Shown: piece after piece, positions 1 to 64,000 of the stretch
How the letters are laid out: each line of letters starts with the position of its first letter
How positions within the stretch are numbered: position 1 is the first letter of the stretch
Source: Patescibacteria group bacterium
GTDB taxonomy: Bacteria; Patescibacteriota; Minisyncoccia; Minisyncoccales; UBA5738
Reading direction: 5' to 3'
Length of the DNA stretch: 64,000 bases
Assembly (NCBI GenBank): GCA_022710775.1
Contig: JAKLGH010000001.1
Location: 134,522 to 198,521, forward strand
The notes under the pieces: model-generated
Told to the model about the DNA's origin: nothing
Seen by the model: only the letters and a program-made list of their open reading frames with translations
Database searches by the model: none
Translations under genes and position numbers: made by a program

Positions 1-1966
1 TTGTTTTGTTCAAAAACACTCGTTTCTTCATATTTCATTATCGCAAGATATTGTTTTCCATGTTCATTTTGCAATATTACGCAAGAATTGTCTTTTTCTT
101 TATTTATATCCCAGCCAGCCGCTAGCGATGAATTTTCAAAATTCAATTTTAATTTTCCCAGTTTGTTTTGCGGCTTTTGAGTTAAATAATTTCTAACGAC
201 ATCATAGTCTTTAACGACTTCAAAAACCTTAACTTTATCGAGGATTTCTGTAAAATTTCCATCAATAGAATATTTCGCTTTAACTCTCCAATATTTCAAA
301 ATTTGCCCCGCAAAAAGCGCGTCGTCAAGCCAAGCCTTGATCGCAATCTTGCTTTCGTCTTTTTGATAATCTCCTTTCTCGATTTTTAGAACTTCGTCCG
401 CCCCCTTAATAAATTTTTTAGATAAATCCTCAATGTCATTGCAGATCATTTTCAACAATGCTTCGTGCGGCGTCTGGGCGTTCTTAATAATGTCTTGCTT
501 TGCCTTGTTATTATCCTTAAAATTTTCACGAAATAAAACGCCTTCTTTGTCCCAATCATCTTGCCCGTCCAAAACTTCAAACAAATCAGAAAGCTGGACT
601 GCCCGCGGAACTTTTGCTTCACCGCTGTTTTTATCTTCATTGAAAATTTTTGCTTTTATCAATTTTTCTTTTAAATTGCCGAAATTACCAAAATATTTTC
701 CGGAGATTGTGTTAATTGCCTTGTCCGACCAATAGATATTTTCAAAATTATCCAAATTCAAAAGATAATCTGTAAAGGCTTTGACGGTTTCTTTATCTTT
801 TCCACCCGTAAAATATTTGTCGCCAAGATTTTTTGCTTTTGTTAAAACATCATTAAGTTCATCGTTATCTTTTATGGTTTTTAAAAAATCTTTTTTTTCT
901 CCGCAACCAATTTGCTTGAATAAGCTTTTAAATTTGGGAAGGTTATTTTTGGTTTGCTGATAATACAGATTAACCAAATAATTCAGGTTGCCAACTTTTG
1001 AATTGTAGGAATCAATCTCTGATTGAGACAAACAATTTACAAAATTTGCTAAGGCAAAGCTAGCTTTATCATTCTTAATATCATAAGCCGAAATAAATTC
1101 GGTTTTTTTATCCGTTCCATCCCATTTTGGATTTCTTAATCTTAATTCTTTGCCGGCATTTTGAAGTTCTGTAAAAACTTTATCATATTCATCTTTATTT
1201 TTTTATAAGATAATAGATTGTCAACAAATTTAGGCAAATTTTCATCCACAATACGGCTCGCCACCGCAGTCGCTTTTTCTTCGGTAGAATAGTAGTTCTC
1301 TCTATTTTTATTAAATCCGCCAAAATAGGTAAAAAAGCTCCTCATTTTTTCCAGTGCCTTTTCTATTTTTTCCTTATTGGCTTCATTATTTTTCACCAAA
1401 ACCTTTACTTCCGGAATTTTTAAATTATCAAAATAAGCCGGATCAACCGATAATTTATTTTTTACATAAGCTAAAATACCCGCTTCTGTTAAAACTTTAT
1501 AACCGTTTTCTTTCAAGAAATCATTGTTTTTATCGTTTTTTCCTGCGACACTTTTAAACTTTTTTCCTGCGACTATATAAAGTTTATCGAATTCTTTTCG
1601 CAGTTTCTTTTCTTCATCTTGGAGCGGTTTATCTATTTTTTTTCGTATTTCTTTGTCCTGTTCGGCTTTTTGTTTTTCGTATAACTTAAAATATTCAGAA
1701 AAATCAATTTCTTTTGCCTTATCACTTTCAAGAGCTTCGGTAATAAATTCCCCGTGTATTTTATCAAAAACCGGCTTTAAAATCTGGTAAGCATCCTCTA
1801 TTTCCTGGTCTGCAAAAAAAGTGCGTAAATTTTCATCATATCTTAAATTAGCAGCCATATTTTCCCTTGTTTTTCCAATCGGCTTGAGCTCGAACCTCAA
1901 AGTTTTTGCCAGCGAATATTGATGCGTAAAATTATCATAAATTGTTTTTGTTTTTTTGTTTTCCAT
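1..1966 (-). CDS. cas12a: Cas12a (Cpf1) type V-A CRISPR effector, N-terminal ~655 codons; the gene continues past the window start; apparent 1-bp deletion frameshift in an A-run (coding strand) near 1197-1204
   Basis: ORF 1142..1966 starts MENKKTKTIYDNFTHQYSLAKTLRFELKPIGKT.. and contains ..RIVDENLPKF.., matching the conserved Cas12a N-terminus (FnCas12a ..KYSLSKTLRFELIPQGKT.., RIVDDNLPKF). After a frame change in the A7 tract the minus strand stays open to position 1 and encodes ..RNYLTQKPQNKLGKLKLNFENSSLAAGWDINKEKDNSCVILQNEHGKQYLAIMKYEE.. (cf. Fn ..[56 protein letters not shown]..). Confidence 0.85.
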
Positions 1967-2425
1967 GTTTGATCTGTTAATTTATTTGCCAAAAAGGGAC
2001 GACGGTTGTCGCCCAATGAAAACGCTTACCAAACGGTTAAGCAAATTGGAACCGTCGCCCCTCTTTATCAAAAAACCACCCGGTTTTTTACAAAAAAGAA
2101 GCGAATTAACGCTTTTGAAAGCATTTTCATTGGCTGCGACTTATTTATGTTCCCATGTTGATAAAAAAAAGTCAAATTTTATCGCTCTCTCTCATAAAAG
2201 CCAACCAACCAATTTTTTCCTTCCCCGAAAGAACAGCCTCTTAAAAAACCGGCAGAAGATTTACTTTTATTGGATTTTTGGTACAGGGGTCTAACCCCTG
2301 TACCACTAAAAATAATCTTTGGCCTCTCCATCTCCTCTTTCTTTACCCTGTTCGTCATCCCCGCCCTCTTCGCCCAGTTCTTAAAAGAGGAAAAGTAGCA
2401 AACTGGCCGTTGTTCCAGCCAAAAC

Positions 2426-2455
2426 AAAACCGCCCTTATCGGGCGGTTTTGTTTT
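2426..2455. terminator. bidirectional rho-independent terminator (ccgccc-ttat-gggcgg flanked by A-run and T-run)
   Basis: aaaacaaaaccgcccttatcgggcggttttgtttt; lies just downstream of the CAP-domain gene on the minus strand. Confidence 0.7.
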
Positions 2456-2499
2456 CCAGAGACCGGGACTCTGTTGGCTAGGCCCGTTCTTGGCGGCAG

Positions 2500-3681
2500 C
2501 TATAGGTCGTCGAGACATTCATTATATTCGCGAACCTGGGCGTTGTATTCGTCCGCGCTTTCGCGGTATCGGGCGTAGATATTTTTTTGATCCGCCACTT
2601 TTTGGTTGTAATTCTTCACTTCTTCGTTTATTTGGTCGATCAAAATGTTCAGAGCCTCATTTACCTCCGCGGCTTCGCTGTACCGTCCGTAACCCTGAAG
2701 CTCTTCGATCCGGACCTTTAATTCTCCGGCCTCTTGTTTCATCGAGTCGATCGCCTGCGACATCAGCGCCAGACCAGCCTCTATGTCCTCCAGCTCGGCT
2801 TTCAGGCTATCGACCCTGTTGGCAAGATCCTCGTTTGGAGCAAAGCACGCCGATGAAGGCGTGCCGAAAAATTGAACCGCCAGCCAGGTATTATGGCCCT
2901 CAAACATCCCGTAGCCGACAGCCGCGCCGATCTCCTGAAAATTATCGCTCAAAATATTGTTGCGGTGACCCGGACTTTTCATCCAGCCGGAAACCAGATC
3001 GGCATCGCCGATAAAATTTCCTTGGGCGAGATTTTCCCCGGAAACCAGGCTGTCATAACCGGCTTCGTCCAAAAAGTGGTTCATCTTCAACCCTTCCGGT
3101 GATTCGTGGGCGAAATACTGCTTTGAGAACATATCCCGCACGCGGTATTCCGCCGCACGATCCAGCTTGGCGCTTTCTTTAAGCTCGCTGCCGGCGCCCA
3201 GAAACGAGATCCGCTCACGGTTGGTAAGCTCGATAACGCCAGCCGAACTAAGTCCGGCGCCTTCTTCTGTTTCCTGGTTTCCGCCGTCTGTCTGTTTAAA
3301 ACCGCCATCGCCGGTTTTTACCGGTGAACCTTCCGTTATAATTTCTGGCTTTAATGCTGTTTCCGGATTTTTCCTTTCGGTTTCCGGCTCCGCTTTTATC
3401 GCGCCTCGCTGGGCATCCGCGATCTTTTTTTCGACCTCAATTTTGAGCGCGGGAACCGCTTCGTCCAGATTAAGATCAATGGGGTTAAGTTCTTTGAACT
3501 TTTCAACGGAATGTTTGGTTTCAGCAATTTTCCTTTCAAGCGCGTCTTTCTTTTTTTCAAAAAACCCCGCGATAAGACCCGGGTCGGTTATGCCGGAAAA
3601 ATGGCCGCGTTCCAAATAGATCCCGCAAACCAAAATCGCGATCGCGGAATAAAATAAAAAGATTTTTCGATACGATAACAT
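2500..3681 (-). CDS. secreted/membrane-anchored CAP (SCP/PR1, YkwD-like) domain protein with C-terminal coiled coil; start chosen at internal Met (MLSYRKIFLF.. signal anchor), ORF track extends to 3846
   Basis: CAP-domain motifs ..GHRNNILSDNFQEIGAAVGYG.. and ..GYDSLVSGENLAQGNF..; N-terminal hydrophobic segment; C-terminal heptad-like ELKVRIEELQ region. Confidence 0.75.
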   Translation of the reverse strand: MLSYRKIFLFYSAIAILVCGIYLERGHFSGITDPGLIAGFFEKKKDALERKIAETKHSVEKFKELNPIDLNLDEAVPALKIEVEKKIADAQRGAIKAEPETERKNPETALKPEIITEGSPVKTGDGGFKQTDGGNQETEEGAGLSSAGVIELTNRERISFLGAGSELKESAKLDRAAEYRVRDMFSKQYFAHESPEGLKMNHFLDEAGYDSLVSGENLAQGNFIGDADLVSGWMKSPGHRNNILSDNFQEIGAAVGYGMFEGHNTWLAVQFFGTPSSACFAPNEDLANRVDSLKAELEDIEAGLALMSQAIDSMKQEAGELKVRIEELQGYGRYSEAAEVNEALNILIDQINEEVKNYNQKVADQKNIYARYRESADEYNAQVREYNECLDDL

Positions 3682-3888
3682 GCGATGCGAACAGCTTATT
3701 TTTATTAATCTGGAAGAATACCCCGCTGGCTTTGCCGCGCAGGATGAATGCCAGCCCGGAGCGGTTTGCCTGGGTCCCGCAAAATGCGGGAATAGCGGGG
3801 GATTAACAAAATACTTCGGGGCTCTGCCCCGAAGCAGTTTATTCAAAAAAGAAAATCATTTTTGGCCAAAAAATATTCCGGCCGGCAA

Positions 3889-4650
3889 TCAGCGGATCTG
3901 GCGGCAATTGTTTTCGCATGAGAACATTTTTTCGCTTTCTTGGGCAAAATCGTTTTCGCATTTTTCAACGCAGGCTTTGCATTCATCGAACAGCTTCGAC
4001 TGCTCCGGCTGGCATTTACCGTCGACAACGGCGCATTTAGCAAATTGGCGGCAGTAATCGCCAAGCTCGTAAATCTCGGTGCAGGCATCAGGCTTTTTTG
4101 GTCCGCAAACAATATCCAGTCCGTGGCAGTCTTCGATAACGCACAATCCAGGTTCGTCAGGTTCCTCGGTGCCGGCTTCCTTGATACCCGGCCTGTCTCT
4201 AACGATATAAACCACCTTCATTTGGTCGATAAACGCCGGCATCTTGCTTTTCAAATCGGGTGAATTCTCTTTTAGATAGATCTGCACGCACATCGTATTC
4301 TCGCATTCGCCGATAACCATATGGTCATAGGCCGGATATTGCTTTAACGCTGGTTCGTACGCCTCCTTGATTGCCACAATCGGATCCGGCAGCGGCTGGT
4401 GCGTCCTGATCTGTTCGAATTTCTCATCGTAAAATCCGCTGTCTTTGCAATCCTGTATGGGCCGGCAAGCCAGCTTGCAATTTCGGCAGGATTGGCAAAT
4501 AGCGCACCGGGCCGGGCAATCGTTGATTGAATGAGAACCGCAATCGACAGGCTTCAAATAATTTTCGTAATAAAATCCGTAAATTAACACGCTTATCAAA
4601 ACCACGGTCAAAAAAATAACCGAATATAAGCCTTTAGGCAATTTTTTCAT
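3889..4650 (-). CDS. cysteine-rich secreted/membrane-anchored hypothetical protein
   Basis: 253-aa ORF with N-terminal TM (LYSVIFLTVVLISVLIYGF) and >25 Cys in CxxC/CxxxC spacings. Confidence 0.6.
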   Translation of the reverse strand: MKKLPKGLYSVIFLTVVLISVLIYGFYYENYLKPVDCGSHSINDCPARCAICQSCRNCKLACRPIQDCKDSGFYDEKFEQIRTHQPLPDPIVAIKEAYEPALKQYPAYDHMVIGECENTMCVQIYLKENSPDLKSKMPAFIDQMKVVYIVRDRPGIKEAGTEEPDEPGLCVIEDCHGLDIVCGPKKPDACTEIYELGDYCRQFAKCAVVDGKCQPEQSKLFDECKACVEKCENDFAQESEKMFSCENNCRQIR

Positions 4651-4810
4651 AAATATTGGGTTTGATTCGCCAGTTTAAAACTTGGCTGGCGAGTCTTGAA
4701 TTACTGATTCCTTTGTTTGATTTTATACCATTCCAAGCCTGGTTTGAATACTAACCAGCCGATAAACGTTCATTTTATCAAAAAAGCGGATTAATACCGC
4801 TTATTTTTTA

Positions 4811-5062
4811 TTATAGGCCGCGAAATCTGCAGGCAAACTCAATGCCTTCGATCTGCTTCAAAAAGAACTGCGAATCTTTGACCAATGTTACAATCAAGCA
4901 TTTTCTGGCAGACAAGCTTGATTTAAGAGCTCTATCCAATTCTTTTCCGGAACCATTAGGCGGTTTGCCCAACAGGCTGTCGATCTCATCGATCATCCGG
5001 GAAAGATCATCGATCTGGCGCATAACCATCGTCCTCTCTTCGTCCAGTGTTATCATAATCAC
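4811..5062 (-). CDS. hypothetical small protein
   Basis: 83-aa ORF only; no recognisable motif. Confidence 0.3.
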   Translation of the reverse strand: MIMITLDEERTMVMRQIDDLSRMIDEIDSLLGKPPNGSGKELDRALKSSLSARKCLIVTLVKDSQFFLKQIEGIEFACRFRGL

Positions 5063-5154
5063 CCTCCTTTGAACCGGTTTAATCTGTTATCGATATTTTA
5101 ACTGTTCGGCTGTTTTTTTCAAAGTTCTAATCGTTTTAATCCCCGGAGATATAA

Positions 5155-5182
5155 AAAGAAAAAAGGTTTAAAAACCTTTTTT
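5155..5182. terminator. rho-independent terminator (aaaaaggttt-aa-aaacctttttt)
   Basis: perfect A/T-flanked hairpin immediately 3' of the 5181..5462 gene. Confidence 0.6.
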
Positions 5183-5462
5183 AATACTGGGCGCGGACGT
5201 GATCCCGGATGGCGCCTTTAGCCAATTCCATGAAGCCGTCCGGATTAACGTCGGGGTCGCACTCCTTGGCAAGGTCGAACATTTCCAGCCCAATGGCGAC
5301 AAACATTGACGAACCCCGTTCTAGGCCTAATAGCTTGGATAGATTCAGCCAGGCTTGGTCATTATCTTCAATCGTTCCCAAGCGCTGAATGCCATAAACC
5401 ATGATCCCGGCTGCCACCGTGCTTACGCTTATATTCCTGCCGCTTTCGTCTTTCATTGTCAT
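5181..5462 (-). CDS. hypothetical protein
   Basis: 93-aa ORF followed by a terminator hairpin. Confidence 0.4.
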   Translation of the reverse strand: MTMKDESGRNISVSTVAAGIMVYGIQRLGTIEDNDQAWLNLSKLLGLERGSSMFVAIGLEMFDLAKECDPDVNPDGFMELAKGAIRDHVRAQY

Positions 5463-5570
5463 GCTCCTGCCTTTTAAGCAATCGTAAATATAATTTTTTT
5501 CCGCCGGTTTGTCAAGGCTGCGGGCTAAAGGACAAAGAAAAAACGGGCATGTTCCCGTTTTATAATACGG

Positions 5571-6467
5571 CTATCTTAATTCGCCGTAAAACTTCATCTT
5601 AACCATCGCGTCTCCCCGGATATCGATAATGCGGTTCGAAAAATAATCGATTCCCCAAGGACCAAAACGGAAATACAAAAGCAATATACCCGCTATCAAG
5701 GGAAAAATACCGATCTCAGCCAACCGCAGTCTGGTGGCTATGGTCAGAACCAGGCCCATGGCAGTGAGAAGAACTCCCAGGACCGAAAATACGTCTTCGG
5801 CATGGGGTATCTTGATCCCTTTTCGAACCTCTATGATGGAATTTTCCATTCCGTCGGCGTATGCGGAGAACCGGTTTGCCGAGATGATCATTTTCTTTTC
5901 GGTCCGCCCGTCCGTAATGGCTACGCCGCCGTCGCTCGAAAATTCAAAGCTCGCTTCTTGAGCTTCGACTATAAAGGGAAACTGGATCGACCGCAATGGT
6001 TCGCCGCTCGTATGCAGGCCGTCTTCCACGAACTCTCCGACCAGTCTGATCGGATCAAGACCTTGCAAAACCACCGCGGCATTCTCTTTAACGGACCGGA
6101 TGACAATATGCGCCCGTTTCAGATCGGTTTCCATTTCATCGGTCTTAAACCTTGACAGCGCGGCCAGCGGCGCGGAATCACCTTTATCTATCACTTCCAG
6201 CGCTATGCTGGCAAAATTATTGTTGCCCGAGTTATAGCGCTGCTGCAAAGTTTTGATCAGCTGCGGCACTGTCAGAAGGTAGACTTTCCCGATCACAGAA
6301 ATGGTTTTCCTTTCGGTATAGAAAGCCGGGTCGACAAGCTCGATAACTTCCGACAGAACATCCCTGCCTGCCGCTTCCGGAACGTGAGGAGAGGTTCTTT
6401 TCGGGTCGTCCATAACCCGTTTTATCTCCTCCTCCAGTCCGGACCGGATATCCGCGAATTCTTTCAT
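5571..6467 (-). CDS. hypothetical protein with two C-terminal TM helices
   Basis: 298-aa ORF; C-terminal hydrophobic helices VFSVLGVLLTAMGLVLTIA / IGIFPLIAGILLLYF; abuts the upstream 6481..6951 ORF (operon-like). Confidence 0.5.
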   Translation of the reverse strand: MKEFADIRSGLEEEIKRVMDDPKRTSPHVPEAAGRDVLSEVIELVDPAFYTERKTISVIGKVYLLTVPQLIKTLQQRYNSGNNNFASIALEVIDKGDSAPLAALSRFKTDEMETDLKRAHIVIRSVKENAAVVLQGLDPIRLVGEFVEDGLHTSGEPLRSIQFPFIVEAQEASFEFSSDGGVAITDGRTEKKMIISANRFSAYADGMENSIIEVRKGIKIPHAEDVFSVLGVLLTAMGLVLTIATRLRLAEIGIFPLIAGILLLYFRFGPWGIDYFSNRIIDIRGDAMVKMKFYGELR

Positions 6468-6480
6468 GCTGCCCCCGTCT

Positions 6481-6942
6481 TTACAGGAGGCGGATAAAAG
6501 CGCCGCTGGATACCGTTATTGTGAGGGTCGGCGTCTGTTTGAAGACCTGGCCGTCAATTGTAACCTTGTCCGGATCCTGGACCGGGAGCGGCTTTATCTC
6601 CAGTTCTTTTTTGGATTTAAGCTGCTCTCCCGGAATAAATTTCCTGACTCCGGTTACAGTAACAATTCCCTTGGCCAAATAAAGATCGCCTTCTTTCCCG
6701 GACTTCAACTCTCCGTTCGCGGCTTCGATCTTGATATCCAGAGCGAGGGGATTTTCAATGTTCTCGGCCCTGATCTCGTTGGCGGTCAAAATATCCGGTT
6801 TGCCGACAATTCTTACCTCGGCGGTCTCGGGAGCCACGATCTCAATGCACCGGGCGGAAAATATCCGATCCCTGATAGCTATGTACTCTTCGGGCGTTAC
6901 GATCGTTCTCTGTTCCTGAATTAATTTCTGTTCCTGTTTCAT
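6481..6942 (-). CDS. hypothetical protein (probable first gene of a two-gene operon with 5571..6467)
   Basis: 153-aa ORF (MKQEQKLIQEQ..), no recognisable motif. Confidence 0.45.
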   Translation of the reverse strand: MKQEQKLIQEQRTIVTPEEYIAIRDRIFSARCIEIVAPETAEVRIVGKPDILTANEIRAENIENPLALDIKIEAANGELKSGKEGDLYLAKGIVTVTGVRKFIPGEQLKSKKELEIKPLPVQDPDKVTIDGQVFKQTPTLTITVSSGAFIRLL

Positions 6943-7030
6943 ACAATGCACCCCTTTTTAAGGTTCTGATATAGTTTTTAATATTATTTAATTAATTTGT
7001 CAACTAGCTTACCGTTTTAAACCAAAGAAA

Positions 7031-7053
7031 AAAGGGATGCTGTTCATCCCTTT
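7031..7053. terminator. rho-independent terminator (aaagggatg-ctgtt-catcccttt)
   Basis: hairpin plus T-run on the minus strand directly after the out-of-frame PGF-CTERM stop at 7052-7054. Confidence 0.6.
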
Positions 7054-7224
7054 ATTGCCGGCGGCGAAACGCGATTAGCGCAACCGCCAAAAGTCCCGAA
7101 ATTGCGAAGACGGCTTCAAATCCCGGCTCCGATGGCACATCTTCCTCGCCTGCCTTATTAGCAGCAGGCGCGGCCGCCGGGGCAGAATGCTCTTGGGCAG
7201 TCTGCGCTGGAGCGGCTCCGCTTA
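7052..7224 (-). other. out-of-frame C-terminal extension encoding a linker plus PGF-CTERM-like sorting signal (..PSEPGFEAVFAISGLLAVALIAFRRRQ*); joins the SPFH gene if one A is added to the A6 run (T-run 7229-7234 on the plus strand)
   Basis: Minus-strand frame with codons at 7052..7222 is open. It reads ..KKRVSGAAPAQTAQEHSAPAAAPAANKAGEEDVPSEPGFEAVFAISGLLAVALIAFRRRQ and ends in a PGF motif + hydrophobic helix + RRR, the archaeosortase-type PGF-CTERM architecture. Inserting one A gives ..AAELLKKRVSGAAP.. continuous with the SPFH ORF. Confidence 0.55.
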
Positions 7225-8037
7225 CCCGTTTTTTAGGAGCTCTGCCGCATTCAGCATCATCCCGTTGCCGCCGCCGCCAATGATCACGGTGTTCGGATTG
7301 GAAGCAATGGCCTCTACATACTTGTACTGGACCAACGTCGGGGTGATAGAATTGGCAACCATCTGATTAGCCTTTGCCTGAGCCTCGGCAGCGGATAGTA
7401 TCTTCAAATTCTCCTGTTGCTGAACTAGGACAGAGAACTTCATTGTCTCGACTTCCTGGCCTCTCTTAATCTTGGCCTCAATAGCCTTAACAACTTCATC
7501 CGGCAAGACAACTCCGCGGATCAAGACCTGGTCAAGTATAATACCTTCTTTGACCAAAGTTGGATACTCCTGCAGCCGCTTCTGCACATCGGCTTGGATT
7601 TCGGAAGCCTTTCCGGTATAGATATCTTCCGCCGTCCAACGCTTGATCTCGTCGCGCAACACATACATGAAGATCGGCGTGATCAATGTGTCAAAGTAGC
7701 TACCCGACACATTCTTGTATATCCCAACCGAAGACCCAGGTTTGATCCGATATATAATGGATACATCAGGCGTGACCGAAAGCCCTTCCTTGGTCAGGGT
7801 ACCTTCAATCTTTGTATATTCATGCGAAAGCTGTTTTAGCTCGAACGGTATCACATGACCCCAGGGTGCAATGTAATTCCAGCCTGACGGTAAAGGCTTG
7901 TCTTCCACCGTTCCCAGTTTGTAATATACACCCTCGTAACCGGGTTCGATGATCTCGACCGTCGCCATCACCACAAAAGCACCCAGTATTACTAGTATAC
8001 CTAGCAAACTGGCTGTTCCTCTTCCTCCAAGTGACAT
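7222..8037 (-). CDS. SPFH/band-7 (prohibitin/HflC-like) family protein; annotated stop probably caused by a homopolymer indel
   Basis: N-terminal TM (LLGILVILGAFVVMA) followed by an SPFH domain (..VSIIYRIKPGS.., ..AEAQAKANQMVA.., coiled region). Confidence 0.85.
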   Translation of the reverse strand: MSLGGRGTASLLGILVILGAFVVMATVEIIEPGYEGVYYKLGTVEDKPLPSGWNYIAPWGHVIPFELKQLSHEYTKIEGTLTKEGLSVTPDVSIIYRIKPGSSVGIYKNVSGSYFDTLITPIFMYVLRDEIKRWTAEDIYTGKASEIQADVQKRLQEYPTLVKEGIILDQVLIRGVVLPDEVVKAIEAKIKRGQEVETMKFSVLVQQQENLKILSAAEAQAKANQMVANSITPTLVQYKYVEAIASNPNTVIIGGGGNGMMLNAAELLKNG

Positions 8038-8273
8038 ATTTACTACCTCTCTTTCTCAATTTCTTTCAGTCTTTCCGTTGAATTAAACTTGCGCTGCAAA
8101 TTTGCGCAGCGCTTGATAGCCGGATTTTCAGCCGCCAAGCGCTAAGCAAACCTGCTTTCTTTATTAAAGTTCCCGGAAGGCATGTTCTTAGCATTGATTA
8201 AAATATTTGTCAAGGGAACAAAAAAAGCGCGGCCGCGCCTTGTTGCCAAAAACAGCTGTTGAATCTTTACCGG

Positions 8274-8744
8274 TTATTTGGCATACAAAATCAGTTTTGC
8301 TTTATCGCCATACCGCAACCCGATCTTTTTTACGGTTCCGGCGCCGGCTTCGAAAACATATTGCGATTCGATCACGGGCGTAACTACCGGACATCGCTCG
8401 TCTTTGCAGGGTTGCGCGTTCTCGTTGATAAATACCACCCGGCGGTCCTGGTCCAGCCAAACCATATCAAGCGGAATTAAGGTATTCTTCATCCAGAAAG
8501 AATAATAACCGGGCTTATCGTAAATAAAAAGCATCCCTTTGTCGGCATCGAGGCTCTGGCGCTCCATCAGGCCTTTCTCGCGCTCCGCGGCCGTTGCCGC
8601 GATTTCAACGGCGAAACAATCGCTGTCAAAACAAACGCGGGACACATCGCCAACGCCGCCATATTTTTTTTGGTAAACAAAATAGCCAAAAAAAATATCA
8701 ACGGCAAAAAGAATTAAGATCGCAAAAAAAATTTTTTTATCCAT
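8274..8744 (-). CDS. DUF192 (COG1430) family protein
   Basis: ..ERQSLDADKGMLFIYDKPGYYSFWMKNTLIPLDMVWLDQDRRVVFI.. is typical of DUF192; N-terminal TM. Confidence 0.75.
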   Translation of the reverse strand: MDKKIFFAILILFAVDIFFGYFVYQKKYGGVGDVSRVCFDSDCFAVEIAATAAEREKGLMERQSLDADKGMLFIYDKPGYYSFWMKNTLIPLDMVWLDQDRRVVFINENAQPCKDERCPVVTPVIESQYVFEAGAGTVKKIGLRYGDKAKLILYAK

Positions 8745-8842
8745 AGCGTTTAAGCCTACCTGGTTCTATTATTTTCCGGCCGGCTCGCGATGTCAACAAA
8801 AAAACGGGCCTTCCCGTTTTTTTTGCAGACAAGGCAATAATA

Positions 8843-9493
8843 TTATTGCCAGACTTCCTTTACGCGCGCCTCCTGGCTGGACTTTATCACCGGTTTTCCG
8901 CCCTCGATAACAAATATCGCCTTGGTTGCCGTCCAGATCTTGCCGGTTTTCAACTCGCCCAGCAAAACTATATTTTGCGAAGCATCAGCCGAAACGCAGC
9001 CAAACGCCGCAACTTGACCCTCAAGCATCGGAGTAGTGCCGGTAAACGGGGAACAGACTGTTTGGTCCTCGAGCAGTATCAGCCAGCCCCAATTATCCTT
9101 TGCCGGAACAGTTGCGGCCGGCATTGGCAAAACCTCGGCAGTTCGCAGCCTGAAACCCGCGGTCGTGGAATACGGATTGGTATCGCAAACCACAGCGTCT
9201 TTGGACGGCAGATAGAAGCAGGGGTCTTTGATTTCATTTCCGGCGAGACAGCGCCAGGCATCGTCGCGGTAAGGCTGGGCGATCGAATTGACAAAACACT
9301 GGCCTTCGCGCTCGCCTAAAGGCAATTCTTCTTGAGGCACGTATTTGGCTACTTTCGTTTCAAAAAGCTCATTCTTGGCGGATTGTCCTGGCCGGTAGAA
9401 TTGCCACCAACTTAAAAAACCGCTGATCAGAATAAGGACGGAAATTGTAATTATTTTTTTATGTCCGGTAATATTTTTGTTCATTTTAATCAT
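8843..9493 (-). CDS. secreted hypothetical protein (N-terminal signal anchor)
   Basis: 216-aa ORF, hydrophobic N-terminus IITISVLILISGFLSWW, several Cys. Confidence 0.55.
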   Translation of the reverse strand: MIKMNKNITGHKKIITISVLILISGFLSWWQFYRPGQSAKNELFETKVAKYVPQEELPLGEREGQCFVNSIAQPYRDDAWRCLAGNEIKDPCFYLPSKDAVVCDTNPYSTTAGFRLRTAEVLPMPAATVPAKDNWGWLILLEDQTVCSPFTGTTPMLEGQVAAFGCVSADASQNIVLLGELKTGKIWTATKAIFVIEGGKPVIKSSQEARVKEVWQ

Positions 9494-9581
9494 TGCCGTT
9501 TTCGTTTGCGATGTTTAATAGGTTAAAGCAGTTTTTCTTTTTTTTCAAGCCTTGATCCATTGGCAACTCCGCTCGATGTTT

Positions 9582-10997
9582 CTACTTTTTTATAAGCTCC
9601 TGGCGGTAGACGGCGCTTCTTCCTCCGTTTCCCGATACCAATTTCTCGTAGGGCGGAACCGAAAAAATTTCAATTCTTGAATCCAGAAAGTCGGAAAACG
9701 CCAGCTTTGATCCATCGGGAGAAATGCTCAAAGCTGTCGGCTGGTTCCCCGCCACTATCGCGTCGATCATTTTCGAATTTTCTGTATCAAACATCAAGAC
9801 CGATCCCCATTCCGGTCCGGGCACCGAATAATCGTCATCGGCGGCATTCCGGCCTCGGCAGGAAACAAAAAGAATTTTTTTATCAGGGCTTAATGCGATC
9901 GTGTTCGGATTATGATCGGTATCGGCGAATTTCTTTACGCTGTCGGTCTTAAGGTCGACTTCGTAGATCGCATCCTTAGCCATGTCGGAAACATAAAGCA
10001 CTCCCTTTTGCTCGTCCGCCGCGATATGCCTCATAGCGCCCCCGGTTCTATAAATAACCGCGCCTGTTTTCGAACCAAGATCGATCTTTTCCAGTTCTCC
10101 CGAAGCAAAACCGGCGACGTACAGGCTTTTTGCGTCCGAAGTCGCATACAGGCCCCGCGGCGTTTTAACGGTTGCGATCTTTGCCACCGCCCCGTTAGCC
10201 AGATCAATGATCGAAACATCATTGCCGGACCAGTTGGCCGCGTAAAGATATTTTCCGTCTAAAGAAAGAGCGACAACTTTGGTCCATGCGCTTTGAGTAT
10301 CGAAAGTCCGCAAAACGGTCTTGCTTGACGCATCGATCTCGTAAATCCGGGCGGTTTCCATCTGGCTGGCATACACTCTTGATCCGTCAGGCGAAAAAAC
10401 CAGCTCCACTCCGCCTCCTCCGTCCAGATCGATATCGGCAATATGCGTTCCGTCGCTGGAACTGTAAACGCCCAGTCCCCGTTTCTTGTTCAAAAGCATG
10501 GTGCTCCATAATTCCGAACCGTTGACTGAAAAAGCCAAAGCTTTCGGCGAAGGCACGGATTCGATATCCAGCAAATGGTGAACCAGCTGGCCGGAGCGGT
10601 CCAAATGATAGAATTTTTGGGTAGCTTCCCTCAAGGTAAGCGTTTCGCTCAAGGTTTCGTATCCGGGATATTTAATATCCAGCCTGATCCGCCCAGGCGG
10701 CAAAGCTTCCCTGAAAGGCGCGATTCCCGTTTTTTGCAATCCATCATGGAAAGTTATCGAAAATTCGGCATTTGCCGGAGAGGTGTTGAAAGTAAAATCA
10801 AAAAACGCCTCGCCGCCTTCACGGCATGAACCCGACGCGCAATAAGGATCTGGCCCGCCGGTAATCTCCGGCAAAGGAAGACTGGCCCGCGACGCCGGGC
10901 GTAAAATATTAAGAAAATTTTTAACTGCCCAAAAAAGACAATAAAAACACGCCAAGCCAGCCAAAAGATATTTTATTCGCCGGTCAATTTGTAGCAT
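9582..10997 (-). CDS. YVTN-family beta-propeller repeat protein with N-terminal TM and PEGA-like segment
   Basis: repeated ..G..LY.S/A...... YVTN/SGL-like blades (YASQMETARIYEID, LYAANWSGNDVSIIDL, LYVSDMAKDAIYEVDL, LAFSDFLDSRIEIF). Confidence 0.7.
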   Translation of the reverse strand: MLQIDRRIKYLLAGLACFYCLFWAVKNFLNILRPASRASLPLPEITGGPDPYCASGSCREGGEAFFDFTFNTSPANAEFSITFHDGLQKTGIAPFREALPPGRIRLDIKYPGYETLSETLTLREATQKFYHLDRSGQLVHHLLDIESVPSPKALAFSVNGSELWSTMLLNKKRGLGVYSSSDGTHIADIDLDGGGGVELVFSPDGSRVYASQMETARIYEIDASSKTVLRTFDTQSAWTKVVALSLDGKYLYAANWSGNDVSIIDLANGAVAKIATVKTPRGLYATSDAKSLYVAGFASGELEKIDLGSKTGAVIYRTGGAMRHIAADEQKGVLYVSDMAKDAIYEVDLKTDSVKKFADTDHNPNTIALSPDKKILFVSCRGRNAADDDYSVPGPEWGSVLMFDTENSKMIDAIVAGNQPTALSISPDGSKLAFSDFLDSRIEIFSVPPYEKLVSGNGGRSAVYRQELIKK

Positions 10998-11082
10998 AAT
11001 CGTATATTATACCGCAAACATGTTTTAGCAAAACATTTTTAGAAGTTCAAAATGCCGATTAAGGCTATCATCGTAAACTCAA

Positions 11083-11108
11083 GAGCCGTCCGCGAACGGA
11101 CGGCCCTT
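11083..11108. terminator. rho-independent terminator (gccgtccg-cgaa-cggacggc)
   Basis: GC hairpin 3' of the 11134..13431 gene. Confidence 0.55.
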
Positions 11109-11133
11109 GCCTATAACGGCGGAAATCCATATT

Positions 11134-13431
11134 TCATTCAACCAGCGTTCCCTGCTGGCATTCTTTAAAGGTTGCCGGAGCGGTTTCGCGCAAGAAATTA
11201 CCGTATGGGGAAGCGGTAAAAAACGAACCGTCGGACATTTTTGCGTAATAGCAAAAGCTTTTGGGATTTTTTGAATTATCCAAGCCGCAATAGACAAAAT
11301 CCTGGCCGCAAACCATACCAGTTGCTTCAGGATCGCTGGGAGTGCTGACAAGAAAGTTCCCTATCGAAGCCGGATAATTTAAAGATTGCCCTCCGCAATC
11401 TCCGGCTGCGGCCGAACAAGAATAGAAACGCTTATTCGCAAGATACCACGATTTCTGGGCTTCAAAAAGCAGCTTCATGTCGCTTTTCCTTGAACCGTCG
11501 TTTTGCTCCGCTAAATTATTCCTGGCCAAGGCTTCTTTTTTAGCCGCAACTTCGTTAAATATCTCGGTTCCCAGCCTGTATTGATCAGGAACCGCGACCA
11601 ATATATCGCCGTTATAACCGAAAACCTCGATATTCAAATCAATTTTCGCCGGGGATTCTCCTGAACCGTCATATGACACCGAATACGCGGTTTTTTTGAT
11701 CGAGAAATCCTGTTCTCCGATCCATATTTCACCCGACACCGCCGCCTTATCGATAATCCGGCTGTAATTATCAACTTCCGCAGGATCGGCATTCGCTAAA
11801 ACCGCCGCTATTTCTTCCTTCAGCTTGTCTTTATCGACATCAATGCTGTAATGCCGGCAATCGGAGCCGTTTATCTGCTCTTCTTGGAGCTTGTCTTTTA
11901 ATTTGACAACATCAGGCTTTCCGGCCGAAATCAAAATTCCAACAAGCTGAGATAGATCCACATCGCCAATTTCGGCTGCCCGCTTTATTTTGCCATAGAT
12001 CGGGAAAACCGATTCAAATTCTTCGGGAATTTTTGTACCATCGATTTTCAGCCATTGACCTTCGTAAGAAATTATTTCTCCAGCCGAACTGCCGGAAAAA
12101 TCTCCGGCTTTCAAATATACTGCGTTTCCGCCGCTCACCGTTTCAAATTTTACGCTGTTTGAGGCCGACATTTCGTTATCGGTTTCCGCGATATTCATTG
12201 AAATAACCGGATCCGCGCCATTAGCGCCGTCAAAAACGCCGGTAATGCTTAAAGCCACTTCCAAAGGGCCGGTTTCGCCCGATTCCGCGGCCGCCGGAAC
12301 GCTTATCGCCGCATTCCCGGAAAATTCCGCGGTCCTGACCGAGCCGGTCGCTTCCGCCATCTTTTTTCCTATCGAAGCCGAACCGGGTTCAAGATAGAAG
12401 AAATACGCATACGCCGCTCCTCCGATCAGCGCAAGTCCGATCAATCCAAATATCAAAAAAACAAAAATACTTTTTTTTCCGGGTTTGCCTCCGGCTTCAT
12501 CCAGTAATTCATCCATTTCCTTTTCGTCTGATTTTTTTGATGTTTTCACCGGAACAGCGGCGGATTGGCCGGAGAGATCAGGAGCAGAGCGGCCATTAAG
12601 CGCGGCAGCTTGAGCAATTCCGTCATTGGAACCTATGCTCGGCAGAGATGCCGCCTGATCGGAAGGTTGGACAAAAGCTGTTTCTTTTTTGCCATCAACT
12701 CCCGCCGGTAAATCAACATTCGCGGCCGGGAGATCAAGATTAATTTTTGGGTCAGCGGGCAAATTAGCCTGGCTCGGCGTGATGCCGAATGTTTGCCCAA
12801 ACGCTTTGTCAAGCTCGCTTACTTGCGGAACCTGCCTGTCAAAAGCCGAATCGGAATCTGTTTTTACCGGTTCGGCCGTTTTTAGCATGCCGCCTGGCCC
12901 GGGAACATCGTTCTTTTCAGCCGGAGGGTCAGCCGGATCCTGAAGCTGTCCGGCTGGAGTTGCCGGTAAAGCGCCGGCCGCAACTACGGATGGCACAGGT
13001 TGGACTTTGAAAGGCAGCATGTCTTCCGCATCTTGCGAACCCTTGGCCGCCTCTTTCGCCGCTGCTTGAGGCGCCGGTTGCTGCACGGGCAGCTGTTGCG
13101 CGATCGGCTGTGGCTGGACTTGCGCCGGCTGAACTTGCTCGGCGGCTTGCGACGGTGCTAATACTTTGGCGTCCGGAATCGGAACAGCAATTTTTTTTCC
13201 AATCGCGGCGAAAGCTTCGTCAATGAAAGATTGCTGCCATCCGACATCAGCTAAGGCTTTTTTAACGCCTTCCTCGGACGCGCCGTTCTTCAACTGTTGA
13301 TTGATATAATCCAATAATTTTTGATCGGGCATAGTTTTTTCTTGTTTATATATTATAACACTATATTGATATTTTTTATCCACAGTATCTGAAAAAACCA
13401 AGCAGTCGCGCGGCTTTTTAAAACTGTTCAA
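11134..13431 (-). CDS. large membrane-anchored surface protein with Pro/Gln/Ala-rich low-complexity linker and Cys-containing C-terminal domain; true start probably the internal Met at 13332 (MPDQKLL..)
   Basis: 765-aa ORF; low-complexity AEQVQPAQVQPQPIAQQLPVQQPAPQAAA; TM FVFLIFGLIGLALIGGAAYAYFFY; C-terminal Cys-rich ~130 aa. Confidence 0.6.
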   Translation of the reverse strand: MNSFKKPRDCLVFSDTVDKKYQYSVIIYKQEKTMPDQKLLDYINQQLKNGASEEGVKKALADVGWQQSFIDEAFAAIGKKIAVPIPDAKVLAPSQAAEQVQPAQVQPQPIAQQLPVQQPAPQAAAKEAAKGSQDAEDMLPFKVQPVPSVVAAGALPATPAGQLQDPADPPAEKNDVPGPGGMLKTAEPVKTDSDSAFDRQVPQVSELDKAFGQTFGITPSQANLPADPKINLDLPAANVDLPAGVDGKKETAFVQPSDQAASLPSIGSNDGIAQAAALNGRSAPDLSGQSAAVPVKTSKKSDEKEMDELLDEAGGKPGKKSIFVFLIFGLIGLALIGGAAYAYFFYLEPGSASIGKKMAEATGSVRTAEFSGNAAISVPAAAESGETGPLEVALSITGVFDGANGADPVISMNIAETDNEMSASNSVKFETVSGGNAVYLKAGDFSGSSAGEIISYEGQWLKIDGTKIPEEFESVFPIYGKIKRAAEIGDVDLSQLVGILISAGKPDVVKLKDKLQEEQINGSDCRHYSIDVDKDKLKEEIAAVLANADPAEVDNYSRIIDKAAVSGEIWIGEQDFSIKKTAYSVSYDGSGESPAKIDLNIEVFGYNGDILVAVPDQYRLGTEIFNEVAAKKEALARNNLAEQNDGSRKSDMKLLFEAQKSWYLANKRFYSCSAAAGDCGGQSLNYPASIGNFLVSTPSDPEATGMVCGQDFVYCGLDNSKNPKSFCYYAKMSDGSFFTASPYGNFLRETAPATFKECQQGTLVE

Positions 13432-13560
13432 ATCCGGAATTGCGCATTGCTCAACGATTATGACGTTATCTTTGATTTTTTTCGATAGACAGCCAGCGGA
13501 AAAATCGATATTTACTGAATTCCGTTTCGCTGATAGTATATTTTAAAGAATAATTCTTTT

Positions 13561-14637
13561 ATGAATTTCTTATCCGACACGATCAAACCGGCGGTAAATA
13601 AAAGCTACCTAAGGGCAAAGACGCTTGTTTTTCGGCTTAGATCGCGGTTTTGTTATTTTAACCGGCCGGCATTTTATCTAGCCGCCGCGGTTATCATATT
13701 TCTATCCGGATATTGTTGCGGCGGAAAAAAAATTGCCGATAGTTACGATACAGGGCAAATTAGGGAAGGAGGATACGAATACATCAATCCTCTTCTTGAA
13801 TGCGATGTTGCAAAGGAATCAATACCCAAATACATCTCATTCGAAGAGGAAACAAAAAAACAGATTAACAAAATCAAAAACGACCACCCAAACGTAACGA
13901 TAGCCGTATATTTCAGAAATTTGAACAACGGTCCGTGGTTTGGAATAAATGAAAATGAGAACTTCATACCGGCCAGCCTCCTCAAGGTTCCCGTTATGAT
14001 GGCTTATTTGAAACAAACCGAAACCGATCCCTTAATCCTGGAAAAGCGGCTTACCGTAATTAAAGATGATAACTTTAACTATAAGCAGAGGGTCGTTCCC
14101 ACCTCTCAAGTTGAAATAGGCAAATCATATCCTGTTGCGGAATTGCTCCATTACTCGATCGCATACTCCGATAATTTAGCGACCATAACTTTAATCAACG
14201 GACTGCCCTCCGAAAAGATCAATAAAGTTTATTCCGACCTTGGCCTCCCCTTGCCTACGGCATCCTATGAAACTGACGCGGTAATATCAACCAAAAATTA
14301 TGCTTCTTTTTTCCGGATTTTATATAACGCTTCTTATCTTAACGAGCAGATGTCGGAATACGCCCTTAAGCTCCTGACAGAGGTTGATTTCAGGAACGGT
14401 ATTGTTGCCAAAATCCCTCCGGATATCAAAGTGGCCCACAAGTTCGGGGAAAGAAATTTTGAAAATCTGACCCAGATCCATGATTGCGGCATCGTTTACG
14501 CTCCGCATTATCCTTACTTGATATGCGTCATGACCCGGGGCAGCAACATGGATGAAAACGAAGAATTGATCGCGGAAACATCGCGCATTGTTTTCAACAA
14601 AGTATTTGAAAACAGGGAAAATTTCAAACGGGAATAA
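13561..14637 (+). CDS. class A beta-lactamase-fold serine hydrolase (PenP/COG2367-like), membrane anchored
   Basis: SxxK (ASLLK), SDN (YSDNLA) and KxG (HKFGE) motifs in the class A beta-lactamase order; N-terminal TM. Confidence 0.65.
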   Translation: MNFLSDTIKPAVNKSYLRAKTLVFRLRSRFCYFNRPAFYLAAAVIIFLSGYCCGGKKIADSYDTGQIREGGYEYINPLLECDVAKESIPKYISFEEETKKQINKIKNDHPNVTIAVYFRNLNNGPWFGINENENFIPASLLKVPVMMAYLKQTETDPLILEKRLTVIKDDNFNYKQRVVPTSQVEIGKSYPVAELLHYSIAYSDNLATITLINGLPSEKINKVYSDLGLPLPTASYETDAVISTKNYASFFRILYNASYLNEQMSEYALKLLTEVDFRNGIVAKIPPDIKVAHKFGERNFENLTQIHDCGIVYAPHYPYLICVMTRGSNMDENEELIAETSRIVFNKVFENRENFKRE

Positions 14638-14642
14638 ACTGC

Positions 14643-14666
14643 CCCGGGGCAAAGCCCCGGATTTTC
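14643..14666. terminator. rho-independent terminator (ccgggg-caaag-ccccgg + T-run)
   Basis: hairpin immediately after the 13561..14637 stop. Confidence 0.6.
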
Positions 14667-14785
14667 CCTTCCGCTGCGCTTCCCTTCAAGAAAGAAAAAG
14701 AAAGAACAACCTTGAATAAATCTATAGTTTCCTGATTGAAAAAATCCGGTGAAAAATGCCGGTTTTCTGTTACGCCGCTTAACGA

Positions 14786-14815
14786 TTGACAAGTGAACAA
14801 TCGTTCACCTATAAT
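14786..14815 (+). promoter_or_regulatory. lexA promoter (-35 TTGACA 14786-14791, -10 TATAAT 14810-14815, 18-bp spacer) with embedded LexA operator palindrome GTGAACAATCGTTCAC (14793-14808)
   Basis: perfect 16-bp inverted repeat with a GAAC-N4-GTTC core (Gram-positive/Cheo-type SOS box) between consensus -35 and -10 hexamers, upstream of the lexA ORF (autoregulation). Confidence 0.7.
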
Positions 14816-14843
14816 GGATAAAAGCGCTAAAAACTTAAAAATT

Positions 14844-15410
14844 ATGCCAAAAAACGCTGCAATTTTGATCAGAAGATTTTATGAAACAAACAAACGAATG
14901 CCGGTTTATTCCGAAATCATGAAACTATTGCGCTTTAAATCGAAAAACTCGGTTTTTAAACTGGTAAAAAAATTGGAAACGACCGGTTTTCTGGAGAAAG
15001 ATAAAACCGGAAAGCTTATCCCCGCTAGCCTCTACAGGCAAACCAGGATTCTTGGCTATGTCCAAGCCGGATTTCCCACCCCGGCCGAAGAAGAACTGGT
15101 TGATACGATTTCCCTGGACGAATACCTCATTTCAAACAGAGACGCTACCTTTATTTTAAAGATTGGCGGCGACTCGATGGCCGATGCCGGAATTCTCGAA
15201 GGGGATATGGTGATCGTCGACCGCTCGATCACGCCCAAAAACGGCGACATCGTCATTGCCGAAGTAGACAGCGAATGGACGATAAAATACCTGGTTAAAA
15301 CAAAAACCCGGGTTTATTTGAAACCCGGAAACAAAAAATATCCGCCGATCTATCCGAAGAACGAATTAAAGATTGCCGCCGTGGTAAAAGCAGTGATACG
15401 GAAATACTGA
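14844..15410 (+). CDS. lexA: LexA repressor (wHTH + S24 peptidase); start placed at ATG 14844, downstream of the predicted TSS; the ORF track's GTG at 14793 lies inside the operator
   Basis: N-terminal wHTH (..VYSEIMKLLRFKSKNSVFKLVKKLETTGFLEK..); AG cleavage site (..VQAGFPTPA..); S24 catalytic Ser/Lys motifs (GDSMADAGILEGDMVIV, EWTIKYL). Confidence 0.85.
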   Translation: MPKNAAILIRRFYETNKRMPVYSEIMKLLRFKSKNSVFKLVKKLETTGFLEKDKTGKLIPASLYRQTRILGYVQAGFPTPAEEELVDTISLDEYLISNRDATFILKIGGDSMADAGILEGDMVIVDRSITPKNGDIVIAEVDSEWTIKYLVKTKTRVYLKPGNKKYPPIYPKNELKIAAVVKAVIRKY

Positions 15411-15544
15411 ATATTCGAAACAATTTTCAAACGATCAAAATTTAAATGTTAAAAATGGAATTTTAAATTTGTTTTGCCAATTTGATCATTTTAGAATTGG
15501 AGCATTGTTTCTGTTTTCGAATATTCGGATATTAGGATATTTAA

Positions 15545-15724
15545 AACGCAAAAGTCCGAAACTTATTCGGACAATTCCACGGCTGGCTTGGCGATCCGCT
15601 CAATGATTTTCGGCCGCGGAGGTGAATACGCGGTTCAAAACCGCGGATCGGCACTCTTTGGGCAATGACGTCCCAAACCGTCTGAAGCCCGTGCCGTCGC
15701 CACAACCAAACCAGCCCGTGATAT
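15545..15724 (-). ncRNA. candidate ~180-nt structured sRNA transcribed divergently from the Y-family polymerase gene (function unknown)
   Basis: Minus-strand sigma70-like promoter (TTGACA-17-TAATAT). GC-rich region whose ends pair (5' GGCUGGUUUGG ... CCAAGCCAGCC 3'). Internal hairpin ccgcgguuuugaaccgcg. Terminated by hairpin GUCCGAAUAAGUUUCGGAC + UUUUGCGUUUU (15554-15572 and downstream). Confidence 0.4.
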
Positions 15725-15730
15725 GTTTTT

Positions 15731-15759
15731 ATATTAACATATATTAAATAAATTGTCAA
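15731..15759 (-). promoter_or_regulatory. sigma70-like promoter on the minus strand (-35 TTGACA at 15754-15759, -10 TAATAT at 15731-15736, 17-bp spacer)
   Basis: reverse complement of 15731-15759 reads ttgacaatttatttaatatatgttaatat. Confidence 0.5.
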
Positions 15760-17078
15760 TAGCGGCTTGCCAACCTTTGAATTTGACCAATTACCCTAGG
15801 GCAATTCTCCATATCGACGGAGATTGTTTTTTCGCTTCCTGCGAGATCGCGCTCAACCCCCGGTTCAAAGGCTTGCCGGTCGTCACCGGCAAGGAACGAG
15901 GCATCGCTTCTTCGATGAGCTACGAAGCAAAAGCGGCGGGAGTTACGAGGGGTATGCGCTTATCCGATATTAAAAAGATCTGCCCCCAAGCCGTGATCCT
16001 CCCTTCCGATTACGAAACCTATTCCTTGTTCTCCGTTCGGATGTTCGATATTGTCCGCCGCTACACCCCGATAGTCGAAGAATACAGCATAGACGAATGT
16101 TTTGCCGATCTTACCGGTTTGCAACGTCCGCTCAATATGGACTACGCTGCCATGGCCGAAAGAATCAAAAATGATCTGGACAAGGAACTGGGCATGACTT
16201 TTTCCGCCGGCCTGGCGCCCACCAAAGTCCTGGCCAAAGTCGGATCAAAATGGAAGAAACCATCGGGTTTAACGATCATACCGGGCCATAATATCCATTT
16301 GTATCTTGCCAAGCTTAATGTGGAAAAAATCTGGGGCGTAGGGCCAGCTACCGCCGCTTACCTGAACAAATGCGGAGTGAATACCGCTTACGATTTCGCG
16401 TCAAAAGACAAAGAATGGGTTATGGCCCGCCTCACCAAGCCCCACTATGAGATCTGGCAGGAATTGCGCGGACAAACAGTTTATCCGGTAACAACCAAAC
16501 AAAAAGACGATTATAAATCCATAAGCAAAACGCGCACTTTCACGCCGGCATCCAGCGATAAAAATTTTGTTTTTTCCCAACTGTCCAAAAACATCGAAAA
16601 CGCCTGCATTAAAGCGCGGCGGCACAGCCTTTGTGCTAAAAAATTCGCTTTCTTCTTAAAAACCCGGGATTTCCGCTATTCCGGCGCCGAAATAAATCTG
16701 GACCGGCCGGCAAATGTTCCCCAAGAGATTATTGGCTTGGCCAAAAAATACTTTAACTCAATATACGAGCCAAAAACCCTTTACCGTGCCACCGGGATCA
16801 TTTTGCTCGATCTTTCCTGTGAAACCGGCGGCCAGCTCGACCTTTTTCGTAAAACTATAAAAGCGGAAAAATTTTCCAAAATTTACGAACAGGTCGACGC
16901 GCTCTCGAAAAAGTTTGGCAAGCACACGGTATTTCTCGGATCCAGCCTGCGCGCGATGGCCGGCCAACAACACGAAAACGGCCGGGGCGATATTCCCCGG
17001 CGCGCCAAAAATTTATTTAGGGGCGAGACCAAAAGAAAGCGGATCGGCCTGCCGATGCTAAAGCTAAAAATTAATTGA
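15753..17078 (+). CDS. dinB: Y-family translesion DNA polymerase (DinB/UmuC-like, Pol IV/V family); ORF-track TTG start, true start more likely TTG 15777/15783
   Basis: ..AILHIDGDCFFASCEIALNP.. (DinB HVDMDCFFAAVE motif), ..YSIDECFADLTG.., polymerase-associated C-terminal domain; sits next to lexA (SOS cassette). Confidence 0.85.
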   Translation: MSIAACQPLNLTNYPRAILHIDGDCFFASCEIALNPRFKGLPVVTGKERGIASSMSYEAKAAGVTRGMRLSDIKKICPQAVILPSDYETYSLFSVRMFDIVRRYTPIVEEYSIDECFADLTGLQRPLNMDYAAMAERIKNDLDKELGMTFSAGLAPTKVLAKVGSKWKKPSGLTIIPGHNIHLYLAKLNVEKIWGVGPATAAYLNKCGVNTAYDFASKDKEWVMARLTKPHYEIWQELRGQTVYPVTTKQKDDYKSISKTRTFTPASSDKNFVFSQLSKNIENACIKARRHSLCAKKFAFFLKTRDFRYSGAEINLDRPANVPQEIIGLAKKYFNSIYEPKTLYRATGIILLDLSCETGGQLDLFRKTIKAEKFSKIYEQVDALSKKFGKHTVFLGSSLRAMAGQQHENGRGDIPRRAKNLFRGETKRKRIGLPMLKLKIN

Positions 17079-17118
17079 CAATTATGATATATTATGATAT
17101 AATTATTTAAGTGATTCT

Positions 17119-17439
17119 ATGAAAGATTTCGTCGCCGCCGCCCTGATAGCGATCTGTTTGATCGCCATTTCAGCCCAAGCAGAGACTAAAGGAATAGAGG
17201 AAGATGAATTCATAATGTTCCTGTTCGTGAATCAAACAGGGACATTTATCAAGTACTGGGACGGCCCCTGCGAAACCGCCTGGTATGAAGTGATCCCCCA
17301 GCGCAATGTAAGTTGTTTGCGCTGGCTGGTGAACGTTTCCTGCGGCACAGGAAAAAACGCCAGCTTCATCAGCGATCCGGTTGCGATAAATAAAATCGGG
17401 CCAGAATTGCGGCTGGTGCCGCTGTATAGAAATGGCTGA
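17119..17439 (+). CDS. small secreted Cys-containing hypothetical protein
   Basis: signal peptide MKDFVAAALIAICLIAISAQA; 106 aa. Confidence 0.5.
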   Translation: MKDFVAAALIAICLIAISAQAETKGIEEDEFIMFLFVNQTGTFIKYWDGPCETAWYEVIPQRNVSCLRWLVNVSCGTGKNASFISDPVAINKIGPELRLVPLYRNG

Positions 17440-17489
17440 AAGCCATTTCATTTTTTTTCGTAACATTAAAAAAACGCGGGATTCCGCGC

Positions 17490-17873
17490 CTATGATAAAC
17501 TCTTTAGATGGCTCTTAACAGCCTTAAGTAATTTACCCTCGATCATTAAACCGCGTTTTTCCAGTTCTTCGATCACGTCAAGATGGGCCCAGCAAACCGC
17601 AATGATGCCGGGACCCGGACTTGGAACGCCCGAAACGATCCGGGATTCGTAAACATGGCCGTAAAAACAGTTGCCGCGGACAGTAGTTAAAAAATTTTCG
17701 ATTTCTTTGTGTATTTCCACCACGACCCCTGCTTCTTCAAAAGCCTCGCGGATAGCGCAATCAGCCGGCGATTCTTTAGGGCCGCACCTGCCGCCCGGAA
17801 CGCTGTAAAGCCCTTGATTGGTCGCGCCATCGCCTTCCAGGATCAGCAAGACTTCTTTATTTTGAATGATCAC
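17490..17873 (-). CDS. NUDIX hydrolase
   Basis: Nudix box GGRCGPKESPADCAIREAFEEAGV (GX5EX7REUXEEXGU). Confidence 0.85.
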   Translation of the reverse strand: MIIQNKEVLLILEGDGATNQGLYSVPGGRCGPKESPADCAIREAFEEAGVVVEIHKEIENFLTTVRGNCFYGHVYESRIVSGVPSPGPGIIAVCWAHLDVIEELEKRGLMIEGKLLKAVKSHLKSLS

Positions 17874-17974
17874 ATTGGACGCGGTTTCTATCGCTGCCGA
17901 TTTTCTTAGCGTATTGATTGCCTCCCGCCGTAATGTACTGATATTTAATTAGCATTTAAATCCTAAAAACAAAA

Positions 17975-17992
17975 GCAGCCGATATCGGCTGC
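17975..17992. terminator. terminator hairpin gcagccgatatcggctgc
   Basis: perfect palindrome 3' of the 18005..18232 minus-strand gene, T-rich on the minus strand. Confidence 0.5.
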
Positions 17993-18004
17993 ATTAATAA
18001 GCGC

Positions 18005-18232
18005 TTAAAGCAGAAAATGAACAACTAGTCCGAGAAGAGCCAGCAATACTCCGAGAAGTACCCCTAAAAATGTGAATCCGTAGCCCAGTAAAACTTTTTT
18101 TGCTCCGCTTCTCAAACTTTGTTTTCCCTCAAATGTTGATTTTCCTTGCAGGTAAAAATTCACTGCCCATACTATGGCAGAACCAAAGCCCAAGATTAGG
18201 CCTAAGATTATTACCATTACCGACAATTCCAT
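18005..18232 (-). CDS. small two-TM membrane protein
   Basis: 75 aa, two hydrophobic helices. Confidence 0.45.
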   Translation of the reverse strand: MELSVMVIILGLILGFGSAIVWAVNFYLQGKSTFEGKQSLRSGAKKVLLGYGFTFLGVLLGVLLALLGLVVHFLL

Positions 18233-18299
18233 TTCTCTACCCTCTTTTTTTTAATTTTTTATTATAGGACCTATGGATAATTTTGTCAAGATTAGAACA

Positions 18300-18328
18300 A
18301 AAGGGCGCAATCCGATCGCGCCCCTTTC
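18300..18328. terminator. rho-independent terminator (gggcgc-aatccgatc-gcgccc)
   Basis: GC hairpin 3' of the GerMN gene on the minus strand. Confidence 0.55.
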
Positions 18329-18351
18329 AGATACAATCTCCGAGAAAGAAT

Positions 18352-19476
18352 CTAGGGCTGGAAAAGGGTTTCGGGCTTGGGTTTGACGATCTTTACGCCT
18401 TCAAACTGCTTGGCTGTGGCTTCAATCTGATACCACAAAACCGCCGCGCGGCAGCTTCCCCCGCTGGTCAAATTGTTCGGATCGGCTAAATCCAGAACAA
18501 GCACGCCGTTCTTCAACGACGCGCCTTTAAGCTCCAATCCGGATAACGGATATTCGGTCGTCAATCCGGCTTGTCGGTCAGCCATAGTCAATTCCCCTTT
18601 GATCAACAGCTTGACCGCGTCCTGAATGGGCGTAATGGTGGCCGGAAGCGTCCTTTCAACCGCTACCAAGCCCTGGCGGGAGCATAAAACATTGCCAGAC
18701 GCGTCCTTGTCAAGTTCGGGATCATAATAATAAAGATTAATTCTTTTTTCTTTTCCGGTTTCCGGTTCAAGAAAGTTCAGAGCGGAAACCAGAACCGTGT
18801 CGCCAGCTTTCTTTCCGATAACTTCGACCCGCCGTCCGGCCTCGAATTTCCCGGAATCGCAAACAGCCGTAACTTCCCCGCTTACGCATTGGCTCTCTTC
18901 ACCGATGATCAGCGGTATCTTAATTCCGGGTTGGCCCGGCTCTTCATACAGTAAAGACCAGAAAACATCTCCGGGTCCGGGCTGGATCAAATTCCCGGTT
19001 TCGGAAAAATCATCTTCCAAAGACGGAAGCAGCACTATGGGCACCCGAAACTCTTTGGAATTCTCTAAAAGGCCCGACGGATTATCGTTTTGCAAAACCA
19101 GCACCGCTTTTTTCTTTTCCGCTGCCTTGAAATTGAGGCTTGCATGAAAAATCACCAAATCCTCGGTCATCCAGTCTCCCGCCGCCTGCGCCGTTCCCTC
19201 AGAAATCGTTTCTCCGTTTTCATCGATGATTTTAACCGGAAAAGATGCTTCAAAGAACCAGGAGCCCCGCGCCCGGCCCGAGATATTCAACGGACTGGAT
19301 ACTTCCTGGTTTTGAGCGGGCAAATCAACCTTGATATCGAATTGCGCAGCCGGTTCTTTGACGACGTCATCCTCGCTAAAACGCGTAGTATAAAAAACGC
19401 AGCCTAGCACAGCCAAGGCGATAAACAACAATACAATCGTCGCGCGGTCGGAAATTTTTTTGGGACCTGTTTCCAT
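18352..19476 (-). CDS. Gmad2 Ig-like + GerMN domain protein (spore-germination-type lipoprotein architecture), membrane anchored
   Basis: N-terminal TM; Gmad2-like ..ISGRARGSWFFEASFPVKIIDENGETISEG..; GerMN-like ..INLYYYDPELD..GLVAVERTLP..PIQDAVKLLIKGELT..GVLVLDL.. Confidence 0.7.
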   Translation of the reverse strand: METGPKKISDRATIVLLFIALAVLGCVFYTTRFSEDDVVKEPAAQFDIKVDLPAQNQEVSSPLNISGRARGSWFFEASFPVKIIDENGETISEGTAQAAGDWMTEDLVIFHASLNFKAAEKKKAVLVLQNDNPSGLLENSKEFRVPIVLLPSLEDDFSETGNLIQPGPGDVFWSLLYEEPGQPGIKIPLIIGEESQCVSGEVTAVCDSGKFEAGRRVEVIGKKAGDTVLVSALNFLEPETGKEKRINLYYYDPELDKDASGNVLCSRQGLVAVERTLPATITPIQDAVKLLIKGELTMADRQAGLTTEYPLSGLELKGASLKNGVLVLDLADPNNLTSGGSCRAAVLWYQIEATAKQFEGVKIVKPKPETLFQP

Positions 19477-19690
19477 AAAATGCTGTTATCTGGTTTAATT
19501 TTATTACTAATCTTATCTATTTTCCATATTGCCGTCAGTTTGAAACGGTTAAACATCGATCGCGATTGTCATATTTTTCAGTTCTCAAATTTTATCCTCT
19601 TTGGGTTTTTGAGCCTTTGGCAGACGGCCAAACAATATTATCTTAAATTTATCTTAAAATCCTCATTAACTTTATTCCTAAGATCCGTCA

Positions 19691-20233
19691 TCATGGCGAA
19701 GGCGGCAACTTCCTGTCCAAGCTATTTCTAAACAAACCGTATAGACCCACCGCCAGCGCCAAGCAATAGACAAGCATGCCCAGCGAATAGAATGCTCCCG
19801 CGATCTGCGGAGCATAATAAAGAAGCCTGGTTTCTCCAAGCATATAGTTCCAATCATGCATTCCTCCGCCCAATAAAGGCAAAACCATATCATTCGCGTC
19901 CGCGGCATAAATTGATACATTGACCAGATTCTCCCCAAACCAAAACATAACGGCTGACGCCGAAACAAACTGCCTCTTAAGGAGGAAATATAGAACAAAA
20001 GATAAAGGCAACGCGAGCTGGGCTACCGTTCCTCCGGCAAACGACGCGAATTCTCCGAAAAACATGAACATCACATGCCCGGCTTCATGAATAACCAGAT
20101 TAACATTATCCAAAAAGAACCAATGCCCGCGCTTCAGCGAATACCCGACAAAAAAAATGAATACGATCGCCAAAGCCACGGCACCAGCTAAAAACTGCCG
20201 GTCAAAATATTTTTTTTCTCCGTATACAACCAT
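19691..20233 (-). CDS. polytopic membrane protein with HEAGH zinc-metalloprotease-like motif
   Basis: HEAGH within a TM segment plus 4-5 further hydrophobic helices; family not resolved. Confidence 0.5.
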   Translation of the reverse strand: MVVYGEKKYFDRQFLAGAVALAIVFIFFVGYSLKRGHWFFLDNVNLVIHEAGHVMFMFFGEFASFAGGTVAQLALPLSFVLYFLLKRQFVSASAVMFWFGENLVNVSIYAADANDMVLPLLGGGMHDWNYMLGETRLLYYAPQIAGAFYSLGMLVYCLALAVGLYGLFRNSLDRKLPPSP

Positions 20234-20244
20234 AAGTAACGCAT

Positions 20245-20272
20245 GAAAAAAAGGCCGCTACGGCCTTTTTTT
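20245..20272. terminator. bidirectional rho-independent terminator (aaaaaaaggccg-cta-cggccttttttt)
   Basis: A-run/hairpin/T-run 3' of the pilB-like gene. Confidence 0.7.
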
Positions 20273-20284
20273 AATGTTGCTGAT

Positions 20285-21487
20285 TTAATGAAGCGGCGTC
20301 ATCCGGATGACTTCATCCAGAGATGTTACCCCGTTTAAAGCTAGAGAAATTGCCACGTCTTTCAATGTCCTCATGCCGTTTCTTTTTGCTTGAAGCTCCA
20401 GATCGGTAAAAGGAGCTTCCTCGATGATCATCCGCTGCAAATCTTCATTGACAAACATTACTTCAAAAATTCCGGTCCTGCCTTTGTATCCCGTGCCGTC
20501 ACATTCGCTGCATCCTTTCCCCTGGACGAATTTCGACTGGTAATCCTTGGGAATGCGGCAAAACTGGACGATTTTTTCCGATGGAGAAATCCTTTCCTTG
20601 CAATGAGGGCAGACATTCCTGATCAAACGCTGCGTGATTACCACCCGCAAAGCCGCCGCCACCATCGAACGCGGTATGCCGAGTTCGATGAACCTGATAA
20701 TCGCCCCGACCGAGTTGGTTGTATGGATTGAAGCAAAAAAAAGGATTCCGGTTAAAGCCGCTCGAACCGAAATTTCCGCCGTTTCATCATCCCGTATTTC
20801 ACCCACCATCACAACATTTGCGTCCTGCCTTAAAATTGAACGCAACCCATGAGAAAAATCATAGCCAAGCTCGGGATGGATCTGCGATTGCCGGACTCCG
20901 GCCAAACGGAGCTCTACCGGGTCTTCAAGCGACACGATATTTCGCTGTGATGAAGCCAAAGCGTTTAAAATAGTATAGAGTGTCGTTGTTTTTCCGCTTC
21001 CGCCCGGACCTGTCACTAATATCATTCCTTCCGACTGCCTTAGAACGAATTGCAGTTTTTCCAGATCATAGGGCTCAATTCCAAGCTTATCCAATTTGTC
21101 GAAAATCAGATCTCTTCTGTTCTGTATGCGTAAAACCGCCGCTTCGCCGAAAACGGTTGGAAATATGGAAAGGCGGATATCGACTGATTCGGTCGGAGCC
21201 AAGGTTTGAGGTTTGAAAACGATATGGCCGTCCTGGGGACGGCGGGTTTCGGCAATATTTAAGCCCGACATGACTTTAAGACAGGAAATGACTTGGTTCA
21301 AGTATGTGAGGTGCAGCTGATCGATCACCCTCAATATGCCGTCTATGCGGAAACGCACGTTTAAACGCAGCTGCTCGGGCTCGATATGGATATCCGAAGC
21401 TCCCATGCTCACAGCCTTGGTGATTGTTACCTGGAGCCAGTCTTGCGGTGCGACTTCAGAGTAATCGGTTTCCTTGTCTTTTGCCAT
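20285..21487 (-). CDS. type II/IV secretion system ATPase, GspE/PilB family (short form with C-terminal tetracysteine zinc motif)
   Basis: Walker A VTGPGGSGKTTTLYTIL; GspE signature ..DPVE..; C-terminal CPHCKE...CSECDGTGYKGRTGIFEV. Confidence 0.85.
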   Translation of the reverse strand: MAKDKETDYSEVAPQDWLQVTITKAVSMGASDIHIEPEQLRLNVRFRIDGILRVIDQLHLTYLNQVISCLKVMSGLNIAETRRPQDGHIVFKPQTLAPTESVDIRLSIFPTVFGEAAVLRIQNRRDLIFDKLDKLGIEPYDLEKLQFVLRQSEGMILVTGPGGSGKTTTLYTILNALASSQRNIVSLEDPVELRLAGVRQSQIHPELGYDFSHGLRSILRQDANVVMVGEIRDDETAEISVRAALTGILFFASIHTTNSVGAIIRFIELGIPRSMVAAALRVVITQRLIRNVCPHCKERISPSEKIVQFCRIPKDYQSKFVQGKGCSECDGTGYKGRTGIFEVMFVNEDLQRMIIEEAPFTDLELQAKRNGMRTLKDVAISLALNGVTSLDEVIRMTPLH

Positions 21488-21596
21488 AATATTATGCTTG
21501 TTTACGCAAATTGGGAAGCAACGTCAGGATTTTGTTATTATTTATTATAACTCCATTTTAAAAAAACAAAAGAAATTTCTTTGAAGTTTTCCCCAG

Positions 21597-24185
21597 CTAC
21601 TCAAGAAATTTAAAATACCGGCGGTAAAAAATTCTTTTCATGGCTTCAACGATCGCCAAATACACCATAACGATCAAAATAATTGCGGTAATTATTTGAA
21701 ACGACAAAGCTTCGAAATGGAAATACCGACCCAATGGAGTTATCGGGATCAGCCAACCGACCGCTACGCAAAAAACCGTGCTGGCCAAAAGCAACTTGCT
21801 CGGCATGCTTTGCAAAAAAGGCACCTGCTTGGTCCTTATCACATGGATCACCAGCACCTGCGTGGCCAATGATTCCATGAACCATCCGGTCTGGAACATC
21901 GATTCGCCCGCCGAAAAAATTTTCAGCAAAACAAAAAAAGTAAGAAAGTCGAATAAAGAGCTCACAGGCCCGAAAAAATACATGAACTTCTTGATAAAAT
22001 GAAGATTCCAGCGGTGCGGCTTTTGAACCCATTCTTTATCCACCCTGTCCAGCGGTATGGCGATCTGCGAAAGATCATAAAGAAAATTATTCAAAAGTAT
22101 CTGCGCCGGAAGCATCGGAAGAAACGGCAAAAAAATGACCGCGCCGGCCGCGGAAAACATATTGCCGAAATTAGAGCTCAACCCCATCATTATGTATTTC
22201 ATCGTGTTGCCGAATACCCTCCTGCCCTCCAAGACACCGTCCTTTAAAACGCAAAGATCTTTTTTTGTGAGCACAATATCGGCCGCCTCTTTGGCAACAT
22301 CGACAGCGTTATTAACCGAAATGCCGACATCCGCTCCCTTAAGGGAAGGAGCATCGTTGATCCCGTCCCCTAAATAGCTTACTACGCGCTTCCGCGCCTT
22401 CAAAGCTCTGATGACCCGGTTTTTTTGAATCGGGGTACAGCGGGCAAATATCGTCGTTCTTTCCACCTGGGCCTGCAAAGCGCTATCCAGCATTTTGTCG
22501 ATTTCCCGTCCAAGCAGCATCCCCTTCACCTTTAAGCCCACGTCTCCGCAGATCTTTTCGGTTACCAGTTCGTTGTCTCCGGTGATGATCTTGACCTCGA
22601 TCCCGATTTCCTCCAGCTTATCAAGAGCCTTGCCAACTCCGGCTTTAGGCGGATCAAAAAAGGAAACAAAGCCCAGAAATTCAAGGCCGCATTCGTCTTT
22701 TTTAGTGAATACTTTTTTGGTTTTTTTAATCGTCTTTGCCGCCACCGCCAATACGCGGTTTCCGTTCCGGCTTAATAATTCATACTGATCTTTCGCCGAA
22801 CCATGCGCCTTCAAACCAAAGGAATTTTTTTTTCCCGAACCCCGGTAATGGGTACAGCATTCGAAAACCGCCTCCGGGCTTCCCTTGGTTATCAATATCT
22901 GCTCCCGGCCAGATTGCAGGATGACGCTCATCATTTTCCGGTTGAAATCGAAAGGAAGCTCATCGATCTTTTCATATCCGTCAACCGGGATCTTTTTAAA
23001 ATCGAGCAAAGCTTCATCCAAAGGATTTTCGATCCCCAATTCGTAATAGCTGTTCAAATAGGCATGGGTTAAAACCGCCTGAGAAACCTTTCCCTCTATA
23101 TCCGTGTAAGTAACAAGCTTTATTTTGTTTTCGGTCAGGGTTCCGGTCTTATCCGTACAGAGAACGTCCATGCTGCCAAAACTCGGAATCGCGCTTAATT
23201 TTTTAATAATCACGCCTTTCTTGGACATTTTCAAAGATCCCCTGGCCATTGTCACCGACATGATCATCGGCAGAAGTTCGGGCGTAAGCCCAACGGCAAT
23301 GGCTACCGCGAACAGGAAAGACTGGATGAGGCTGTAATTCAAATTTCCGGAAGTAACATAGTAACTCTTCACCGCGTTAAAAAAGAAAATAAAAAGCACA
23401 AGATAGAAAATTATCTTGGCCACGAATATGCCAAATTTCGCCACCCCGATTTCGAATTCGCTTTTCTCCTCCCGGCTGGCCAGATTTTCGGCCAATTTGC
23501 CGAATTCCGTCGTCTTGCCGGTCTTAACTACCACGGCGTTCGCTTCGCCGCTTACCACGCTCGTGCCGAAAAATAAAAAGTTATCTTGCCCGCCTTTTTC
23601 GCGGGGAAAAGATTCCCCGGTAAAAGACGACTGATCCACGAACAAGTCTTTGGAAAAAATGATGCGGCAGTCGGCTGGAATAAGATCGCCGGCGTTGAGG
23701 ATAACAACATCGCCGGGGCATATTTCACACATTCTTACTTCTTTAGCTGAACCGGATCTTAAAACTGTCGCCGTTGACTTGACCGTTTCTTTCAGCTTCT
23801 TCGCGGCTTGGCTGGCGCTGTGCTCCTCGATAAAGTCAAGAATGACGCTGAACAAAACCAGCACGATTATGATCAGCGTGTTAATATGCTCGCCCAGGAA
23901 AAAAGAAACGCCGGCCGCAATAAGCAGTATGACGATCAGCGGATTTTTAAAGTAAGCCAGGAATTCCAAAAAAACGTTGGTTTTATTTCCATCGGCAACG
24001 ACATTCAATCCGTGCTTCTCAAGCCGGTTTCGCGCTTCGGCATCGGATAGGCCGTTTTTTGACGTTTCAAGCCTTTTAAAAATATCCTCGATCGGGGATT
24101 CGGAATAATATTTTTCGTCTTCGGGCTTGATGATGTTCATCTGTTTATTGGTTGATATTCGCTTCTCATTGATCCATTTTATCAA
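21597..24185 (-). CDS. P-type ATPase, MgtA-like Mg2+/cation transporter (start probably at an internal Met)
   Basis: phosphorylation motif CTDKTGTLT; TGES (FTGESFP); hinge GDGINDAPSL; ~10 TM helices. Confidence 0.9.
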   Translation of the reverse strand: MIKWINEKRISTNKQMNIIKPEDEKYYSESPIEDIFKRLETSKNGLSDAEARNRLEKHGLNVVADGNKTNVFLEFLAYFKNPLIVILLIAAGVSFFLGEHINTLIIIVLVLFSVILDFIEEHSASQAAKKLKETVKSTATVLRSGSAKEVRMCEICPGDVVILNAGDLIPADCRIIFSKDLFVDQSSFTGESFPREKGGQDNFLFFGTSVVSGEANAVVVKTGKTTEFGKLAENLASREEKSEFEIGVAKFGIFVAKIIFYLVLFIFFFNAVKSYYVTSGNLNYSLIQSFLFAVAIAVGLTPELLPMIMSVTMARGSLKMSKKGVIIKKLSAIPSFGSMDVLCTDKTGTLTENKIKLVTYTDIEGKVSQAVLTHAYLNSYYELGIENPLDEALLDFKKIPVDGYEKIDELPFDFNRKMMSVILQSGREQILITKGSPEAVFECCTHYRGSGKKNSFGLKAHGSAKDQYELLSRNGNRVLAVAAKTIKKTKKVFTKKDECGLEFLGFVSFFDPPKAGVGKALDKLEEIGIEVKIITGDNELVTEKICGDVGLKVKGMLLGREIDKMLDSALQAQVERTTIFARCTPIQKNRVIRALKARKRVVSYLGDGINDAPSLKGADVGISVNNAVDVAKEAADIVLTKKDLCVLKDGVLEGRRVFGNTMKYIMMGLSSNFGNMFSAAGAVIFLPFLPMLPAQILLNNFLYDLSQIAIPLDRVDKEWVQKPHRWNLHFIKKFMYFFGPVSSLFDFLTFFVLLKIFSAGESMFQTGWFMESLATQVLVIHVIRTKQVPFLQSMPSKLLLASTVFCVAVGWLIPITPLGRYFHFEALSFQIITAIILIVMVYLAIVEAMKRIFYRRYFKFLE

Positions 24186-24222
24186 AAAAAAGCCGGAGCG
24201 GGAAATTTAGGCCGCTCCGGCC
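24184..24222. terminator. rho-independent terminator (gccggagcgg-gaaatttag-gccgctccggc, T-run on minus strand)
   Basis: 10-bp GC stem 3' of nadK. Confidence 0.7.
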
Positions 24223-24254
24223 TCACCGAAAAACCATCGGTTAATTCGCGTAAA

Positions 24255-25031
24255 TCACCAATCGACGTCGGAAAATTCTATGAACCGGGTTGGAATTTTC
24301 GATTTGCCGATTTCAATGGTATCCCCCGCCGAGAGAATCATTATCTCCTTATCGTCGCAAACCAGCCGCGGCGCGCTTCCGGTGAAGCTAGAGAATATAA
24401 CGCTGTCGTTTTCCGAGATTATCCAGGCGTTCCTATCATCAACCTCGGTCGGACCCATAACCTTGAACACAAAGTTCTTTTCCTTGATCAGGATCGGCCC
24501 TCCCAAAGTCCGGTTATAAGCCGTAGATCCGGTTCGGGTCGCAACGAGGCCGCCGTCGGCCCGGCGCGCGATATACGGGGCTCCGGCTATCGATACCTTG
24601 TATCGGACGGTTTTAACCGTAGTCCGTTCAAAATAAATATCGTTCAAAGCGTGGGCGTAAACGGGCGGGCCAAAGATATTCTTGGACTTTATCTGAAGAC
24701 GGTTTCTTTCGCTTACTCCGTAATTACCGTTCAGCAAGTCCTCCATCCGACGGCCTAATTCATCGGGCTCTATCCTGTTCAAATAGCCCAGGGTGCCGAA
24801 GTTGACTCCGGCAATCGGAATTTTTAAACCCTTGTCCGCCACCAGGTTCGCGATATCAACAAAAAAACCATCTCCTCCGAAAGTCAATACAACGTCCATC
24901 TCTTCCATTTCATTTTCGCTTAAAACCTCGATGTTCATCTGGCGGCACCAACAACAAACACTACGAGACATTTTGACCGCATCCGATTTTTCCGGATGAG
25001 CAAAGATCGCCAGCTTCTGGACTTTTCTCAT
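24255..25031 (-). CDS. nadK: NAD+ kinase
   Basis: GGDGFF (GGDGT-type) motif, NE/D short motif ..HALNDIYFER.., typical ~260 aa length. Confidence 0.8.
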   Translation of the reverse strand: MRKVQKLAIFAHPEKSDAVKMSRSVCCWCRQMNIEVLSENEMEEMDVVLTFGGDGFFVDIANLVADKGLKIPIAGVNFGTLGYLNRIEPDELGRRMEDLLNGNYGVSERNRLQIKSKNIFGPPVYAHALNDIYFERTTVKTVRYKVSIAGAPYIARRADGGLVATRTGSTAYNRTLGGPILIKEKNFVFKVMGPTEVDDRNAWIISENDSVIFSSFTGSAPRLVCDDKEIMILSAGDTIEIGKSKIPTRFIEFSDVDW

Positions 25032-25174
25032 TTTTGCCTCCTTGTTAATGAACGGTTATAGAGAGTTTTAGTTTTAACACCGCTGGTTTTTCTTGTCAAA
25101 AAAAATATTTGACATTTATTAAAATTATGATATGAAATTAACAGCTGTTTTACATATGGTCAGGATGGTTAACT

Positions 25175-26068
25175 ATGAAATTCCAAACGTGCAGTATTGT
25201 GGTTGGAGGATTAAGATGCAACGGCAAATGCCCTTATTGCGTATCGCTTATGACCCCGCTGATGGAACCGTTCGCTGTTAAGCCCGCGGACATTGATAAG
25301 AGAAATTTTGCGATTGCCTGTGAATTGGCAAAAATGAGCCAAGTAACAACCGTAGTTTTTACCGGCAAGGGAGAACCGACTTTATATCCGAAATTGATAT
25401 CGGCATATCTACGCCTGATAGATGAAAACGGTTATAGGATCCCGATCCGCGAACTCCAAACTAACGGTATCGCCATTTATCAGGATTGGGGAAAGTACAG
25501 AAAATTCCTGGCAACCTGGAAAAAACGCTGGCTTTCAACCATTGCCATTTCCTGCGCCCATTATGAAGATGAGAAAAACCGGAGAATATTCCAACCCGAC
25601 GGCGATTACCTGAACCTGACGGAACTGATAGAAATTCTCCATGGCGCAGGTTATTCCGTGCGCCTGTCGGCAATAATGGTTAAAGGCCTGCTGGACAATC
25701 TTGATGAAATCAAAAACCTGGTAAATTTTGCCAAGGAAAATCGCGTTGAACAGCTCACGATCCGGCCGCTTGGAAAGCCAGCCAATAGCCGAAACCCGGA
25801 AGCCTGCGAATGGATCGATAAACATATTACCAGCCCCAGCCTCGTTGAAGAAATTTTTGCTTTTTTGAATGCCGAAGTCGCGGCAAAAAGGGCAAAATTA
25901 TTGCTAAACCTGGTCCATGGGGCGGTCGTATACGATCTATGGGGACAGAATTTCTGCCTTACCAATTGTCTGACTTCCAGCCCGAATCCCGACGAGGTTC
26001 GACAGCTGATTTTCTCCGGACGCAATCTGTATTTCGACTGGTCGAGCCTGGCAGCTAAGATATTTTAA
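25175..26068 (+). CDS. radical SAM domain protein (function unresolved)
   Basis: CX3CX2C cluster CNGKCPYC near N-terminus; ..VFTGKGEPTLYP.. SAM-binding glycine-rich motif. Confidence 0.65.
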   Translation: MKFQTCSIVVGGLRCNGKCPYCVSLMTPLMEPFAVKPADIDKRNFAIACELAKMSQVTTVVFTGKGEPTLYPKLISAYLRLIDENGYRIPIRELQTNGIAIYQDWGKYRKFLATWKKRWLSTIAISCAHYEDEKNRRIFQPDGDYLNLTELIEILHGAGYSVRLSAIMVKGLLDNLDEIKNLVNFAKENRVEQLTIRPLGKPANSRNPEACEWIDKHITSPSLVEEIFAFLNAEVAAKRAKLLLNLVHGAVVYDLWGQNFCLTNCLTSSPNPDEVRQLIFSGRNLYFDWSSLAAKIF

Positions 26069-26095
26069 AAAGGCGCTAAAAACGCCTTTTTTTTG
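26067..26095. terminator. bidirectional terminator (aaaaaggcg-ctaaaaa-cgccttttttttg)
   Basis: hairpin between convergent genes 25175..26068(+) and 26123..26974(-). Confidence 0.65.
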
Positions 26096-26122
26096 TTTTT
26101 AGAAACGGCTTCTCTGCAAAAA

Positions 26123-26974
26123 TCAGTTGCCCGGAGACATCGTACCTTTAAGATCTGGATCTTCGTTTTTATCATCCGGAAAAAAATCGCTTGGCTTTGC
26201 GCTCTGCGGCCGGTCTTCCCCTGAGATCTCAGGCAGCTTTGGCCTAATCTGAATCAATTTGGCCGAAATACTCCCGTCGGAATTGGCCGGACCTGCAACC
26301 ATCGCGAACTTCCCTGATGCCAAGCTATCGGATAAACTGTCGGTAATTCTTGAATATTTGGTTTTATCCGATACCTCAATGTTTTTTTCCTCCCCATCGC
26401 TATTCTTTAGAGAAATCTTTCCATTTCCTACCGAAGTGATTTCCCCGGTGAAAAATATAGTCTTTTGATCTTTAGAATCCCTAGAATCCCCATTATCACC
26501 CGTACCGGCGTTTTTAACATCCTCTTGGCGGGCGCTTTGCCGGTTTGCCATGCCAGCCATGGCTGATGGCGAACCTACTTGAACGGATATGGCCGTTAAT
26601 GTTCCGCTCTCGCTTTCGTATCCGGCAACAACCGCTTTATCGCCAACAGCCAAACCGGTATCGGCAATATCCTGGTAAACCGATATTTTCGTTTCGTTTG
26701 AATAAAAAATTATTTTAGACCCTCCTTTCGAAAGCTTCAGCGTAAAATTATCGGCTTCTATTGAAAAAATCTCTCCGGCCGCCATGCCGTCGGATCGGGA
26801 ACCCCTGGATAATCCATTATTAACTCCGGATACCGGCGGTTTATTTCTTTGAAAATCCTGGACGTTTTTAGTACCGGAGTCCATATCCTTTTCCTGAATG
26901 TAACGATAACCTCCGTAGGCTCCGCCCGCTGCCAGTAAAGCGCAGACAATAAAAAACAAAATTGCCTTTTTCAT
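26123..26974 (-). CDS. secreted hypothetical protein (signal peptide; Gly/Asp/Ser-rich)
   Basis: MKKAILFFIVCALLAAGGAYG signal sequence; no recognised domain. Confidence 0.5.
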   Translation of the reverse strand: MKKAILFFIVCALLAAGGAYGGYRYIQEKDMDSGTKNVQDFQRNKPPVSGVNNGLSRGSRSDGMAAGEIFSIEADNFTLKLSKGGSKIIFYSNETKISVYQDIADTGLAVGDKAVVAGYESESGTLTAISVQVGSPSAMAGMANRQSARQEDVKNAGTGDNGDSRDSKDQKTIFFTGEITSVGNGKISLKNSDGEEKNIEVSDKTKYSRITDSLSDSLASGKFAMVAGPANSDGSISAKLIQIRPKLPEISGEDRPQSAKPSDFFPDDKNEDPDLKGTMSPGN

Positions 26975-27064
26975 TTTTTTTTAATCATTTATAGGTTTAG
27001 GAATTTATCCTCTCAAAGCGTAAAACCCCGGGCGGAAACTGGAAAATAATTCATTTTTTTAATT

Positions 27065-28360
27065 TTACTCGTAGCGTAACGCATCTATCGGATTTAATTT
27101 TGCCGCTCGGCGCGCCGGGTAATATCCAAAAATTATACCGATAGCCGCGGAAACGCCGAACGCGGTCAATACGGCCGGAATTGACACGGTTGTCGCGATT
27201 CCGCCGAATTTAGCGACAGCCAGCGATGCCAGCCAGCCAAGCGCTACTCCCGCAATCCCTCCGACAAAAGTCAGCGCAACCGCTTCGGAAAGGAATTGCA
27301 CGCTGATATCTTTTTTTTTGGCTCCGATCGCTTTCCGCAAACCGATCTCTTTCGTACGTTCCGTAACAGTGGTAAGCATCATATTCATGATACCGATCCC
27401 TCCCACCAGCAGGGATATCCCGGCGATGGAGGCTAAAAGAATCGTTAAAGTGCCGGCAATGCTCGAAGCGCTGGCCGCGATGTCGGCCTGGTTCATAATC
27501 ATAAAATCAATTTTCTCTTCATCGGTTATTTTATGCCGGGTCATCAGCAAAGCTGTTACGTCCGCTTCCAGCTGTTCCAGCGCTTCCTGGCTTTCTCCCT
27601 GGATGCTTATCGTACTCACCCTGGTATTTCCGGCTATATATTGTTGGGCGGTTGACAGCGGAACGTAAACCGCATCATCGGCATTGGACATGCCTGATCC
27701 GCCCTTTTTAACCGTTACTCCGATTACCTTGAAATCCAGGCCCTTGATTCGAATCGTTTGGCCAACCGGATCAACACCCTCCCCAAAAAGATCTTCCGCG
27801 GTAGTCGGACCGAGAACCGCAACCTTGGCTTTAGAGCTGTTATGCAACGCCGTTATAAATGTGCCGTTTAAAACCTGGACGCTGCGGACGGTTGCGTATG
27901 ATTCGGTTACGCCGTTTATCTGGGTGTTCGTATTGGTTCCTTTAGCCGTAATTTGCGCTTGGTTGAAATTTTGGGGCGCCACGTCTACCACCTTTAATAA
28001 GCCTTTGATTGCTTTGGCATCCTCGAGCGTAAGCGTCTGCGCGTTTCCCCGGCCGGTAGAAACTTGCTGGCCTACGCCCCGCTGGAAACCCGGCATTACC
28101 ATCAATAGATTCGAACCCAAGGACTCGATGCTGGAAGTGATCGATCCGGCCGTACCTTGGCCGATCGACACCATGGCAATCACCGAACCAATACCGATAA
28201 CAATTCCCAGAATTGTTAAGCCGGAGCGGGCTTTATTGGCCATCAGGGCGAAATAGGTTTCTTGCATGAGATCGGTTAAAAGCATACAGTCGTTGTTTAT
28301 GGTTATTGTTTTACTTATAAAAACCGCTCCGCCGTTTATTGTTTTGCGAATCTTCAACAA
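27065..28360 (-). CDS. ABC transporter permease, FtsX/MacB family (start likely internal, ~28285)
   Basis: N-terminal TM, large periplasmic domain, C-terminal FtsX-type 3-TM bundle. Confidence 0.8.
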   Translation of the reverse strand: MLKIRKTINGGAVFISKTITINNDCMLLTDLMQETYFALMANKARSGLTILGIVIGIGSVIAMVSIGQGTAGSITSSIESLGSNLLMVMPGFQRGVGQQVSTGRGNAQTLTLEDAKAIKGLLKVVDVAPQNFNQAQITAKGTNTNTQINGVTESYATVRSVQVLNGTFITALHNSSKAKVAVLGPTTAEDLFGEGVDPVGQTIRIKGLDFKVIGVTVKKGGSGMSNADDAVYVPLSTAQQYIAGNTRVSTISIQGESQEALEQLEADVTALLMTRHKITDEEKIDFMIMNQADIAASASSIAGTLTILLASIAGISLLVGGIGIMNMMLTTVTERTKEIGLRKAIGAKKKDISVQFLSEAVALTFVGGIAGVALGWLASLAVAKFGGIATTVSIPAVLTAFGVSAAIGIIFGYYPARRAAKLNPIDALRYE

Positions 28361-29072
28361 TCAAGCCGTCCCGGATGGTTATTATCCGTCCGGCGTATTC
28401 GGCAACTTCCCGTTCGTGCGTAATCAGAATAATGGTCCGGTTTTGATTTTCGTTAAGTTTCTGAAAGGTATTTAATACGACCTCGCCGGTTTTGGTATCG
28501 AGATTTCCCGTTGGTTCGTCGGCCAGTATCAAGGAAGGATTATTTACCAAAGCGCGGGCTATCGCCACCCGCTGGATCTGGCCGCCGGAAAGCTGATTGG
28601 CAAAATAATTATAATATTGCTTGTCCAATCCCGCGTGTTCCAATGACTTCATCGCTATCATTTCCCTTTCGCCGGACCGGATGCCGGCATAAACCAGCGG
28701 CAGCATTACGTTCCGCAGAACCGTAGTTCGCTTCAATAGATTGAAAGATTGGAACACAAAACCGATTTTGTTCTTCCTGATATCCGCCAGTTCGTCGTCA
28801 TTCAATTTGGACACGTCTTTTTGGTCAAGCCGATATTCTCCGCTCGTGGGAATGTCGAGCAGGCCGACAATATGCATCAAAGTCGATTTGCCCGAACCCG
28901 ACGGCCCCATAATGGCGACAAATTCCCCGTTTTCAACCGTAAAAGACACTCCTTTCAAAACCGAAGCCGATATCAGACCGGTCTGGTAGGTTTTTACGAT
29001 ATTTTTGCATTCGATCATGTTTTTAACGACCCCGGATACCGCCGCCGAAAATATTGAATCCGCCGGCATCAT
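28311..29072 (-). CDS. ABC transporter ATP-binding protein (MacB/LolD-type)
   Basis: Walker [10 protein letters not shown], signature [15 protein letters not shown], Walker [12 protein letters not shown]. Confidence 0.9.
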
Positions 29073-30759
29073 TTTTAGATGATGGCTTAAAAGACGAAAC
29101 TGACGATCCGGTCACAACCACATCTCCTTCATTCACGCCGCTTATAATCTCGGTATACTCGTCGTTTGAAAGGCCGGTTTCAACCGTCTGGCGCGTCGGA
29201 GTAAGAGATCCGTTTAGCATAAATTCAACGTAGTTGCCGATTCCGCTACTCGATTTGACCGCAGTATTGGGCACCATAACTACATTTTGCTTGGCTTGGA
29301 TAATGATTGCGGCCGTTACGCTCATGCCGGGTTTCACCTGCTCATTCTGCCCATCCAGGCCGATCTTAACTCCGTAAGAAACTACTCCCGCGGAAACGGT
29401 TCCCACCGTATCGATCTCAACTACCTTGCCCGTTAAGCTTAAATCTTCAATGGCATCGAACGTAAGAGTAGCCTTCTGGCCGTTCCGGACTTTCGCAATA
29501 TCAACTTCATTCAGAGCGATATTTGCCACTTGGCTGTCCGTGATAATGGAAGCAACTGCTCCGTTCAAAGACAGGGTGTCTCCGGCCGAAACGCTGACGC
29601 TGGATATTTTTCCGTCAAACGGAGCACGGATCGTGCAATTTTCCAGCTCCTTCATAGCTTCGTCAAGCGCTGTTTCTTTCTGCTCGACGACAATCCTTTG
29701 GGCCCGGATATCCAACTCGTCGGCACCAGCCATTATATCGTTTAACGCAAGGGTTTTTTCTTTGACCATGCGATCCGAACCGGATATTTCGGTTATGGCA
29801 TCGCCTATCTCATTTTTGTCGGAAAGCAACGTCGCCAGATGGCTATTGGCCTTGCTTGAATAAGAAGACAAGTTCGCGATATGCGTTTCGGAAAAACTTT
29901 GGGCCGCCATATTGTTCGCGGACATTTCGTCTTGGTAAAATTGGATCATACTGGCGATGTTTTTCGCAGCATCGGAAATCAGCTTCGTCGTATCGTAGGT
30001 TTCATTAATAAGAGACTTGATGGTATCCTTGTCGGAAAACCGGTTTGCCGTTTTATAATGAATCATGTTTTGATCGTACGCTTGCCTTGCCTTGGCGTAG
30101 GCGTTTGACGCGTTATGGTAATAAGACGGCGCCTCTTTGTAAGTTCTTACCGCGTTATAATAATATTCCAAATAATTGGCGCTGGATTGGACGACGGTCG
30201 AGTCGGAGCCTTGTATTATATTCTGCAATCCGATCATTATGTCGGGTAGATCGAGAAAAACATTGCCAACATCGTTGAATCCGTCCTCATAGGCCCGTTC
30301 CAGAGCGTCTTCCGCGTCGCCTTTCGCTTCCTTGGCGGTCGTAAGCGCGTCTTCCGCTTGCATCACGGTAAGCTCGTCGGCCGATTCAAGCATCTCCTCC
30401 AGAGAAAGCTTGGCTGTTTCAAGCGCGGTTTTAGCGTCTTTTAAAGACTGCCTGGCATCAGCATCATCGATAACAGCTATCGCGTCGCCCTTTTTTACAA
30501 TCGCCCCGGTAGCAACATTGACCGACACAACATCTCCCGCAACTTTGCTTTTAAGATCTACTTGGCTCAAAGCATTGATCTGCCCGGTGCCGGAAACCGA
30601 CTGCACAAGCGTTCCGGTTTCGGCAACGGCCGTAGCATAACTCACCGATGCAGCCTGCGGATTAAAGGCTTTATAAATATAATAAGCGCCTACAGCCAAT
30701 ATTATGAAGAAAAAAATTAATTTATTCCGGCTGAATAGCTTTTTTATCGGATTTGGCAT
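29023..30759 (-). CDS. HlyD/MacA-family periplasmic adaptor (membrane fusion protein) with long coiled coil
   Basis: N-terminal TM, extended alpha-helical hairpin region, C-terminal beta-barrel/lipoyl-like segments; gene overlaps the ABC ATPase gene. Confidence 0.75.
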   Translation of the reverse strand: MPNPIKKLFSRNKLIFFFIILAVGAYYIYKAFNPQAASVSYATAVAETGTLVQSVSGTGQINALSQVDLKSKVAGDVVSVNVATGAIVKKGDAIAVIDDADARQSLKDAKTALETAKLSLEEMLESADELTVMQAEDALTTAKEAKGDAEDALERAYEDGFNDVGNVFLDLPDIMIGLQNIIQGSDSTVVQSSANYLEYYYNAVRTYKEAPSYYHNASNAYAKARQAYDQNMIHYKTANRFSDKDTIKSLINETYDTTKLISDAAKNIASMIQFYQDEMSANNMAAQSFSETHIANLSSYSSKANSHLATLLSDKNEIGDAITEISGSDRMVKEKTLALNDIMAGADELDIRAQRIVVEQKETALDEAMKELENCTIRAPFDGKISSVSVSAGDTLSLNGAVASIITDSQVANIALNEVDIAKVRNGQKATLTFDAIEDLSLTGKVVEIDTVGTVSAGVVSYGVKIGLDGQNEQVKPGMSVTAAIIIQAKQNVVMVPNTAVKSSSGIGNYVEFMLNGSLTPTRQTVETGLSNDEYTEIISGVNEGDVVVTGSSVSSFKPSSKNDAGGFNIFGGGIRGR

Positions 30760-31096
30760 AATTTATGATTTATTGGCTTCTGCCTGTTTTTTAAAGTGAT
30801 CTCGATATTGGTAAATTATAGCTTAGAAAAAAATTTTTTTAATAAACTACCCCGAGGCAGAGCCACGAAGTATTCTTCCAGTTGAATAAGCTTTTTAAAA
30901 CAGCTTTTTGAATAAGCTTTTTGAAAAACTTCGCTATGCCGGCCAAAAAACAAAAAGGCTGTCCAGCCTGCGGCCTTCCAGCTGTTTAGCTGACAGCCGC
31001 AAGCTTTAGCCCCTAAGGCCGAACCGCTTTCCTCCTGTTTTGACCTAAGCGTTCCGGCCTCTCATCTTATTACTACAAAACCGGCCGGTAAAAATT

Positions 31097-31888
31097 TCAT
31101 CGACCGGTTTTTGGTAGCAGAGCCGGAGGCTGTCGGGACGGACCAGCCGGAAACGGTCCCATATCATCGATCCGGCGGATGCCCAGCGCTTCAACGGTAT
31201 CGCCGTGGCGGGGTCCGAAAACAACAACGACATCGTCAACGGAAAAATCGGCGCCGTAAGGCATTTTTGTCCGTTTGGCTAAAACGGTCAATAAGGTCTC
31301 TCCGGCGCGGTTGCGGATCGTAAATCCCTCCTGGGTAAATCCTAAAATTTTTCCGACATGGATATCGTTGAACCGCGGCCGGTCCAGCTCGCGGTACATG
31401 CCGGCACAGCACAAACGGCCATTATATTTTTCGTAATTGCTAAGGTTGTTATGGATCGGCGTTTTAGCTACAGCGAACCCTCCGATCAAAACAACCAAGA
31501 CAATGGCCAGGGCCGAATAAAGAAGAGGCCGGCGGTAAGCGAAGGAATAACGGCGGACCAGGATTTCCAGAACAACCAGGAAAAGAGCAGTCAGCAGAAT
31601 CAGAAGCCAAGGCAATGAAAAAAGGAACACGAACATTCCGTGAAAACCAAAAGCCGGAATAAACCAGGCTCCGTTTCTTTGAAGGGTAAAAACAATCAAA
31701 CTTGCGAAATAAAGCGCGAACAACCCAAGAACGATCGACCCGATCACGGCTAAAACCGCTCGCAGGATAAATTGCCATTTTGGCCGCATCTTGATCATAC
31801 CGCTTCGCACTGCTTGCATCACGCTTTCATTGATCGGCAGCTGGTTTTTTTGGCTATTTTGATTGTTCATAGGTTGGATCGATTTCAT
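31097..31888 (-). CDS. membrane protein, putative anti-sigma factor cotranscribed with the ECF sigma gene
   Basis: overlaps the sigma factor gene by ~35 nt; three TM helices. Confidence 0.5.
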   Translation of the reverse strand: MKSIQPMNNQNSQKNQLPINESVMQAVRSGMIKMRPKWQFILRAVLAVIGSIVLGLFALYFASLIVFTLQRNGAWFIPAFGFHGMFVFLFSLPWLLILLTALFLVVLEILVRRYSFAYRRPLLYSALAIVLVVLIGGFAVAKTPIHNNLSNYEKYNGRLCCAGMYRELDRPRFNDIHVGKILGFTQEGFTIRNRAGETLLTVLAKRTKMPYGADFSVDDVVVVFGPRHGDTVEALGIRRIDDMGPFPAGPSRQPPALLPKTGR

Positions 31889-32423
31889 TGACCTTTTTTT
31901 TAAGAATTGCTTTGCCTCGCGCCAATCTCACTCCTACCGTCGAAGGCGGAATGTGGAGAATCTCGGATATCTCCGCGTAATTCAGATTTTCAAAATAATA
32001 AAGGACGAGAGGTTCGCGATATTTTGCGCCGATCTTATCCAAACATTTTTCGAGCATGACGCGAAGGCTATTATTGATCGCCTCGCTATCGGCGGAATCC
32101 TTGGCAGCCGGATGCGGAAAAAGCAGATCAAAATCAAAGAATAAGATCTTTTCCGTCTTTTTTTTCTTGATCGCGTTGATGAATTCATTATGCGCGATCC
32201 GGTATATCCAGGAAGAGAATTTTTTTTGGGCATCAAAACTTTTTATATTAATATAAGCCTTGATGAAAACTTCTTGGACAATATCGTCGGCATCATCTTT
32301 AAAAAGAAATCTTGCGGCATAGCGTTTGAGTTTCTTTTCGTATCTTTCGATAAGGATGTCAAACGATTTTATATCTCCGTCCTGTACGCGCGCGGCAACC
32401 TCTTCATCTGTAGCTTCATCCAT
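31854..32423 (-). CDS. ECF-type sigma-70 family RNA polymerase sigma factor
   Basis: region 2 (..FIKAYINIKSFD..FSSWIYRIAHNEFIN..) and region 4 HTH (..NLNYAEISEILHIPPSTVGVRLARGK..). Confidence 0.85.
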   Translation of the reverse strand: MDEATDEEVAARVQDGDIKSFDILIERYEKKLKRYAARFLFKDDADDIVQEVFIKAYINIKSFDAQKKFSSWIYRIAHNEFINAIKKKKTEKILFFDFDLLFPHPAAKDSADSEAINNSLRVMLEKCLDKIGAKYREPLVLYYFENLNYAEISEILHIPPSTVGVRLARGKAILKKKVNEIDPTYEQSK

Positions 32424-32555
32424 AAACGTATGTGTGTTTGATCAATATTAATACAAAAATTGATGCCCTTGTATTTCAAGAATCATTAACTCCCTTTAAA
32501 CAGGCGGCTCCGGGGCCATTAATGGATTCTTGCATCATTTGTTGCCGTTGTCGAT

Positions 32556-32590
32556 AAAAAGAAAACCGCCCGAAACGAGGCGGATTTCCT
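32556..32590. terminator. terminator (ccgcc-cgaaacga-ggcgg, T-run on minus strand)
   Basis: 3' of SIMPL gene 32611..33423. Confidence 0.55.
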
Positions 32591-32610
32591 TCATTTGGCG
32601 GCTTTTCCTC

Positions 32611-33423
32611 TTAATAGATCTCGTAAGCGATGTTCACCGTCACTTGCACCTTGTTTTGTCCGGGCTCAATGGAAGGAACGGCATTTGCCGCGCCTTCCGC
32701 GCTATCCATCATTTTCGAGGCATAGGAATAATCCTGATTGGAATGATTATTTTCGCTAAATCCCGTGATCTTGACCAGGCTCACGCCCAATTCTCCGGCA
32801 AGCTGGCTGGCCTTGGCCTTGGCTTTTTCAATCGCCTTGGCCCGCGCCTCCGCAACCAGAGAATCTTCGTCTTCGATGGTAAATCTCAAGTCTCCGGATT
32901 CATTAGCGCCAGCCGCTGTCGCAGCATCGATGATAGTTCCAATTTTGGAGAGATCCCTGATCTTTACCATAAGGGTCTGGCTCGCTTCGTAGCCGCTCAA
33001 AACACGCTTTCCCCCGCGATACGATATCTCGTCTTCGTAAGCATCGATGTAGTCGTAGGTTGGAACGATATTGTAGGAAACCGTAACAACGTCTTTATCC
33101 TCAACGCCTTGCCCCTTGACCGCCCCAATAACGGAATTCATTTTGCCGGTATTGCCGGCTGTGGCTTCTTCAACGGTCTTAGCGCTGCTGATCACTGAAA
33201 AAGACATTGTAGCCAAGTCCGGTTTGGAATAAACTTCGCCGACGCCCGTAACATTAATGGTATTCCTGTTTTCTGATCCCTGGCCGATATATTTTCCGCT
33301 CTTAATGCCGTTCTGGATTTGAACCGCAAAAAAAATAATAACGATGATAAGAAAAAGTCCGAATATAACAATAGTTGAAGAAGTTAAAACTTCGTATTTT
33401 GGTTTTATTTCCATTTTATCCAT
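32611..33423 (-). CDS. SIMPL (DUF541) family periplasmic/secreted protein
   Basis: N-terminal TM; ..NTINVTGVGEVYSKPDLATMSFSV..VQVTVNIAYEI.. matches the SIMPL/26-kDa periplasmic immunogenic protein family. Confidence 0.8.
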   Translation of the reverse strand: MDKMEIKPKYEVLTSSTIVIFGLFLIIVIIFFAVQIQNGIKSGKYIGQGSENRNTINVTGVGEVYSKPDLATMSFSVISSAKTVEEATAGNTGKMNSVIGAVKGQGVEDKDVVTVSYNIVPTYDYIDAYEDEISYRGGKRVLSGYEASQTLMVKIRDLSKIGTIIDAATAAGANESGDLRFTIEDEDSLVAEARAKAIEKAKAKASQLAGELGVSLVKITGFSENNHSNQDYSYASKMMDSAEGAANAVPSIEPGQNKVQVTVNIAYEIY

Positions 33424-33647
33424 AATAATTCACTTATTATTTCGACCTTTTTAATATCCTTGAATTAACGGGAATATTACAGCCTCCGTTTCTTCCAATT
33501 TAGCAAATTCCGGCCGAATTTCACATAGAGACAGATTAGTTAAAGCTGCGGACAATAGATAAAAATGGAAAAATGGCGGTAATTGATGACATCATGTAAT
33601 TATGGTAATTTTAATGAATCGATACCGCATCCAACCCTCGACCTGGT

Positions 33648-35180
33648 ATGAAACGGAAATCACGGCCAATTCTTTTTTTAATCCTTGGCATCATCATGAT
33701 TGCGGCAGCCGCCGGTTTTTTTTATGTCACTTTTATCGGCGACGAAAATCAATTTCAACTGTATTCGGACGGCGGAATAATTCATAGGAAGAAATCGATC
33801 TCAAAATCCCCGGAAACGGAAAGCAGCTCCGGATACTCGGTTTCTCCGATGGCTTACGAATCCGGACTTGAAGGTACCCGGATAACGCTGCGATTCGACC
33901 TTGACGGGAACATACAAGACGCGCTGCCCTCCTATCGGATAGAGGAATTTCCCGACCAGGGAAAAACCATGATCATATTTGACGGTGTTAGCGCTATTGG
34001 CAAAGAATTCGATTATAAAGACGTTGTTTCTGATCCTCAAATCGATTCAATCGATTATTATATCGAAAGAAACAAATTTTTCATCAGTCTCGCTCGGAAA
34101 GGAGCCTACCTTCCCGTTGAGATAATAAAAGATGGTTCTTACGCGGTGATTTATCTTAAACCCGGGGATGAGAATTACCCAAAAATATCAAACCAGAGGC
34201 CGGCCGACAATTCGGCCGCGTTTCCGGCCGTACGAACAATCAGCTTCCAGGCGGAAACAAGCGCACCTTTGAAAAAATCCGTCATTTATTATCAAAACAA
34301 TCCCGTTGACACTGCCGCCACATCAACCGCCCCCAGCGTCTATCAATTTGAATTCAACGAAATTGTCGACATAGACAAGGAATACCGCGTCAAAGCCATC
34401 ATCACCGATGTTAGCGACCGGACCACTGTTGCGGTTTGGACGTTTAAAGGAGAAATCCCGGTTCAAGGAATTTTAGGCCGCGACCGCTTCAAATATCTCG
34501 GCTGGTGGGGAGAAATCAACACCAACGGCATAGCCGTGAGAAAAGCCCCGGATTCAGCCTCGCCCAAAACCGGAACGCTTTCCTCGATGAACCGGGTTAA
34601 AGTTCTGAAAGAAGTTTTCGGCGAAATGATCGGAGAAAACAACCTTTGGTACGAGATCGACGGAGGAAAATATCCGCATTCCTACGTTTTTTCGGAATTG
34701 GTAACTCCAATGGTCCAGCCTGAACCGCCCGCGGAATTTACCGTTCCCGAAACCGTGAAAAGCGGAGAAAAATGGATCGATGTAGACCTCGAAAAAAAAA
34801 TCCTAACGCTTTTTGATTACGACAAGCCGGTGTTTGCCACCTACATCGCCCCCGGGCGCGCCGAGAATCCCACCGAGAAAGGCACCTTTTCGGTCTGGTA
34901 CAAGCTCACTAAGGATGAAATGAACGGCGGTCCTCCTTTGCATAGCTATCGCTACGATCTGAAGGACATACCCTGGGTAATGTATTACAATTACGATTAC
35001 GCCATCCACGGAACCTACTGGCATGATAATTTCGGCACTCCGCAAAGCGCCGGCTGCACCAATATGACCCAGGGCGACGCCAAATATATCTTCGACAATA
35101 CTTTGCCGCAGATTCCCAAAGATAGGATCGGAGGATTCGCCAAAGACCTCGGCCCGGGCACGGTAATCCACAACCATTAG
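33648..35180 (+). CDS. L,D-transpeptidase (YkuD) with SH3b-like domain, membrane anchored
   Basis: catalytic ..HGTYWHDNFGTPQSAGCTNM.. (His...S-x-G-C); SH3b-like GWWGEINTNGIAVRKAPDSASPKTGTL; N-terminal TM. Confidence 0.8.
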   Translation: MKRKSRPILFLILGIIMIAAAAGFFYVTFIGDENQFQLYSDGGIIHRKKSISKSPETESSSGYSVSPMAYESGLEGTRITLRFDLDGNIQDALPSYRIEEFPDQGKTMIIFDGVSAIGKEFDYKDVVSDPQIDSIDYYIERNKFFISLARKGAYLPVEIIKDGSYAVIYLKPGDENYPKISNQRPADNSAAFPAVRTISFQAETSAPLKKSVIYYQNNPVDTAATSTAPSVYQFEFNEIVDIDKEYRVKAIITDVSDRTTVAVWTFKGEIPVQGILGRDRFKYLGWWGEINTNGIAVRKAPDSASPKTGTLSSMNRVKVLKEVFGEMIGENNLWYEIDGGKYPHSYVFSELVTPMVQPEPPAEFTVPETVKSGEKWIDVDLEKKILTLFDYDKPVFATYIAPGRAENPTEKGTFSVWYKLTKDEMNGGPPLHSYRYDLKDIPWVMYYNYDYAIHGTYWHDNFGTPQSAGCTNMTQGDAKYIFDNTLPQIPKDRIGGFAKDLGPGTVIHNH

Positions 35181-35203
35181 AATTATTTTAGCCTATTTAC
35201 GAT

Positions 35204-35232
35204 AAAAAAATCCCGGGAAATCAACCGGGATT
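35204..35232. terminator. bidirectional terminator (atcccggg-aaatcaa-cccgggat)
   Basis: between convergent 33648..35180(+) and 35221..35859(-). Confidence 0.6.
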
Positions 35233-35859
35233 CTGTTTAACAATGAATTTAATACTTTCTTCGCCGTTTTGGAAACTGAAGACGACAACGCCTTCTTTAC
35301 CTTCGGAAACAAGCTTCATTAAGGCTTGCCGGTCGCGGTAAGAGGTCATAAATACGATCTGGAAACCGCATCTTTGGCAGTTAATATGCATCTCCCGGGA
35401 GATGTCATTTAATCTGCCCGACAAACCAATGGTGGCTGTACCGCCGCCGCAGTCATCATGCCGAGCCATCAATTCTTCGATATCCCCGTCTTTATCAGCC
35501 AAGGGAAAGAATGTTCCAAGGCAATCTTTAGCGGCTCCGCCCGTCATGACAATTTCCTCGCTTTCTTCAGTTAATAGCGCGCTTAAGGCGCCAACCGCGG
35601 CGTCGCAGCCAAATCTATCGCGCAAAACTTTGGCAATGGCAAAAGATAGCTTAAAATCGGTGTCGAAAACCAGAAGAAAGGGCTTCTTTTTTCCATCCTC
35701 ACCCAAAGCATAGCGGCGGGCGGACGGCCAAAAGGTAATGTTACAACCCTTCTTGGCATTGCCAGGCAAACGATCCAAACATTTGCCGATTTCTTCGATC
35801 ATTTCTTCTTCATACTCGGTATTGGCAAAACCCCAGCCGATCGCGAAAATCTCAACCAT
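35221..35859 (-). CDS. paralog A of a tandem ~215-aa family with H-x-D-C-G-G-G and C-x-x-C putative zinc site (unknown function)
   Basis: shares with 35948..36595 and 36727..37383 an N-terminal M-x-E/N-I/V-x-x-x-G, a central ..AKVLRDRF.. block, H(D/E)(D/N)C and (I/V)(N/E)C-x-x-C. Confidence 0.6.
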   Translation of the reverse strand: MVEIFAIGWGFANTEYEEEMIEEIGKCLDRLPGNAKKGCNITFWPSARRYALGEDGKKKPFLLVFDTDFKLSFAIAKVLRDRFGCDAAVGALSALLTEESEEIVMTGGAAKDCLGTFFPLADKDGDIEELMARHDDCGGGTATIGLSGRLNDISREMHINCQRCGFQIVFMTSYRDRQALMKLVSEGKEGVVVFSFQNGEESIKFIVKQNPG

Positions 35860-35947
35860 ATTTATTGCCTCCTTTTTGTACTGGCCGAATAATAACGTTT
35901 TTAAAAATATTAGTCAAACAAATGGAGTGTAAAAAAAACGGCCTTTT

Positions 35948-36595
35948 TCAGGCCAAGTTTTTAAATATTATGCACTTTTTTGAAAAGATACCAAACCCTA
36001 AAATTGCTTCTTCTAACTTTCCTTTAACAACCAAGGCAAGCTCTTGCCTCATTTCCGGGTTTGTCAGTATGGTCTGTCGGAAACGGCAATTCCGGCATTC
36101 TATCACTAAATTTGCCATCTCTTCCGACTTGGCTTCCACCAATTCACGGTATTCTGCCGTGGCCTGCCCGCCGCCGCAGTCTTCATGGATTAAGTTTATC
36201 GGCTCCGGCCCATTGCCGTCTTTAAGAATCGATCTTGTCAGCGCCGACCCGGATTTAACAATAAACGTTCCCTTAACTTCGTATCGGCCTCTATCAATCG
36301 GACCGTCATGGCTTCCATAACAAGCTTCCATTCTTCCAACTTCGACATCCATGCGAAGCTTTTCCTGGAGCCGTTGTCCAATAAGCTTTGCTTTGGCCAC
36401 ATCGCTACCTCTGACAAGTAAAAAAGGCCCGGCGGCGGTCAAATCAGCCGCATTAACACAGAAACTGCCGGGGAATCCGCTGATCACGCTATCCGATTCG
36501 TACCCTTTTTTCATTTCGAAAATAATTCTTTGAATTTGCTTTTTCAGTTCTTCGATCTTGTCGGGTGGTCCTCCGATGATCATTACGTTTATCAC
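35948..36595 (-). CDS. paralog B of the tandem ~215-aa HxxC...CxxC family
   Basis: HEDCGGGQATAEY ... IECRNCRF; own terminator downstream (35900-35935). Confidence 0.6.
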   Translation of the reverse strand: MINVMIIGGPPDKIEELKKQIQRIIFEMKKGYESDSVISGFPGSFCVNAADLTAAGPFLLVRGSDVAKAKLIGQRLQEKLRMDVEVGRMEACYGSHDGPIDRGRYEVKGTFIVKSGSALTRSILKDGNGPEPINLIHEDCGGGQATAEYRELVEAKSEEMANLVIECRNCRFRQTILTNPEMRQELALVVKGKLEEAILGFGIFSKKCIIFKNLA

Positions 36596-36703
36596 GCTCT
36601 TTGCCTCCGTTTTTCATTGTTTTGTGCTGTCCGTAATTTACGCTAAAATACGTTACCTGTCAAACAAAAATCCCCGGTTTTCCAAGGAATAGCGCTTCCA
36701 AAA

Positions 36704-36727
36704 AGAAAATCCCGGTTATCCGGGATT
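36704..36727. terminator. terminator (atcccgg-ttat-ccgggat)
   Basis: 3' of paralog C. Confidence 0.5.
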
Positions 36728-37383
36728 CAGTAAAATTGTATTAATTTAATATACCTTGGCAATACGTTTTTGTTAACGTAAAGCAATAAGCTATTTGGCT
36801 TGGCATTGACAACGAATTTAGCGATTGCGTTGCGCGAATTGGGACCCATAACTAACACTTCCCGGAAACCGCACGCGCATTCGATTACCGCGTTGATATC
36901 GTCCAACAAAACCATTGCGGTTTCCTTTTGGGGACAGTTTTCATGAAGCAGATCAAGTCCGTCAATTTCTCTTTGTCCCGGCTTAACCTTAAAAGTTCCC
37001 TCCGGCTTATTCGCATGAACAATTTTATTGTCCAATTCCGGCCAGACACACTCGCGATTTGGATCCGGGGCGCTTAACGCCGGCCAATTTTCATTCGCGC
37101 ACAAGACCTGGCACGAATCTTTGGGCAAAAAAGCGTCGAGCCTTCCCAGCATTACATCGACGGATAAAGACTCGCGCAACACTTTAGCAACCTTAAACCC
37201 TCGCTTCGTATCGGAATCGGCTACTAAGCAAAAGCGAAATTGGTTTTGCAAGCCTGTCGCGAGACTCAAAAATGAAATCTTCAAGCCATCAGTTAACACG
37301 GTCTCATCCAGCAATTTTTTAATTTGCCGCGCCATTTCCGCCTGCTCGTTAGCCAGGCAACCCATTACATATATTTCGAACAT
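36727..37383 (-). CDS. paralog C of the tandem ~215-aa HxxC...CxC family
   Basis: HENCPQKETAMV ... IECACGF; ..KVAKVLRESL.. Confidence 0.6.
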   Translation of the reverse strand: MFEIYVMGCLANEQAEMARQIKKLLDETVLTDGLKISFLSLATGLQNQFRFCLVADSDTKRGFKVAKVLRESLSVDVMLGRLDAFLPKDSCQVLCANENWPALSAPDPNRECVWPELDNKIVHANKPEGTFKVKPGQREIDGLDLLHENCPQKETAMVLLDDINAVIECACGFREVLVMGPNSRNAIAKFVVNAKPNSLLLYVNKNVLPRYIKLIQFY

Positions 37384-37430
37384 CTACGGTCTCTCCTGAA
37401 AACTGGCTGGATAATAATATATAAACGTTA

Positions 37431-38894
37431 TTATGTCAAACAAAAATCCCCGGTTTTCTCCAAGGGATTATGCAAAAACTTTTGGCCGCTTCGTTCTCCG
37501 ACCGAGACGACCGAAACCGGAACATCCAAGCCTTCTGTTGATTCAAGGAAGGAAACGTAATTTCTGGCCTCCATCGGCAGATCTTTGAACTCTTTTGCCG
37601 CTCCGATCGGTTTTTTCCAGCCCGGAAATAGGCGGTACTCCAGGGGCCGGCACCCAAACAAAACTTCGGCTAAACCAGCGCGATCTTCCCCTTTTTTGCA
37701 AGGCTTAAACGCTTCCAAGCGCGCGCCGCCGGAACATGGCTGCCATTCAAAGAACCGGTCGACCAGATCCATCCGCTCTCCTTGGTAACAATACGCCACG
37801 CATATTTTTACCCTATTCAGTTCTGACAAGCGGTCCAGATTGGTAAGAGCCAAAGAATCGATTCCGCGGTTCGCGGCTATGCCATAGCGCGCAGCCACCA
37901 AATCTAGCCAGCCGGCTCTGAATTTTCCCTGCCAGGGCCTTGATGAGCCATGAGCGTCAAGCAAGTTTTGCGGCAAGCCGGATTCCTCGGTGACGAACGG
38001 CCCAAACCCGTGCCGCGTGGCATATGCCCGCAATATCCCGATTGTAATCATCTTTCTGCTTGGCATGTGCTCCAAAACCATTTTACGGGCGGTTTTGGCG
38101 GTCGTGCATGTCTTGGTGACATGGGGCAAAAAACCCCAGACCGGATCAAGCAACGCCCCCTGGGTTCCCTCAAAAAGCACGTATTCTGCCTGCTTTATGC
38201 TCAGAAAATAATCCCTGGCTGGTTCTAGCAGATGGCCATATTCCACCCGGAATCGCTGGCACTGTTCCAATATCCGTTTTTTGGGCATCCAGCGCCGGTA
38301 TTCGGCCAGGATGGCGGCAATTCTCCGGTCCTGTTTATTGGCATCGGCAATTGCCTGGGCCGCGGCTAATTTCTGTTCGTAGTGCCAATCCAGCTTCTGG
38401 CGCAATACTTCTTCGTTCAAGCAATCAATAGCGCGTAAAGCTTGGTCGGCAAAATTTTCCCGGTCGATAACCGCTTCGCCAACTCCCATTCCCACGGATC
38501 CGGGCCGGCTGGCTTTATTGATGGCCAGCGCTTTGACCCGGTTTAGCAGCGTATGCATCGGGGTAACCAGATAGCAGGCGGGATCAATTTTTACGCGCTC
38601 GGCAGCACCAATGACGCCCTTATGTTCGAGTTTTCGCGCCTCGATCACAAAATTCGGGATCTTAAACATCATGCCGCCCGACAAATAGCTATTAACGCCG
38701 GCCTGAAAAGTTGCCGACGAAAACTGGCTGAACGTATGTTCCCGCCCCGATCCATCGATAACCCGATGGCCGCCTTGCGGACCGCCGCTGTCCCTGATTA
38801 CGGTTTTTGCGCCCAATTCGTGGGCCAAATACGCCGTTATCGTACCTTTGCCCTCATCACCGAAACCCAAACCTCTTAATATGATCGCGTACAT
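37431..38894 (-). CDS. adenylosuccinate synthetase (PurA) family protein, divergent
   Basis: P-loop GDEGKGT (PurA QWGDEGKGK); ..GGHRVIDGSG.. (GGHNAGH); ..FEGTQGALLD.. (FEGAQGTLLD); ..ILRAYATRHGFGPFVTEE.. (ILKAYSTRVGAGPFPTEL); ~490 aa. Confidence 0.75.
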   Translation of the reverse strand: MYAIILRGLGFGDEGKGTITAYLAHELGAKTVIRDSGGPQGGHRVIDGSGREHTFSQFSSATFQAGVNSYLSGGMMFKIPNFVIEARKLEHKGVIGAAERVKIDPACYLVTPMHTLLNRVKALAINKASRPGSVGMGVGEAVIDRENFADQALRAIDCLNEEVLRQKLDWHYEQKLAAAQAIADANKQDRRIAAILAEYRRWMPKKRILEQCQRFRVEYGHLLEPARDYFLSIKQAEYVLFEGTQGALLDPVWGFLPHVTKTCTTAKTARKMVLEHMPSRKMITIGILRAYATRHGFGPFVTEESGLPQNLLDAHGSSRPWQGKFRAGWLDLVAARYGIAANRGIDSLALTNLDRLSELNRVKICVAYCYQGERMDLVDRFFEWQPCSGGARLEAFKPCKKGEDRAGLAEVLFGCRPLEYRLFPGWKKPIGAAKEFKDLPMEARNYVSFLESTEGLDVPVSVVSVGERSGQKFLHNPLEKTGDFCLT

Positions 38895-39825
38895 CGTTCC
38901 ACCAGCATTGTTTTCTTTCCCCCTTGTCCGATTTTTTCAGCCATTCGGCAACCCGTAAAAAGGCCGGGCCGCGAGCGCAAAGACTGTCGGAGAGCATGAA
39001 AGACTTATATCCCATCGCCTGAAGCAGGCGGTAATGGCTCAAGTCGCTCAATGCCGGCCTGTCCTGGTATTGCAGCGACATAAACAAGCGCGACGCGGCG
39101 ATCGCTTTCGGATCCGCATCGACGATCCGGTAAAGAGCATCGAGCATTTCGTCCTCTTGCCCGATGTTGATATAAAGGTCGTCGCATGCCGCCAGCAGCC
39201 TTACTTCTCGATTGTATGAAGGATAGATTTCGCGGACAAAATCCAGGCCCTTAGGCGTTTCGATCTTAGCCGCGATTATGGCTTTCGGATCAAGGTCAAA
39301 AACCGACGCGATGTCGCTTTCCTTTTCGACGTACGAAAGCATGAACCGGTGGATTCCCATAGCATTTCCGGCTTCAATGAATTCAGTATCAGCTTTTGTA
39401 AGATAACTATCTAAAATCAGCTCCTCGGTTCTGATATTGGCCGCCTGGCCCTGGCCGATCACTTTGCCCGGCACCGGGTCAACGAAAATCTCGTTGCCGT
39501 CGTAAGCCGCGATATCAAGCCATTCGTCTTCGTGGCGAAACAAAATTTTTGCCGGTAAACCCAATTTGATTATTTTGTGATTCAAAATGATCTGGCCGGC
39601 GGGCGGGAGCGACCAGCGCTCAACGCGCAATTGGCCGCCTTTCAGGTCAAGCCACAATTCTTTGGAACCCGCGGCCGCCAGAACCCGCTTGACGGTTTCT
39701 TGCGGACTCCAGGGCGTGTGGCATCCGATGTTATAGCGAAGCCCACCGATAACCGGCTCTTCAGCCACTGCCTTTATCTGTCTGGCAAAAGGCGCCGGCA
39801 AAGTGGCGTACCACAAATCCATCAC
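38857..39825 (-). CDS. pyruvate kinase-like (PK/HpcH TIM-barrel) protein without the PK C-terminal domain; overlaps the purA-like gene by 38 nt
   Basis: ..RYNIGCHT.. (PK NFSHG); ..WLDLKGGQLRV.. (PK LDTKGPEIRTG); ..IIAAKIETPKGLDFVREI.. (IISKIEN.EGV.N.DEI); ..LLAACDDLYINIG.. (MVARGDLGIEIP). Confidence 0.6.
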   Translation of the reverse strand: MMDLWYATLPAPFARQIKAVAEEPVIGGLRYNIGCHTPWSPQETVKRVLAAAGSKELWLDLKGGQLRVERWSLPPAGQIILNHKIIKLGLPAKILFRHEDEWLDIAAYDGNEIFVDPVPGKVIGQGQAANIRTEELILDSYLTKADTEFIEAGNAMGIHRFMLSYVEKESDIASVFDLDPKAIIAAKIETPKGLDFVREIYPSYNREVRLLAACDDLYINIGQEDEMLDALYRIVDADPKAIAASRLFMSLQYQDRPALSDLSHYRLLQAMGYKSFMLSDSLCARGPAFLRVAEWLKKSDKGERKQCWWNDVRDHIKRFGFR

Positions 39826-39863
39826 CTCCCGTTAATGAAAAAAGAAGCCTCATGGCTTCTTTG

Positions 39864-40829
39864 TTACAGCCTTTGGCCGGGACTGCTCCTTTGCTTTGCT
39901 TCTTTGTGTCCGTCGTCTGAAGGCACGCTTGCCGCTTCTCGAACCAGGATCTTGCTCAAATTTTGAAGCGCCAGGCATACTTCCGCTCGCCGCTCCGGAT
40001 CCTGGTCGCGATCTTTCATCTCCTGATCGTACTGCTCCAGCGTCCGCCCCGAATGCAGGGCAACCACTCCCAAAATGTAGTCAACCACGGCGTTGGGAGT
40101 TTCAAGCCGTAGCACATGTTCATCTCCAAGCGCGGCAGACCATAGGGCAACGATCTCGGCGTCGATGTCGCTGTCGCCATAACGGCGGTGAACCAGATAG
40201 GTATTAAACTTTTCCGAAAGCTGGCGGAAAACCTCCATGGAATCGGTTTCTTTTGCCTTGCCGCCGATATATTGCGCTACCTGCGTTGGCGATACTTGCG
40301 GATAGAATCCTTCGTCGGCGAAAAAGAACACGAATGATCTTTTTGGCTCCCTTGTTTCGACGTTATTCACCAGATAATGAGCCGCCAACTCGTAGGACTC
40401 CTGCCAGCCGCCGCCGCCGCTTCTCGGCTGGCGATACAACTTGAGTAATTCGCCTATGCCCGCTCCACCCCGAGCCAAACCGGCCACTTGCAACGGATAC
40501 TTGTCGCTATGGGCATCGTTCACGCTGCCCACGCAAACCAGCACGCTGCCAAGATACATCTCAAGCTCCCGCCAAAGCACAGCCCATTTATCGCGAATGA
40601 TATAGGCATCGTTACCCATCGAGCCGGTGTAATCGATGATGATAATAACAACGGTCTCGCCGATTTCGATCACTATTATCCGGTTCTTAGGAATAACGCT
40701 TACATCCGGCTCCATGCGTTCGCTCATTTCCCTTTGGGACTCTGCCGAAAATGCGCGGCCGGTATCATCTCTAGTAAAAGGCGTACTGCTTCTGGAACGC
40801 ACGCCTTCTTCACAACCTGGACTGCTCAT
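39864..40829 (-). CDS. von Willebrand factor A (vWA) domain protein (start probably internal, ~40727)
   Basis: MIDAS motif IIIDYTGSMGND (DxTGS), vWA-like beta-alpha pattern. Confidence 0.65.
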   Translation of the reverse strand: MSSPGCEEGVRSRSSTPFTRDDTGRAFSAESQREMSERMEPDVSVIPKNRIIVIEIGETVVIIIIDYTGSMGNDAYIIRDKWAVLWRELEMYLGSVLVCVGSVNDAHSDKYPLQVAGLARGGAGIGELLKLYRQPRSGGGGWQESYELAAHYLVNNVETREPKRSFVFFFADEGFYPQVSPTQVAQYIGGKAKETDSMEVFRQLSEKFNTYLVHRRYGDSDIDAEIVALWSAALGDEHVLRLETPNAVVDYILGVVALHSGRTLEQYDQEMKDRDQDPERRAEVCLALQNLSKILVREAASVPSDDGHKEAKQRSSPGQRL

Positions 40830-40921
40830 TTCTTCACCTTCCTTTTTAAAGTACTTGTGTCGCGATTTTTCGCAACCCGCTGCCCCTAATCCGCTTATGG
40901 CCAGCGGGTTGTTAAAAATTA

Positions 40922-40960
40922 CGCGGGGGAAGTTTTTTCACGAAACTTCCCCCGCGTTTC
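40922..40960. terminator. strong hairpin (13-bp stem cgcgggggaagtt/aacttcccccgcg) 3' of the J-domain/kinase-like gene, preceded by a second stem-loop (caacccgctg...cagcgggttg, ~40870-40915)
   Basis: perfect 13-bp stem, followed by ttt. Confidence 0.55.
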
Positions 40961-40961
40961 C

Positions 40962-42059
40962 CTAATCAACCGCGAAATATTCACAGCTATGCCGGGAGCC
41001 GAATAATTTTAAGCGCAAGTCCGACCAACGGTACCACGCGTCCCAAGCATCGCCTTCCCGCGAATCGGGATTGGTGGATACCAAAGCGGCTAAAAAATCA
41101 ACGATCTCTGGTTTAACCGCCGCCGGCATTTGGCCGGTAGCCGGATCGCCGCCCAAAGCAAAGATCAAACATTTGCCGAAAGCAAAAAGGTCGGTTTTTG
41201 GATCCAAAGGCGCCTCTTTGCTGATTTCAGGCGCGCCGTATATTTCGGATTTGAAACCGTAGCGGCCGCCCGATTTCTTTACGGACCAGCCAAAGCCAAC
41301 CAGATACACGTTATGGCTTTGAGGTTTGACAACCAGGTGCGCCGGCGTAAGATTGCCGTGCAGTCTCCCCAGAGAATGGAGTTCGCCGATCGTGAAAAAT
41401 CCCCGATCCGCGATCCAAGCCACGTGCTCCTGGGGAATGCCGTTTTGGTAACGCGGCATGGCTCGGAGCGAAACCAGGTCAAAACCGTCGATCAACTCCT
41501 CCACCAAGACCACCGATCCCTCTTTGGTCATGAACACGTCGATAAGTTTCGGTAGCTGGTAATGCCTTACGTTTTCCAAAACCTCTCTTTCGACCAGCAA
41601 GCGTTCGTTAGCCTCCGGGCCGTTGGCCACTTTTATGCACGCATTGTCGTCCTCGGCTCCATCCATCCGCGCCGCGTAAACCAACGAATTGTCGCCCCGC
41701 GCCAGCAGTTTGCTGATGGCGTATCTGCGGTTTGAGGTTTCAATCGGCTCAAAATACGGCAGGTCATGGCTTTCCGGATCAGGCAGGCCGTAGGTTCCAA
41801 GCTGGACCTTTTTCTCCGCCTCGGCGTAGAAATAAACGATCATATTGGCAATTTCGGCGGCTACGTCAAGAAATTCCTCGCTTTCCCCGGAATTGGCTTC
41901 CGGGTGGTAAAGATACAAAAGATTCGCGTATGCCTTTTTTAAACTTTCCAGGTTTTTTGCCGTTGTATCGCCCGCCAGTTCGCCGAAAAATTGTTCCGGC
42001 GTTCTGCATTTGACCGCCTTTTGGCGGAAGGCTTTAATTTGCTCCAGGCTGACAGCCAT
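40962..42059 (-). CDS. J-domain-like (HPE) + protein-kinase-fold protein with degenerate catalytic motifs (putative pseudokinase)
   Basis: N-terminal ..LKKAYANLLYLYHPEANSGESEEF.. (J-domain helix II/III, HPD->HPE); kinase fold: gly-rich loop LARGDNSLVY, VAIK-like ACIKV; catalytic loop HGNLTPAHLV (HRD...N: D->N) and DFG->GFG. Confidence 0.6.
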   Translation of the reverse strand: MAVSLEQIKAFRQKAVKCRTPEQFFGELAGDTTAKNLESLKKAYANLLYLYHPEANSGESEEFLDVAAEIANMIVYFYAEAEKKVQLGTYGLPDPESHDLPYFEPIETSNRRYAISKLLARGDNSLVYAARMDGAEDDNACIKVANGPEANERLLVEREVLENVRHYQLPKLIDVFMTKEGSVVLVEELIDGFDLVSLRAMPRYQNGIPQEHVAWIADRGFFTIGELHSLGRLHGNLTPAHLVVKPQSHNVYLVGFGWSVKKSGGRYGFKSEIYGAPEISKEAPLDPKTDLFAFGKCLIFALGGDPATGQMPAAVKPEIVDFLAALVSTNPDSREGDAWDAWYRWSDLRLKLFGSRHSCEYFAVD

Positions 42060-42144
42060 TTTATTCCTCCTTTATATTTAATGAGCTGAAACTTTAGGCT
42101 TCAAAATACCCCATACCCTCGATTTTGTCAATAAAAATCAAGCC

Positions 42145-42177
42145 GCAAAAAAACCGGATTGCTTGTTTCCGGTTTTT
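42145..42177. terminator. bidirectional terminator (aaaccgga-ttgcttgtt-tccggttttt)
   Basis: 3' of small gene 42177..42365. Confidence 0.55.
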
Positions 42178-42365
42178 CAAATTCGAGCTTGGCCGCTATC
42201 CGGCCTGCTTTGTTTTAAAGCATTTATCTTTCTTTTCAAAGTCAACACGTTTCTTCCGGTCTCCTCGCCAAACACATCAGCAAATTCCAAAAGGATCTCG
42301 ATCAATTCATCGCTCGCCCCGTGCTGGTCTTCCAAAGCCTTGACCCTCTCAATAAGATGTTGCAT
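42177..42365 (-). CDS. small hypothetical protein (62 aa)
   Basis: ORF only; lies between the P-array and the kinase-like gene. Confidence 0.35.
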   Translation of the reverse strand: MQHLIERVKALEDQHGASDELIEILLEFADVFGEETGRNVLTLKRKINALKQSRPDSGQARI

Positions 42366-42439
42366 TCAATCTCTCCATCAAAAAATTAAGGAACTGGATT
42401 CAAACTAGTATTGCGAAAACAAAATGTCAATACTTGGAA

Positions 42440-45400
42440 CTATTGTTCTTCCCAATCCGGAATGGACTTTTTTACCATTATGTTTTTCTCCAGCGAACAG
42501 GTATAGCCGCTGGAATCCGTAACCGTGAGCTTGGTCGTATAGTTGCCCTTGACCGGGTAAACAACCGTAAAAGTCTCAGCCACGGAAGTGTTTGGTACCG
42601 CGCCCTGGATAACCCAGGACCGGGAAGCGAACGTTGCTCCGCCGAAAACTTGCGTGTCATCGGTGTATGTCACTATATCATCCACTTTTGGATCGGCAGG
42701 GCTTAAACTGAAATCAACCGACGGATATCCGTGGAGCGGGGTCGTAAAGCCCGTTCCGGTGATCCAGCCGGATTCTTGGCCTTGGCTATCCCAAACCTTA
42801 AGGCGCCAGTAATATGCGGTATCATATTGAAGTTTTGAAGCCAGTGTTGCGTAGCTATTAGATGACGAAATTATTTTTCCCGAATCGTCGGCCGGCGATG
42901 AAAAATCGGGATCGTCGTCAACTTGCACCTGGCAGTGAGCCTGGGGATTGTTTTCAGGATCGGAGTAATTCCAGGAAAAAATAGTAGCCAAGCCGCTGGC
43001 GCAAAAATCGTTTTGAAAAACCAAAGTATCGGCGGCTGGCGGATCATTGCTCACGCTAACAGTAACCGTAGCGCTTTCGCTGGCTGCCAGGCTTTCCCGC
43101 TCAACGATCATTTTCGGAACGTAAAGGCCAGCCGCGGCGTAGGTATGATTAAGCGTTTTTACGGCGGCGCTGGAGCCGTCCTCTTTGTCGTCCCAAGCCC
43201 CGCAGGCAATAAGGCAGCCTGCTACGGTCGAACAGCTGTCGTTGCAATCGAACCAAACGGTGTAATTAATGGTACCGGCGGCAGTGCCGGATACCGTACC
43301 CGTTAAAACTACATTTAACGGAGCTGACCCAGAATCAGGAGCGGCAACAACATCAACCGATAACGTTGCCGGGCCGCCGCCGGAAACAACAGTTACAGTA
43401 TCGGTGTCGGAAGCGGTCAGGCTCGCCCGCTCCACAACGATCTTGGGAGTATAAACTCCGATGGCGGCGTAGGTATGATTAAGCGTTTTTACGGCGGCGC
43501 TGGAGCCGTCCTCTTTGTCGTCCCAAGCTCCGCAGGCAATAAGGCAGTCGGCTACGGTCGAACAGCTGTCGTTGCAATCAAACCAAGCGGTGTAATTAAT
43601 GGTACCGGCGGCAGTGCCGGACACCGTGGCCGCAAGAATAGTGGCAAGCGGAGCGTTGCCGGAAAACGGAGCCGCGGCAATATCAACCAATAACGTTGAA
43701 GCCGGGGAAACGGTAACCGTATCGCTTCCGAAGGCAACCATCGATCCGCGCTCCACGATGATCTTAGGCAGGTAAGTACCGGCGGCTGCGTAAGTATGGA
43801 CATAGCTTTTCACAGTATCGTTGGAACCGTCGTCTTTTGCGTTCCAAACGCCGCAATCAGCCACGCAGCCAACTACCGTCGAACAAGCGCTGTTACAATC
43901 ATACCAGACAGTGTAATTAACGGTTCCCGCGATATTGCCCGAAACCGTAGCGGTAATAGTCGTATCCAATGGCGCATTGCCGTGATCCGGACTAACGGCA
44001 ACCGCCACGTTCAGCGTTTTCGGACAGCTGGAACTCGCTACGCATTGGGATTCCGAAAGGCAGCCGCTGGGAGCGCAAGTCCGGTTTTGGCGCATTTGAT
44101 CCGCGGCGCAACTGCCCAAACCGCAATCGTCGTCGGCCCAAGCGGTGCAAACGCAGCATGTAGGATCGGCTACGCATTGGGTTTCAGCAAGACAAGCGGC
44201 CGGATTGCAAGTCCGGGTCTGCAATTTTTGCAAAAGCGTGCATCCGCCCGTACCGCAAGTTCCGGCGGTGCTCCACGATCCGCAGGAACAGGCAGAAACC
44301 GAAGACCTCGCTTCAGCAGTTAGACCTTCTCGCTCAATGAGGACTTTCGGCGTAGCGCTAGCAGTATATGTCGTCAATATCGAATAAGTCGCCGAAGCGT
44401 TATTGAGCGACTGATGGTCGGGTGCCTGGCAAGCGGCTTGGCAAGCGGATAAAGTGGAACAGGTATCGTTGCAATTCCACCAAAAATAGTAATTCAAAGT
44501 TCCTTGAGCGTTGCCCGAAGCTGTCGCGGTCAGCATGCTGGACAAAGGCGAGTTGCCCGATGAAGGACTAACGCTCAAGGACGCCGATAAATTTATACAG
44601 GAATTATCGGCAACGCATTGGCTCGCCGATTGGCAGCCGGCCGGATTACAAACCCGGGTCTGATTGCGCTGGCGCAAACTGCAAGTTCCTCCGCCGCAAG
44701 CTCCATTGGTCCACGAACCGCAGGAACAGCAGGTAGCGTCATTTACGCACTGGCCTTCGCTTTTACAGCCGGCCGGAGTGCAAGTCCTCGTTTGGTATCT
44801 TTTAGTATCTTGGCACGAACCTCCTCCGCATGCCTGGTTCGTCCAGGCGCCGCAAGTACAGGGTATATAGGATACTGTCGAATAAGCCGCTTGCCACGTA
44901 TAAGCCGATGTGGACGAATTCGGACCGCCGGCAATAATAAGCTTGCCGAAAGGATCCCAGCGCTGCATAATCCCGCGATAATAAACAACGAATCGGGCAT
45001 TCCCGGAAAATGACGCCGTCGGAAGCACAAAAGTCTTGTTATATGAAAATGAATTCACTTTGGAAACGCTTGAAGGACTGTAGGATCCCAGTTTGATTAT
45101 TTTAGTCGCGCCGCCGGTATTCACCGTATCGACTTCGTCGCAATAAGGAATTTTTGAACTGCCGCACCAGTCCTGGATCTTGCCGCAACAGGAAGAACAC
45201 GGGCTCCATTTACAACCTGGCCATTTTAAAGGACAAGGCACGGACGGAGAAAGTGTCGGACAGGATCCGGCCGTCGAGCAGCTGTACATCAAACAGCTTT
45301 CCTGATCGTAATATTCATCGTTGCAAGCATCGATCAAAGGCACTTTGGCGTCTTCCATCATATAAAATTCCATTATACCGCCGCTCCAGCCCGCCGTGTA

Positions 45401-45613
45401 TCCTGAAGCCGCAACGTTTGACTTTACCGTCCCCGAAAAGGTTACTGTCTGTCCGTCGGTATAGGATCCGCTGACCGGACTTGTCGGCACTATCGTAGAA
45501 CCCCAATTACCGCAGCTCATCACGTTTGTCACCGCCGCGAATGACAGATCGGGAGCGACCCAAAAAATAGCAACGAATGCCAAAAATGCGGCAGATATGT
45601 TTTTTTTGGTCAT
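42440..45613 (-). CDS. giant secreted surface-protein paralog P1 (1057 aa): signal peptide, four Cys-rich TSP1-like repeats, three tandem PKD-like modules, FN3-like domain, C-terminal PKD domain ending ..SIPDWEEQ
   Basis: signal peptide MTKKNISAAFLAFVAIFWVAPDLSFA; repeats CxCxxWxxxxCGxGxCxxxQxxQTRxCxPxxCxxxxQCVxDxxC; C-terminal ~95 aa shared with P2-P5. Confidence 0.8.
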   Translation of the reverse strand: MTKKNISAAFLAFVAIFWVAPDLSFAAVTNVMSCGNWGSTIVPTSPVSGSYTDGQTVTFSGTVKSNVAASGYTAGWSGGIMEFYMMEDAKVPLIDACNDEYYDQESCLMYSCSTAGSCPTLSPSVPCPLKWPGCKWSPCSSCCGKIQDWCGSSKIPYCDEVDTVNTGGATKIIKLGSYSPSSVSKVNSFSYNKTFVLPTASFSGNARFVVYYRGIMQRWDPFGKLIIAGGPNSSTSAYTWQAAYSTVSYIPCTCGAWTNQACGGGSCQDTKRYQTRTCTPAGCKSEGQCVNDATCCSCGSWTNGACGGGTCSLRQRNQTRVCNPAGCQSASQCVADNSCINLSASLSVSPSSGNSPLSSMLTATASGNAQGTLNYYFWWNCNDTCSTLSACQAACQAPDHQSLNNASATYSILTTYTASATPKVLIEREGLTAEARSSVSACSCGSWSTAGTCGTGGCTLLQKLQTRTCNPAACLAETQCVADPTCCVCTAWADDDCGLGSCAADQMRQNRTCAPSGCLSESQCVASSSCPKTLNVAVAVSPDHGNAPLDTTITATVSGNIAGTVNYTVWYDCNSACSTVVGCVADCGVWNAKDDGSNDTVKSYVHTYAAAGTYLPKIIVERGSMVAFGSDTVTVSPASTLLVDIAAAPFSGNAPLATILAATVSGTAAGTINYTAWFDCNDSCSTVADCLIACGAWDDKEDGSSAAVKTLNHTYAAIGVYTPKIVVERASLTASDTDTVTVVSGGGPATLSVDVVAAPDSGSAPLNVVLTGTVSGTAAGTINYTVWFDCNDSCSTVAGCLIACGAWDDKEDGSSAAVKTLNHTYAAAGLYVPKMIVERESLAASESATVTVSVSNDPPAADTLVFQNDFCASGLATIFSWNYSDPENNPQAHCQVQVDDDPDFSSPADDSGKIISSSNSYATLASKLQYDTAYYWRLKVWDSQGQESGWITGTGFTTPLHGYPSVDFSLSPADPKVDDIVTYTDDTQVFGGATFASRSWVIQGAVPNTSVAETFTVVYPVKGNYTTKLTVTDSSGYTCSLEKNIMVKKSIPDWEEQ
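43070..44010 (-). repeat. intragenic tandem repeat in P1, period ~330 bp, three PKD-like modules (two copies share an identical ~100-bp core at 43141 and 43471)
   Basis: aggtatgattaagcgtttttacggcggcgctggagccgtcctctttgtcgtcccaagc occurs twice. Confidence 0.7.
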
Positions 45614-45649
45614 AAAAACCTTTCTTTTTCAGCCTCGATTATAGGCATA

Positions 45650-48600
45650 CTACAATTCCTCCCAATCCGGCAGGCTGCTGTTCACGGTAATATCCTTTTG
45701 AAGCGAACAGGTATAGCCGTTGGAATCGGTAACCGTAAGCTTGGTAACGTAATCTCCTTTAACGGCGTAGGTAACGGCCGGAGATTCCGCAACGGAGGTG
45801 TTCGGATTAGCGCCATCGATCTCCCAGGAGCGCGAAACGATCGTTGCCCCGCCGAATACTTGGGTTAGATCGGTATAGGTAATTAGTTCAGTTGCCTTGG
45901 GCGGAGCCGGAGTAGAACTGAAATCAATCGCCGGATAAGCGTGGAGCGGCGTTGAAAAATCAGGACCGTTAACCCAGCCGGAATCATTACCCCAGCTATC
46001 CCAAACTTTAACGCGCCAGTGGTAAACAATATCGTAACCAAGTTTTGAAGCCAAAGTTACGTAGCTCGTAGATGAAGCCGCCGCTTTGCCCGTGTCGTCG
46101 GCCGGAGAGGAAAAATCCGCATTATTATCAACCTGAACTTGGCGGAAAACCTGGGGGTCGTTTTCGGGATCCGAATAGGTCCAGGAAAACATGGTGGAAA
46201 GGCCGCTGCCGCAATAATCGGCCTGCTTCAACAAGGCAGTCGCCGACGGCGGACCGTTAATGGCAGTAACCGCCACTGTGCCGGCGGCGGCAAGGTTATG
46301 GCGCTCCACGATCATTTTGGGATGGAATGTTCCCGCGGCCGCGTAGGTATGGTTAATGGTACGGGTTACGGCGGCCTGGCCGTCGGCCTTGTCATCCCAG
46401 GCTCCGCAGGAGGCCTGGCAGGCGCTAACCGTGGCGCAGGGATCATCGCAATCCCACCAGGTAGTGTAATTGATGGTGCCGACCGCCGTGCCTCCCACCG
46501 TGCCGGTAATGGCTGTGGTTAACGGCGCTTGGGCGGAAACCGGACTGGCGGCCACGGAAACCGTAAGGGTCCGGGGACAAACCGCGCTGGCAACGCATTG
46601 TGATTCAATATTGCATCCGGATACGTTGCAGGTGCGGACCTGGCGCATCTGGTTAGCCGGACAGCCGCCCAATTCGCAATCATCATCGCTCCAAGCTCCG
46701 CAGACGCAACAAGCGATATCATTAACGCATTGGGTTTGGGCAAGGCAGTTGAGCGGGTTGCAAATTCTTGTTTGTTCCCGCTGCAGCGGGCCGCAGCTTC
46801 CCGCCCCGCAGGCCGCATTAGACCAGGCGCCGCAATCGCAATAGTTCACCAAAAAATCGAGGGCGCTATCGCCCGCCAGATCCCATGAGCGCTGGTCGGA
46901 ATACGAACATTTAACGAATTTGTTCTGGCCCGCAACCTGATATTCGTAAGTGGCCGCGTTAGTATGGCAAGTATTGTTTGAAACACCGTGGATGAAATTA
47001 TATCCGGCCGGCAATCCCGAAGATATCCGGACGCAGTAGCTGTCGCCCAAGAAAATCGATTTTGCCCAATTGCCGGATGAATCCGTAGTCGCGGTTCCCG
47101 CGCCGCACAGATCAAGCACGGCATTCGGTATGCCGTTCCCTTTTTCGTCCTTGACGCTGCCGCCGATCGTTACCGGCTGCTTAACCGCAACCAGCACGTT
47201 GGGCGTGTAATCGCCAAACCATTCTTTTCCTTCCTGAATCATGCGCCATCGGAAATTATAATTTCCGGGAGTTACGGGAGCCGTAACATTAAATGAAAAT
47301 GTTTTGGAACTATTGGTCGAGACATCGCTTCCTACGCTTACCCGCGATAGACCCCAAGTGGTATTATCCTGCGGGTTCTGGGATCCTAAATTGTAATTTT
47401 TTGCCGTAGTCCAAGTGGTGTATCCGTTATTCTTCATCGTAATGGATATAGGATAGGTTTGCCCAACCGTCATAGTAGCCGGAACTGTCTGGCTGATATA
47501 TTGAGCATTGTTTCCCAACCGCTGGTAAGCAATAACCCAGCACCGCGAATTTTCCATGTAACTTGCGTCCATTGCGTCTGGATGCCACCTTTTGTATGTT
47601 CCTAGAAGCTCGATCCAAAAACGAACTCCATTGGATGTATCGAATCCGGTCGGTATGTCAAAAGTTTTATTCCATTGCGGGCTGCCTTGCAAACCATAAG
47701 GACCAACTGAGCCTAAAAGCGTAATCGGCTGACTAGCGGTGTTTAAACATCTTCGGCCGCCGCAATTATAAGTTGGAATATCCACATCCGAAGAAATGAA
47801 AAATTTAATGCTGGATATCAAATATCCTCCGCCATAAGGAGTATAGTTATGCCACAATCCTCCTCTAAAATTAACTGTTGGAGCGGATGGGCCAAGCGGA
47901 CTAGACCAAGACATCGAATCAATTGAGTATTCCGTAACGATGGTATAAGCGCTGGCTGATTGAGCGAAAAAAATCCCCGAGAGCGTAAAAAAGATTGGAA
48001 AAAATATCCAAACCATATTCCTGGAACGGTACTTCCAAACCAGAAACAAAATAAGGATAATTGCGATAAATATCGTTATCCATAAAAATACGGATTCATC
48101 CTTTTTTTCCTCAACCTCCTCGAACGCAATCGGATCCGTTTTAACATCTGCCGCTATCTCTGCCGGTTTTCCCGCTTCGTACTCGGAAAGCGTAACTCCG
48201 CCTTTGGCAATTTTAACTGAGACCAGCGGCGATGCAAAGTCTTTGTTTACGGATATGCTCCGTTCAAAAACATCGTCCTCCAGCGAACCCGAACCGTTTT
48301 CCGTTGCTATAATTTCTCCATCATCGATTATCTTGGCAGATATATCGATATCGATACCGTCTTGCACATATGTTTTCGAACCCTCCAAAGCAACCCGCAA
48401 AATAGCTGTTTCTCCGGCTAAATAGCTGGATTTATCAAGGCTTACGTCAAGAATATCCATAAAAGACGCCCCAATTTTTTCTTTGGCGATATAGCGGCCG
48501 GTTATAATATTTGACGCCGGACTTAAAGTCTTCGAATCAAAGAGCTGAATTGTGGCATTGTATATTCCCGGTTCTTTGATTTCTGGAAGTAGCAGTTCCA

Positions 48601-49294
48601 GATCCTTGCTCTCGCCCTTGATAAGCGAAATCGCGCTTCCGTCGACAGACTCATCCGCGCCGCCGCCGATAAGTTTTGTTTTTACCTTGAAGAATACATC
48701 CCTGTTCAAAACCGCAGTGTTGCCAACTTTCACCGATACCCGAGGCTGTTTTCCGACATAATGGTTTAAAAGCATCTCGATTAAAGCATCTTTTGGGTTT
48801 GGCGGATTCCAGCTTTCCAGCAACCATTTCGCTTCAGACAGCACTACTGGCGAACCGGCTCCTTTAACGGATACGGGAAATTCCCTGTAATCGAATTGAT
48901 AACCCTTTTCATTAGCCAGTATTAACTTCAATGTGGCGTTAGCTTCGGGAAGCGTATCAGGCAGAAAACACTCCGCTTCTTGGCTGATCGATCCTTCTGC
49001 CGGAAGGGTGAAAATTCCGCTAATGTCGCGCATCCACAGTTGTTTCGTTCCACTCTTATCCACGACCCACAGTTCGCAGGAAAGTGAGGTAAGCTTGTCG
49101 ATTGTTCCTCCCGAGACCGAAGCCTTAACTACTGCCCGTTCTCCGGCCTCCAACTCGCTTTCGTCAAAATAGGCTTCAAATATGCGGGGCTGGTTTTCCG
49201 AAGCCCATTCTTCAGCGTATGCCGGATAGATGGCCGCCATGCAAAATCCCATTAAAGAAAACGCGTAGATTGATATAAGTGATTTTTTTTTCAT
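45650..49294 (-). CDS. paralog P2 (1214 aa), apparently an in-frame fusion: an upstream ~425-aa secreted protein ending in a TM anchor + KYRSRN, directly followed by a new signal peptide (MVWIFFPIFFTLSGIFFAQSASA) and a ~790-aa P-type module ending ..SLPDWEEL
   Basis: no stop between ..LVWKYRSRN and MVWIFF.. (around 48020); downstream part contains two TSP1-like repeats, PKD, FN3-like and C-terminal PKD domains. Confidence 0.75.
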   Translation of the reverse strand: MKKKSLISIYAFSLMGFCMAAIYPAYAEEWASENQPRIFEAYFDESELEAGERAVVKASVSGGTIDKLTSLSCELWVVDKSGTKQLWMRDISGIFTLPAEGSISQEAECFLPDTLPEANATLKLILANEKGYQFDYREFPVSVKGAGSPVVLSEAKWLLESWNPPNPKDALIEMLLNHYVGKQPRVSVKVGNTAVLNRDVFFKVKTKLIGGGADESVDGSAISLIKGESKDLELLLPEIKEPGIYNATIQLFDSKTLSPASNIITGRYIAKEKIGASFMDILDVSLDKSSYLAGETAILRVALEGSKTYVQDGIDIDISAKIIDDGEIIATENGSGSLEDDVFERSISVNKDFASPLVSVKIAKGGVTLSEYEAGKPAEIAADVKTDPIAFEEVEEKKDESVFLWITIFIAIILILFLVWKYRSRNMVWIFFPIFFTLSGIFFAQSASAYTIVTEYSIDSMSWSSPLGPSAPTVNFRGGLWHNYTPYGGGYLISSIKFFISSDVDIPTYNCGGRRCLNTASQPITLLGSVGPYGLQGSPQWNKTFDIPTGFDTSNGVRFWIELLGTYKRWHPDAMDASYMENSRCWVIAYQRLGNNAQYISQTVPATMTVGQTYPISITMKNNGYTTWTTAKNYNLGSQNPQDNTTWGLSRVSVGSDVSTNSSKTFSFNVTAPVTPGNYNFRWRMIQEGKEWFGDYTPNVLVAVKQPVTIGGSVKDEKGNGIPNAVLDLCGAGTATTDSSGNWAKSIFLGDSYCVRISSGLPAGYNFIHGVSNNTCHTNAATYEYQVAGQNKFVKCSYSDQRSWDLAGDSALDFLVNYCDCGAWSNAACGAGSCGPLQREQTRICNPLNCLAQTQCVNDIACCVCGAWSDDDCELGGCPANQMRQVRTCNVSGCNIESQCVASAVCPRTLTVSVAASPVSAQAPLTTAITGTVGGTAVGTINYTTWWDCDDPCATVSACQASCGAWDDKADGQAAVTRTINHTYAAAGTFHPKMIVERHNLAAAGTVAVTAINGPPSATALLKQADYCGSGLSTMFSWTYSDPENDPQVFRQVQVDNNADFSSPADDTGKAAASSTSYVTLASKLGYDIVYHWRVKVWDSWGNDSGWVNGPDFSTPLHAYPAIDFSSTPAPPKATELITYTDLTQVFGGATIVSRSWEIDGANPNTSVAESPAVTYAVKGDYVTKLTVTDSNGYTCSLQKDITVNSSLPDWEEL

Positions 49295-49470
49295 TTACCG
49301 TTAAGTTAAGTTATTTCTTACGTCTATCTTATATTTTATATTTTAATGCTTATTATCGGTAACGTAAACTCTTATCAAAGGATATCTTTTAACCGCAATT
49401 TACAAACTCTTATACCTAGGTAGCCGTACGCAAAAAAGCCGTTATGGTTTTTTTAAAAGACTATCCTGGC

Positions 49471-51720
49471 CTAACCCTCCTCCCAGTCCGGAATGCTCTT
49501 CTTGACCGTAATGTTCTTTGTGGCCGAGCAGGTATAGCCTTGGGAATCGGTGACCGTAAGTTTGGTGGAATAGTCGCCTTTTGCCGCGTAGGTAACGGCC
49601 GGAGATTCCGCAACGGAGATGTTCGGATCAGCGCCATCGATCTCCCAGGAGCGCGAAACGATCGTTGATCCGCCGAATATCTGGGTTAGATCGGTATAGG
49701 TGATCAGTTCCGCCGCTTTCGGGGTCGAAGGCGTCCAGCTGAAATCGATCGCGGGATAGCCGTGGAGCGGGGTCGTGAAGCTGGGACCGCTCACCCAGCC
49801 GGAATTATTGCCCGCGCTGTCCCAAACCTTGATGCGCCAGTAGTAAGTGGTGTTGTAGGCAAGCTTGGAAGACAGAACGGTGTAGCTGGTCGATGACGCG
49901 GCCGCTTTGCCCGTGTCGTCAACCGCTGAAGAGAAATTGGAATTATCGTCCACCTGCACCTGGCGGAAAGCCTGGGGATCGTTCTCGGGATCCGAATAGG
50001 TCCAGGAAAACATGGTGGAAAGGCCGCTGCCGCAATAATCGGTCTGATTCACCAAAGCGCTCACCGACGGCGGACCGTTGATAACAGTTACCGCGACGGA
50101 ACCGGAAGCCGAAAGGCTGTGGCGTTCCACGATCATTTTAGGATGGAAAATTCCCGCGGCCGAATAGGTGTGGTTAAGAGCGCGAACCATAGCGGCCTGG
50201 CCGTCGGCCTTGTCATCCCAGGCTCCGCAGGCAGCCTGGCAGTCGCTAACCGTGGCGCAGGGGTCATCGCAATCCCACCAGGTGGTGTAATTGATGGTGC
50301 CGACCGCCGTGCCTCCCACCGTTCCGGTAATGGTCGTGGCCAGGGGGGCGTTGCCCGTGTTCGGATTAGCTGTCAGGGATAAAGTAAGGGTGCGGGGGCA
50401 GGAAGCGGAAGCCGCGCATTGGGATTCAACGTCGCAAGCGGCCGGATTGCAGGTCCGGGTCTGGCGCATCTGGTTAGCCCCGCAGGTCCCCAGGCCGCAA
50501 TCATCGTCGGCCCAGGCGGTGCAAACACAGCAGGTGGCGTCGGCTACGCACTGGCTTTGGGTCAGGCAATTGACCGGATTGCAGGTCCGGGTCTGCTGGC
50601 GCTGGAGCGTGGTGCAGCTTCCGGCGGCGCAAGCCCCATTGGCCCAGGGAGTGCAGGCGCAGGCCGGGCCGGTCACAGTAAAGGATTTCACTGGCGTTTG
50701 GTTAACGTTCCCGGCACGGTCCGTCGCTTTAAGATAATAAGTATGGGAACTGCCGGACGAGTAAGGCCCGGCGGTAAAAACGCATTGCTGTAAAGAGGTT
50801 TGGCCGGCAAAAGGACATGATTTTGCGAGAACCCCGTCAACGTAAATTGAAATATTCGTTAAACCGCTAAGAGCATCCTGGCCATTCGCGGTATAAGTTA
50901 CTGAATCCGTGTTTGCGACCGAAACCGGCGAATGGTTAATGCTCGCCGTTGGTTTTGCGCGATCAAGGCCGAACCCTATAATATCGGACTTGCCGCTTGA
51001 AGGCGAACCGATATTAAAAGGATCCACTTGTCCGTTTAACATGATATAAAAAGACCAAGTATGCCACCCATCCTGAATTCCGGTTTTTTTCACATTATAC
51101 GTACCCGCTCCACCCGATATTAGCTCATAAAACATATTGCCTTTCCCGTTCAACACGTCGTCAATCCAAATAACTCTGGTTCCGGTGGTACCATATAACG
51201 GCGTAAATTTATCGAGTTTGATCTGGTAAGTGGGATCGGTATTGATCCAGATATTTTTTGGGCCAACCGGTTCGTAATCAATCCCCTTGCCGGTTGATTC
51301 AAGATGCACATGAAGATCGGAAGTCCTGCCGGTTATGTCGTTGAAATTTGAGTAGTAGTAACAAGCGTTGAACGAACGGTAGCTGCCGCCGCCATCGATG
51401 TCCATTACGAACCTATCGTTCTTTTTCAGGCAAACAGACGCCGATGATCCGTTGGAAACGATTGCCGAATCCGTCACTTGTCCGGTTGACATCGATTCAG
51501 CGGTAAGCTTTATTTTAGCCACCTTCACTATTGCTTGGCTTGAATAGGCCCGGGTCGTTACGCGTATCTCTGCCATGCCGGAACCGCAGCTGTTGCCCTT
51601 AACCCAATCATATTGATACAGCCAGCCAGAGGTCGATCCGGCAATAGCCTGGCCGGAAAAACAAAATACCGCCAAAAAAAAAGTCGTAGCCGCAACTGTT
51701 GCAATTTGTTTTTTGGTCAT
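49471..51720 (-). CDS. paralog P3 (749 aa): signal peptide, N-terminal beta-rich domain, two TSP1-like repeats, PKD, FN3-like, C-terminal PKD ending ..SIPDWEEG
   Basis: 3' ~1.2 kb near-identical to P4 and closely similar to P2. Confidence 0.8.
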   Translation of the reverse strand: MTKKQIATVAATTFFLAVFCFSGQAIAGSTSGWLYQYDWVKGNSCGSGMAEIRVTTRAYSSQAIVKVAKIKLTAESMSTGQVTDSAIVSNGSSASVCLKKNDRFVMDIDGGGSYRSFNACYYYSNFNDITGRTSDLHVHLESTGKGIDYEPVGPKNIWINTDPTYQIKLDKFTPLYGTTGTRVIWIDDVLNGKGNMFYELISGGAGTYNVKKTGIQDGWHTWSFYIMLNGQVDPFNIGSPSSGKSDIIGFGLDRAKPTASINHSPVSVANTDSVTYTANGQDALSGLTNISIYVDGVLAKSCPFAGQTSLQQCVFTAGPYSSGSSHTYYLKATDRAGNVNQTPVKSFTVTGPACACTPWANGACAAGSCTTLQRQQTRTCNPVNCLTQSQCVADATCCVCTAWADDDCGLGTCGANQMRQTRTCNPAACDVESQCAASASCPRTLTLSLTANPNTGNAPLATTITGTVGGTAVGTINYTTWWDCDDPCATVSDCQAACGAWDDKADGQAAMVRALNHTYSAAGIFHPKMIVERHSLSASGSVAVTVINGPPSVSALVNQTDYCGSGLSTMFSWTYSDPENDPQAFRQVQVDDNSNFSSAVDDTGKAAASSTSYTVLSSKLAYNTTYYWRIKVWDSAGNNSGWVSGPSFTTPLHGYPAIDFSWTPSTPKAAELITYTDLTQIFGGSTIVSRSWEIDGADPNISVAESPAVTYAAKGDYSTKLTVTDSQGYTCSATKNITVKKSIPDWEEG

Positions 51721-51774
51721 GTTAAAGCCTATTAGCGTATTAACTTTTTTATCTGTAAAAAAATCCGGCTTAGG

Positions 51775-52242
51775 TTAATCTTTATTTGCTCCCAATACAA
51801 TGCCAAAATCCGTATCTTTTGACAAATAGACCGTATCGGCGATAAATTCCGGGGTACCGACATTTCCGCCTCTTCCAATTACGCTGATAATATCTCCCGG
51901 AATGATGTCGCTTCGCTCAACCCTTGTTCCGTCCCTAAAAATTTCCGTCGATTCCCCAATCGAAAAAGTTATCGATTCCCCGTCCTGTTCAAAAGTAAGG
52001 GCAGATGAAACCGGATCAAAAGATCCGATTTTTCCCGTCGCGCCGCTTTCGGTCTGAGACAACAAAACATTATCCGGTTTGGCGGCAGCCTCTTTCGCCT
52101 CGGAATCCTCCGGGATGATTGGCGCGATTTCGGCAGCTTCTTTCTTTTGAATTTGACGAACCGAAAAATAAACAAATATAAAGATCGTAAGAATAAATAA
52201 AAAAAGAGCAAAAATTATTATGGCGGTTTTGGCTTTATTCAT
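51775..52242 (-). CDS. small single-TM protein S1 (155 aa), partner family of the P paralogs
   Basis: N-terminal TM; C-terminal ..GDIISVIGRGGNVGTPEFIADTVYLSKD.. shared with S2 and S3. Confidence 0.6.
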   Translation of the reverse strand: MNKAKTAIIIFALFLFILTIFIFVYFSVRQIQKKEAAEIAPIIPEDSEAKEAAAKPDNVLLSQTESGATGKIGSFDPVSSALTFEQDGESITFSIGESTEIFRDGTRVERSDIIPGDIISVIGRGGNVGTPEFIADTVYLSKDTDFGIVLGANKD

Positions 52243-52278
52243 TTTAATATTGATGCTTGGATTTATAAGATATCCATC

Positions 52279-54531
52279 CTATCCCTCCTCCCAGTCCGGA
52301 ATGCTCTTCTTGACCGTAATGTTCTTTTCTAGCGAGCAGGTATAGCCGTTGGAATCGGTAACCGTGAGCTTGGTAGCGTAATCGCCCTTTGCCGCATAGG
52401 TAACGGCCGGGGATTCCGCAGCGGAAGTATTCGGATTCGCGCCTTCGATCTCCCAGGAGCGCGAAACGATCGTTGATCCGCCGAATACCTGGGTTAGATC
52501 GGTATAGGTGATCAGTTCCGTTGCTTTCGGGGTCGAAGGCGTCCAGCTGAAATCGATCGCGGGATAGCCGTGGAGCGGGGTCGTGAAGCTGGGACCATTC
52601 ACCCAGCCGGAATTATTGCCCGCGCTGTCCCAAACCTTGATACGCCAGTAGTAAGTGGTGTTGTAGGCAAGCTTGGAAGACAGAACGGTGTAGCTGGTCG
52701 ATGACGCGGCCACTTTGCCCGTGTCGTCAACCGCGGAAGAGAAATTGGAATTATCGTCCACCTGGATCTGGCGGAAGGTCTGGGGATCGTTCTCGGGATC
52801 CGAATAGGTCCAGGAAAACATGGTGGAAAGGCCGCTGCTACAATAATCGGCCTGCTTCACCAAAGCGCTCACCGACGGCGGACCGTTGATAACAGTTACC
52901 GCGACGGAACCGGAAGCCGAAAGGTTGTGGCGTTCCACGATCATTTTAGGATGGAAAGTTCCCGCGGCCGAATAGGTGTGGTTAAGAGCGCGAACCGCAG
53001 CGGCCTGGCCGTCGGCCTTGTCATCCCAGGCTCCGCAGGCGGCCTGGCAGGCGCTCACCGTGGAGCAGGGATCATCGCAATCCCACCAGGTGGTGTAATT
53101 GATGGTGCCGACCGCCGTGCCTCCCACCGTTCCGGTAATGGTCGTGGCCAGGGGGGCGTTGCCCGTGTTCGGATTAGCTGTCAGGGATAAAGTAAGGGTG
53201 CGGGGGCAGGAAGCGGAAGCCGCGCATTGGGATTCAACGTCGCAAGCGGCCGGATTGCAGGTCCGGGTCTGGCGCATCTGGTTAGCCCCGCAGGTCCCCA
53301 GGCCGCAATCGTCATCGGCCCAGGCGGTGCAAACGCAGCAGGTGGCGTCGGCCACGCACTGGCTTTGGGCGTCGCAGGCCACCGGATTGCAGGTCCGGGT
53401 CTGCTGGCGCTGGAGCGTGGTGCAGCTTCCGCCGGCGCAAGCCCCATTGGCCCAGGGAGTGCAGGCGCAGGCCGGTGCGGTAACATTAAAAGATTTCGTC
53501 GATGTTGTGGTCTTGTTCCCTGCCAGGTCAGTGGCAACCGCGTAATAATTATGGCTGCTGTTGGCGGCATACGGTCCGCCTGCGTATTGGCAGGTTTGGG
53601 CGCTGACCGCGCCGGAAAAATTACAGGTTTTCTTTACCGAACCGTCGACGTAAATGCTCACGGTATCCAAACCGCTCAACGCGTCTTGCGCGTTTGCCGT
53701 GATCGTTACCGTGGACGTACTGTCCGGCGATGCCGGACTGTGGCTTACGCTGGCAGTCGGTTTGGCTCGGTCGATGCCGTAGCCTACCCAGGGAGCAACC
53801 CCGCTATATAACGGATTGGGCTGATTATTAAAACCAAGCTTGAAGAACCATTGGTGCCAACCATCGGATAAGCCAAGCTTTGGCAAATTGTATTTTCCAA
53901 CCCCGCCGGAAACGTTGACCGTGCTGTATTTCTTATTGCCATTGAACGAATCGGCCATCATAATTACTGAAAGTGAAGTGGCGCTATGAACGCCCGGCAT
54001 TGAAGCTAATTGGACCGTAAACTGAGGATCGTAATTCACCCAAACATTATTTGGAAAAGCCGAAAAATAAGCCATTCCTTGGCTGATCGGCGTTAAATGG
54101 ACATGCGAATCCCATTTTGCTCCAACTGATTGTGCGGGACTGGTTGGATAATAAGATGTGTAAAAATCGTGGTAAGAAGAAGTTTCATCAACGATCGTCT
54201 CAACAGACTCATTGTAAACATCAAGGCAAATATATGATGTTGTGCCGGTACCCGAAACCGACCTGACTATCTTGTTGTCAGATTGCCGTCTTATGTTGAG
54301 CGTAATATTGCTGCTAGCTATATTTTCCGTAGTTCCCTTTAAAGCAAGAACTCTTATCAGCGCCCCGTTAGAACCGCAAGCTGAAGAATTACCGGCTTCA
54401 ACTTTAACTTGCCAGCCATAATTGGCTTGCGCAGAATCAATACTGCAAAAACCGCCAAAGAAAAGCAAGCAGCAGATAAAAAAATTTTTAAAATATTTAT
54501 AATAATTTGAAGCCATGTAAATTATTAACAA
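52279..54531 (-). CDS. paralog P4 (750 aa), same architecture as P3, ending ..SIPDWEEG
   Basis: see P3. Confidence 0.8.
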   Translation of the reverse strand: MLIIYMASNYYKYFKNFFICCLLFFGGFCSIDSAQANYGWQVKVEAGNSSACGSNGALIRVLALKGTTENIASSNITLNIRRQSDNKIVRSVSGTGTTSYICLDVYNESVETIVDETSSYHDFYTSYYPTSPAQSVGAKWDSHVHLTPISQGMAYFSAFPNNVWVNYDPQFTVQLASMPGVHSATSLSVIMMADSFNGNKKYSTVNVSGGVGKYNLPKLGLSDGWHQWFFKLGFNNQPNPLYSGVAPWVGYGIDRAKPTASVSHSPASPDSTSTVTITANAQDALSGLDTVSIYVDGSVKKTCNFSGAVSAQTCQYAGGPYAANSSHNYYAVATDLAGNKTTTSTKSFNVTAPACACTPWANGACAGGSCTTLQRQQTRTCNPVACDAQSQCVADATCCVCTAWADDDCGLGTCGANQMRQTRTCNPAACDVESQCAASASCPRTLTLSLTANPNTGNAPLATTITGTVGGTAVGTINYTTWWDCDDPCSTVSACQAACGAWDDKADGQAAAVRALNHTYSAAGTFHPKMIVERHNLSASGSVAVTVINGPPSVSALVKQADYCSSGLSTMFSWTYSDPENDPQTFRQIQVDDNSNFSSAVDDTGKVAASSTSYTVLSSKLAYNTTYYWRIKVWDSAGNNSGWVNGPSFTTPLHGYPAIDFSWTPSTPKATELITYTDLTQVFGGSTIVSRSWEIEGANPNTSAAESPAVTYAAKGDYATKLTVTDSNGYTCSLEKNITVKKSIPDWEEG

Positions 54532-54532
54532 G

Positions 54533-55018
54533 TTATAAAACCAAAAAAGGCTCGTTAAAAGGCTCGTTATCTATTTCAGTCGCATAAATCGAATCGGCTT
54601 TGATATCGGTCGAAGATTCCGTTTCTCCGCGGCCGATAACGCTGATCAAATCCCCTTCGATCAAAGAAGCGGATTTAACTTGTAAATTATCTTTAAAGAT
54701 CACTGTGTTTTCAGTAAGGCTTACGTTATATGTCTTTTCGGGCGCGGCAACCGTCAATGATCCTGATTCAAGATCGATCTTTTCCAAAATGCCGGTAAAA
54801 GAAATCTTAACCGCAGCACCAGTACTGTTTTCGGTCTCGACCACGCTGGCGGCTTCTTGATCCCGTTCATCGGAATTCTTTGAAAACGCACTTTCGTTTT
54901 TTTCGTTTTTCTTTCCATCTTTCTCGGTATTTTCTGCGTTCAATAACAATAGAAGAGCAGCAATGAAAATAATTGCCAAGGTAAAGAATATTACAGACGT
55001 TTTAGTTGATATTTTCAT
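54533..55018 (-). CDS. small single-TM protein S2 (161 aa); its stop abuts the P4 start
   Basis: ..IEGDLISVIGRGETESSTDIKADSIYATEID.. Confidence 0.6.
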   Translation of the reverse strand: MKISTKTSVIFFTLAIIFIAALLLLLNAENTEKDGKKNEKNESAFSKNSDERDQEAASVVETENSTGAAVKISFTGILEKIDLESGSLTVAAPEKTYNVSLTENTVIFKDNLQVKSASLIEGDLISVIGRGETESSTDIKADSIYATEIDNEPFNEPFLVL

Positions 55019-55080
55019 ATGTTAAAAAATTTTAATCAATGATTATTATATTATAGCCCTAATCTGCTGTTTCAATAAGC

Positions 55081-57957
55081 CTATATCTCTTCCCAATCCG
55101 GAATACTGCTCTTAACGGTAACTTCTTCTTCCAGCGAGCAGGTATAGCCGTTAGAATCGGTAACCGTAAGCTTGGTCGTGTAGTCCCCTTTGACGTTATA
55201 TAAAACAACCGGAGATTCCGCGACAGAGGTGCTCGGATTCGCGCCTTCGATCTCCCAGGAGCGCGCGACAATTGTAGCTCCGCCAAATACCTGGGTTTGG
55301 TCGTCGTAAGTAATCGCCTCCCACACTTTTATCCGGCCCGGAACAAAGTCAAAATCCACCGCCGGATAACTGTGCAGCGGGGTCGTAAAATCTGATCCGT
55401 TGATCCAACCCGAATCGTTTCCTTTATCGTCCCAAACCTTAAGCCGCCAATGGTAAGTAGTATTGTAGGCAAGGCTGCTGGCTAAAGTTACATAACTTGT
55501 AGAAGAAGTCGCAATTTTACCGGTATCGTCGGCCGGCGAGGAAAAATCGGAATCGTCGTCCACCTGGATCTGGCGGAAGGTCTGGGGATCGTTCTCGGGA
55601 TCGGAATAGTTCCAAGAGAATATCGTCGATAAACCGATGGCGCAGAAATCGTTTTGTTTAACAAGAGTATCGGCGGACGGAGGGGCGTTGAGAGCAATGA
55701 CGTCAGCGATGTCGGAAGCAACCAGGCCTTGGCGTTCCACGATCATTTTAGGATGGAATGTCCCGGAAGAAGAATAGGTATGGTCAAGAATTCGGGTAGA
55801 CACGCCAACCCCGTCGGCCTTGTCATCCCAGGCTCCGCAGGCAGCCTGGCAGCCGCTCACCGTAACGCAGGGATCATCGCAATCCCACCAGGTGGTGTAA
55901 TTGATGGTGCCGACCGCCGTGCCTCCCACCGTTCCGGTAATGGTCGTGGCCAGGGGGGCGTTGCCGATATCCGGAGCTGCCGCCAGGGATGCCGTGAGAG
56001 TTCTGGGACAGCTCGCGCTGGCCGCGCACTGGCTTTCGGCAAGGCAGGCAGCCGGAGTGCAGGTCCGGGTCTGGCGCATCTGGCTGGCACCGCAGGTTCC
56101 CAAGCCGCAATCGTCGTCGGCCCAGGCGCCGCAGGAACAAACTGGCGCGTTAACAGTGACGGTCACGCGCCCGCCGTTGAACAAACCTTGCCGCTCGACC
56201 ACGGTTTTAGCATAGTACGTTCCCGCAACGGTATAAGTATGGTTTGCGGCATAAGTAGCGCTGGCTTGGTTCAATGACGTGATATCCTGAACTCCGCAAG
56301 CGGTTTGGCAGGCAGCCAGACTGGTACACGTACTGTTGCAATTCCACCAAACATAGTAATTGATGTTTCCGGAGGCGGTTCCGCCGACGGTCGCGTTCAG
56401 CGTCGACGCGAGCGGAGCGTCTCCCTGCCAGGGATTCATGGTCATTAATAGCGACAAACTCGGAGGCGGGGTGCCGCAGGCCGCGTGGTTAGCGCATTGC
56501 CAATCCGCGGCACAACCCCAAGGCATACAATTTCGAGTTTGGGTCATTTGGGTGATAGGGCAAGGGCCGCCGCACGCGATATTTGACCATGCGGTGCAGG
56601 AACAGCTTGAACAAGCGGCATCGGCAACGCACAAATTATTAATGTCGCACCCTACCGGATTGCAGGTCCGGGTCCGCAAACGCTGGGCGGCGGTACAGCC
56701 TCCGGCGGCGCAGGAACCATTAACCCAAGCCGTGCAGGAGCAGGATCCGCCGCAGGCGGCGTCGGCTACGCACTGGCTTTCGGCGTCGCAGGCGGCCGGA
56801 GTGCAGGTCCGGGTCTGCTGGCGCTGGGCGGCGGTACAGCCTCCGGCGGCGCAGGAGCCGTTAACCCAAGCCGTGCAGGAACAGGATCCGCCGGAAATGG
56901 TAAAGTTGGCGGTCGCCAAAGTCTGGATATTCCCCGCGCGATCCCTTGCTACCGCGTAATAGGAGTGGCTGGATCCGGCGGCGTAGGGGCCGACGACTAC
57001 CGAACAGGTTTGCTGGGTAGTTTCTCCGGCGAAATTACAAGTCTTTACGGATGTTCCGTCAACAAAAATTTGAGCGGTATCCATTCCGCTTAATACGTCT
57101 CTCACAGGCGCCGTTATGGTAATTTGATCGTCGCTGTCAGGAGCGGCGGGAGATTTTGAAGCCGAAGCAACCGGTTTGACCCGATCGATCCCATATGCGG
57201 TATCTACGCCGCGGCTGCTAACCGGTTTCCCGTTTTCAACTGATGACCCGTTTAAAAAAAGATAATACGACCACATACGCCAGCCATCCGACAAACCCTT
57301 GGGACCGATCGTTTTTAAACCGGTTCCCGAAGGATAATTTTGCAGCCATTGCGTCACAACACTGTTAAAATTGTCCATCAATATAATGTTCAACAAACCG
57401 GTAATATTGTGAATGCTCGGATAGGATATCAGGTTTATCTTAAATTGAGGATCATAGTTTATCCATCCGGAAACTGGTTCAACGGCCTGGTAGTTAGGCC
57501 CCTGGGCCGTTGCGGCCAAATGAACGTGATGAGTAACGGTAGTACCGCTCAACAAAGGCGTTCTATCGCCGAAATGAACGTAAAAGTCCCAATAATTAGA
57601 TCCGCCGACAATCGTAATTACGTAAGCGTATGCGAAGTTCGAGGAAACGCAAAAAGCCATGCTCGATGAGTTGTAAACGGTGTTTGACTGAACAACAACG
57701 TTATTTCGGGAAATCGTAACGCTAAATTGGCTGGGATTCGCCGCCGTTTCGTTATTCCATTGCCTTGTGTAAAAATTAACTTTTGTTTGGCCGGCCGGAC
57801 AACCGGCTACTCCGGTTGTATCTCCATACCATAAATAGCCGGCTTGCTGGGCAAAGGCTTTCCCGCCAGGCATTGCCAACGCAAATAAAAACGCCGCCAA
57901 AAAAAATATTTCTGACGCTATCTTAAAAAATCTTCTTTTTGCAAACATTCTCGGCAT
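55081..57957 (-). CDS. paralog P5 (958 aa): signal peptide, N-terminal domain, five Cys-rich TSP1-like repeats (two from a recent 141-bp tandem duplication), PKD, FN3-like, C-terminal PKD ending ..SIPDWEEI
   Basis: as described. Confidence 0.8.
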   Translation of the reverse strand: MPRMFAKRRFFKIASEIFFLAAFLFALAMPGGKAFAQQAGYLWYGDTTGVAGCPAGQTKVNFYTRQWNNETAANPSQFSVTISRNNVVVQSNTVYNSSSMAFCVSSNFAYAYVITIVGGSNYWDFYVHFGDRTPLLSGTTVTHHVHLAATAQGPNYQAVEPVSGWINYDPQFKINLISYPSIHNITGLLNIILMDNFNSVVTQWLQNYPSGTGLKTIGPKGLSDGWRMWSYYLFLNGSSVENGKPVSSRGVDTAYGIDRVKPVASASKSPAAPDSDDQITITAPVRDVLSGMDTAQIFVDGTSVKTCNFAGETTQQTCSVVVGPYAAGSSHSYYAVARDRAGNIQTLATANFTISGGSCSCTAWVNGSCAAGGCTAAQRQQTRTCTPAACDAESQCVADAACGGSCSCTAWVNGSCAAGGCTAAQRLRTRTCNPVGCDINNLCVADAACSSCSCTAWSNIACGGPCPITQMTQTRNCMPWGCAADWQCANHAACGTPPPSLSLLMTMNPWQGDAPLASTLNATVGGTASGNINYYVWWNCNSTCTSLAACQTACGVQDITSLNQASATYAANHTYTVAGTYYAKTVVERQGLFNGGRVTVTVNAPVCSCGAWADDDCGLGTCGASQMRQTRTCTPAACLAESQCAASASCPRTLTASLAAAPDIGNAPLATTITGTVGGTAVGTINYTTWWDCDDPCVTVSGCQAACGAWDDKADGVGVSTRILDHTYSSSGTFHPKMIVERQGLVASDIADVIALNAPPSADTLVKQNDFCAIGLSTIFSWNYSDPENDPQTFRQIQVDDDSDFSSPADDTGKIATSSTSYVTLASSLAYNTTYHWRLKVWDDKGNDSGWINGSDFTTPLHSYPAVDFDFVPGRIKVWEAITYDDQTQVFGGATIVARSWEIEGANPSTSVAESPVVLYNVKGDYTTKLTVTDSNGYTCSLEEEVTVKSSIPDWEEI
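56540..56900 (-). repeat. intragenic tandem repeat in P5, period 141 bp (~2.5 copies) encoding duplicated Cys-rich module (..CSCTAWVNGSCAAGGCTAAQR..TRTC..P..CD...CVADAAC)
   Basis: gctgggcggcggtacagcctccggcggcgcagga.. recurs at 56682 and 56823. Confidence 0.7.
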
Positions 57958-57994
57958 TTTGTCATTTACGTTAGATTTTTAAAAATTGTTTCGC

Positions 57995-58235
57995 CTATAT
58001 CTCCTCCCAATCGGGTATGCTGCTTTTCACATTAATATTCTTTTCCAGCGAGCAGGCATTGATCGGTTTCAAAAATATAATACGCGCCGCTCGGACCGCA
58101 GGAAAAATCAGGCCCTAAAAAATCCATACCCCAATAATATCCCGCTTCGGATGCCTTAACATTTTTCGGAAAAACCAGGATAACCGCCAGGAATAAAATG
58201 ATTGGAACAACTCTTAATTTCATTAAAATTTGCAA
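57995..58235 (-). pseudogene. deletion remnant/mini-paralog: P-family signal peptide (MQILMKLRVVPIILFLAVILVFPKNVKASEAG..) joined, out of frame, to the last ~20 codons of a P gene (..INACSLEKNINVKSSIPDWEEI*)
   Basis: ORF 58032..58235 ends early; an adjacent frame through 57995 encodes the conserved C-terminal CSLEKNI.VK.SIPDWEE tail; a 1-nt change in a T5 run would fuse them. Confidence 0.6.
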
Positions 58236-58240
58236 AAATG

Positions 58241-58684
58241 CTATTTTATCTTGTCTCCAATTGCCGGAAACTGGATCGGCTCCGAAATATACAGGGTGTC
58301 AACGACAAAACCAGGATCATTGATAGTCTTGCCGCGGCCCAGAATCGATACGCTTGCCCCCGCTTTTATTTTTTCTTCGTCCGCCCTTTTTCCTTCGTAA
58401 AAAATTTCAACTGTCTTGGAAAGCGAAACCGGAATTTCTTTTCCGGCGCCGTCGCTGATCAATAATTTTTTATCCGGCGCGCTGAATGAAACGATATATC
58501 CCGTCAATCCCGAATGCTGCTGGCCCGGAATATAGACCTGCTGGCCGGTATTCTTTGGCGTCAAAGCTCCGGCCTTATCCGCTTTTGGCGAATTTATGGA
58601 TTTTTCTTTCCGGTATTGTAAAAACAAGCCGATTAAAACGCTCATTGTCGCTAAAAGTAAAACAATGATTATTTTCTTTTTCAT
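58241..58684 (-). CDS. small single-TM protein S3 (147 aa)
   Basis: ..KAGASVSILGRGKTINDPGFVVDTLYISEP.. Confidence 0.6.
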   Translation of the reverse strand: MKKKIIIVLLLATMSVLIGLFLQYRKEKSINSPKADKAGALTPKNTGQQVYIPGQQHSGLTGYIVSFSAPDKKLLISDGAGKEIPVSLSKTVEIFYEGKRADEEKIKAGASVSILGRGKTINDPGFVVDTLYISEPIQFPAIGDKIK

Positions 58685-58902
58685 ATGGCGCTTTTAAATT
58701 GATGAAAAATATCCTTACAACTCAATAAAAATCAGACATCGTTTCGAATAGATGCTGGCATAAAACGGCAGAAAAGAAACGCTTTCCTCAATACTCATCG
58801 ATTAATATATTATAATGTTTTATCCCGATTTCTCAAACTGGTTCTTTGGCTATCTTTTTTGAATTTCGCGCCGGTAGTCCGAACAAACTGAAAAACATCA
58901 GT

Positions 58903-58935
58903 TCTTACAATTCCTCCCAATCCGGCCGGCTGTTG
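58903..58935 (-). pseudogene. ~30-bp relic of a P2-like 3' end (..RPDWEEL*; ttacaattcctcccaatccggccggctg vs P2 ctacaattcctcccaatccggcaggctg)
   Basis: sequence identity to the extreme 3' end of P2 followed by unrelated sequence. Confidence 0.5.
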
Positions 58936-58989
58936 TTACCCTTAAATATTTTACCATTATTAAGGGCTTTGCGAACTCTGAACGTCTAA

Positions 58990-59015
58990 ACAAAAATGCC
59001 CTCTAGGGCATTTCT
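58990..59015. terminator. terminator (atgccc-tcta-gggcat + ttt)
   Basis: 3' of SIMPL gene 59035..59826. Confidence 0.5.
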
Positions 59016-59034
59016 GGCTTGATTTTTCAAAGGT

Positions 59035-59826
59035 TTATTTGATCGAAAATGAAACGCGGACAACTCCTGTTACTTTCTTTTCCAGCGACGCGGTGTCATA
59101 TACGCCGTAGTCGGAAACTTCCACCGAATTCTTCGCCGTAACCTGGAATACGCCCATACTTGCCGCCTGGAGCGACTCGATCTGTTTTCCCGTGCTTTCA
59201 ACGATTTTCTCGGCGCGCGCTTTAGCATCGACAGTCGCGCGCGAAAGCAAATCCAAGCGCAGATCGGCAAGCTTGCTGTAGTAATATTCCAAGCTTTGGG
59301 TCGTAAATATCACTCCCTGACCGATAAAATAATCTGATGCCGTTTGGGATATTTTGGTAACTTCGGGAACTTTTTGGGATTCTACCGTTATTACCTGCTG
59401 TAAATTATAACCGGCGGTGCGGCTGCTTCCGCAGCTCTGGTTTCCGAACTTATCGTAATAAATATTGTTCTGGCTTTCGCAAACCGGGCTCACCGTAACC
59501 GGACTGACGGTAATTTCCTGCTCCATTACCCCGGATTCTTTTAGGAATTCGCTGACGATCTTTTGGTCCTTATTCATCAGAGAACTTCCTTCTTTTAAGC
59601 TGGCTGAATCTACCGATCTTGAAATCGCGCTTTGCCATTTAACCGTATCCGAAATTACCATCTGCTCGGCAGAGCCGGTAACCGACAATACGTTGGAAAG
59701 CTGTTTTGCCTTAAGAAAAATTTGGCCGCCGGCCATTGTCGCCACGATCAAGCTCGCGCCCAAAACAACGGAGGGCCAGAAAAACTCGCTTGAATGCCAC
59801 GATTTTTCAATATTTTCGGTATCCAT
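59035..59826 (-). CDS. SIMPL (DUF541) family secreted protein, second copy
   Basis: N-terminal TM; ..VLSVTGSAEQMVISDTVKWQ.. and ..GVFQVTAKNSVEVSDYGVYD..VRVSFSI.. SIMPL-like. Confidence 0.7.
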   Translation of the reverse strand: MDTENIEKSWHSSEFFWPSVVLGASLIVATMAGGQIFLKAKQLSNVLSVTGSAEQMVISDTVKWQSAISRSVDSASLKEGSSLMNKDQKIVSEFLKESGVMEQEITVSPVTVSPVCESQNNIYYDKFGNQSCGSSRTAGYNLQQVITVESQKVPEVTKISQTASDYFIGQGVIFTTQSLEYYYSKLADLRLDLLSRATVDAKARAEKIVESTGKQIESLQAASMGVFQVTAKNSVEVSDYGVYDTASLEKKVTGVVRVSFSIK

Positions 59827-60019
59827 GTTTTTAGTTAATTTTATTACCCTTATTAAAAGATTATTACAAATCGCAGAATAATCAACATTCTCGTTTTTTT
59901 ACTTATGGACATGCGGCCTAAAAAAGACAAAAGCAGCTTCCGCGAAGCTGCTGTAAAATGGAACAACGGTGTAATGAACTATGAAAAATAATAAAGGGGA
60001 TATGGAAAGAAAAAGTCCT

Positions 60020-60292
60020 TTCAACCCGGCAGCGTTTGCTGCCTCACTTAGCTGATCATTCTTCTTTCCATCTAGCAAGCCGGCGCTTGCCATAGGCTGG
60101 GCCCTGAGTATCCCGAGCAGCTGCCCAAGCTCAGACCGATCGGGTCCGGTTTTTTACGGATATGCCTATCCGTTGGCAGGAACGTCTTCCTGCGGTTGCC
60201 TGTGTCGCGGCAGGTACTTTTCCGCGAGTATTAAATATCTAGCATACCGCTATTATCCCGTCAAGCCCCGCCCGATTTTTTCCTGCTTAAGA
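60020..60292. other. GC-rich, hairpin-dense intergenic region; candidate ncRNA(s) (one plus-strand unit ends with hairpin gaccgatcgggtc + T6 at ~60134-60157)
   Basis: stem-loops ggcagc/gctgcc, caagc/gcttg, acggatatgcctatccgt, gcaggaacgtcttcctgc; composition unlike the flanking AT-rich spacers. Confidence 0.25.
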
Positions 60293-60316
60293 AAAATACC
60301 GGTAATCCGGTATTTA
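60292..60316. terminator. terminator (ataccgg-taa-tccggtat, T-run on minus strand)
   Basis: 3' of 60320..60658. Confidence 0.5.
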
Positions 60317-60319
60317 TGA

Positions 60320-60658
60320 TCAAGACCTGGCTATCGACGCGATCTCGAAATCTCCTCCCATGCCGGAAGCGGCGGCAATTGTGTTATGCTTGGTAATCCA
60401 TAGCCTCTCAAAACCTCTTGCTGCGCCATGGATATCGATACCGCGGGCTGCTGCATAGTCGGGCCACGATCCGAGAATTTCGTTCAGCTCTTCTTCGCTG
60501 TTATGTGTTCCAACAACTCCGGCATTGAGGAATTGCAGCAAAGCCATATGGACCGGATGCGTAACTTTACCGATGAAGGTTTCCTTCAGGTCTTCAGGCA
60601 GTCCGCGGTCCACGCTCTCCTGCAAAAGATTGTCCGGGCGATGATTTATAACTATCAA
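60320..60658 (-). CDS. hypothetical protein
   Basis: 112-aa ORF, no recognisable motif. Confidence 0.4.
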   Translation of the reverse strand: MIVINHRPDNLLQESVDRGLPEDLKETFIGKVTHPVHMALLQFLNAGVVGTHNSEEELNEILGSWPDYAAARGIDIHGAARGFERLWITKHNTIAAASGMGGDFEIASIARS

Positions 60659-60786
60659 ACCGATTCACCCCCTTTTTTTAGCTTGTTATTGGACAGACTA
60701 TACCAATATCCGCCAATGTCAATACCTTTGGCAAACAAAAAACCGTTCCGTGAAATCGGAACGGTTTTTTATCCTTTCCAGAAAAA

Positions 60787-61047
60787 CTAGCCTTTGTTGT
60801 TTCTGTTCCAAAACCAGGCAAAAAGCCAGCCTAAGGCATATCCGGCGAGGCCGGCCACAATGATCAAGATAATTCCGGTGATGAGGTTGAACGGACCGAC
60901 GGTAAAATACGGTTTCGCGAAATGCAAATTAAACACGAAATTCAAAAGCGGCTGGCCCCAGCCAATCCAAACAAGCACGGCCCAAACGGCATTAACCGCG
61001 GCGCAAAATTCGCCCACCGACATCGCTGTTTTTTCTTTATTCAGCAT
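60787..61047 (-). CDS. small two-TM membrane protein
   Basis: 86 aa, two Trp-rich hydrophobic helices. Confidence 0.45.
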   Translation of the reverse strand: MLNKEKTAMSVGEFCAAVNAVWAVLVWIGWGQPLLNFVFNLHFAKPYFTVGPFNLITGIILIIVAGLAGYALGWLFAWFWNRNNKG

Positions 61048-61256
61048 GGAAATTTTTTTGTTGTGTTGTTACCCTCCCGCGACCTTTAGCTAAACTTATT
61101 TACTTATTATACCCAAAAAAAGGAATTTGCGAAGAGATAGGATCGCACAATACCGGTTGTTGACTGTATTGGCTAAAGTGATAAAATATTTCCAGGAAAA
61201 GAACAATAACTCTTTTTTTAAAGGCGCGAGCGCTTTTGTTTGTAAATTAAAACATT

Positions 61257-61946
61257 ATGGAGGAAAAAAAATCCGTTGTCATTTCGCTGGGAGGGTCTTT
61301 GATTGTTCCGGAAGTTTTGGATCTGGAATTCATCCGCCAATTCACCAATCTCATTTTAAAATGGACCAAGAAAAACCGCCGTTTTTTCATCATTACCGGC
61401 GGCGGAAAAACGGCGCGCAACTATCAGTCGGCCGCCGCAAACCTTGGCGTGAACGACAAAAACGATCTTGACCAAATCGGGATTTATACGACTTATGCCA
61501 ACGCCAGCTTGCTAAGATCGGTATTCGGAAAAAACGCCCACCACGAAATTGTCACCAATTATTCGAAAAAGATCGAAACAAAATCAAAAGTGATCATCGG
61601 CGGCGGCTGGAAACCGGGCTGCTCCACGGACGTTGACGCCATGTATGCCGCGAAACTGCTGGGAGCGAAACGCGTGATCAACTTGTCGAATATCGATTGC
61701 CTCTATGACAAAGATCCGCGCGCATATTCGGACGCGAAGCCGATCAAAAAACTTACTTTTGCGGAATTACTGGAAATAACCGGCGAGATCTGGAATCCCG
61801 GCGACAATACTCCCTTCGACCCCATCGCATCGCGGCTGGCCCAAACCGATAAGGTAAACGTAATTATAGCCAACGGGAAAAATTTAAATAATCTGGAAAA
61901 TATTCTTTCCGATAAACCTTTTACCGGAACCCTTGTCAAACCATAA
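61257..61946 (+). CDS. pyrH: UMP kinase (amino-acid kinase family)
   Basis: ..VVISLGGSLIVPE.. N-terminal glycine motif, ..FIITGGGKTARNY.., ..IIGGGWKPGCSTDVDAMYAA.. matches the PyrH pattern. Confidence 0.8.
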   Translation: MEEKKSVVISLGGSLIVPEVLDLEFIRQFTNLILKWTKKNRRFFIITGGGKTARNYQSAAANLGVNDKNDLDQIGIYTTYANASLLRSVFGKNAHHEIVTNYSKKIETKSKVIIGGGWKPGCSTDVDAMYAAKLLGAKRVINLSNIDCLYDKDPRAYSDAKPIKKLTFAELLEITGEIWNPGDNTPFDPIASRLAQTDKVNVIIANGKNLNNLENILSDKPFTGTLVKP

Positions 61947-61987
61947 TTGACGTAAAAAAGACCCGTTTTAAAGGTCTTTTTTTGATA

Positions 61988-63406
61988 CTAATTTTTTTGC
62001 TTGTTCTTTTGTTCCTTAAGCGCCGCCCATTCAACTTTAGCCAACGGAAAGCGAACGGTAAAATGCGATCCGACGCCTTCGATGCTTTCAACCGAAACCT
62101 TTCCCTGCATCCTTTTCACGATCTCAAAAGTTATCCATAAGCCCAGTCCAGTGCCCAGAATATCCCTGGTCTTGTCATTAATGATCCGGGAAAATTTCTT
62201 GAAGAGCTTAGCCTGATCTTCGCTTGAAATCCCGATCCCGGTATCCGCGACCGAAATGACCAGCTCTTCCTTTTTGACCGAAGTTGACACCTCGATCGAT
62301 CCTTTTAGCGTATATTTAATTGCGTTCCCGACAAGATTTACCACTATCTGTTTAAGCCGGTTCGGGTCGGCTTTGATGCTAACGGGTTTGTCGTTCAGTT
62401 TCAAGTTTAAGGCAAGGCCCTTCTCCTGGGCCGGAGACTTCATCTCATCGATAGATTGGGCAACTACCGCATTCGCGTCGAAAACCGAAATCTCCATTGG
62501 CAGGCGGTTGCCTTCGATGCGCGATACTTCCAGGATATCCTCAACCAAGCTGTTCAATCGTTTGGCTGAAACCAGAAGATTGGTGATATAATGGTTGCTT
62601 TCCTCGTCCAAAACCAAATTTTTATTTTCCCTTAAGGCATCTAAATACCACTTGATCGCCGTCAGCGGAGTTCGGAGCTCATGGCTGGCCATCGACATGA
62701 ACATATCCTTCATCCTGTCAACTTCCTGAAGTTTTGTGACCGTAACGGCGTAATCAAGCATCCTTGCTTGGTTGGCGATCAAAAGAACCACGATCAGAAT
62801 AGTTATAACAAGCACCCAATAGGATTCGGAAATAACCCCGTTGATCCGCGCATCGGAATCGTCAAGGGAAAAAGACGCGACGATCAATCCGATTTTCTGG
62901 TTATCGTTATCGAAAAGTTTTTTAATGACTCTCCAGTACCGCTGGCTGCCCGAGCTGTCAAGATAGGCAACCGCCGGTTCGGAACGGTTCCAGATGATCG
63001 AACTTTGGGTCAGCAAAAACCGGTCGTCTTCAATAGGCTGGCCAATTTGGGCCGGATCGGTCGAGTTCACAACGGTAAAATTACCGGAATTTTCCGGACG
63101 CAAAATCGCAAGCTCCAAGATCTCTTCATTCTCTATTTTCACCCGTTCGATCCTGGATTGTATCGTTGCCGAATCGCCAACATGCTCCTGGATCAGATTG
63201 TTGACGATATTCTCAACCAAAAGAGCGTTTTTTCTCGTTATCGCGTCGATCTCTTTCTCGTAATTGGAATTCATCAAATAGTTATTGACGAAAAAAGCTG
63301 CCGGTATGCAAACCAGCAGCATCAAAGAATAAAGAATATTTAAATTTCCTTTTACGAACTCCAGGGCTTTTGAAAATAAATTCCCGACTTTTCCTTTCTT
63401 TTCCAT
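61988..63406 (-). CDS. sensor histidine kinase (2 TM + HisKA + HATPase_c)
   Basis: H-box MASHELRTPLTAI; N/G boxes ..VNLVGNAIKYT.. / ..DTGIGIS.. / GTGLGLWI. Confidence 0.85.
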   Translation of the reverse strand: MEKKGKVGNLFSKALEFVKGNLNILYSLMLLVCIPAAFFVNNYLMNSNYEKEIDAITRKNALLVENIVNNLIQEHVGDSATIQSRIERVKIENEEILELAILRPENSGNFTVVNSTDPAQIGQPIEDDRFLLTQSSIIWNRSEPAVAYLDSSGSQRYWRVIKKLFDNDNQKIGLIVASFSLDDSDARINGVISESYWVLVITILIVVLLIANQARMLDYAVTVTKLQEVDRMKDMFMSMASHELRTPLTAIKWYLDALRENKNLVLDEESNHYITNLLVSAKRLNSLVEDILEVSRIEGNRLPMEISVFDANAVVAQSIDEMKSPAQEKGLALNLKLNDKPVSIKADPNRLKQIVVNLVGNAIKYTLKGSIEVSTSVKKEELVISVADTGIGISSEDQAKLFKKFSRIINDKTRDILGTGLGLWITFEIVKRMQGKVSVESIEGVGSHFTVRFPLAKVEWAALKEQKNKQKN

Positions 63407-63426
63407 TTTTTAATGTGTTTGCCTAA

Positions 63427-64000
63427 TTATTGCTTCCCCCTTCCCCTAAGCATCCCGATGGCCGCCAATGCCAGCAGCAATCCGCCTAATCCCGCTGCGG
63501 CAAAGATCAAATAATTTTCCGTAAGCCTGGCCTTGCTGGGCGCCGCCGTCCTTTCGTTGATTGAAACGCTGGATGGAACAACCGAAGCCGCTTCAGCTGT
63601 TTGGACGAACGTTAACGGACTGCTCTTAGCCGTGATCTTTCCTGCGCCATCCGTAACCGCCACATAAACCTCATGGGTTCCTTCCTCCACAGGATCCTCG
63701 AGAACATAAGACCAGTTGCCGTCTGAATCGGTTTTAACGGTCAAAACAATCGGATCGCTGTAAATATATATAGTAACATAAGTATCCGGCAAAGCCTTGC
63801 CGCTGATCTTTAAGCCTTTATTCTCATCAACGGTTTCAATTGTTTCAACGTTAACCACTTCCAGCAGATCGTCCTTCACTTCGCCGGTTTCTTTCGGGTT
63901 TTCAAAAACAACTTCATCGTCTTTTTCTTCGCTTGGCTTAACCAGCGGATCGGTGCCGACCTCAATCTCTTCGCCGTCAACATGTCCGTCGCTATCGGTA
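63427..64000 (-). CDS. surface protein, partial (runs off window end), with C-terminal membrane anchor + basic tail (..LIFAAAGLGGLLLALAAIGMLRGRGKQ*)
   Basis: open frame continues to 64000; C-terminal hydrophobic helix followed by RGRGKQ is typical of sortase/exosortase-type sorting signals, although no LPXTG/PEP motif is recognisable. Confidence 0.55.
   Translation of the reverse strand, partial: TDSDGHVDGEEIEVGTDPLVKPSEEKDDEVVFENPKETGEVKDDLLEVVNVETIETVDENKGLKISGKALPDTYVTIYIYSDPIVLTVKTDSDGNWSYVLEDPVEEGTHEVYVAVTDGAGKITAKSSPLTFVQTAEAASVVPSSVSINERTAAPSKARLTENYLIFAAAGLGGLLLALAAIGMLRGRGKQ

Follow-up and report, generated by a model that had tools for sequence, protein, structure and literature searches.

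A 64,000-nucleotide stretch of the genome of a Candidatus Paceibacterota (CPR) bacterium (referred to here as the window) contains three paralogous open reading frames (ORFs), A, B, and C, in tandem on the minus strand. Each belongs to a complete cassette with its own signals, and the resulting array of three is bounded by a purA-like gene on one side and by a convergent YkuD transpeptidase gene on the other. At its 5′ edge, a cassette has an element with two roles, as judged from its predicted signals a terminator for one gene and a promoter for the next, and on comparison of related sequences the locus appears to be a recombination hot spot, with close relatives varying both in the number of copies and in the type of gene. 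As a whole, the locus is probably best explained as a three-cassette array that has been stacked and swapped via conserved elements. The finding is modest and descriptive, and it provides a clean small example for genome evolution of an element of ∼40 bp that ends one gene, starts the next, and bounds a duplicated unit.

Organization of the cassette array

In each cassette the coding sequence (CDS) is preceded by a sigma-70-like promoter, a short leader containing a conserved CCAG box, and a ribosome-binding site, and is followed by an intrinsic terminator; these signals are consensus predictions (Table 1). The predicted promoters and terminators are kept across eight junctions in four genomes, with TTGAC and CAG invariant; TTTGTTTGAC is common to all three promoters and occurs nowhere but upstream of the three genes, and the local terminators all have AAUCCCGG...CCGGGAUU in common. 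The terminator-like hairpins behind the three genes have folding energies of −10.5 to −14.6 kcal/mol (z of −2.6 to −3.0), and the conserved tail of the C terminator is 92% identical to the flank behind the single gene of relative L003, compared with an identity of only ∼70% between the two genomes.

Table 1. Features of the array and its purA-like anchor (positions are those of the window)
Feature	Position	Strand	Description
Terminator hairpin of A	35207..35234	−	GAAUCCCGG-loop-CCGGGAUUUUUUU; between A and convergent YkuD gene; −14.6 kcal/mol, z −3.0
Copy A	35221..35859	−	212 aa; N-domain and HDDCGGG...CQRC zinc-ribbon motif; from ORF and paralogy
Promoter-like site of A	35889..35922	−	TTTGTTTGACT, 17-nt spacer, TATTAT; then GGCCAGTAC box and AGGAGG ribosome-binding site
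Terminator hairpin of B	35939..35955	−	GGCCU-loop-AGGCC, then U8; fold prediction
Copy B	35948..36595	−	215 aa; GTG start; HEDCGGG...CRNC; from ORF and paralogy
Promoter-like site of B	36635..36663	−	TTGACA, 17-nt spacer, TAAATT
Relic element copy, C-B spacer	36651..36692	−	Remnant of last purA codons (ATTCCTTGG), hairpin CCUUGG-AAAA-CCGGGG, T-run, −35 box TTGACA
Terminator hairpin of C	36707..36728	−	Followed by conserved tail UUUCUUUUUGGAAGCGCUA; fold prediction
Copy C	36727..37383	−	218 aa; variable slot adjoining purA-like gene; from ORF and paralogy
Promoter-like site of C	37411..37439	−	TTGACA, 17-nt spacer, TATTAT; 11/12 consensus positions
purA-like gene	37431..38894	−	487 aa (476 to 479 aa in relatives); upstream anchor of array; PF00709, E 7e-73
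Original purA-proximal element	37434..37468	−	Hairpin AAUCCCUUGG-loop-CCGGGGAUU, T-run, −35 box; overlapped here by extended purA-like ORF

The three adjacent genes are homologous both by BLASTP (pairwise identities of 28%, 26%, and 25%; E values of 2e-11, 2e-10, and 9e-10) and by a family hidden Markov model, which matches only A, B, and C in the window (226 to 286 bits), as is expected of a tandem segmental duplication. The initial annotation thus correctly described three divergent tandem paralogs with a terminator hairpin behind each. It also gave all three an HxxC...CxxC motif, which holds for A and B (HxxCGGG...CxxC) but not for C, in which the motif is degenerate (HENCPQK...CAC), the second knuckle being shortened and the GGG missing; C also has an insertion of ∼25 aa in its linker. 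An assembly artefact was rejected, as three loci fetched from ENA, NCBI, and JGI, out of 18 contigs encoding protein A, match the window at 100% identity across 8.6 kb. The GC content of the cassettes gives no foreign-DNA signature.

The purA-like protein contains GDEGKG and GGH motifs, and its homologs are annotated as adenylosuccinate synthase in their sources; it scores 214 bits against the NCBIfam adenylosuccinate synthetase model, which has an equivalog cutoff of 402 bits. Other neighbours also resemble housekeeping genes (YkuD, SIMPL, and a sigma factor), and a 321-aa neighbour is at most a tentative candidate for a vWA protein, with a DYTGSM motif its sole feature of this kind and neither Pfam nor PDB giving support. 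Wherever the family of these paralogs (family X) occurs, it is located immediately after the purA-like gene, a constant position that could still mean a functional link. The distant relative L011 has the same four-gene module with the X gene missing behind it. A search of genome contigs with the PurA-like protein gave no match.

The repeated purA-proximal element

A 25-nt sequence, TGTCAAACAAAAATCCCCGGTTTTC, is present in exact form both in the C-B spacer (36658 to 36682) and at the 3′ end of the purA-like gene (37434 to 37458), no further copy is present in the window when up to 3 mismatches are permitted, and 0 of 100 shuffles yielded a match. Extended by eye, the repeat aligns 36651 to 36688 with 37426 to 37466, with 36 of 41 columns identical and a 2-bp gap. 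The repeat of ∼40 bp with a 2-bp deletion reported between B and C is thus real and correctly placed in the C-B spacer and at the purA-like 3′ end, although its coordinates were off by ∼10 nt; formal similarity between these regions is clear, with 0 matches expected. Both the exact repeat and the shared TTTGTTTGAC are instances of non-coding junction sequence repeated along with a duplicated unit.

From its predicted signals, the repeat comprises the hairpin that terminates purA, a T-run, and a −35 box belonging to the promoter of the following gene. The hairpin is built partly from the last purA codons, and the U/T-run leads directly into TTGACA. About 11 nt of these codons are included in the element (..AATCCCTTGG compared with ..ATTCCTTGG), but in L001, L003, and L007 the purA-like ORF stops at a TAA within the hairpin loop, ahead of most of the element. 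The ..KTGDFCLT* ending in the window is a strain-specific read-through of 8 codons, this being the only one of the strains compared in which the purA stop is lost. The earlier view of the repeat as the coding 3′ end of purA does not survive this comparison, the sequence being mostly non-coding in these relatives, and the proposal that the duplicated unit included the purA terminus applies only to the ∼11 nt, the rest being terminator/promoter element. A read-through ORF can thus make regulatory DNA resemble a coding relic. The broader proposal stands, in that whole gene units were duplicated and the unit before B carries a copy of purA-proximal sequence.

The copy in the C-B spacer is identified from the exact repeat, its fold, and an alignment with four purA-to-X junctions, and its hairpin (36688 to 36671) is a second terminator-like hairpin behind C's own. 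The leader of B, downstream of the B promoter, matches the purA-to-gene spacer of L007, a relative with a B-type copy, which suggests that the B cassette once adjoined purA. The purA-proximal hairpin of L007 itself has a compensatory stem change from GG:CC to GC:GC. The boundary element remains nearly perfect next to paralogs whose identity has fallen to 25%. A neutral relic as old as those paralogs could not have kept a perfect match of 25 nt; the match requires either constraint from the dual terminator/promoter role or later joining of cassettes that were already divergent.

Copy number, slot C, and the history of the array

Copy-number variation among related genomes, raised as a prospect by the initial annotation, is evident. 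There are three copies in the window and in L001 and L002, but one copy between purA and YkuD in L003 to L006 and in contigs ERZ1426562 and ERZ1426681; L007 has at least one copy, behind purA on a 1.45-kb contig that ends just past the gene. Profile searches of cluster representatives and the window found no genome with more than three copies. A tree of the X genes has five deep types, and each of five genomes has a different subset; in single-copy relatives the purA-adjacent gene is B-type in L007 and ERZ1426562 and a separate type in L003.

The clearest difference is between the window and L001, a strain with 97 to 99% identity in which copy A is 88% identical to its counterpart but slot C contains a different gene type, with 34 to 37% aa identity depending on the alignment and no DNA similarity. 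The flanks of the slot are 96% and 91.6% identical, and the two different genes are preceded by the same leader as far as the ribosome-binding site. Homology ends ∼10 nt before the C start and resumes at the C stop, and sliding identity falls from a background of 97 to 99% to about 50 to 64% within C. The slot C difference between these near-identical strains is a CDS replacement and not the product of point mutation.

Five genomes, one of them known only by a 1.45-kb contig, are the basis for reconstructing how and in what order the cassettes were acquired. The ancestor would have had one B-type cassette directly behind purA, as is still the case in L007 and ERZ1426562, and unequal or illegitimate recombination would later have put a second, already very divergent cassette between purA and B, duplicating the element and leaving the junction GCGCTA/TTCCTTGG at about position 36690. 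Copy A would derive from a further duplication and retains only TTTGTTTGAC of the element. The element copies may have stayed nearly identical because both of their jobs, termination and −35 recognition, constrain them, and the conserved flanks would allow whole-CDS swaps by homologous recombination. Such swaps would account both for the near-identical strain with an unrelated-looking slot C gene and for the three single-copy relatives with two further types.

The history originally proposed, a single segmental triplication of a unit including the coding purA 3′ end, followed by divergence in place under diversifying selection, is unlikely, although the purA-derived nucleotides in the repeat, the strong divergence of the paralogs, and the varying copy number all fit with it. 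Ortholog dN/dS values (Nei-Gojobori, two sequences per gene) of 0.38 for A and 0.32 for B, with a range of 0.2 to 0.38 per domain, are above those of most flanking genes (mostly 0.03 to 0.3), and a patch of B has 10 changes in 11 residues; however, both values are well below 1 and give no sign of gene-wide positive selection on A or B, so that the divergence (25 to 28% identity) is upheld but its attribution to diversifying selection is not. No toxin partner was found among the proteins scanned, and the largely non-coding state of the supposed relic in L001, L003, and L007, the unfitness of a perfect 25-nt match as a neutral relic, the sharp borders of the slot C replacement, and the occurrence of two types next to purA in single-copy relatives also argue against it.

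It is improbable that the ancestral array was longer, with at least four types, and was thinned by differential deletion at the repeated elements, rather than built by insertion and exchange. Directly repeated elements are natural substrates for deletion, the distribution of a different subset of five types to each of five genomes is compatible with such loss, and L003 keeps the C terminator tail behind its single gene. Simple deletion does not, however, predict the same leader in front of different slot C genes, would need two independent events between strains that are 97 to 99% identical, and presupposes arrays larger than any found. It is more improbable still, to the point of being hardly credible, that the 25-nt match is a generic regulatory or mobile motif (a stereotyped terminator, REP, or MITE) that is silent on duplication history. 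The local terminators do share a motif, and a 20-mer of the element is matched exactly in unrelated bacteria, but scans of metagenome and genome collections with the 20-mer gave only unrelated chance matches, which encode no family member and have no other similarity. The presence of just two copies in 64 kb, the restriction of TTTGTTTGAC to the fronts of A, B, and C, and the extension of homology past the motif into the B leader and L007 spacer are at odds with a generic motif.

Predicted proteins, possible roles, and known systems

Family X is unannotated and extremely rare, with nine full-length representatives among 1.84 billion cluster representatives (∼15 billion proteins), and is of a kind with the orphan genes in which CPR bacteria are rich. 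Scans of A, B, and C with Pfam, NCBIfam, and PADLOC gave no match, and neither full-length nor N-domain profile searches of PDB sequences returned anything meaningful. A structure of B lacking its first 4 residues was modelled with AlphaFold from an 18-sequence alignment (pLDDT 83.7), an earlier model from 6 sequences (pLDDT 54) being too poor for use; the pTM is 0.52, and the relative placement of the two domains is uncertain. The top 35 Foldseek matches in the PDB are all MIF or D-dopachrome tautomerase (best E 3.8e-3, probability 0.99), but the N-domain match is modest (TM of 0.44 to 0.52 on target length, rmsd of about 5 Å), and profiles provide no sequence support for a tautomerase fold, with no Pfam match at E up to 1 and no MIF or 4-OT chain in a PDB search at E up to 10. 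The catalytic Pro1 is missing in all two-domain members, position 2 being Val in A (MVEI), Ile in B (MINV), Phe in C (MFEI), and Thr or Val in the others, whereas stand-alone N-domain relatives of ∼95 aa begin MPNI, like Pro1 enzymes. The contexts of these stand-alone genes (adjoining GroEL, gyrB, and pheST) are uninformative, and an N-domain profile search added only two further members, neither with a name. H133, C136, C163, and C166 are invariant in nine members, and the two Cys/His knuckles lie on β-hairpins between predicted strands, the second being CxC in copy C. The proteins, which are cytoplasmic, are thus predicted from the model to comprise a MIF/tautomerase-like α/β N-domain without Pro1 and a C-terminal β-domain with an H-C-C-C zinc ribbon, an unusual architecture for which, as for the locus, a literature search found nothing. 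Very tentatively, they may use the zinc ribbon to bind a protein or nucleic acid rather than serve as enzymes.

The fast turnover would suggest involvement in strain-specific interactions, conflict or immunity for example, and not in purine metabolism, and a slot that differs between close strains is a good place to search for genes of symbiont-host or phage interaction. It is possible, though on balance doubtful, that the purA-YkuD spacer is a dedicated cassette slot whose conserved terminator/promoter handles let whole CDSs of an undescribed MIF-like and zinc-ribbon family be swapped, stacked, or lost between strains, with the proteins being conflict-related, strain-specific binding factors that might, for instance, confer immunity to a toxin, phage, or host factor; if true, this would represent a novel class of variable-cassette locus among episymbiotic CPR bacteria. 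The dN/dS values below 1 speak against a conflict role, and the immunity- or effector-like behaviour suggested at the outset found no toxin or defence partner. Among the neighbours scanned, Pfam revealed no toxin, secretion, or defence gene beside the array, PADLOC had no match for A, B, C, the purA-like protein, the PK-like protein, or the 321-aa protein, and a 365-aa kinase gave only generic kinase-domain matches. That the proteins are instead accessory or regulatory partners of the PurA-like/PK-barrel-like pair, such as a ligand-sensing zinc-ribbon regulator, with the variation being drift in a small-population symbiont, is decidedly unlikely. Their invariable place behind purA and weak fold matches to PyrR and NrdR, regulators of nucleotide pathways (probability 0.2 to 0.35), agree with such a partnership, but each copy has its own predicted promoter and terminator, several very divergent copies would be odd for a dedicated partner, the module occurs without X in L011, and ∼240 PurA-like homologs were found compared with the nine X representatives.

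The N-domain, with its predicted β-α-β-β-α-β topology, may resemble the tautomerase superfamily (MIF/D-dopachrome tautomerase and 4-oxalocrotonate tautomerase) but differs in lacking Pro1 and a profile match, in its modest TM, and in being fused to a zinc ribbon, a fusion for which the literature search found no precedent. The ribbon resembles those of NrdR, RNA polymerase subunit A12.2/TFIIS, and Lar-type restriction alleviation proteins, to which the model has weak structural matches, in having HxxC and CxxC each at a predicted β-hairpin turn, but has His as first ligand, GGG after the first knuckle, and CxC in copy C, and it is embedded in a β-domain of ∼110 aa whose C-terminal part is a helix and hairpin. 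Polymorphic-toxin or bacteriocin loci can have tandem arrays of divergent immunity genes, and the X copies are likewise small, cytoplasmic, very divergent tandem paralogs that vary in number and allele by strain at a local recombination hot spot; they differ in having housekeeping-like neighbours in place of toxin, secretion, or defence genes and in their dN/dS below 1. Head-to-tail transcription units and a directly repeated junction are also what ordinary tandem segmental duplication and subsequent unequal crossing-over yield, but here the copies are ancient (25 to 28% identity), the junction repeat is nearly perfect, and the CDS of one slot has been exchanged between strains within conserved regulatory flanks.

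The three-gene array and its neighbors

This gene family is both new and very rare, and its predicted architecture is unusual. Only nine full-length members, all in one narrow clade (the NCBI name for the window's own protein is Candidatus Paceibacterota), came out of a word-indexed search of 5.8 billion proteins combined with an exhaustive HMM search across 1.84 billion cluster representatives. The family lies directly behind the purA-like gene in every recovered contig (the window and the relatives' loci L001/L002, L003-L006, L007, and ERZ1426562/ERZ1426681), and a convergent YkuD transpeptidase gene is next wherever a family-bearing contig reaches that far.

In the window, genes A, B, and C are homologous yet highly divergent (28%, 26%, and 25% identity; BLASTP E values 2e-11 to 9e-10), and they are the sole copies detected in the 64 kb by a family HMM. 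Each has a GGAG-type ribosome-binding site ahead of its start codon and its own predicted promoter and terminator, the three hairpins having folding energies of -10.5 to -14.6 kcal/mol (z -2.6 to -3.0); the initial annotation's description of three divergent tandem paralogs, each followed by a terminator hairpin, is thus borne out. The decamer TTTGTTTGAC has three occurrences in the window, all of them upstream of A, B, and C. The core AAUCCC(G/U)G...C(C/G)GGGAUU is common to four of five local hairpins (35207-35234, 36707-36728, 37448-37465, and 36671-36688), from which the B terminator (GGCCU...AGGCC) departs; the common core suggests a terminator sequence that is stereotyped in the region or the genome.

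The purA-like protein is a strong match to PF00709 (E 7e-73) but scores 214 bits against the NCBIfam equivalog, under the 402-bit cut-off. It has about 240 homologs, mostly of 450-490 aa, in CPR and other phyla; those that a source names are annotated adenylosuccinate synthase. It belongs to a four-gene module (Ser/Thr kinase, 321-aa protein, PK-barrel-like protein, and PurA-like protein) kept in the 97-99% identical strain L001, in L003, and in the more distant L011. The kinase has a weak DnaJ-like N-terminus; the 321-aa protein has no family match, and a MIDAS-like DYTGSM motif is present; the third protein (322 aa) is PK-barrel/HpcH-like, and its ORF overlaps the PurA-like ORF by 38 nt. L011 (PurA 48% identical) has no family member behind purA. 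The family was thus added at this position recently and only in this clade, bringing its own predicted expression signals; it may be linked to PurA in function, but need not be. The L011 module's neighbors include a CN-hydrolase/NAD-synthase gene, and two ORFs adjoining purA look, by eye, like a putative nucleotidyltransferase and a Nudix protein.

Coordinates and predicted signals of the array and related loci
Feature	Location	Strand	Description
Gene A	35221-35859	minus	212 aa ORF
Gene B	35948-36595	minus	215 aa ORF, GTG start
Gene C	36727-37383	minus	218 aa ORF
Predicted sigma-70-like promoter of A			TTGACT/TATTAT, 17-nt spacer
Predicted sigma-70-like promoter of B			TTGACA/TAAATT, 17-nt spacer
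Predicted sigma-70-like promoter of C			TTGACA/TATTAT, 17-nt spacer
Predicted terminator of A	35234-35207	minus	hairpin + T-run
Predicted terminator of B	35955-35939	minus	hairpin + T-run
Predicted terminator of C	36728-36707	minus	hairpin + T-run
Four-gene module	window 38857-42059; L011 1656-6431		
Stand-alone N-domain homologs	L008 714-1001; L009 1243-1581; L010 373-672		~95-112 aa, mostly MPNI start

A duplicated terminator/promoter element

The sequence TGTCAAACAAAAATCCCCGGTTTTC is present exactly at 36658-36682, between C and B, and at 37434-37458, at the end of the purA-like gene, with no third site in the window even at three mismatches and no match in any of 100 shuffles. The extended repeat (36651-36688 versus 37426-37466) is identical in 36 of 41 columns with a 2-bp gap. 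The similarity proposed between 36650-36700 and 37426-37470 thus contains a 25-nt exact repeat on formal comparison, with the original coordinates about 10 nt off. On the minus (coding) strand the element reads CCTTGG(AG)AAAACCGGGG-ATTTTTGTT-TGACA, and is composed of a terminator-like hairpin, a T-run, and the predicted -35 box of the downstream gene.

In L001, L003, and L007 the purA-like ORF ends ..HNPL(E/V/R)-TAA, with the stop codon inside the hairpin loop. At the site where L001 reads GGAATAAAACC, the window strain carries GGAGAAAACC, such that the TAA of the terminator loop is lost and the ORF (minus strand, 37431-37457) gains eight codons, KTGDFCLT, across the T-run and the -35 box of the C promoter, giving a protein of 487 aa versus 479 aa. 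Sequencing error was rejected as the source of this read-through, since three loci fetched from ENA, NCBI, and JGI assemblies, representing 18 contigs with exactly protein A, match the window at 100% identity across 8.6 kb, read-through included. Ancestral purA codons make up only about 11 nt of the element (AATCCCTTGG versus ATTCCTTGG), corresponding to the 5' arm of the hairpin, and a compensatory stem change in L007 (GG:CC to GC:GC) speaks for the hairpin being functional. Because the stop codon lies within the hairpin loop in the relatives and has been lost in the window, the supposed copy of the purA-like coding 3' end, although correctly recognized as a repeat with a 2-bp gap, is mostly regulatory DNA; the relic duplicates a dual terminator/promoter element that marks the 5' edge of a gene cassette, and its coding look is a strain-specific read-through.

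An alignment of eight junctions shows that the promoter and leader of B match the spacer between purA and the family gene in L007, itself of B type (window B, TTGACAGGTAACGTATTTTAGCGTAAATTACGGACAGCACAAAAC; L007, TTGACAGCCGGTTTGTTTGGTGTAAATTATGAACAGTACAAAAC), and we infer from this match that the B cassette, with its element copy, formerly sat directly behind purA. The core of the earlier proposal, a duplicated unit reaching into the purA terminus, is right, albeit with a mostly regulatory relic. In L003, the single gene is followed by a flank with 92% identity to the C terminator and tail (..GGGATTTCTTTTTGGAGCGCTA), even though identity between the two genomes is only about 70%. The C unit joins the relic element near 36690 (GCGCTA joined to TTCCTTGG), which accounts for two tandem hairpins, C's own and the relic, ahead of B. 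The element is about 89% identical between the window and distant L003, and a neutral 25-nt perfect match cannot sit beside 25%-identical paralogs; the element may have been kept by its double function, the array may have been recently assembled from already old cassettes, or both.

Cassette replacement and selection

The window and L001 are 97-99% identical across most of 18 kb, apart from a mosaic tract between about 41800 and 35200 in which identity falls to 78-95%. Within this tract (~35200-41800) lie the C-terminal half of the kinase, the genes for the 321-aa and PK-like proteins, and both B and A; the kinase, 321-aa, and PK-like genes have dS of 0.33-0.38, against 0.03-0.09 in flanking genes. 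The mosaic tract and raised dS indicate imported alleles and a recombination hot spot that would extend beyond the array. At slot C, the position next to the purA-like gene, window/L001 homology ends ~10 nt ahead of the C start codon and restarts at its stop codon (BLASTN), and the proteins are 34% identical (BLASTP; 37% over MAFFT-aligned codons) with saturated dS. The coding sequence has been replaced inside conserved regulatory flanks, as opposed to diverging rapidly by point mutation. A neighbor-joining tree resolves five deep types: B (four genomes), A (two genomes), the window's C, the C of L001, and the L003 gene. Next to purA, the window, L001, and L003 each carry a different one of these, and L007 and ERZ1426562 both carry the B type. 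In the single-copy relative ERZ1426562 (gene 2561-3199), 423 nt separate the B-type gene from YkuD, a gap of 52 nt in L003; the longer gap could contain what is left of a lost cassette, such as a trace of A or of the element.

The initial annotation took the strong divergence to suggest diversifying selection. Between the window and L001, Nei-Gojobori dN/dS reaches 0.38 in A, where dS is 0.15, and 0.32 in B, where dS is 0.27, with 0.2-0.38 per domain and 0.03-0.3 in flanking genes (dS 0.03-0.09); constraint is therefore relaxed and imported divergence high, but this comparison detected no gene-wide positive selection in A or B. Residues 148-158 of B (36124-36156), in the inter-knuckle loop, differ at 10 of 11 positions without a frameshift; the stretch is hypervariable locally or else was converted over a short tract. 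With these ratios and the replacement at slot C, that suggestion is not supported: the divergence is one of ancient paralogy and cassette replacement in a recombination hot spot, in which demonstrated diversifying selection has no part. It is rather unlikely that the cassettes are strain-specific conflict or immunity factors; if they were, the locus would gain value. A second paralog expansion, probably of surface proteins, lies elsewhere on the minus strand of the window (42440-57957): its five large ORFs (749-1214 aa) stand in tandem, all with C-terminal Ig_Rha78A_N-like and PKD domains, and are interspersed with two small ones of 155 and 161 aa.

Predicted structure and relatives

Searches of Pfam, NCBIfam, PADLOC, and PDB sequences with the family proteins gave no match. 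An AlphaFold model of B (18-sequence alignment; mean pLDDT 83.7, pTM 0.52) has a beta-alpha-beta-beta-alpha-beta N-domain (residues 1-90) and a beta-rich domain (residues 100-211), with H133-x2-C136 and C163-x2-C166 each at a hairpin turn, a layout predicted to be a zinc-ribbon arrangement. None of the four residues varies among the nine members. The HxxC...CxxC motif noted earlier holds only in part, as copy C is deviant, with HENCPQK, C-A-C in place of CxxC, and a linker insertion of ~25 residues.

The top 35 Foldseek matches in the PDB are all MIF or D-dopachrome tautomerase (best match E 3.8e-3, probability 0.99, TM 0.44-0.52 on target length, rmsd about 5 Å). Tautomerase catalysis is defined by an N-terminal proline, in place of which the two-domain proteins have Val, Ile, Phe, or Thr. 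The resemblance of the predicted N-domain fold to the tautomerase superfamily is thus a moderate lead, and membership is not established, because Pro1 and sequence-profile matches are both absent from the two-domain proteins; with low confidence, these proteins would bind rather than catalyse. The N-domain also has about ten stand-alone relatives (92-131 aa), a rare family without annotation, encoded amid housekeeping genes (GroEL, gyrB, pheST) without consistent context. Most of these start MPNI and so have the N-terminal proline, and the stand-alone homologs may be true tautomerase-like enzymes.

Follow-up and report, generated by a model that had tools for sequence, protein, structure and literature searches.

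A tandem array of candidate adhesin genes sharing a Patescibacteria-wide C-terminal tail in a Candidatus Paceibacterota genome

The window (the whole stretch of DNA analysed, 64,000 nucleotides) comes from the genome of a tiny symbiotic Candidatus Paceibacterota (CPR/Patescibacteria) bacterium and was found to possess an array of P genes, five of them intact and two decayed, with three small S genes interleaved among the five intact P genes, which all lie on the minus strand and encode proteins of 749–1214 aa. The P array is best explained as an expanded, recombining satellite set of Sec-exported, disulfide-rich adhesins, which would be associated with a pilus or with the cell surface, a reading to which we give a probability of roughly 0.5. 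The P proteins are good candidates for host-attachment proteins because the tail that they share is a shortened form of one carried mostly by proteins encoded beside type IV pilus (T4P) genes. To our knowledge, host recognition and attachment by ultra-small CPR bacteria are still poorly understood; a role of type IV pili has been implicated, and we know of no adhesive components that have been identified in Parcubacteria-type lineages.

P1 (42440..45613; 1057 aa) comprises a signal peptide, a Cys-rich N-terminal region, four Cys modules, five Cys-bearing PKD-like domains and a C-terminal cassette ending in SIPDWEEQ; an identical protein, P0004, was among the sequences compared. In P2 (45650..49294; 1214 aa, end SLPDWEEL) the signal peptide is followed by an N-terminal ectodomain of ~395 aa, a transmembrane (TM) hairpin, Ig-like domains, two Cys modules, PKD and the cassette. 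In P3 (49471..51720; 749 aa, end SIPDWEEG) a variable N-terminal domain and an Ig-like domain follow the signal peptide and precede two Cys modules, PKD and the cassette, an architecture shared by P4 (52279..54531), which is 750 aa long from a TTG start and 745 aa from the alternative ATG at 54516 chosen by NCBI. P5 (55081..57957; 958 aa, end SIPDWEEI) begins with a signal peptide and a variable N-terminal domain, followed by four Cys modules, two PKD-like domains and the cassette. A hydrophobic signal-like segment is present at the N-terminus of all five proteins, each of which contains 28–63 Cys residues, and no C-terminal TM helix or hydrophobic segment was detected in any of them by hydropathy scan. 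These features agree with the initial annotation, which had described five minus-strand ORFs with signal peptides as secreted, adhesin-like modular paralogs, with (S/L)(I/L)PDWEE-x-stop ends ([SL][IL]PDWEE plus one residue in all five) and with PKD and FN3-like domains. The corresponding Pfam matches are PKD_4 (PF18911/PF00801; 55.7, 33.9, 30.0, and 30.6 bits for P1–P4, above the gathering cutoff of 27) and the FN3-like Ig_Rha78A_N (PF25788; 31.7–47.3 bits in all five, gathering cutoff 27.4). P5 scored 22.7 bits for PKD_4, under the cutoff of 27, with a sequence that is clearly homologous. No catalytic or toxin domain was found in the P proteins with Pfam or NCBIfam.

The hairpin of P2 consists of two helices (47957..48103, minus strand, aa 398–446) and was located by hydropathy scan. 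The same architecture is kept in other species (L008, L009, L013, L018, and L074), so that an artefactual joining of two ORFs can be dismissed for P2. As a point against pilus docking, P2-type members are held in the membrane by this hairpin, which agrees better with a place on the cell surface than at the tip of a pilus.

Fourteen Cys modules of 43–45 aa (the 44-residue type) were identified by regular expression and alignment, with two to four in each P protein. All are on the minus strand: P1 has two at 44597–44860 and two at 44024–44290 (together 44024..44860), P2 two (46577..46840), P3 two (50398..50661), P4 two (53206..53469) and P5 three at 56476–56883 and one at 56008–56139 (together 56008..56883). 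The modules had thus been correctly recognized at the outset, with a range (two to five per protein) that was slightly too wide. Their invariant positions are eight Cys, W6, G14 and R25. A resemblance to thrombospondin type-1 repeats (TSRs) had also been suggested, of which a weak structural likeness remains. The first module of P4 is predicted to form three strands (pLDDT 91); a thrombospondin-like fold is plausible but not established. The module gave no Pfam match to TSP_1 even at E ≤ 10, and no TSR was retrieved when its profile was run against PDB sequences. TSRs are elongated three-stranded folds in which six conserved Cys form three disulfides and Arg residues stack with the Trp of a WxxW(xxW) ladder, whereas among the invariant residues of the module are eight Cys but a single Trp and a single Arg. 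The family comprises 551 cluster representatives and is without a curated model.

The C-terminal cassette (FN3-like Ig_Rha78A_N, PKD and tail) was defined in this analysis and is not a curated family. It was located at 42443..43057 in P1, 45653–46267 in P2, 49474–50088 in P3, 52282–52896 in P4 and 55084–55698 in P5, in each case on the minus strand. The last 95 aa, which had been called almost invariant, share 65–89% pairwise identity and are better described as conserved. P1–P5 align over 205 aa to cassettes of other species at 45–80% identity, and P-x-W-x-E is invariant in the alignment (P at −2, W at 0, E at +2), the P, W and E being kept in P1–P5. The consensus of the tail across Patescibacteria is LPxWxE(I/V)xP(F/W)-stop, which has no entry in Pfam or NCBIfam and of which PDWEE is a truncated form, as P1–P5 are without the consensus P(+5) and F/W(+6). 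P.W.E lies no more than 11 aa from the stop codon in 67 of 81 complete cassette ORFs (74 loci); position +5 is Pro in 57 of 59 tails, and position +6 is F or W in 31 of 43. A scan of 1641 ORFs of at least 100 aa (cassette ORFs included) found no non-cassette ORF with the P.W.E tail motif. At least 350 cassette stretches in species genomes were confirmed by tblastn, every named one of them in Patescibacteria, and the proposal of a lineage-specific system is therefore replaced by that of a phylum-wide cassette. The same tail was also observed on an unrelated C-terminal domain (P0016, P0017, P0042–P0044, and others), which shows the tail to be more than an element of the PKD fold.

The array also contains two decayed P genes which had gone unnoticed. 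A sixth copy (57994..58235, minus strand), recognized from repeat family D10 and translations, retains a signal peptide and ~60 N-terminal codons of the P3–P5 type, followed, in another reading frame, by the final 20 codons (CSLEKNINVKSSIPDWEEI, then stop). A seventh is reduced to a 3′ stub upstream of S3 (~58905..58946, minus strand), read directly from the sequence as KGNNSRPDWEEL and a stop codon (SRPDWEEL at its end). P3 and P4 share 44–57% DNA identity over the 5′ 1050 nt and 87–98% over the 3′ 1200 nt, a profile of gene conversion. Together with the deletion remnants, this profile is best explained by a tandem, recombining set of paralogous genes. The fast-diverging N-terminal region would be the ligand- or host-binding part and the Cys modules and Cys-bearing PKD domains would form a stalk, so that the window may hold a satellite repertoire of interchangeable adhesin heads.

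T4P genes were found in 38 of 80 cassette loci, and in 34 of the 59 loci of at least 10 kb. Pilin genes lie directly downstream of the cassette gene in 18 loci, and the T4P-linked layout is often a cassette gene directly upstream of three minor-pilin genes. In unbiased clustering the most recurrent neighbours were three N_methyl pilin families, PilB, PilC, PilD and PilM. The cassette proteins of T4P loci have Sec-type leaders, not prepilin leaders. Two tail-bearing proteins with a different C-terminal domain have a similar setting, P0017 adjoining a T4P cluster and P0013 lying inside one. No pilin genes were found within the window, which contains just one T2SSE ATPase gene, situated 21 kb from the array, and adjacent pilin genes are absent from the nearest relatives (L001, L006, L008–L010, and L042), so that the pilus link rests on more distant homologues. 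Their context makes the type IV pilus the likely partner, in place of the new secretion or anchoring system proposed initially. As a further point against pilus docking, adjacency to T4P clusters could mean co-regulation instead of pilus assembly.

A close parallel in gene layout is offered by the type IVa pili of Pseudomonas, Myxococcus and Neisseria, with their non-pilin tip adhesins of the PilY1/PilC type. [quoted passage not shown] The same arrangement of signal peptide, variable and conserved regions is seen in the P proteins, and many P homologues are neighbours of minor-pilin genes as PilY1 is, but the window's own copies are not. The conserved part of PilY1 is a beta-propeller, which had no Pfam match in any P protein, whereas that of the P proteins is FN3-like, PKD and a short tail. 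Large non-canonical tip-adhesin candidates are also encoded in the T4P loci of Saccharibacteria, where PilX1 and PilX2 of TM7x are without a PilD-type leader, carry accessory binding domains and have been proposed as host-binding adhesins (PMC11623550). Like the P proteins they are large CPR proteins, and they are encoded within T4P loci; from their descriptions, they are set apart by a beta-jelly-roll and beta-propeller composition in contrast to Cys modules, PKD and FN3-like domains, and no tail in common with P has been reported for them.

By analogy with the conserved C-terminal domain of PilY1, the cassette and tail would most likely act as an attachment module, whose docking site would be either the minor-pilin tip or priming complex of the T4P or some other partner at the cell surface. 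The more specific proposal, that LPxWxE(I/V)xP(F/W), here (I/L)PDWEE, is an undescribed Patescibacteria docking signal loading Sec-secreted non-pilin proteins with interchangeable heads onto the T4P minor-pilin complex or a dedicated surface receptor, with S as holder or receptor in some lineages, is put forward tentatively. It counts against pilus docking that the local tail is without the xP(F/W) end, so that it may have changed partner.

The S proteins are encoded on the minus strand by S1 (51775..52242; 155 aa), S2 (54533..55018; 161 aa) and S3 (58241..58684; 147 aa), and are predicted to be membrane-tethered OB-fold domains, each with an N-terminal TM helix, a linker and an OB-fold domain (in S2 the helix spans residues 6–30, the linker is disordered and the domain spans 70–147). 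OB folds are very common. With OB-fold comparators (PilY2, extracytoplasmic DUF5666, and CusF-like) the identity is ~15%, and cytoplasmic nucleic-acid-binding OB domains score equally well. S1–S3 are 29–32% identical in pairs and have the motif GD.(I/V)SV(I/L)GRG...D(T/S).Y in common, as had been noted for their C-termini. The reported abutment of S2 and P4 was likewise seen, the S2 stop lying 1 nt before the TTG start of P4 and 16 nt before the NCBI ATG. The placement of an S gene immediately 5′ of three of the giants holds except for S3, whose next gene is the sixth P remnant and not P5. The region's best promoter-like site is at 58836–58809, upstream of S3. S-like genes occur just 5′ of cassette genes in about 8–10 of 80 loci, with such a gene immediately 5′ in other species at L011, L012, L022, L034, L042, L076 and L088. 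They are absent from about 70 of the 80 loci, including L008 (four tandem P-like genes), L009 and L010. The suggestion that S is a dedicated partner is thus borne out as regards its recurrence and not as an obligate partnership. The S genes are probably co-transcribed immediately 5′ of several P genes, and their products would be accessory partners, acting as holder, chaperone or receptor, only in certain lineages.

A rather unlikely alternative is that the P proteins are retained non-covalently at the surface through a membrane-anchored receptor, the cassette and tail binding the wall or envelope and S and/or the P2 N-terminal ectodomain and hairpin, with T4P adjacency reflecting co-regulation of attachment functions. 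The model for this would be the WxL/WxLIP (DUF916-DUF3324-TM) clusters of Firmicutes, in which large surface proteins are accompanied by a small membrane-anchored partner (PMC10599100). Both systems combine N-terminal binding domains, a C-terminal Trp-containing anchoring element and such a partner. However, the WxL domain has two W-x-L motifs and the P tail a single W-x-E, and WxLIP is a C-terminally anchored Ig pair whereas S is an N-terminally anchored OB fold. Moreover, most cassette loci lack S, as do L008, L009 and L010, which are close relatives with PDWEE tails, no WxL, SLH, LysM or other wall-binding domain was matched by Pfam in the P proteins, and the very strong T4P enrichment beside cassette genes would be left unexplained.

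A processed sorting signal, with a dedicated enzyme that recognizes P-x-W-x-E and either cuts the protein or links it covalently to the envelope, is an improbable reading of the tail. In its favour are the strict conservation of the motif at the very C-terminal end and, in L015, L059, L064 and L076, a hydrophobic or amphipathic helix of ~22 residues after it, as in known motif-plus-helix signals; most tails, however, end 0–4 residues past the motif, with no helix to hold a precursor in the membrane. Beyond the motif, P at +5 and F/W at +6 are themselves conserved, which further argues for their retention in the mature protein. The candidate enzymes would be a sortase-like transpeptidase, an L,D-transpeptidase, encoded at 33648–35180 about 7 kb from the array, or the multi-TM family fam13, whose gene precedes that of the cassette protein by 4–59 nt in about 10 loci. 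The GDAKLF motif of fam13, read by eye, makes it a candidate prepilin-peptidase (A24)-like family, but it had no Pfam match, and the window's array contains no gene for a sortase or peptidase. LPXTG/sortase, PEP-CTERM, PGF-CTERM, GlyGly-CTERM and T9SS CTD signals were ruled out by the lack of a C-terminal hydrophobic segment and of any NCBIfam model match. No catalogued sorting signal was found in the cassette C-terminus with Pfam or NCBIfam, in keeping with the initial annotation, and neither the P proteins nor ten further proteins with the tail matched an NCBIfam sorting domain. Free release of the P proteins as host-binding toxins or nutrient-scavenging factors, with a C-terminus that merely stabilizes the terminal PKD, would suit a stalk of extracellular-type domains only and the lack of a recognizable anchor, but is very unlikely given the tail on an unrelated domain, the phylum-wide motif, the position of the genes in T4P operons and the lack of any catalytic or toxin domain found.

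Returning to adhesins associated with a pilus or the surface, the phylum-wide cassette and tail provide a sequence-defined flag for candidates of this kind, and the tail could serve as an easy query for finding adhesin repertoires across thousands of CPR genomes. If the docking-signal reading is true, such arrays would represent a variable host-recognition repertoire of episymbiotic CPR bacteria. The 8-Cys module family and the recurrent small OB-fold partner are two further results to build on. The nearest homologues of the P proteins are Paceibacterota MAG proteins, with only 19 relatives among 5.8e9 sequences.

The array was found to comprise five intact paralogous genes for secreted surface proteins (P1 to P5, 42440-57957, minus strand) interleaved with small genes (S1 to S3), much as the initial annotation had described it, and the long ORFs of 42440-58946 lie without exception on the minus strand. 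In the 5' to 3' direction of this strand the order is P7 stub, S3, deleted P6, P5, S2, P4, S1, P3, P2 and P1, followed by a conserved 62-aa ORF (MQHLIERVKALEDQHGASDELIEILLEF..., 42177-42365, minus strand) and a Ser/Thr kinase gene. Relatives have homologues of this ORF at the corresponding place (63 aa in locus L001, 67 aa in L006/L007). The array of five genes first described was incomplete, as two decayed P genes had been overlooked. One of these, read directly from the sequence, is a 3' stub of 12 codons (KGNNSRPDWEEL before the stop, reading SRPDWEEL; ~58946-58905, minus strand). The other is internally deleted (58235-57994, minus strand) and consists of a signal peptide and ~60 N-terminal codons with an out-of-frame junction to the final 20 codons, which end in SSIPDWEEI. 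The S genes had been placed 5' of three giant genes, which does not apply to S3 (58684-58241, minus strand), since it precedes the decayed P6 and not P5. The two remnants show that the array was formerly longer and that S3 once lay 5' of a P gene. The site in the region that most resembles a sigma-70 promoter lies ~125 nt upstream of S3 (58836-58809, minus strand; TTGAGA, 16-nt spacer, TATAAT; 11 of 12 positions). Apart from this site, the promoter and terminator scan of the array gave nothing above expectation, with no convincing intrinsic terminator between array genes.

All five intact P proteins have an N-terminal hydrophobic leader with an AxA-like cleavage site, and none has a C-terminal transmembrane segment. 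Their only Pfam matches are to PKD_4/PKD and the FN3-like Ig_Rha78A_N. The final 205 residues constitute a cassette of FN3-like domain, PKD domain and a tail, which ends in (S/L)(I/L)PDWEE plus one residue in every intact protein. The C-termini had been called almost invariant; they are indeed conserved, but pairwise identity between paralogs over the last 95 residues is 65–89%. P2 additionally contains a two-helix transmembrane hairpin (aa 398-446; 47957-48103, minus strand) which divides it into two extracytoplasmic halves. The possibility that P2 represents two genes joined by a sequencing error was rejected, as the layout of signal peptide, ectodomain, hairpin and cassette is kept in several species. 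This architecture was also observed in L008, L009, L013, L018 and L074, including loci directly 5' of minor-pilin genes.

The intact P proteins contain 28–63 cysteines each, and their Cys-rich modules number two to four per protein, not the two to five initially counted. The 14 modules are 43–45 residues long, with eight Cys, W6, G14 and R25 invariant. Their proposed likeness to thrombospondin type-1 repeats (TSRs) was not upheld by sequence, as no match to TSP_1 was obtained and the module, which has eight Cys and only one Trp, does not conform to the TSR sequence definition. In structure comparisons TSRs were at or near the top of the ranking, below significance, and a TSR-like fold of the modelled module is plausible. 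A profile of the 14 modules recovered 551 cluster representatives (E ≤ 1e-3) among 1.84 billion, which indicates a real, rare extracellular module; Pfam has no model for it. Literature searches on thrombospondin-like modules in CPR returned nothing relevant. The names of family members carry little taxonomic information; one member from a MAG labelled Deltaproteobacteria is described as VWD domain-containing, and a Woesebacteria member bears the UniRef name 'TNFR-Cys domain-containing'. The Cys-module proteins (P0026-P0168) differ in their C-terminal ends: some have a transmembrane helix with basic tail or an amphipathic helix, others dockerin-like repeats, a PEF/PGF-like end or a tail of the type W-x-E-(V/I)-A-P. 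Given this variety, the C-terminal position looks like a place for anchoring devices.

The best database matches of the P proteins are hypothetical proteins from Candidatus Paceibacterota MAGs. P4 has only 19 relatives among 5.8 billion clustered proteins, and those with a complete C-terminus and cassette end in PDWEE or PEWEE. For the cassette itself, at least 350 stretches were confirmed when a single genome was scanned for each species, and all named records are from CPR (Paceibacterota, Nealsonbacteria, Portnoybacteria, Wildermuthbacteria, Giovannonibacteria, 'Saccharibacteria' and others). When distant members, among them P0139 and P0109 (ending ...LPLPIWKEIAPF), are aligned with the five cassettes, P, W and E of the tail are invariant. 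Among 80 fetched loci, P.W.E lies within 11 residues of the stop in 67 of 81 complete cassette ORFs, with the consensus (L/F)P-L-P-x-W-(R/K/E/Q)-E-(I/V)-x-P-(F/W), and the motif was not found outside cassette ORFs among the 1641 ORFs of at least 100 aa scanned (cassette ORFs included). The PDWEE-x of the window is a shortened variant without the xP(F/W) end. The tail also terminates proteins with an unrelated C-terminal domain (P0016, P0017 and P0042-44) and is therefore a portable terminal element, more than the last PKD strand. Some cassette proteins (L015, L059, L061, L064, L072 and L076) carry a ~22-residue amphipathic or hydrophobic C-terminal helix (e.g., ...PEWREVPP-MIWLKNIFAGIVSLFNGFLKIN), which in four loci (L015, L059, L064 and L076) is placed after the tail motif or its ...VPP/IPP end; this helix may be an alternative membrane-associating end.

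Neighbouring ORFs of the cassette loci were clustered without prior assumptions. The top recurrent neighbours were three families of small pilin-like proteins, found in 30, 26 and 24 loci and always encoded on the strand of the cassette gene. Their median distances downstream of this gene are ~0.1, 0.7 and 1.2 kb, but some loci have them upstream or at a distance of several kb. The order cassette gene, pilin, pilin, pilin, small protein occurs in 18 loci. Other recurrent neighbours were a PilB-like ATPase, PilC, PilD and PilM, and Pfam confirmed type IV pilus (T4P) neighbours through N_methyl, T2SSF, Peptidase_A24 and PilM_2. Overall, T4P genes are present in the fetched flanks of 38 of the 80 loci and in 34 of the 59 that span 10 kb or more. 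The cassette proteins of T4P loci have Sec-type and not prepilin leaders, and many are only ~360–480 aa, barely longer than the cassette. Two of three tail-bearing proteins without cassette that were looked up (P0017 and P0013) are likewise encoded within or next to complete T4P clusters. Literature searches on the tail motif and on CPR sorting signals yielded no description of it. The cassette and tail are widespread in Patescibacteria, linked to T4P loci and apparently undescribed, so the initial view of a lineage-specific system was not borne out; the array of the window represents this class in a local form, expanded and modified.

Several further features of the T4P-linked loci were noted. 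Many (L017, L018, L019, L023, L024, L039 and L043) have, 5' of the cassette gene, tandem arrays of 4–7 radical-SAM genes along with the gene of a ~400-aa multi-TM protein. The latter has a GDAKLF motif, which on reading by eye would make it A24-peptidase-like, and gave no Pfam match. A single homologous radical-SAM gene is present in the window (25175-26068, plus strand), far from the array. Repeats of the SGYAWSENIGWVSFN type were seen in N-terminal regions of pilus-linked cassette proteins (L021, L022, L028 and L078).

S1 to S3 share 29–32% identity and the motifs GD.(I/V)SV(I/L)GRG and D(T/S).Y. Iteration of an S-family HMM on the 80 loci identified 15 S-like ORFs, of which 12 share the strand of a cassette gene and lie at most 2.2 kb 5' of it (in L011, L012, L022, L034, L042, L044, L076 and L088), often abutting it and sometimes in two or three copies. 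The pairing of S and P genes is, on this evidence, real and recurrent. The proposal that S proteins are dedicated partners holds to that extent, but a universal partnership with the tail was rejected, as no S-like ORF was found in L008, L009 and L010 or in ~70 of the 80 loci. The order in L001, a syntenic contig of a relative, is P C-terminus (RIPDWEE and stop), S, 63-aa ORF and kinase gene; in two other relatives (L006/L007) it is P, 67-aa ORF and kinase, with no S. In the more distant L008, four P-like genes stand in tandem, and its 17 kb contain no S-like ORF. The S family, with six clusters, is smaller than the P family, and a metagenome scan confirmed no S relatives. Occurring in about one tenth of loci and missing from close relatives, S appears to be accessory and not core, and could act as an optional membrane-tethered helper of P proteins.

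In PilY1, a type I signal peptide is combined with an N-terminal region that varies and a C-terminal region that is conserved; its gene adjoins those of minor pilins, and a genome can contain several such sets (PMC7541494). The cassette homologues resemble it in leader, in variable and conserved regions and in minor-pilin neighbours, and their presence in T4P loci recalls the large non-canonical tip candidates of Saccharibacteria (PMC11623550). The best-supported reading is that P proteins are PilY1-like non-pilin pilus or surface adhesins. They would be secreted, modular adhesins fixed to a cell-surface structure by the cassette and tail; gene context in homologues makes the T4P minor-pilin complex the likeliest such structure, and the window would represent a satellite expansion of the cassette-protein class. 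Against docking to T4P stand the truncated local tail, the hairpin that anchors P2-type members in the membrane, and the lack of adjacent pilin genes in the window and its closest relatives, where no prepilin motifs or pilin-family HMM matches were detected. The window does contain a T2SSE-family (PilB/PilT-like) ATPase gene (20285-21487, minus strand), with no pilin, PilC or PilD genes near it. A correlation between truncated tails and missing pilin genes was rejected, as the short tails of L017 and L022 adjoin pilin genes.

Of the other explanations, non-covalent retention in the envelope, of the WxL/WxLIP type (PMC10599100), would also place the proteins at the surface and is a possible though rather unlikely alternative to docking to the pilus. 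That the tail is an enzymatically processed sorting signal seems improbable. Pfam and NCBIfam do not cover the tail and revealed no known sorting or anchoring domain in the P proteins, the S proteins or ten other tail-bearing proteins, in agreement with the earlier statement that PDWEE is not a known sorting signal. Free secretion is equally hard to credit. Docking of P proteins to T4P minor pilins is retained as the best-supported candidate, and the interpretation first offered is partly supported.

Over the initial 1050 nt, DNA identity between P3 and P4 is 44–57% (protein identity 39%); from ~nt 1050 to the stop it is 87–98%, with a sharp jump where the Cys modules begin (49471-51720 versus 52279-54531). 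Orthologues from other assemblies (P0001 and P0002) are P3/P4 mosaics within the FN3-like domain. The jump and the mosaics indicate gene conversion, although chimeric assembly is possible. When the two remnants are added, these patterns indicate duplication, gene conversion of 3' halves and deletion, as is expected if a repertoire of variable heads shares a constant end for attachment.

Elsewhere in the window, an ORF of 274 aa (1142-1966, minus strand; beginning '...FTHQYSLAKTLRFELKPIGKTRENM') matches the Pfam REC1 alpha-helical recognition lobe domain (PF18501, E 2.5e-21) and, from its N-terminal sequence, is probably Cas12a-like. It lies within an AT-rich stretch (1-2000, GC 0.32) and appears to be a truncated fragment in a low-GC island.

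Follow-up and report, generated by a model that had tools for sequence, protein, structure and literature searches.

Layout and architecture of the array

The window, a 64-kb stretch of DNA from a Candidatus Paceibacterota (CPR/Patescibacteria) genome, contains five paralogous genes, P1 to P5, which lie in tandem on the minus strand together with one deleted relic (Table 1). P1 to P5 are all complete ORFs with a start codon and a signal peptide; the sixth-paralog relic is a frameshifted deletion product and the sole truncated copy in the array. The repeat unit, a small S gene plus a P gene, measures ~2.8 kb. Each variable cassette lies between two directly repeated C-terminal coding segments (C-blocks), at distances of 2,808 and 2,802 nt from one another. 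Synonymous divergence of the S genes is saturated, and S3 was for this reason assigned to the variable part of the repeat unit.

Table 1. Genes and segments of the array, in window coordinates
Feature	Position	Strand	Properties
P1	42440-45613	-	ORF
P1, copy of the distal block part	42446-43288	-	dS 1.6-1.9
P2	45650-49294	-	ORF
P2, block copy	45657-46827	-	ungapped; dS ~0.85
P3	49471-51720	-	749-aa paralog
P3, 3′ block (probably homogenised)	49471-50689	-	5′ edge is where the first Cys-rich repeat begins (...FTVTGP/ACACTPW)
P3, 3′ tail	49471-49636	-	divergence from P4 up to 15%; 3′ edge of the putative recent tract
Perfectly identical run, 239 nt	P3 50264-50502 = P4 53072-53310	-	longer than expected by chance, p ~2e-4
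P3, diverged 5′ half	50690-51720	-	signal peptide and three-domain N-module; dS saturated
S3	51775-52242	-	155 aa; N-terminal hydrophobic segment; upstream of P3; paralog of S4 and S5
P4	52279-54531 (called/annotated start 54516)	-	745/750-aa paralog, architecture as P3
P4, 3′ block (probably homogenised)	52279-53497	-	partner of 49471-50689
P4, diverged 5′ half	53498-54531	-	dS saturated
S4	54533-55018	-	161 aa; S3 paralog; upstream of P4
P5	55081-57957	-	ORF
P5, block copy	55081-56128	-	contains 99-nt perfect tract with P4
Sixth-paralog relic	57997-58235	-	signal peptide and ~30 N-module residues, fused out of frame to the final ~20 P-type codons (CSLEKNINVKSSIPDWEEI*)
S5	58241-58684	-	147 aa; S3 paralog; upstream of the relic

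In P3 the signal peptide is followed by three beta-sandwich domains, which form the variable N-module, two Cys-rich repeats of ~45 aa, a Cys-containing PKD-like domain, an Ig_Rha78A_N (FN3-like) domain, a PKD domain, and an IPDWEEG tail. The Ig_Rha78A_N domain (PF25788) was detected in all five paralogs with 31.7 to 47.3 bits (Pfam gathering threshold, 27.4), and PKD_4 (PF18911) in P1 to P4 with 30 to 55.7 bits (cut-off, 27); P5 scored 22.7 bits for the latter, which is below the cut-off. The Cys-rich repeats are reminiscent of thrombospondin type-1 (TSP1) repeats (CxCxxW...CxxGxC...QxRxC). An assignment to TSP1 was rejected, as no Pfam match to TSP1 was obtained even at E ≤ 10 and the Foldseek matches of the block model were FN3/Ig strings only.

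The sole hydrophobic segment of the proteins is a signal peptide at the N terminus (predicted helix 2-22), which carries AXA-type cleavage motifs. An earlier note on this DNA had described the C terminus as a conserved anchor. This description was not upheld: neither a hydrophobic segment nor a recognisable sorting motif was found in the C-terminal block, which consists of a string of beta-sandwich domains followed by a hydrophilic ...IPDWEE tail. P1 to P5 appear to be secreted proteins built almost wholly of Ig/FN3/PKD-like beta-sandwich domains, a composition similar to that of adhesins or surface proteins. The P proteins are the largest secreted proteins of the organism.

Mosaic structure of P3 and P4

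The 3′ blocks of P3 and P4 could be aligned by blastn over 1,219 nt without gaps and with 94.4% identity, which agrees with the earlier description of these halves as nearly identical base for base. As also described there, the block is present in P2 (78% identity to P3/P4 over 1,171 nt) and, more loosely, in P5 (74 to 75% across ~1,050 nt); it extends to P1 as well, which shows 68% identity to the other paralogs across ~850 nt and mostly escapes homogenisation. The part that probably evolves in concert comprises 0.85 to 1.2 kb per gene. In a tree of the C-blocks, P3 and P4 were nested within the clade of P2 and its orthologs, despite N-terminal halves of a different type.

The 5′ halves of the paralogs gave no blastn match to one another, and those of P3 and P4 share ~48% of their nucleotides and 38% of their amino acids. 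The claim that they are unrelated therefore holds for the DNA, but not for the proteins: the 5′ halves of P3, P4, and P5 are colinear at 34 to 38% amino acid identity (tblastn E values of 3e-66 and 4e-54) and share the three beta-sandwich domains. An exhaustive HMMER search with the N-module revealed 871 representatives with many different C-terminal architectures. A word-indexed search with the N-module alignment returned zero matches, the window's own paralogs included, for a reason that is unexplained.

Pairwise alignment of P3 and P4 confirmed the mosaic block structure, as divergence along the genes was not uniform and identity rose from ~48% to 94.4% at a sharp breakpoint. The maximum chi-square test placed this breakpoint after nt 1031 of the P3 gene (window position 50690; ~53,498 in P4), with differences at 52% of the sites upstream of it and at 5.6% downstream of it (chi2 607, permutation p < 5e-4). 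Another breakpoint was located at window position ~49637, where the differences increase from 4.1% to 15.3% in the last ~165 nt; in this tail P3 has states of its own at sites that are the same in P4, P2, P5, and P1.

Synonymous divergence between P3 and P4 differed more than 20-fold between the two parts (dS of 0.11 in the block and ~2.8, i.e., saturated, upstream), and third-position identity was 91% in the block and 36% upstream. Since these values occur within the same gene pair, a single duplication age is ruled out; the block and the 5′ halves are of different age, which requires recombination. Selection on the protein sequence cannot hold synonymous sites.

Probable concerted evolution and competing explanations

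Within the block, several tracts are perfectly identical between paralogs, at all synonymous sites as well. The 239-nt run shared by P3 and P4 represents either the most recent conversion tract or a sequence partly collapsed in assembly. P4 and P5 share 99 nt (P5 55867-55965, P4 53065-53163) against a background of 74% identity, P3 and P5 share 92 nt, P2 and P3 share 58 nt (P2 46164-46221, P3 49985-50042), and 38 nt are identical in all of P2 to P5. A GENECONV-type permutation of the polymorphic sites gave p = 2e-4 for the pairs P4-P5, P3-P5, and P2-P3 and p = 4e-4 for P3-P4; across the perfect tracts, permutation p values ranged from 2e-4 to 8e-3.

The comparison with related genomes yielded a corresponding case in the related species bin-0821, whose non-orthologous paralogs B9 and B10a are 98% identical in a 90-nt interval versus 68% overall. 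This is an independent, parallel tract. P1 pairs with its ortholog B10b of bin-0821. The identity of the P2 block is 79% with P3/P4 and 70% with B9, its ortholog; orthology is segmental only in this domain-shuffled family. For P3 and P4, no ortholog was identified. A protein-guided scan returned no matches other than distant relatives and the sister species already known, and an exact 38-mer scan of metagenome_contigs, a collection that evidently lacks the source contig, gave no match.

We consider it probable that the 3′ blocks of P1 to P5 evolve in concert by recurrent gene conversion within the tandem array. Intragenomic homologous recombination, mainly as non-reciprocal gene conversion with occasional unequal exchange, would repeatedly copy stretches of the block between paralogs. 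The latest and most extensive copying would have taken place between the neighbours P3 and P4, while P2 and P5 would be linked by older or shorter tracts and P1 would have been barely touched. The 5′ halves and the S genes, with ~48% nucleotide identity, may be too diverged to serve as recombination substrates and would keep diverging. The edge of conversion would then lie at the domain boundary formed by the first Cys-rich repeat, where usable DNA homology starts. We infer both a RecA-type mechanism of gene conversion and the direction of each transfer; among the scanned ORFs of the window recA is absent, the recombination genes of the genome being located outside it.

The step between the P3 and P4 halves would be explained equally well by a one-off chimera, in which one [S-P] unit was recently duplicated in tandem and a divergent cassette, taken from a different member of the array or from foreign DNA, then took the place of the S gene and N-module via the flanking C-block arms. 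In agreement with such an event, the N-module is widespread and portable, the family is domain-shuffled, the variable cassettes lie between direct C-blocks, and the P3/P4 breakpoint coincides with a domain boundary. A single replacement does not, however, account for the nested short perfect tracts of P4-P5 and P2-P3, the graded identities within P2 to P5, the divergent 3′ tail of the P3/P4 block, or the independent tract in bin-0821, and we regard it as unlikely. It would still be recombination; what sets it apart from recurrent conversion is only how many events took place and in which direction.

Another idea, which we consider improbable, is that the 3′ block is not just passively homogenised but provides a cassette system with built-in homology arms, with direct C-blocks of ~1.2 kb placed ~2.8 kb apart around an S gene and an N-module. 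If so, recombination could delete, duplicate, or swap host-binding N-modules and thereby change the partner specificity of an episymbiotic CPR bacterium. Turnover of this kind would then have left behind the deleted sixth copy and the contig breaks.

Short-read repeat collapse or mis-phasing might also have created or strongly inflated the near-identity of P3 and P4. Five assemblies of the organism from different samples have identical N-terminal halves and the same gene order, and three of them, compared with the window over 22 kb, differ from it only at 13 sites that distinguish P3 from P4. In each variant assembly the P3 and P4 copies become identical. The sites switch as three units of P3 (nt 1674-1690, 1750-1817, and 1887-1932), and the identical runs that border these units measure 69, 59, 69, and 74 nt. 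Collapse of assembler bubbles at k of about 55 would give such a pattern, a reading that draws on the bulge-length limits of SPAdes. One JGI contig ends inside the 239-nt run. We therefore judged it most likely that these differences, which could be taken for recombination in the population, are artefacts: both copies turn identical, and the switch units correspond to bubbles between identical runs of at least 59 nt. Part of the P3/P4 identity, e.g., the 239-nt run, may be overstated, since short-read assemblers demonstrably alter the repeat.

As the explanation of the block itself, however, an assembly artefact is very unlikely. Between the two blocks 63 to 68 differences survive in the window, two independent JGI assemblies are identical throughout P4 (the contig of the second ends inside P3), and the flanks, i.e., N-terminal halves, S genes, and intergenic DNA, are unique and arranged in the same gene order in every assembly. 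Moreover, collapse removes differences and cannot create 1.2 kb of ungapped homology at 5.6% difference.

Differential selection on equally old parts, with strong purifying selection on the block and fast, diversifying evolution of the N-terminal halves, would be in line with the C-block being the most conserved part also in distant homologs and with its dN/dS of 0.33. It is highly improbable given the gap in synonymous divergence and the perfect tracts that cover all synonymous sites.

Near-identical repeat pairs in surface-protein genes are the usual first hint of a diversity-generating retroelement (DGR), but such a system, or other targeted mutagenesis acting on one copy, has next to no probability here, as the P3/P4 block differences comprise 42 transitions and 21 transversions of all six pair types, involve A in only 27 of 63 cases, and are scattered over 1.2 kb rather than limited to a variable region of ~100 nt, and as a Pfam scan that covered, besides the array genes, 30 further ORFs of the window of at least ~210 aa (a few of that size were left out) revealed no reverse transcriptase. 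The earlier view that the substitutions are not adenine-specific and point to gene conversion or unequal crossover rather than DGR mutagenesis is borne out by this spectrum, the dS contrast, the sharp breakpoints, the significant sub-tracts, and the lack of a reverse transcriptase in the scanned ORFs.

Comparison with known systems

The earlier note had further proposed a recombination hot region and antigenic or host-range variation. Our results do not support a hot region with antigenic variation, as the five assemblies show no difference in the N-terminal halves and all 13 differing sites lie in the conserved block and distinguish P3 from P4 in a collapse-like manner; at the level of assemblies, neither a population variant of the N-terminal domains nor an alternative junction was seen among the five. 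Scans of positions 42000-59500 for inverted repeats, promoters, and terminators gave short chance-level matches only, and invertible or phase-variable elements were rejected on this basis.

In Neisseria pilE/pilS, Borrelia vlsE/vls, and Mycoplasma genitalium mgpB/MgPar, one expression site is combined with silent, truncated, promoterless cassettes, and the variable part is diversified. These systems share with the array conversion between surface-protein gene copies and the use of conserved segments as homology. In contrast to them, the array has no single expression locus with silent truncated donors, all five paralogs being complete ORFs, which led us to reject programmed cassette variation; moreover, the probably converted part is the conserved one, and no variable part differs between the five assemblies. 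With DGRs the array shares near-identical repeat pairs associated with surface or ligand-binding protein genes, but it has neither a reverse transcriptase in the scanned ORFs nor an adenine-specific pattern or a short pair of variable region and template repeat.

A close parallel is found in the babA/babB and homA/homB genes of Helicobacter pylori, whose 3′ segments are described as more alike within than between genomes while the 5′ or middle parts diverge (Pride & Blaser 2002, as presented in PMC3960876). The same source attributes the concerted evolution of these adhesin genes to intragenomic RecA-dependent gene conversion, by which chimeric genes arise. Both cases concern adhesin- or surface-type paralogs with homogenised 3′ segments and diverging 5′ parts. 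As far as that account goes, the H. pylori genes occupy dispersed loci and encode beta-barrel outer-membrane proteins, whereas the paralogs described here are adjacent in one tandem array and encode secreted strings of beta-sandwich domains, in an uncultured CPR bacterium. A genome-wide survey of prokaryotes describes the concerted evolution of 26 genes as rare and long-lasting (PMC6053082); in the array, homogenisation is confined to a part of each gene and reaches very different degrees among the five copies.

The array is a further example of a known evolutionary pattern and involves no new mechanism. It offers a clean and quantifiable case of partial-gene concerted evolution in an uncultured CPR bacterium with a reduced genome, whose largest secreted proteins, the most likely mediators of contact with host or environment, would be shaped by intragenomic homologous recombination. 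As public short-read assemblies disagree only within the repeat, calls of SNPs or "strain variation" in such arrays are untrustworthy unless long reads are available.

The shared 3′ block of the P genes

The 3′ segments of the five tandem P paralogs were compared by blastn. The blocks of P3 (49471-50689) and P4 (52279-53497), both of which run to the stop codon, were 94.4% identical over 1,219 nt without gaps. Identity to the P3/P4 block was 78% for P2 (1,171 nt, no gaps) and 74-75% for P5 (~1,050 nt, 6-7 gap openings), and P1 was 68% identical to the other blocks (~850 nt, 7-11 gap openings). Between the 5′ halves blastn found no match at the DNA level. In the codon alignment of P3 and P4, identity was 37-60% over the first ~350 codons and climbed to 90-100% within about 20 codons. 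By maximum chi-square analysis, the breakpoint follows P3 nt 1031 (window position 50690; chi2 607, p<5e-4), with 52% differences upstream and 5.6% downstream; this edge coincides with the first Cys-rich repeat, a domain boundary. Together, these analyses bear out the coordinates and the description of the shared segments in the earlier note. Its statement that the 5′ halves are unrelated holds for the DNA but not for the proteins, which are colinear homologs with 34-38% identity.

Positions of the array genes and of the Cys-rich repeats in the window
Feature	Position	Strand	Length	Remark
P1	42440-45613	minus	1,057 aa	
P2	45650-49294	minus	1,214 aa	
P3	49471-51720	minus	749 aa	
P4	52279-54531 (annotated start 54516)	minus	745 aa	
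P5	55081-57957	minus	958 aa	
S3	51775-52242	minus		small gene preceding P3
S4	54533-55018	minus		small gene preceding P4
S5	58241-58684	minus		small gene preceding the relic of a deleted sixth paralog
Cys-rich repeats	50400-50670, 53210-53480, 56000-56900, 44150-44860			

Between P3 and P4, the Nei-Gojobori dS had reached saturation in the 5′ half (about 2.8) but was 0.11 in the block; third-position identity was 36% and 91%, respectively. The block therefore has a far younger common ancestor than the rest of both genes. Recombination is required to explain this contrast, because selection at the protein level cannot hold synonymous sites, nor can both dS values follow from one date of duplication. 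The S genes showed saturated dS, too.

Within the block, P3 and P4 share a perfect run of 239 nt (50264-50502 and 53072-53310, respectively; p~2e-4), beyond which they diverge by about 4%. A second breakpoint lies at window position ~49637, with 15% divergence beyond it. The 3′ tail of P3 carries private states at sites where P4, P2, P5, and P1 agree, and just upstream of this tail P3 is closer to P2 (95%) than to P4. The P3/P4 block is thus itself mosaic. Further perfect tracts were shared by P4 and P5 (99 nt, 53065-53163 and 55867-55965), by P2 and P3 (58 nt), and by all four genes from P2 to P5 (38 nt, synonymous positions included), the background identity around the short perfect tracts of P2 to P5 being 72-79%. 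In a GENECONV-type permutation test the tract-sharing pairs gave p values of 2e-4 to 8e-3, and P1 showed little or no signal.

We consider it highly probable that gene conversion within the genome, now and then accompanied by unequal exchange, makes the blocks evolve in concert. Purifying selection acts on the block (dN/dS 0.33), and its copies are still similar enough (68-79%) to pair; conversion would make them more alike again, above all in the neighbouring genes P3 and P4, and would have its edge at the first Cys-rich repeat, from which point the DNA is homologous. The 5′ halves and S genes would go on diverging because their identity of ~48% prevents pairing. The main rival, a one-off replacement of a cassette of S gene and N-module (the variable, three-domain 5′ part) between two C-blocks, accounts for the P3/P4 step but leaves the nested tracts unexplained, and we regard it as unlikely. 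A role of the direct C-block repeats as homology arms, through which N-module cassettes would be gained, lost, or swapped in a programmed way, appears quite improbable. A pure assembly artefact is a weak and very improbable explanation, being contradicted by the 63-68 P3/P4 differences that survive and by concordant assemblies. Pure selection and a DGR are hardly conceivable, the former in view of the dS contrast and the latter in view of the 42 transitions and 21 transversions among the substitutions; together with the sharp breakpoint and the excess of tracts, this spectrum upholds the earlier attribution of the mosaic to recombination. No reverse transcriptase was found in Pfam scans of the array genes and 30 other window ORFs of about 210 aa or more.

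Other assemblies of the same organism

The window is identical in sequence to the JGI contig Ga0116241_10000047 (404,584 bp), and the same locus is present in the NCBI MAG GCA_035452865.1, named Candidatus Paceibacterota bacterium. Three other assemblies, one from NCBI (L001) and two given by ENA SPAdes contigs (L002 and L003), differed from the window at exactly 13 positions over ~22 kb, and all 13 were sites distinguishing P3 from P4 (49789-49971 and 52597-52855). In each of the three, P3 and P4 had been made identical across P3 nt 1605-2006. The variants switched in units (P3 nt 1674-1690, 1750-1817, and 1887-1932) flanked by identical runs of 69, 59, 69, and 74 nt, and different variants were chosen in L002 and L003, which are equally long contigs. 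These differences are probably an assembler artefact, caused by the collapse of de Bruijn bubbles at a k of about 55, rather than population-level recombination. SNPs called at the strain level in repeats of this kind from public assemblies should be treated with caution.

Two JGI assemblies were concordant with the window, and one of their contigs, the independent Ga0209202_1000039 (L005; 193,876 bp), ends at window position 50376, inside the 239-nt identical run. The existence of the block and the gene order are therefore robust across assemblies; finer details, among them the 239-nt identity and the phasing of sites over long stretches without differences, are less secure. No alternative junctions were seen among the assemblies compared. 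The N-terminal halves did not vary across them, so that the antigenic or host-range variation of N-terminal domains proposed earlier found no support. Contigs of related species also break at their arrays: L006 and L007 begin 792 nt upstream of the last paralog, and L010 begins within one.

Protein architecture and neighbourhood of the array

At its N-terminus each P protein has a basic-hydrophobic stretch and, after it, an AXA-type motif (AIA|G, AQA|N, AFA|Q, SFA|A), which make up a predicted cleavable signal peptide. The N-module of P3 (residues ~28-351, window 50668-51637) was modelled with a pLDDT of 90 (20 homologs) as three beta-sandwich domains, with SiiE adhesin BIg domains and FN3 strings as best structural matches. 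It had no Pfam match in the P proteins. An exhaustive HMMER search retrieved 871 representatives at E<=1e-3, many of which carry the whole module N-terminally, ahead of unrelated C-terminal architectures that range from 439 to over 2,000 aa. With a three-sequence N-module alignment, HMMER recovered the window paralogs at E~1e-170, whereas a word-indexed protein search with the same alignment returned no hits at all. The block comprises, from its N-terminal end, two Cys-rich ~45-aa repeats, a Cys-containing PKD-like domain, an Ig_Rha78A_N (FN3-like) domain, a PKD domain, and a hydrophilic ...(I/L)PDWEE-x tail; like the N-module, it was modelled (pLDDT 77) as beta-sandwiches in a row. The Cys-rich repeats (CxCxxW..x..CxxGxC...QxxQTRxCxPxxCxxxxQC; 1 to 5 per paralog) form small three-stranded units in the model; a seeming likeness of the repeats to TSP1 found no support in Pfam, which gave no match even at E<=10. 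Every family member ends in the invariant hydrophilic tail ...(S/G)(I/L)PDWEE-x (e.g. window 49474-49500), and a tail of this type is discernible in distant relatives (SLPEWEESSK, SLPDFED, PPQWIEI...). A function as a tag for recognition or sorting is conceivable. No feature of the C-terminus points to anchoring in a membrane or wall, contrary to the role assumed earlier; the architecture would be consistent with a surface or adhesion role.

The units of P3, P4, and P5 have start-to-start spacings of 2,808 and 2,802 nt, and the array is flanked by ordinary chromosomal genes, including those for a Ser/Thr kinase, adenylosuccinate synthetase, SIMPL, and a histidine kinase. S3, S4, and S5 encode proteins of 147-161 aa with an N-terminal hydrophobic segment and the common motif GD.ISV.GRG, without a match in Pfam. 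Each lies directly upstream of an N-module-type paralog. With 30-32% amino acid identity they are as diverged as the N-modules and may therefore be their co-diverging partners.

The relic of the sixth paralog lies between S5 and P5 (57997-58235, minus strand). Its 67-codon ORF encodes a signal peptide and GYYWGMDFLGPDFSCGPSGAYYIFETD, similar to the N-module start of P3, P4, and P5, and then enters, out of frame, what were the final ~20 codons of a P-type gene (CSLEKNINVKSSIPDWEEI*). Almost the entire sixth paralog was lost by internal deletion. P5 contains a 624-nt domain insertion relative to P3 and P4. In P1, three tandem intragenic repeats of 321-330 nt (43058-43953) code for PKD-like modules that contain Cys residues. 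Overall identity between two of the copies is 86%, rising to 96% across 164 nt (43134-43297 and 43464-43627), a sign of duplication or homogenisation within the gene. The deletion, the insertion, and these repeats are further signs of recombinational turnover in the array. In P2, the N-terminal ~440 aa comprise a signal peptide, Ig-like domains, and a transmembrane-like segment (FLWITIFIAIILILFLVWKY); another signal-peptide-like segment (MVWIFFPIFFTLSGIFFAQSASA) comes next, ahead of the P-type body, so that P2 looks like a fusion. At the homologous locus L008 (GCA_964443175.1; 4711-6117 and 10777-14049), a protein of the P2 N-part type is encoded by a separate 468-aa gene, but the P2 ortholog is also fused there.

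At the window start (1-1966, minus strand) lies a decayed Cas12a-like gene with a GC content of 32% compared to ~47% elsewhere. Its ORF 1142-1966 begins with MENKKTKTIYDNFTHQYSLAKTLRFELKPIGKT and matches Pfam REC1 (PF18501, 77 bits); beyond it numerous stops interrupt the reading frame. Window 1-2600 showed no CRISPR array.

Relatives and known systems

The family is small: searching P3 against 5.8 billion proteins returned essentially the five paralogs of this organism and a handful of relatives. P1 and P2 have clear orthologs in L008 and in bin-0821, a related species. In the C-block tree, P3 and P4 fall inside the clade of P2 and its orthologs, despite N-halves of another type. Domain shuffling between members limits orthology in the family to segments. 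In bin-0821, the P2 ortholog B9 and the non-orthologous paralog B10a are 98% identical in a 90-nt window compared to 68% overall, an independent conversion tract; P1 pairs mostly with its bin-0821 ortholog B10b. The C-blocks of the L008 paralogs are only ~47% identical as proteins, and homogenisation is therefore lineage-specific.

The locus lacks the defining features of cassette antigenic variation, with no silent cassettes and no variable-region heterogeneity among the assemblies compared, and likewise those of a DGR. In a text search, no publication turned up on gene conversion among surface-protein paralogs of CPR bacteria. Of the systems described so far, the Helicobacter pylori adhesin paralogs babA/babB and homA/homB come closest: according to PMC3960876, their 3′ segments evolve in concert, their 5′ parts diverge, and RecA-dependent gene conversion yields chimeras. 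Prokaryotic concerted evolution in general is surveyed in PMC6053082. Unlike these cases, the P-gene locus is a tandem array encoding secreted strings of beta-sandwich domains in a CPR bacterium, and it gives no sign of switching.
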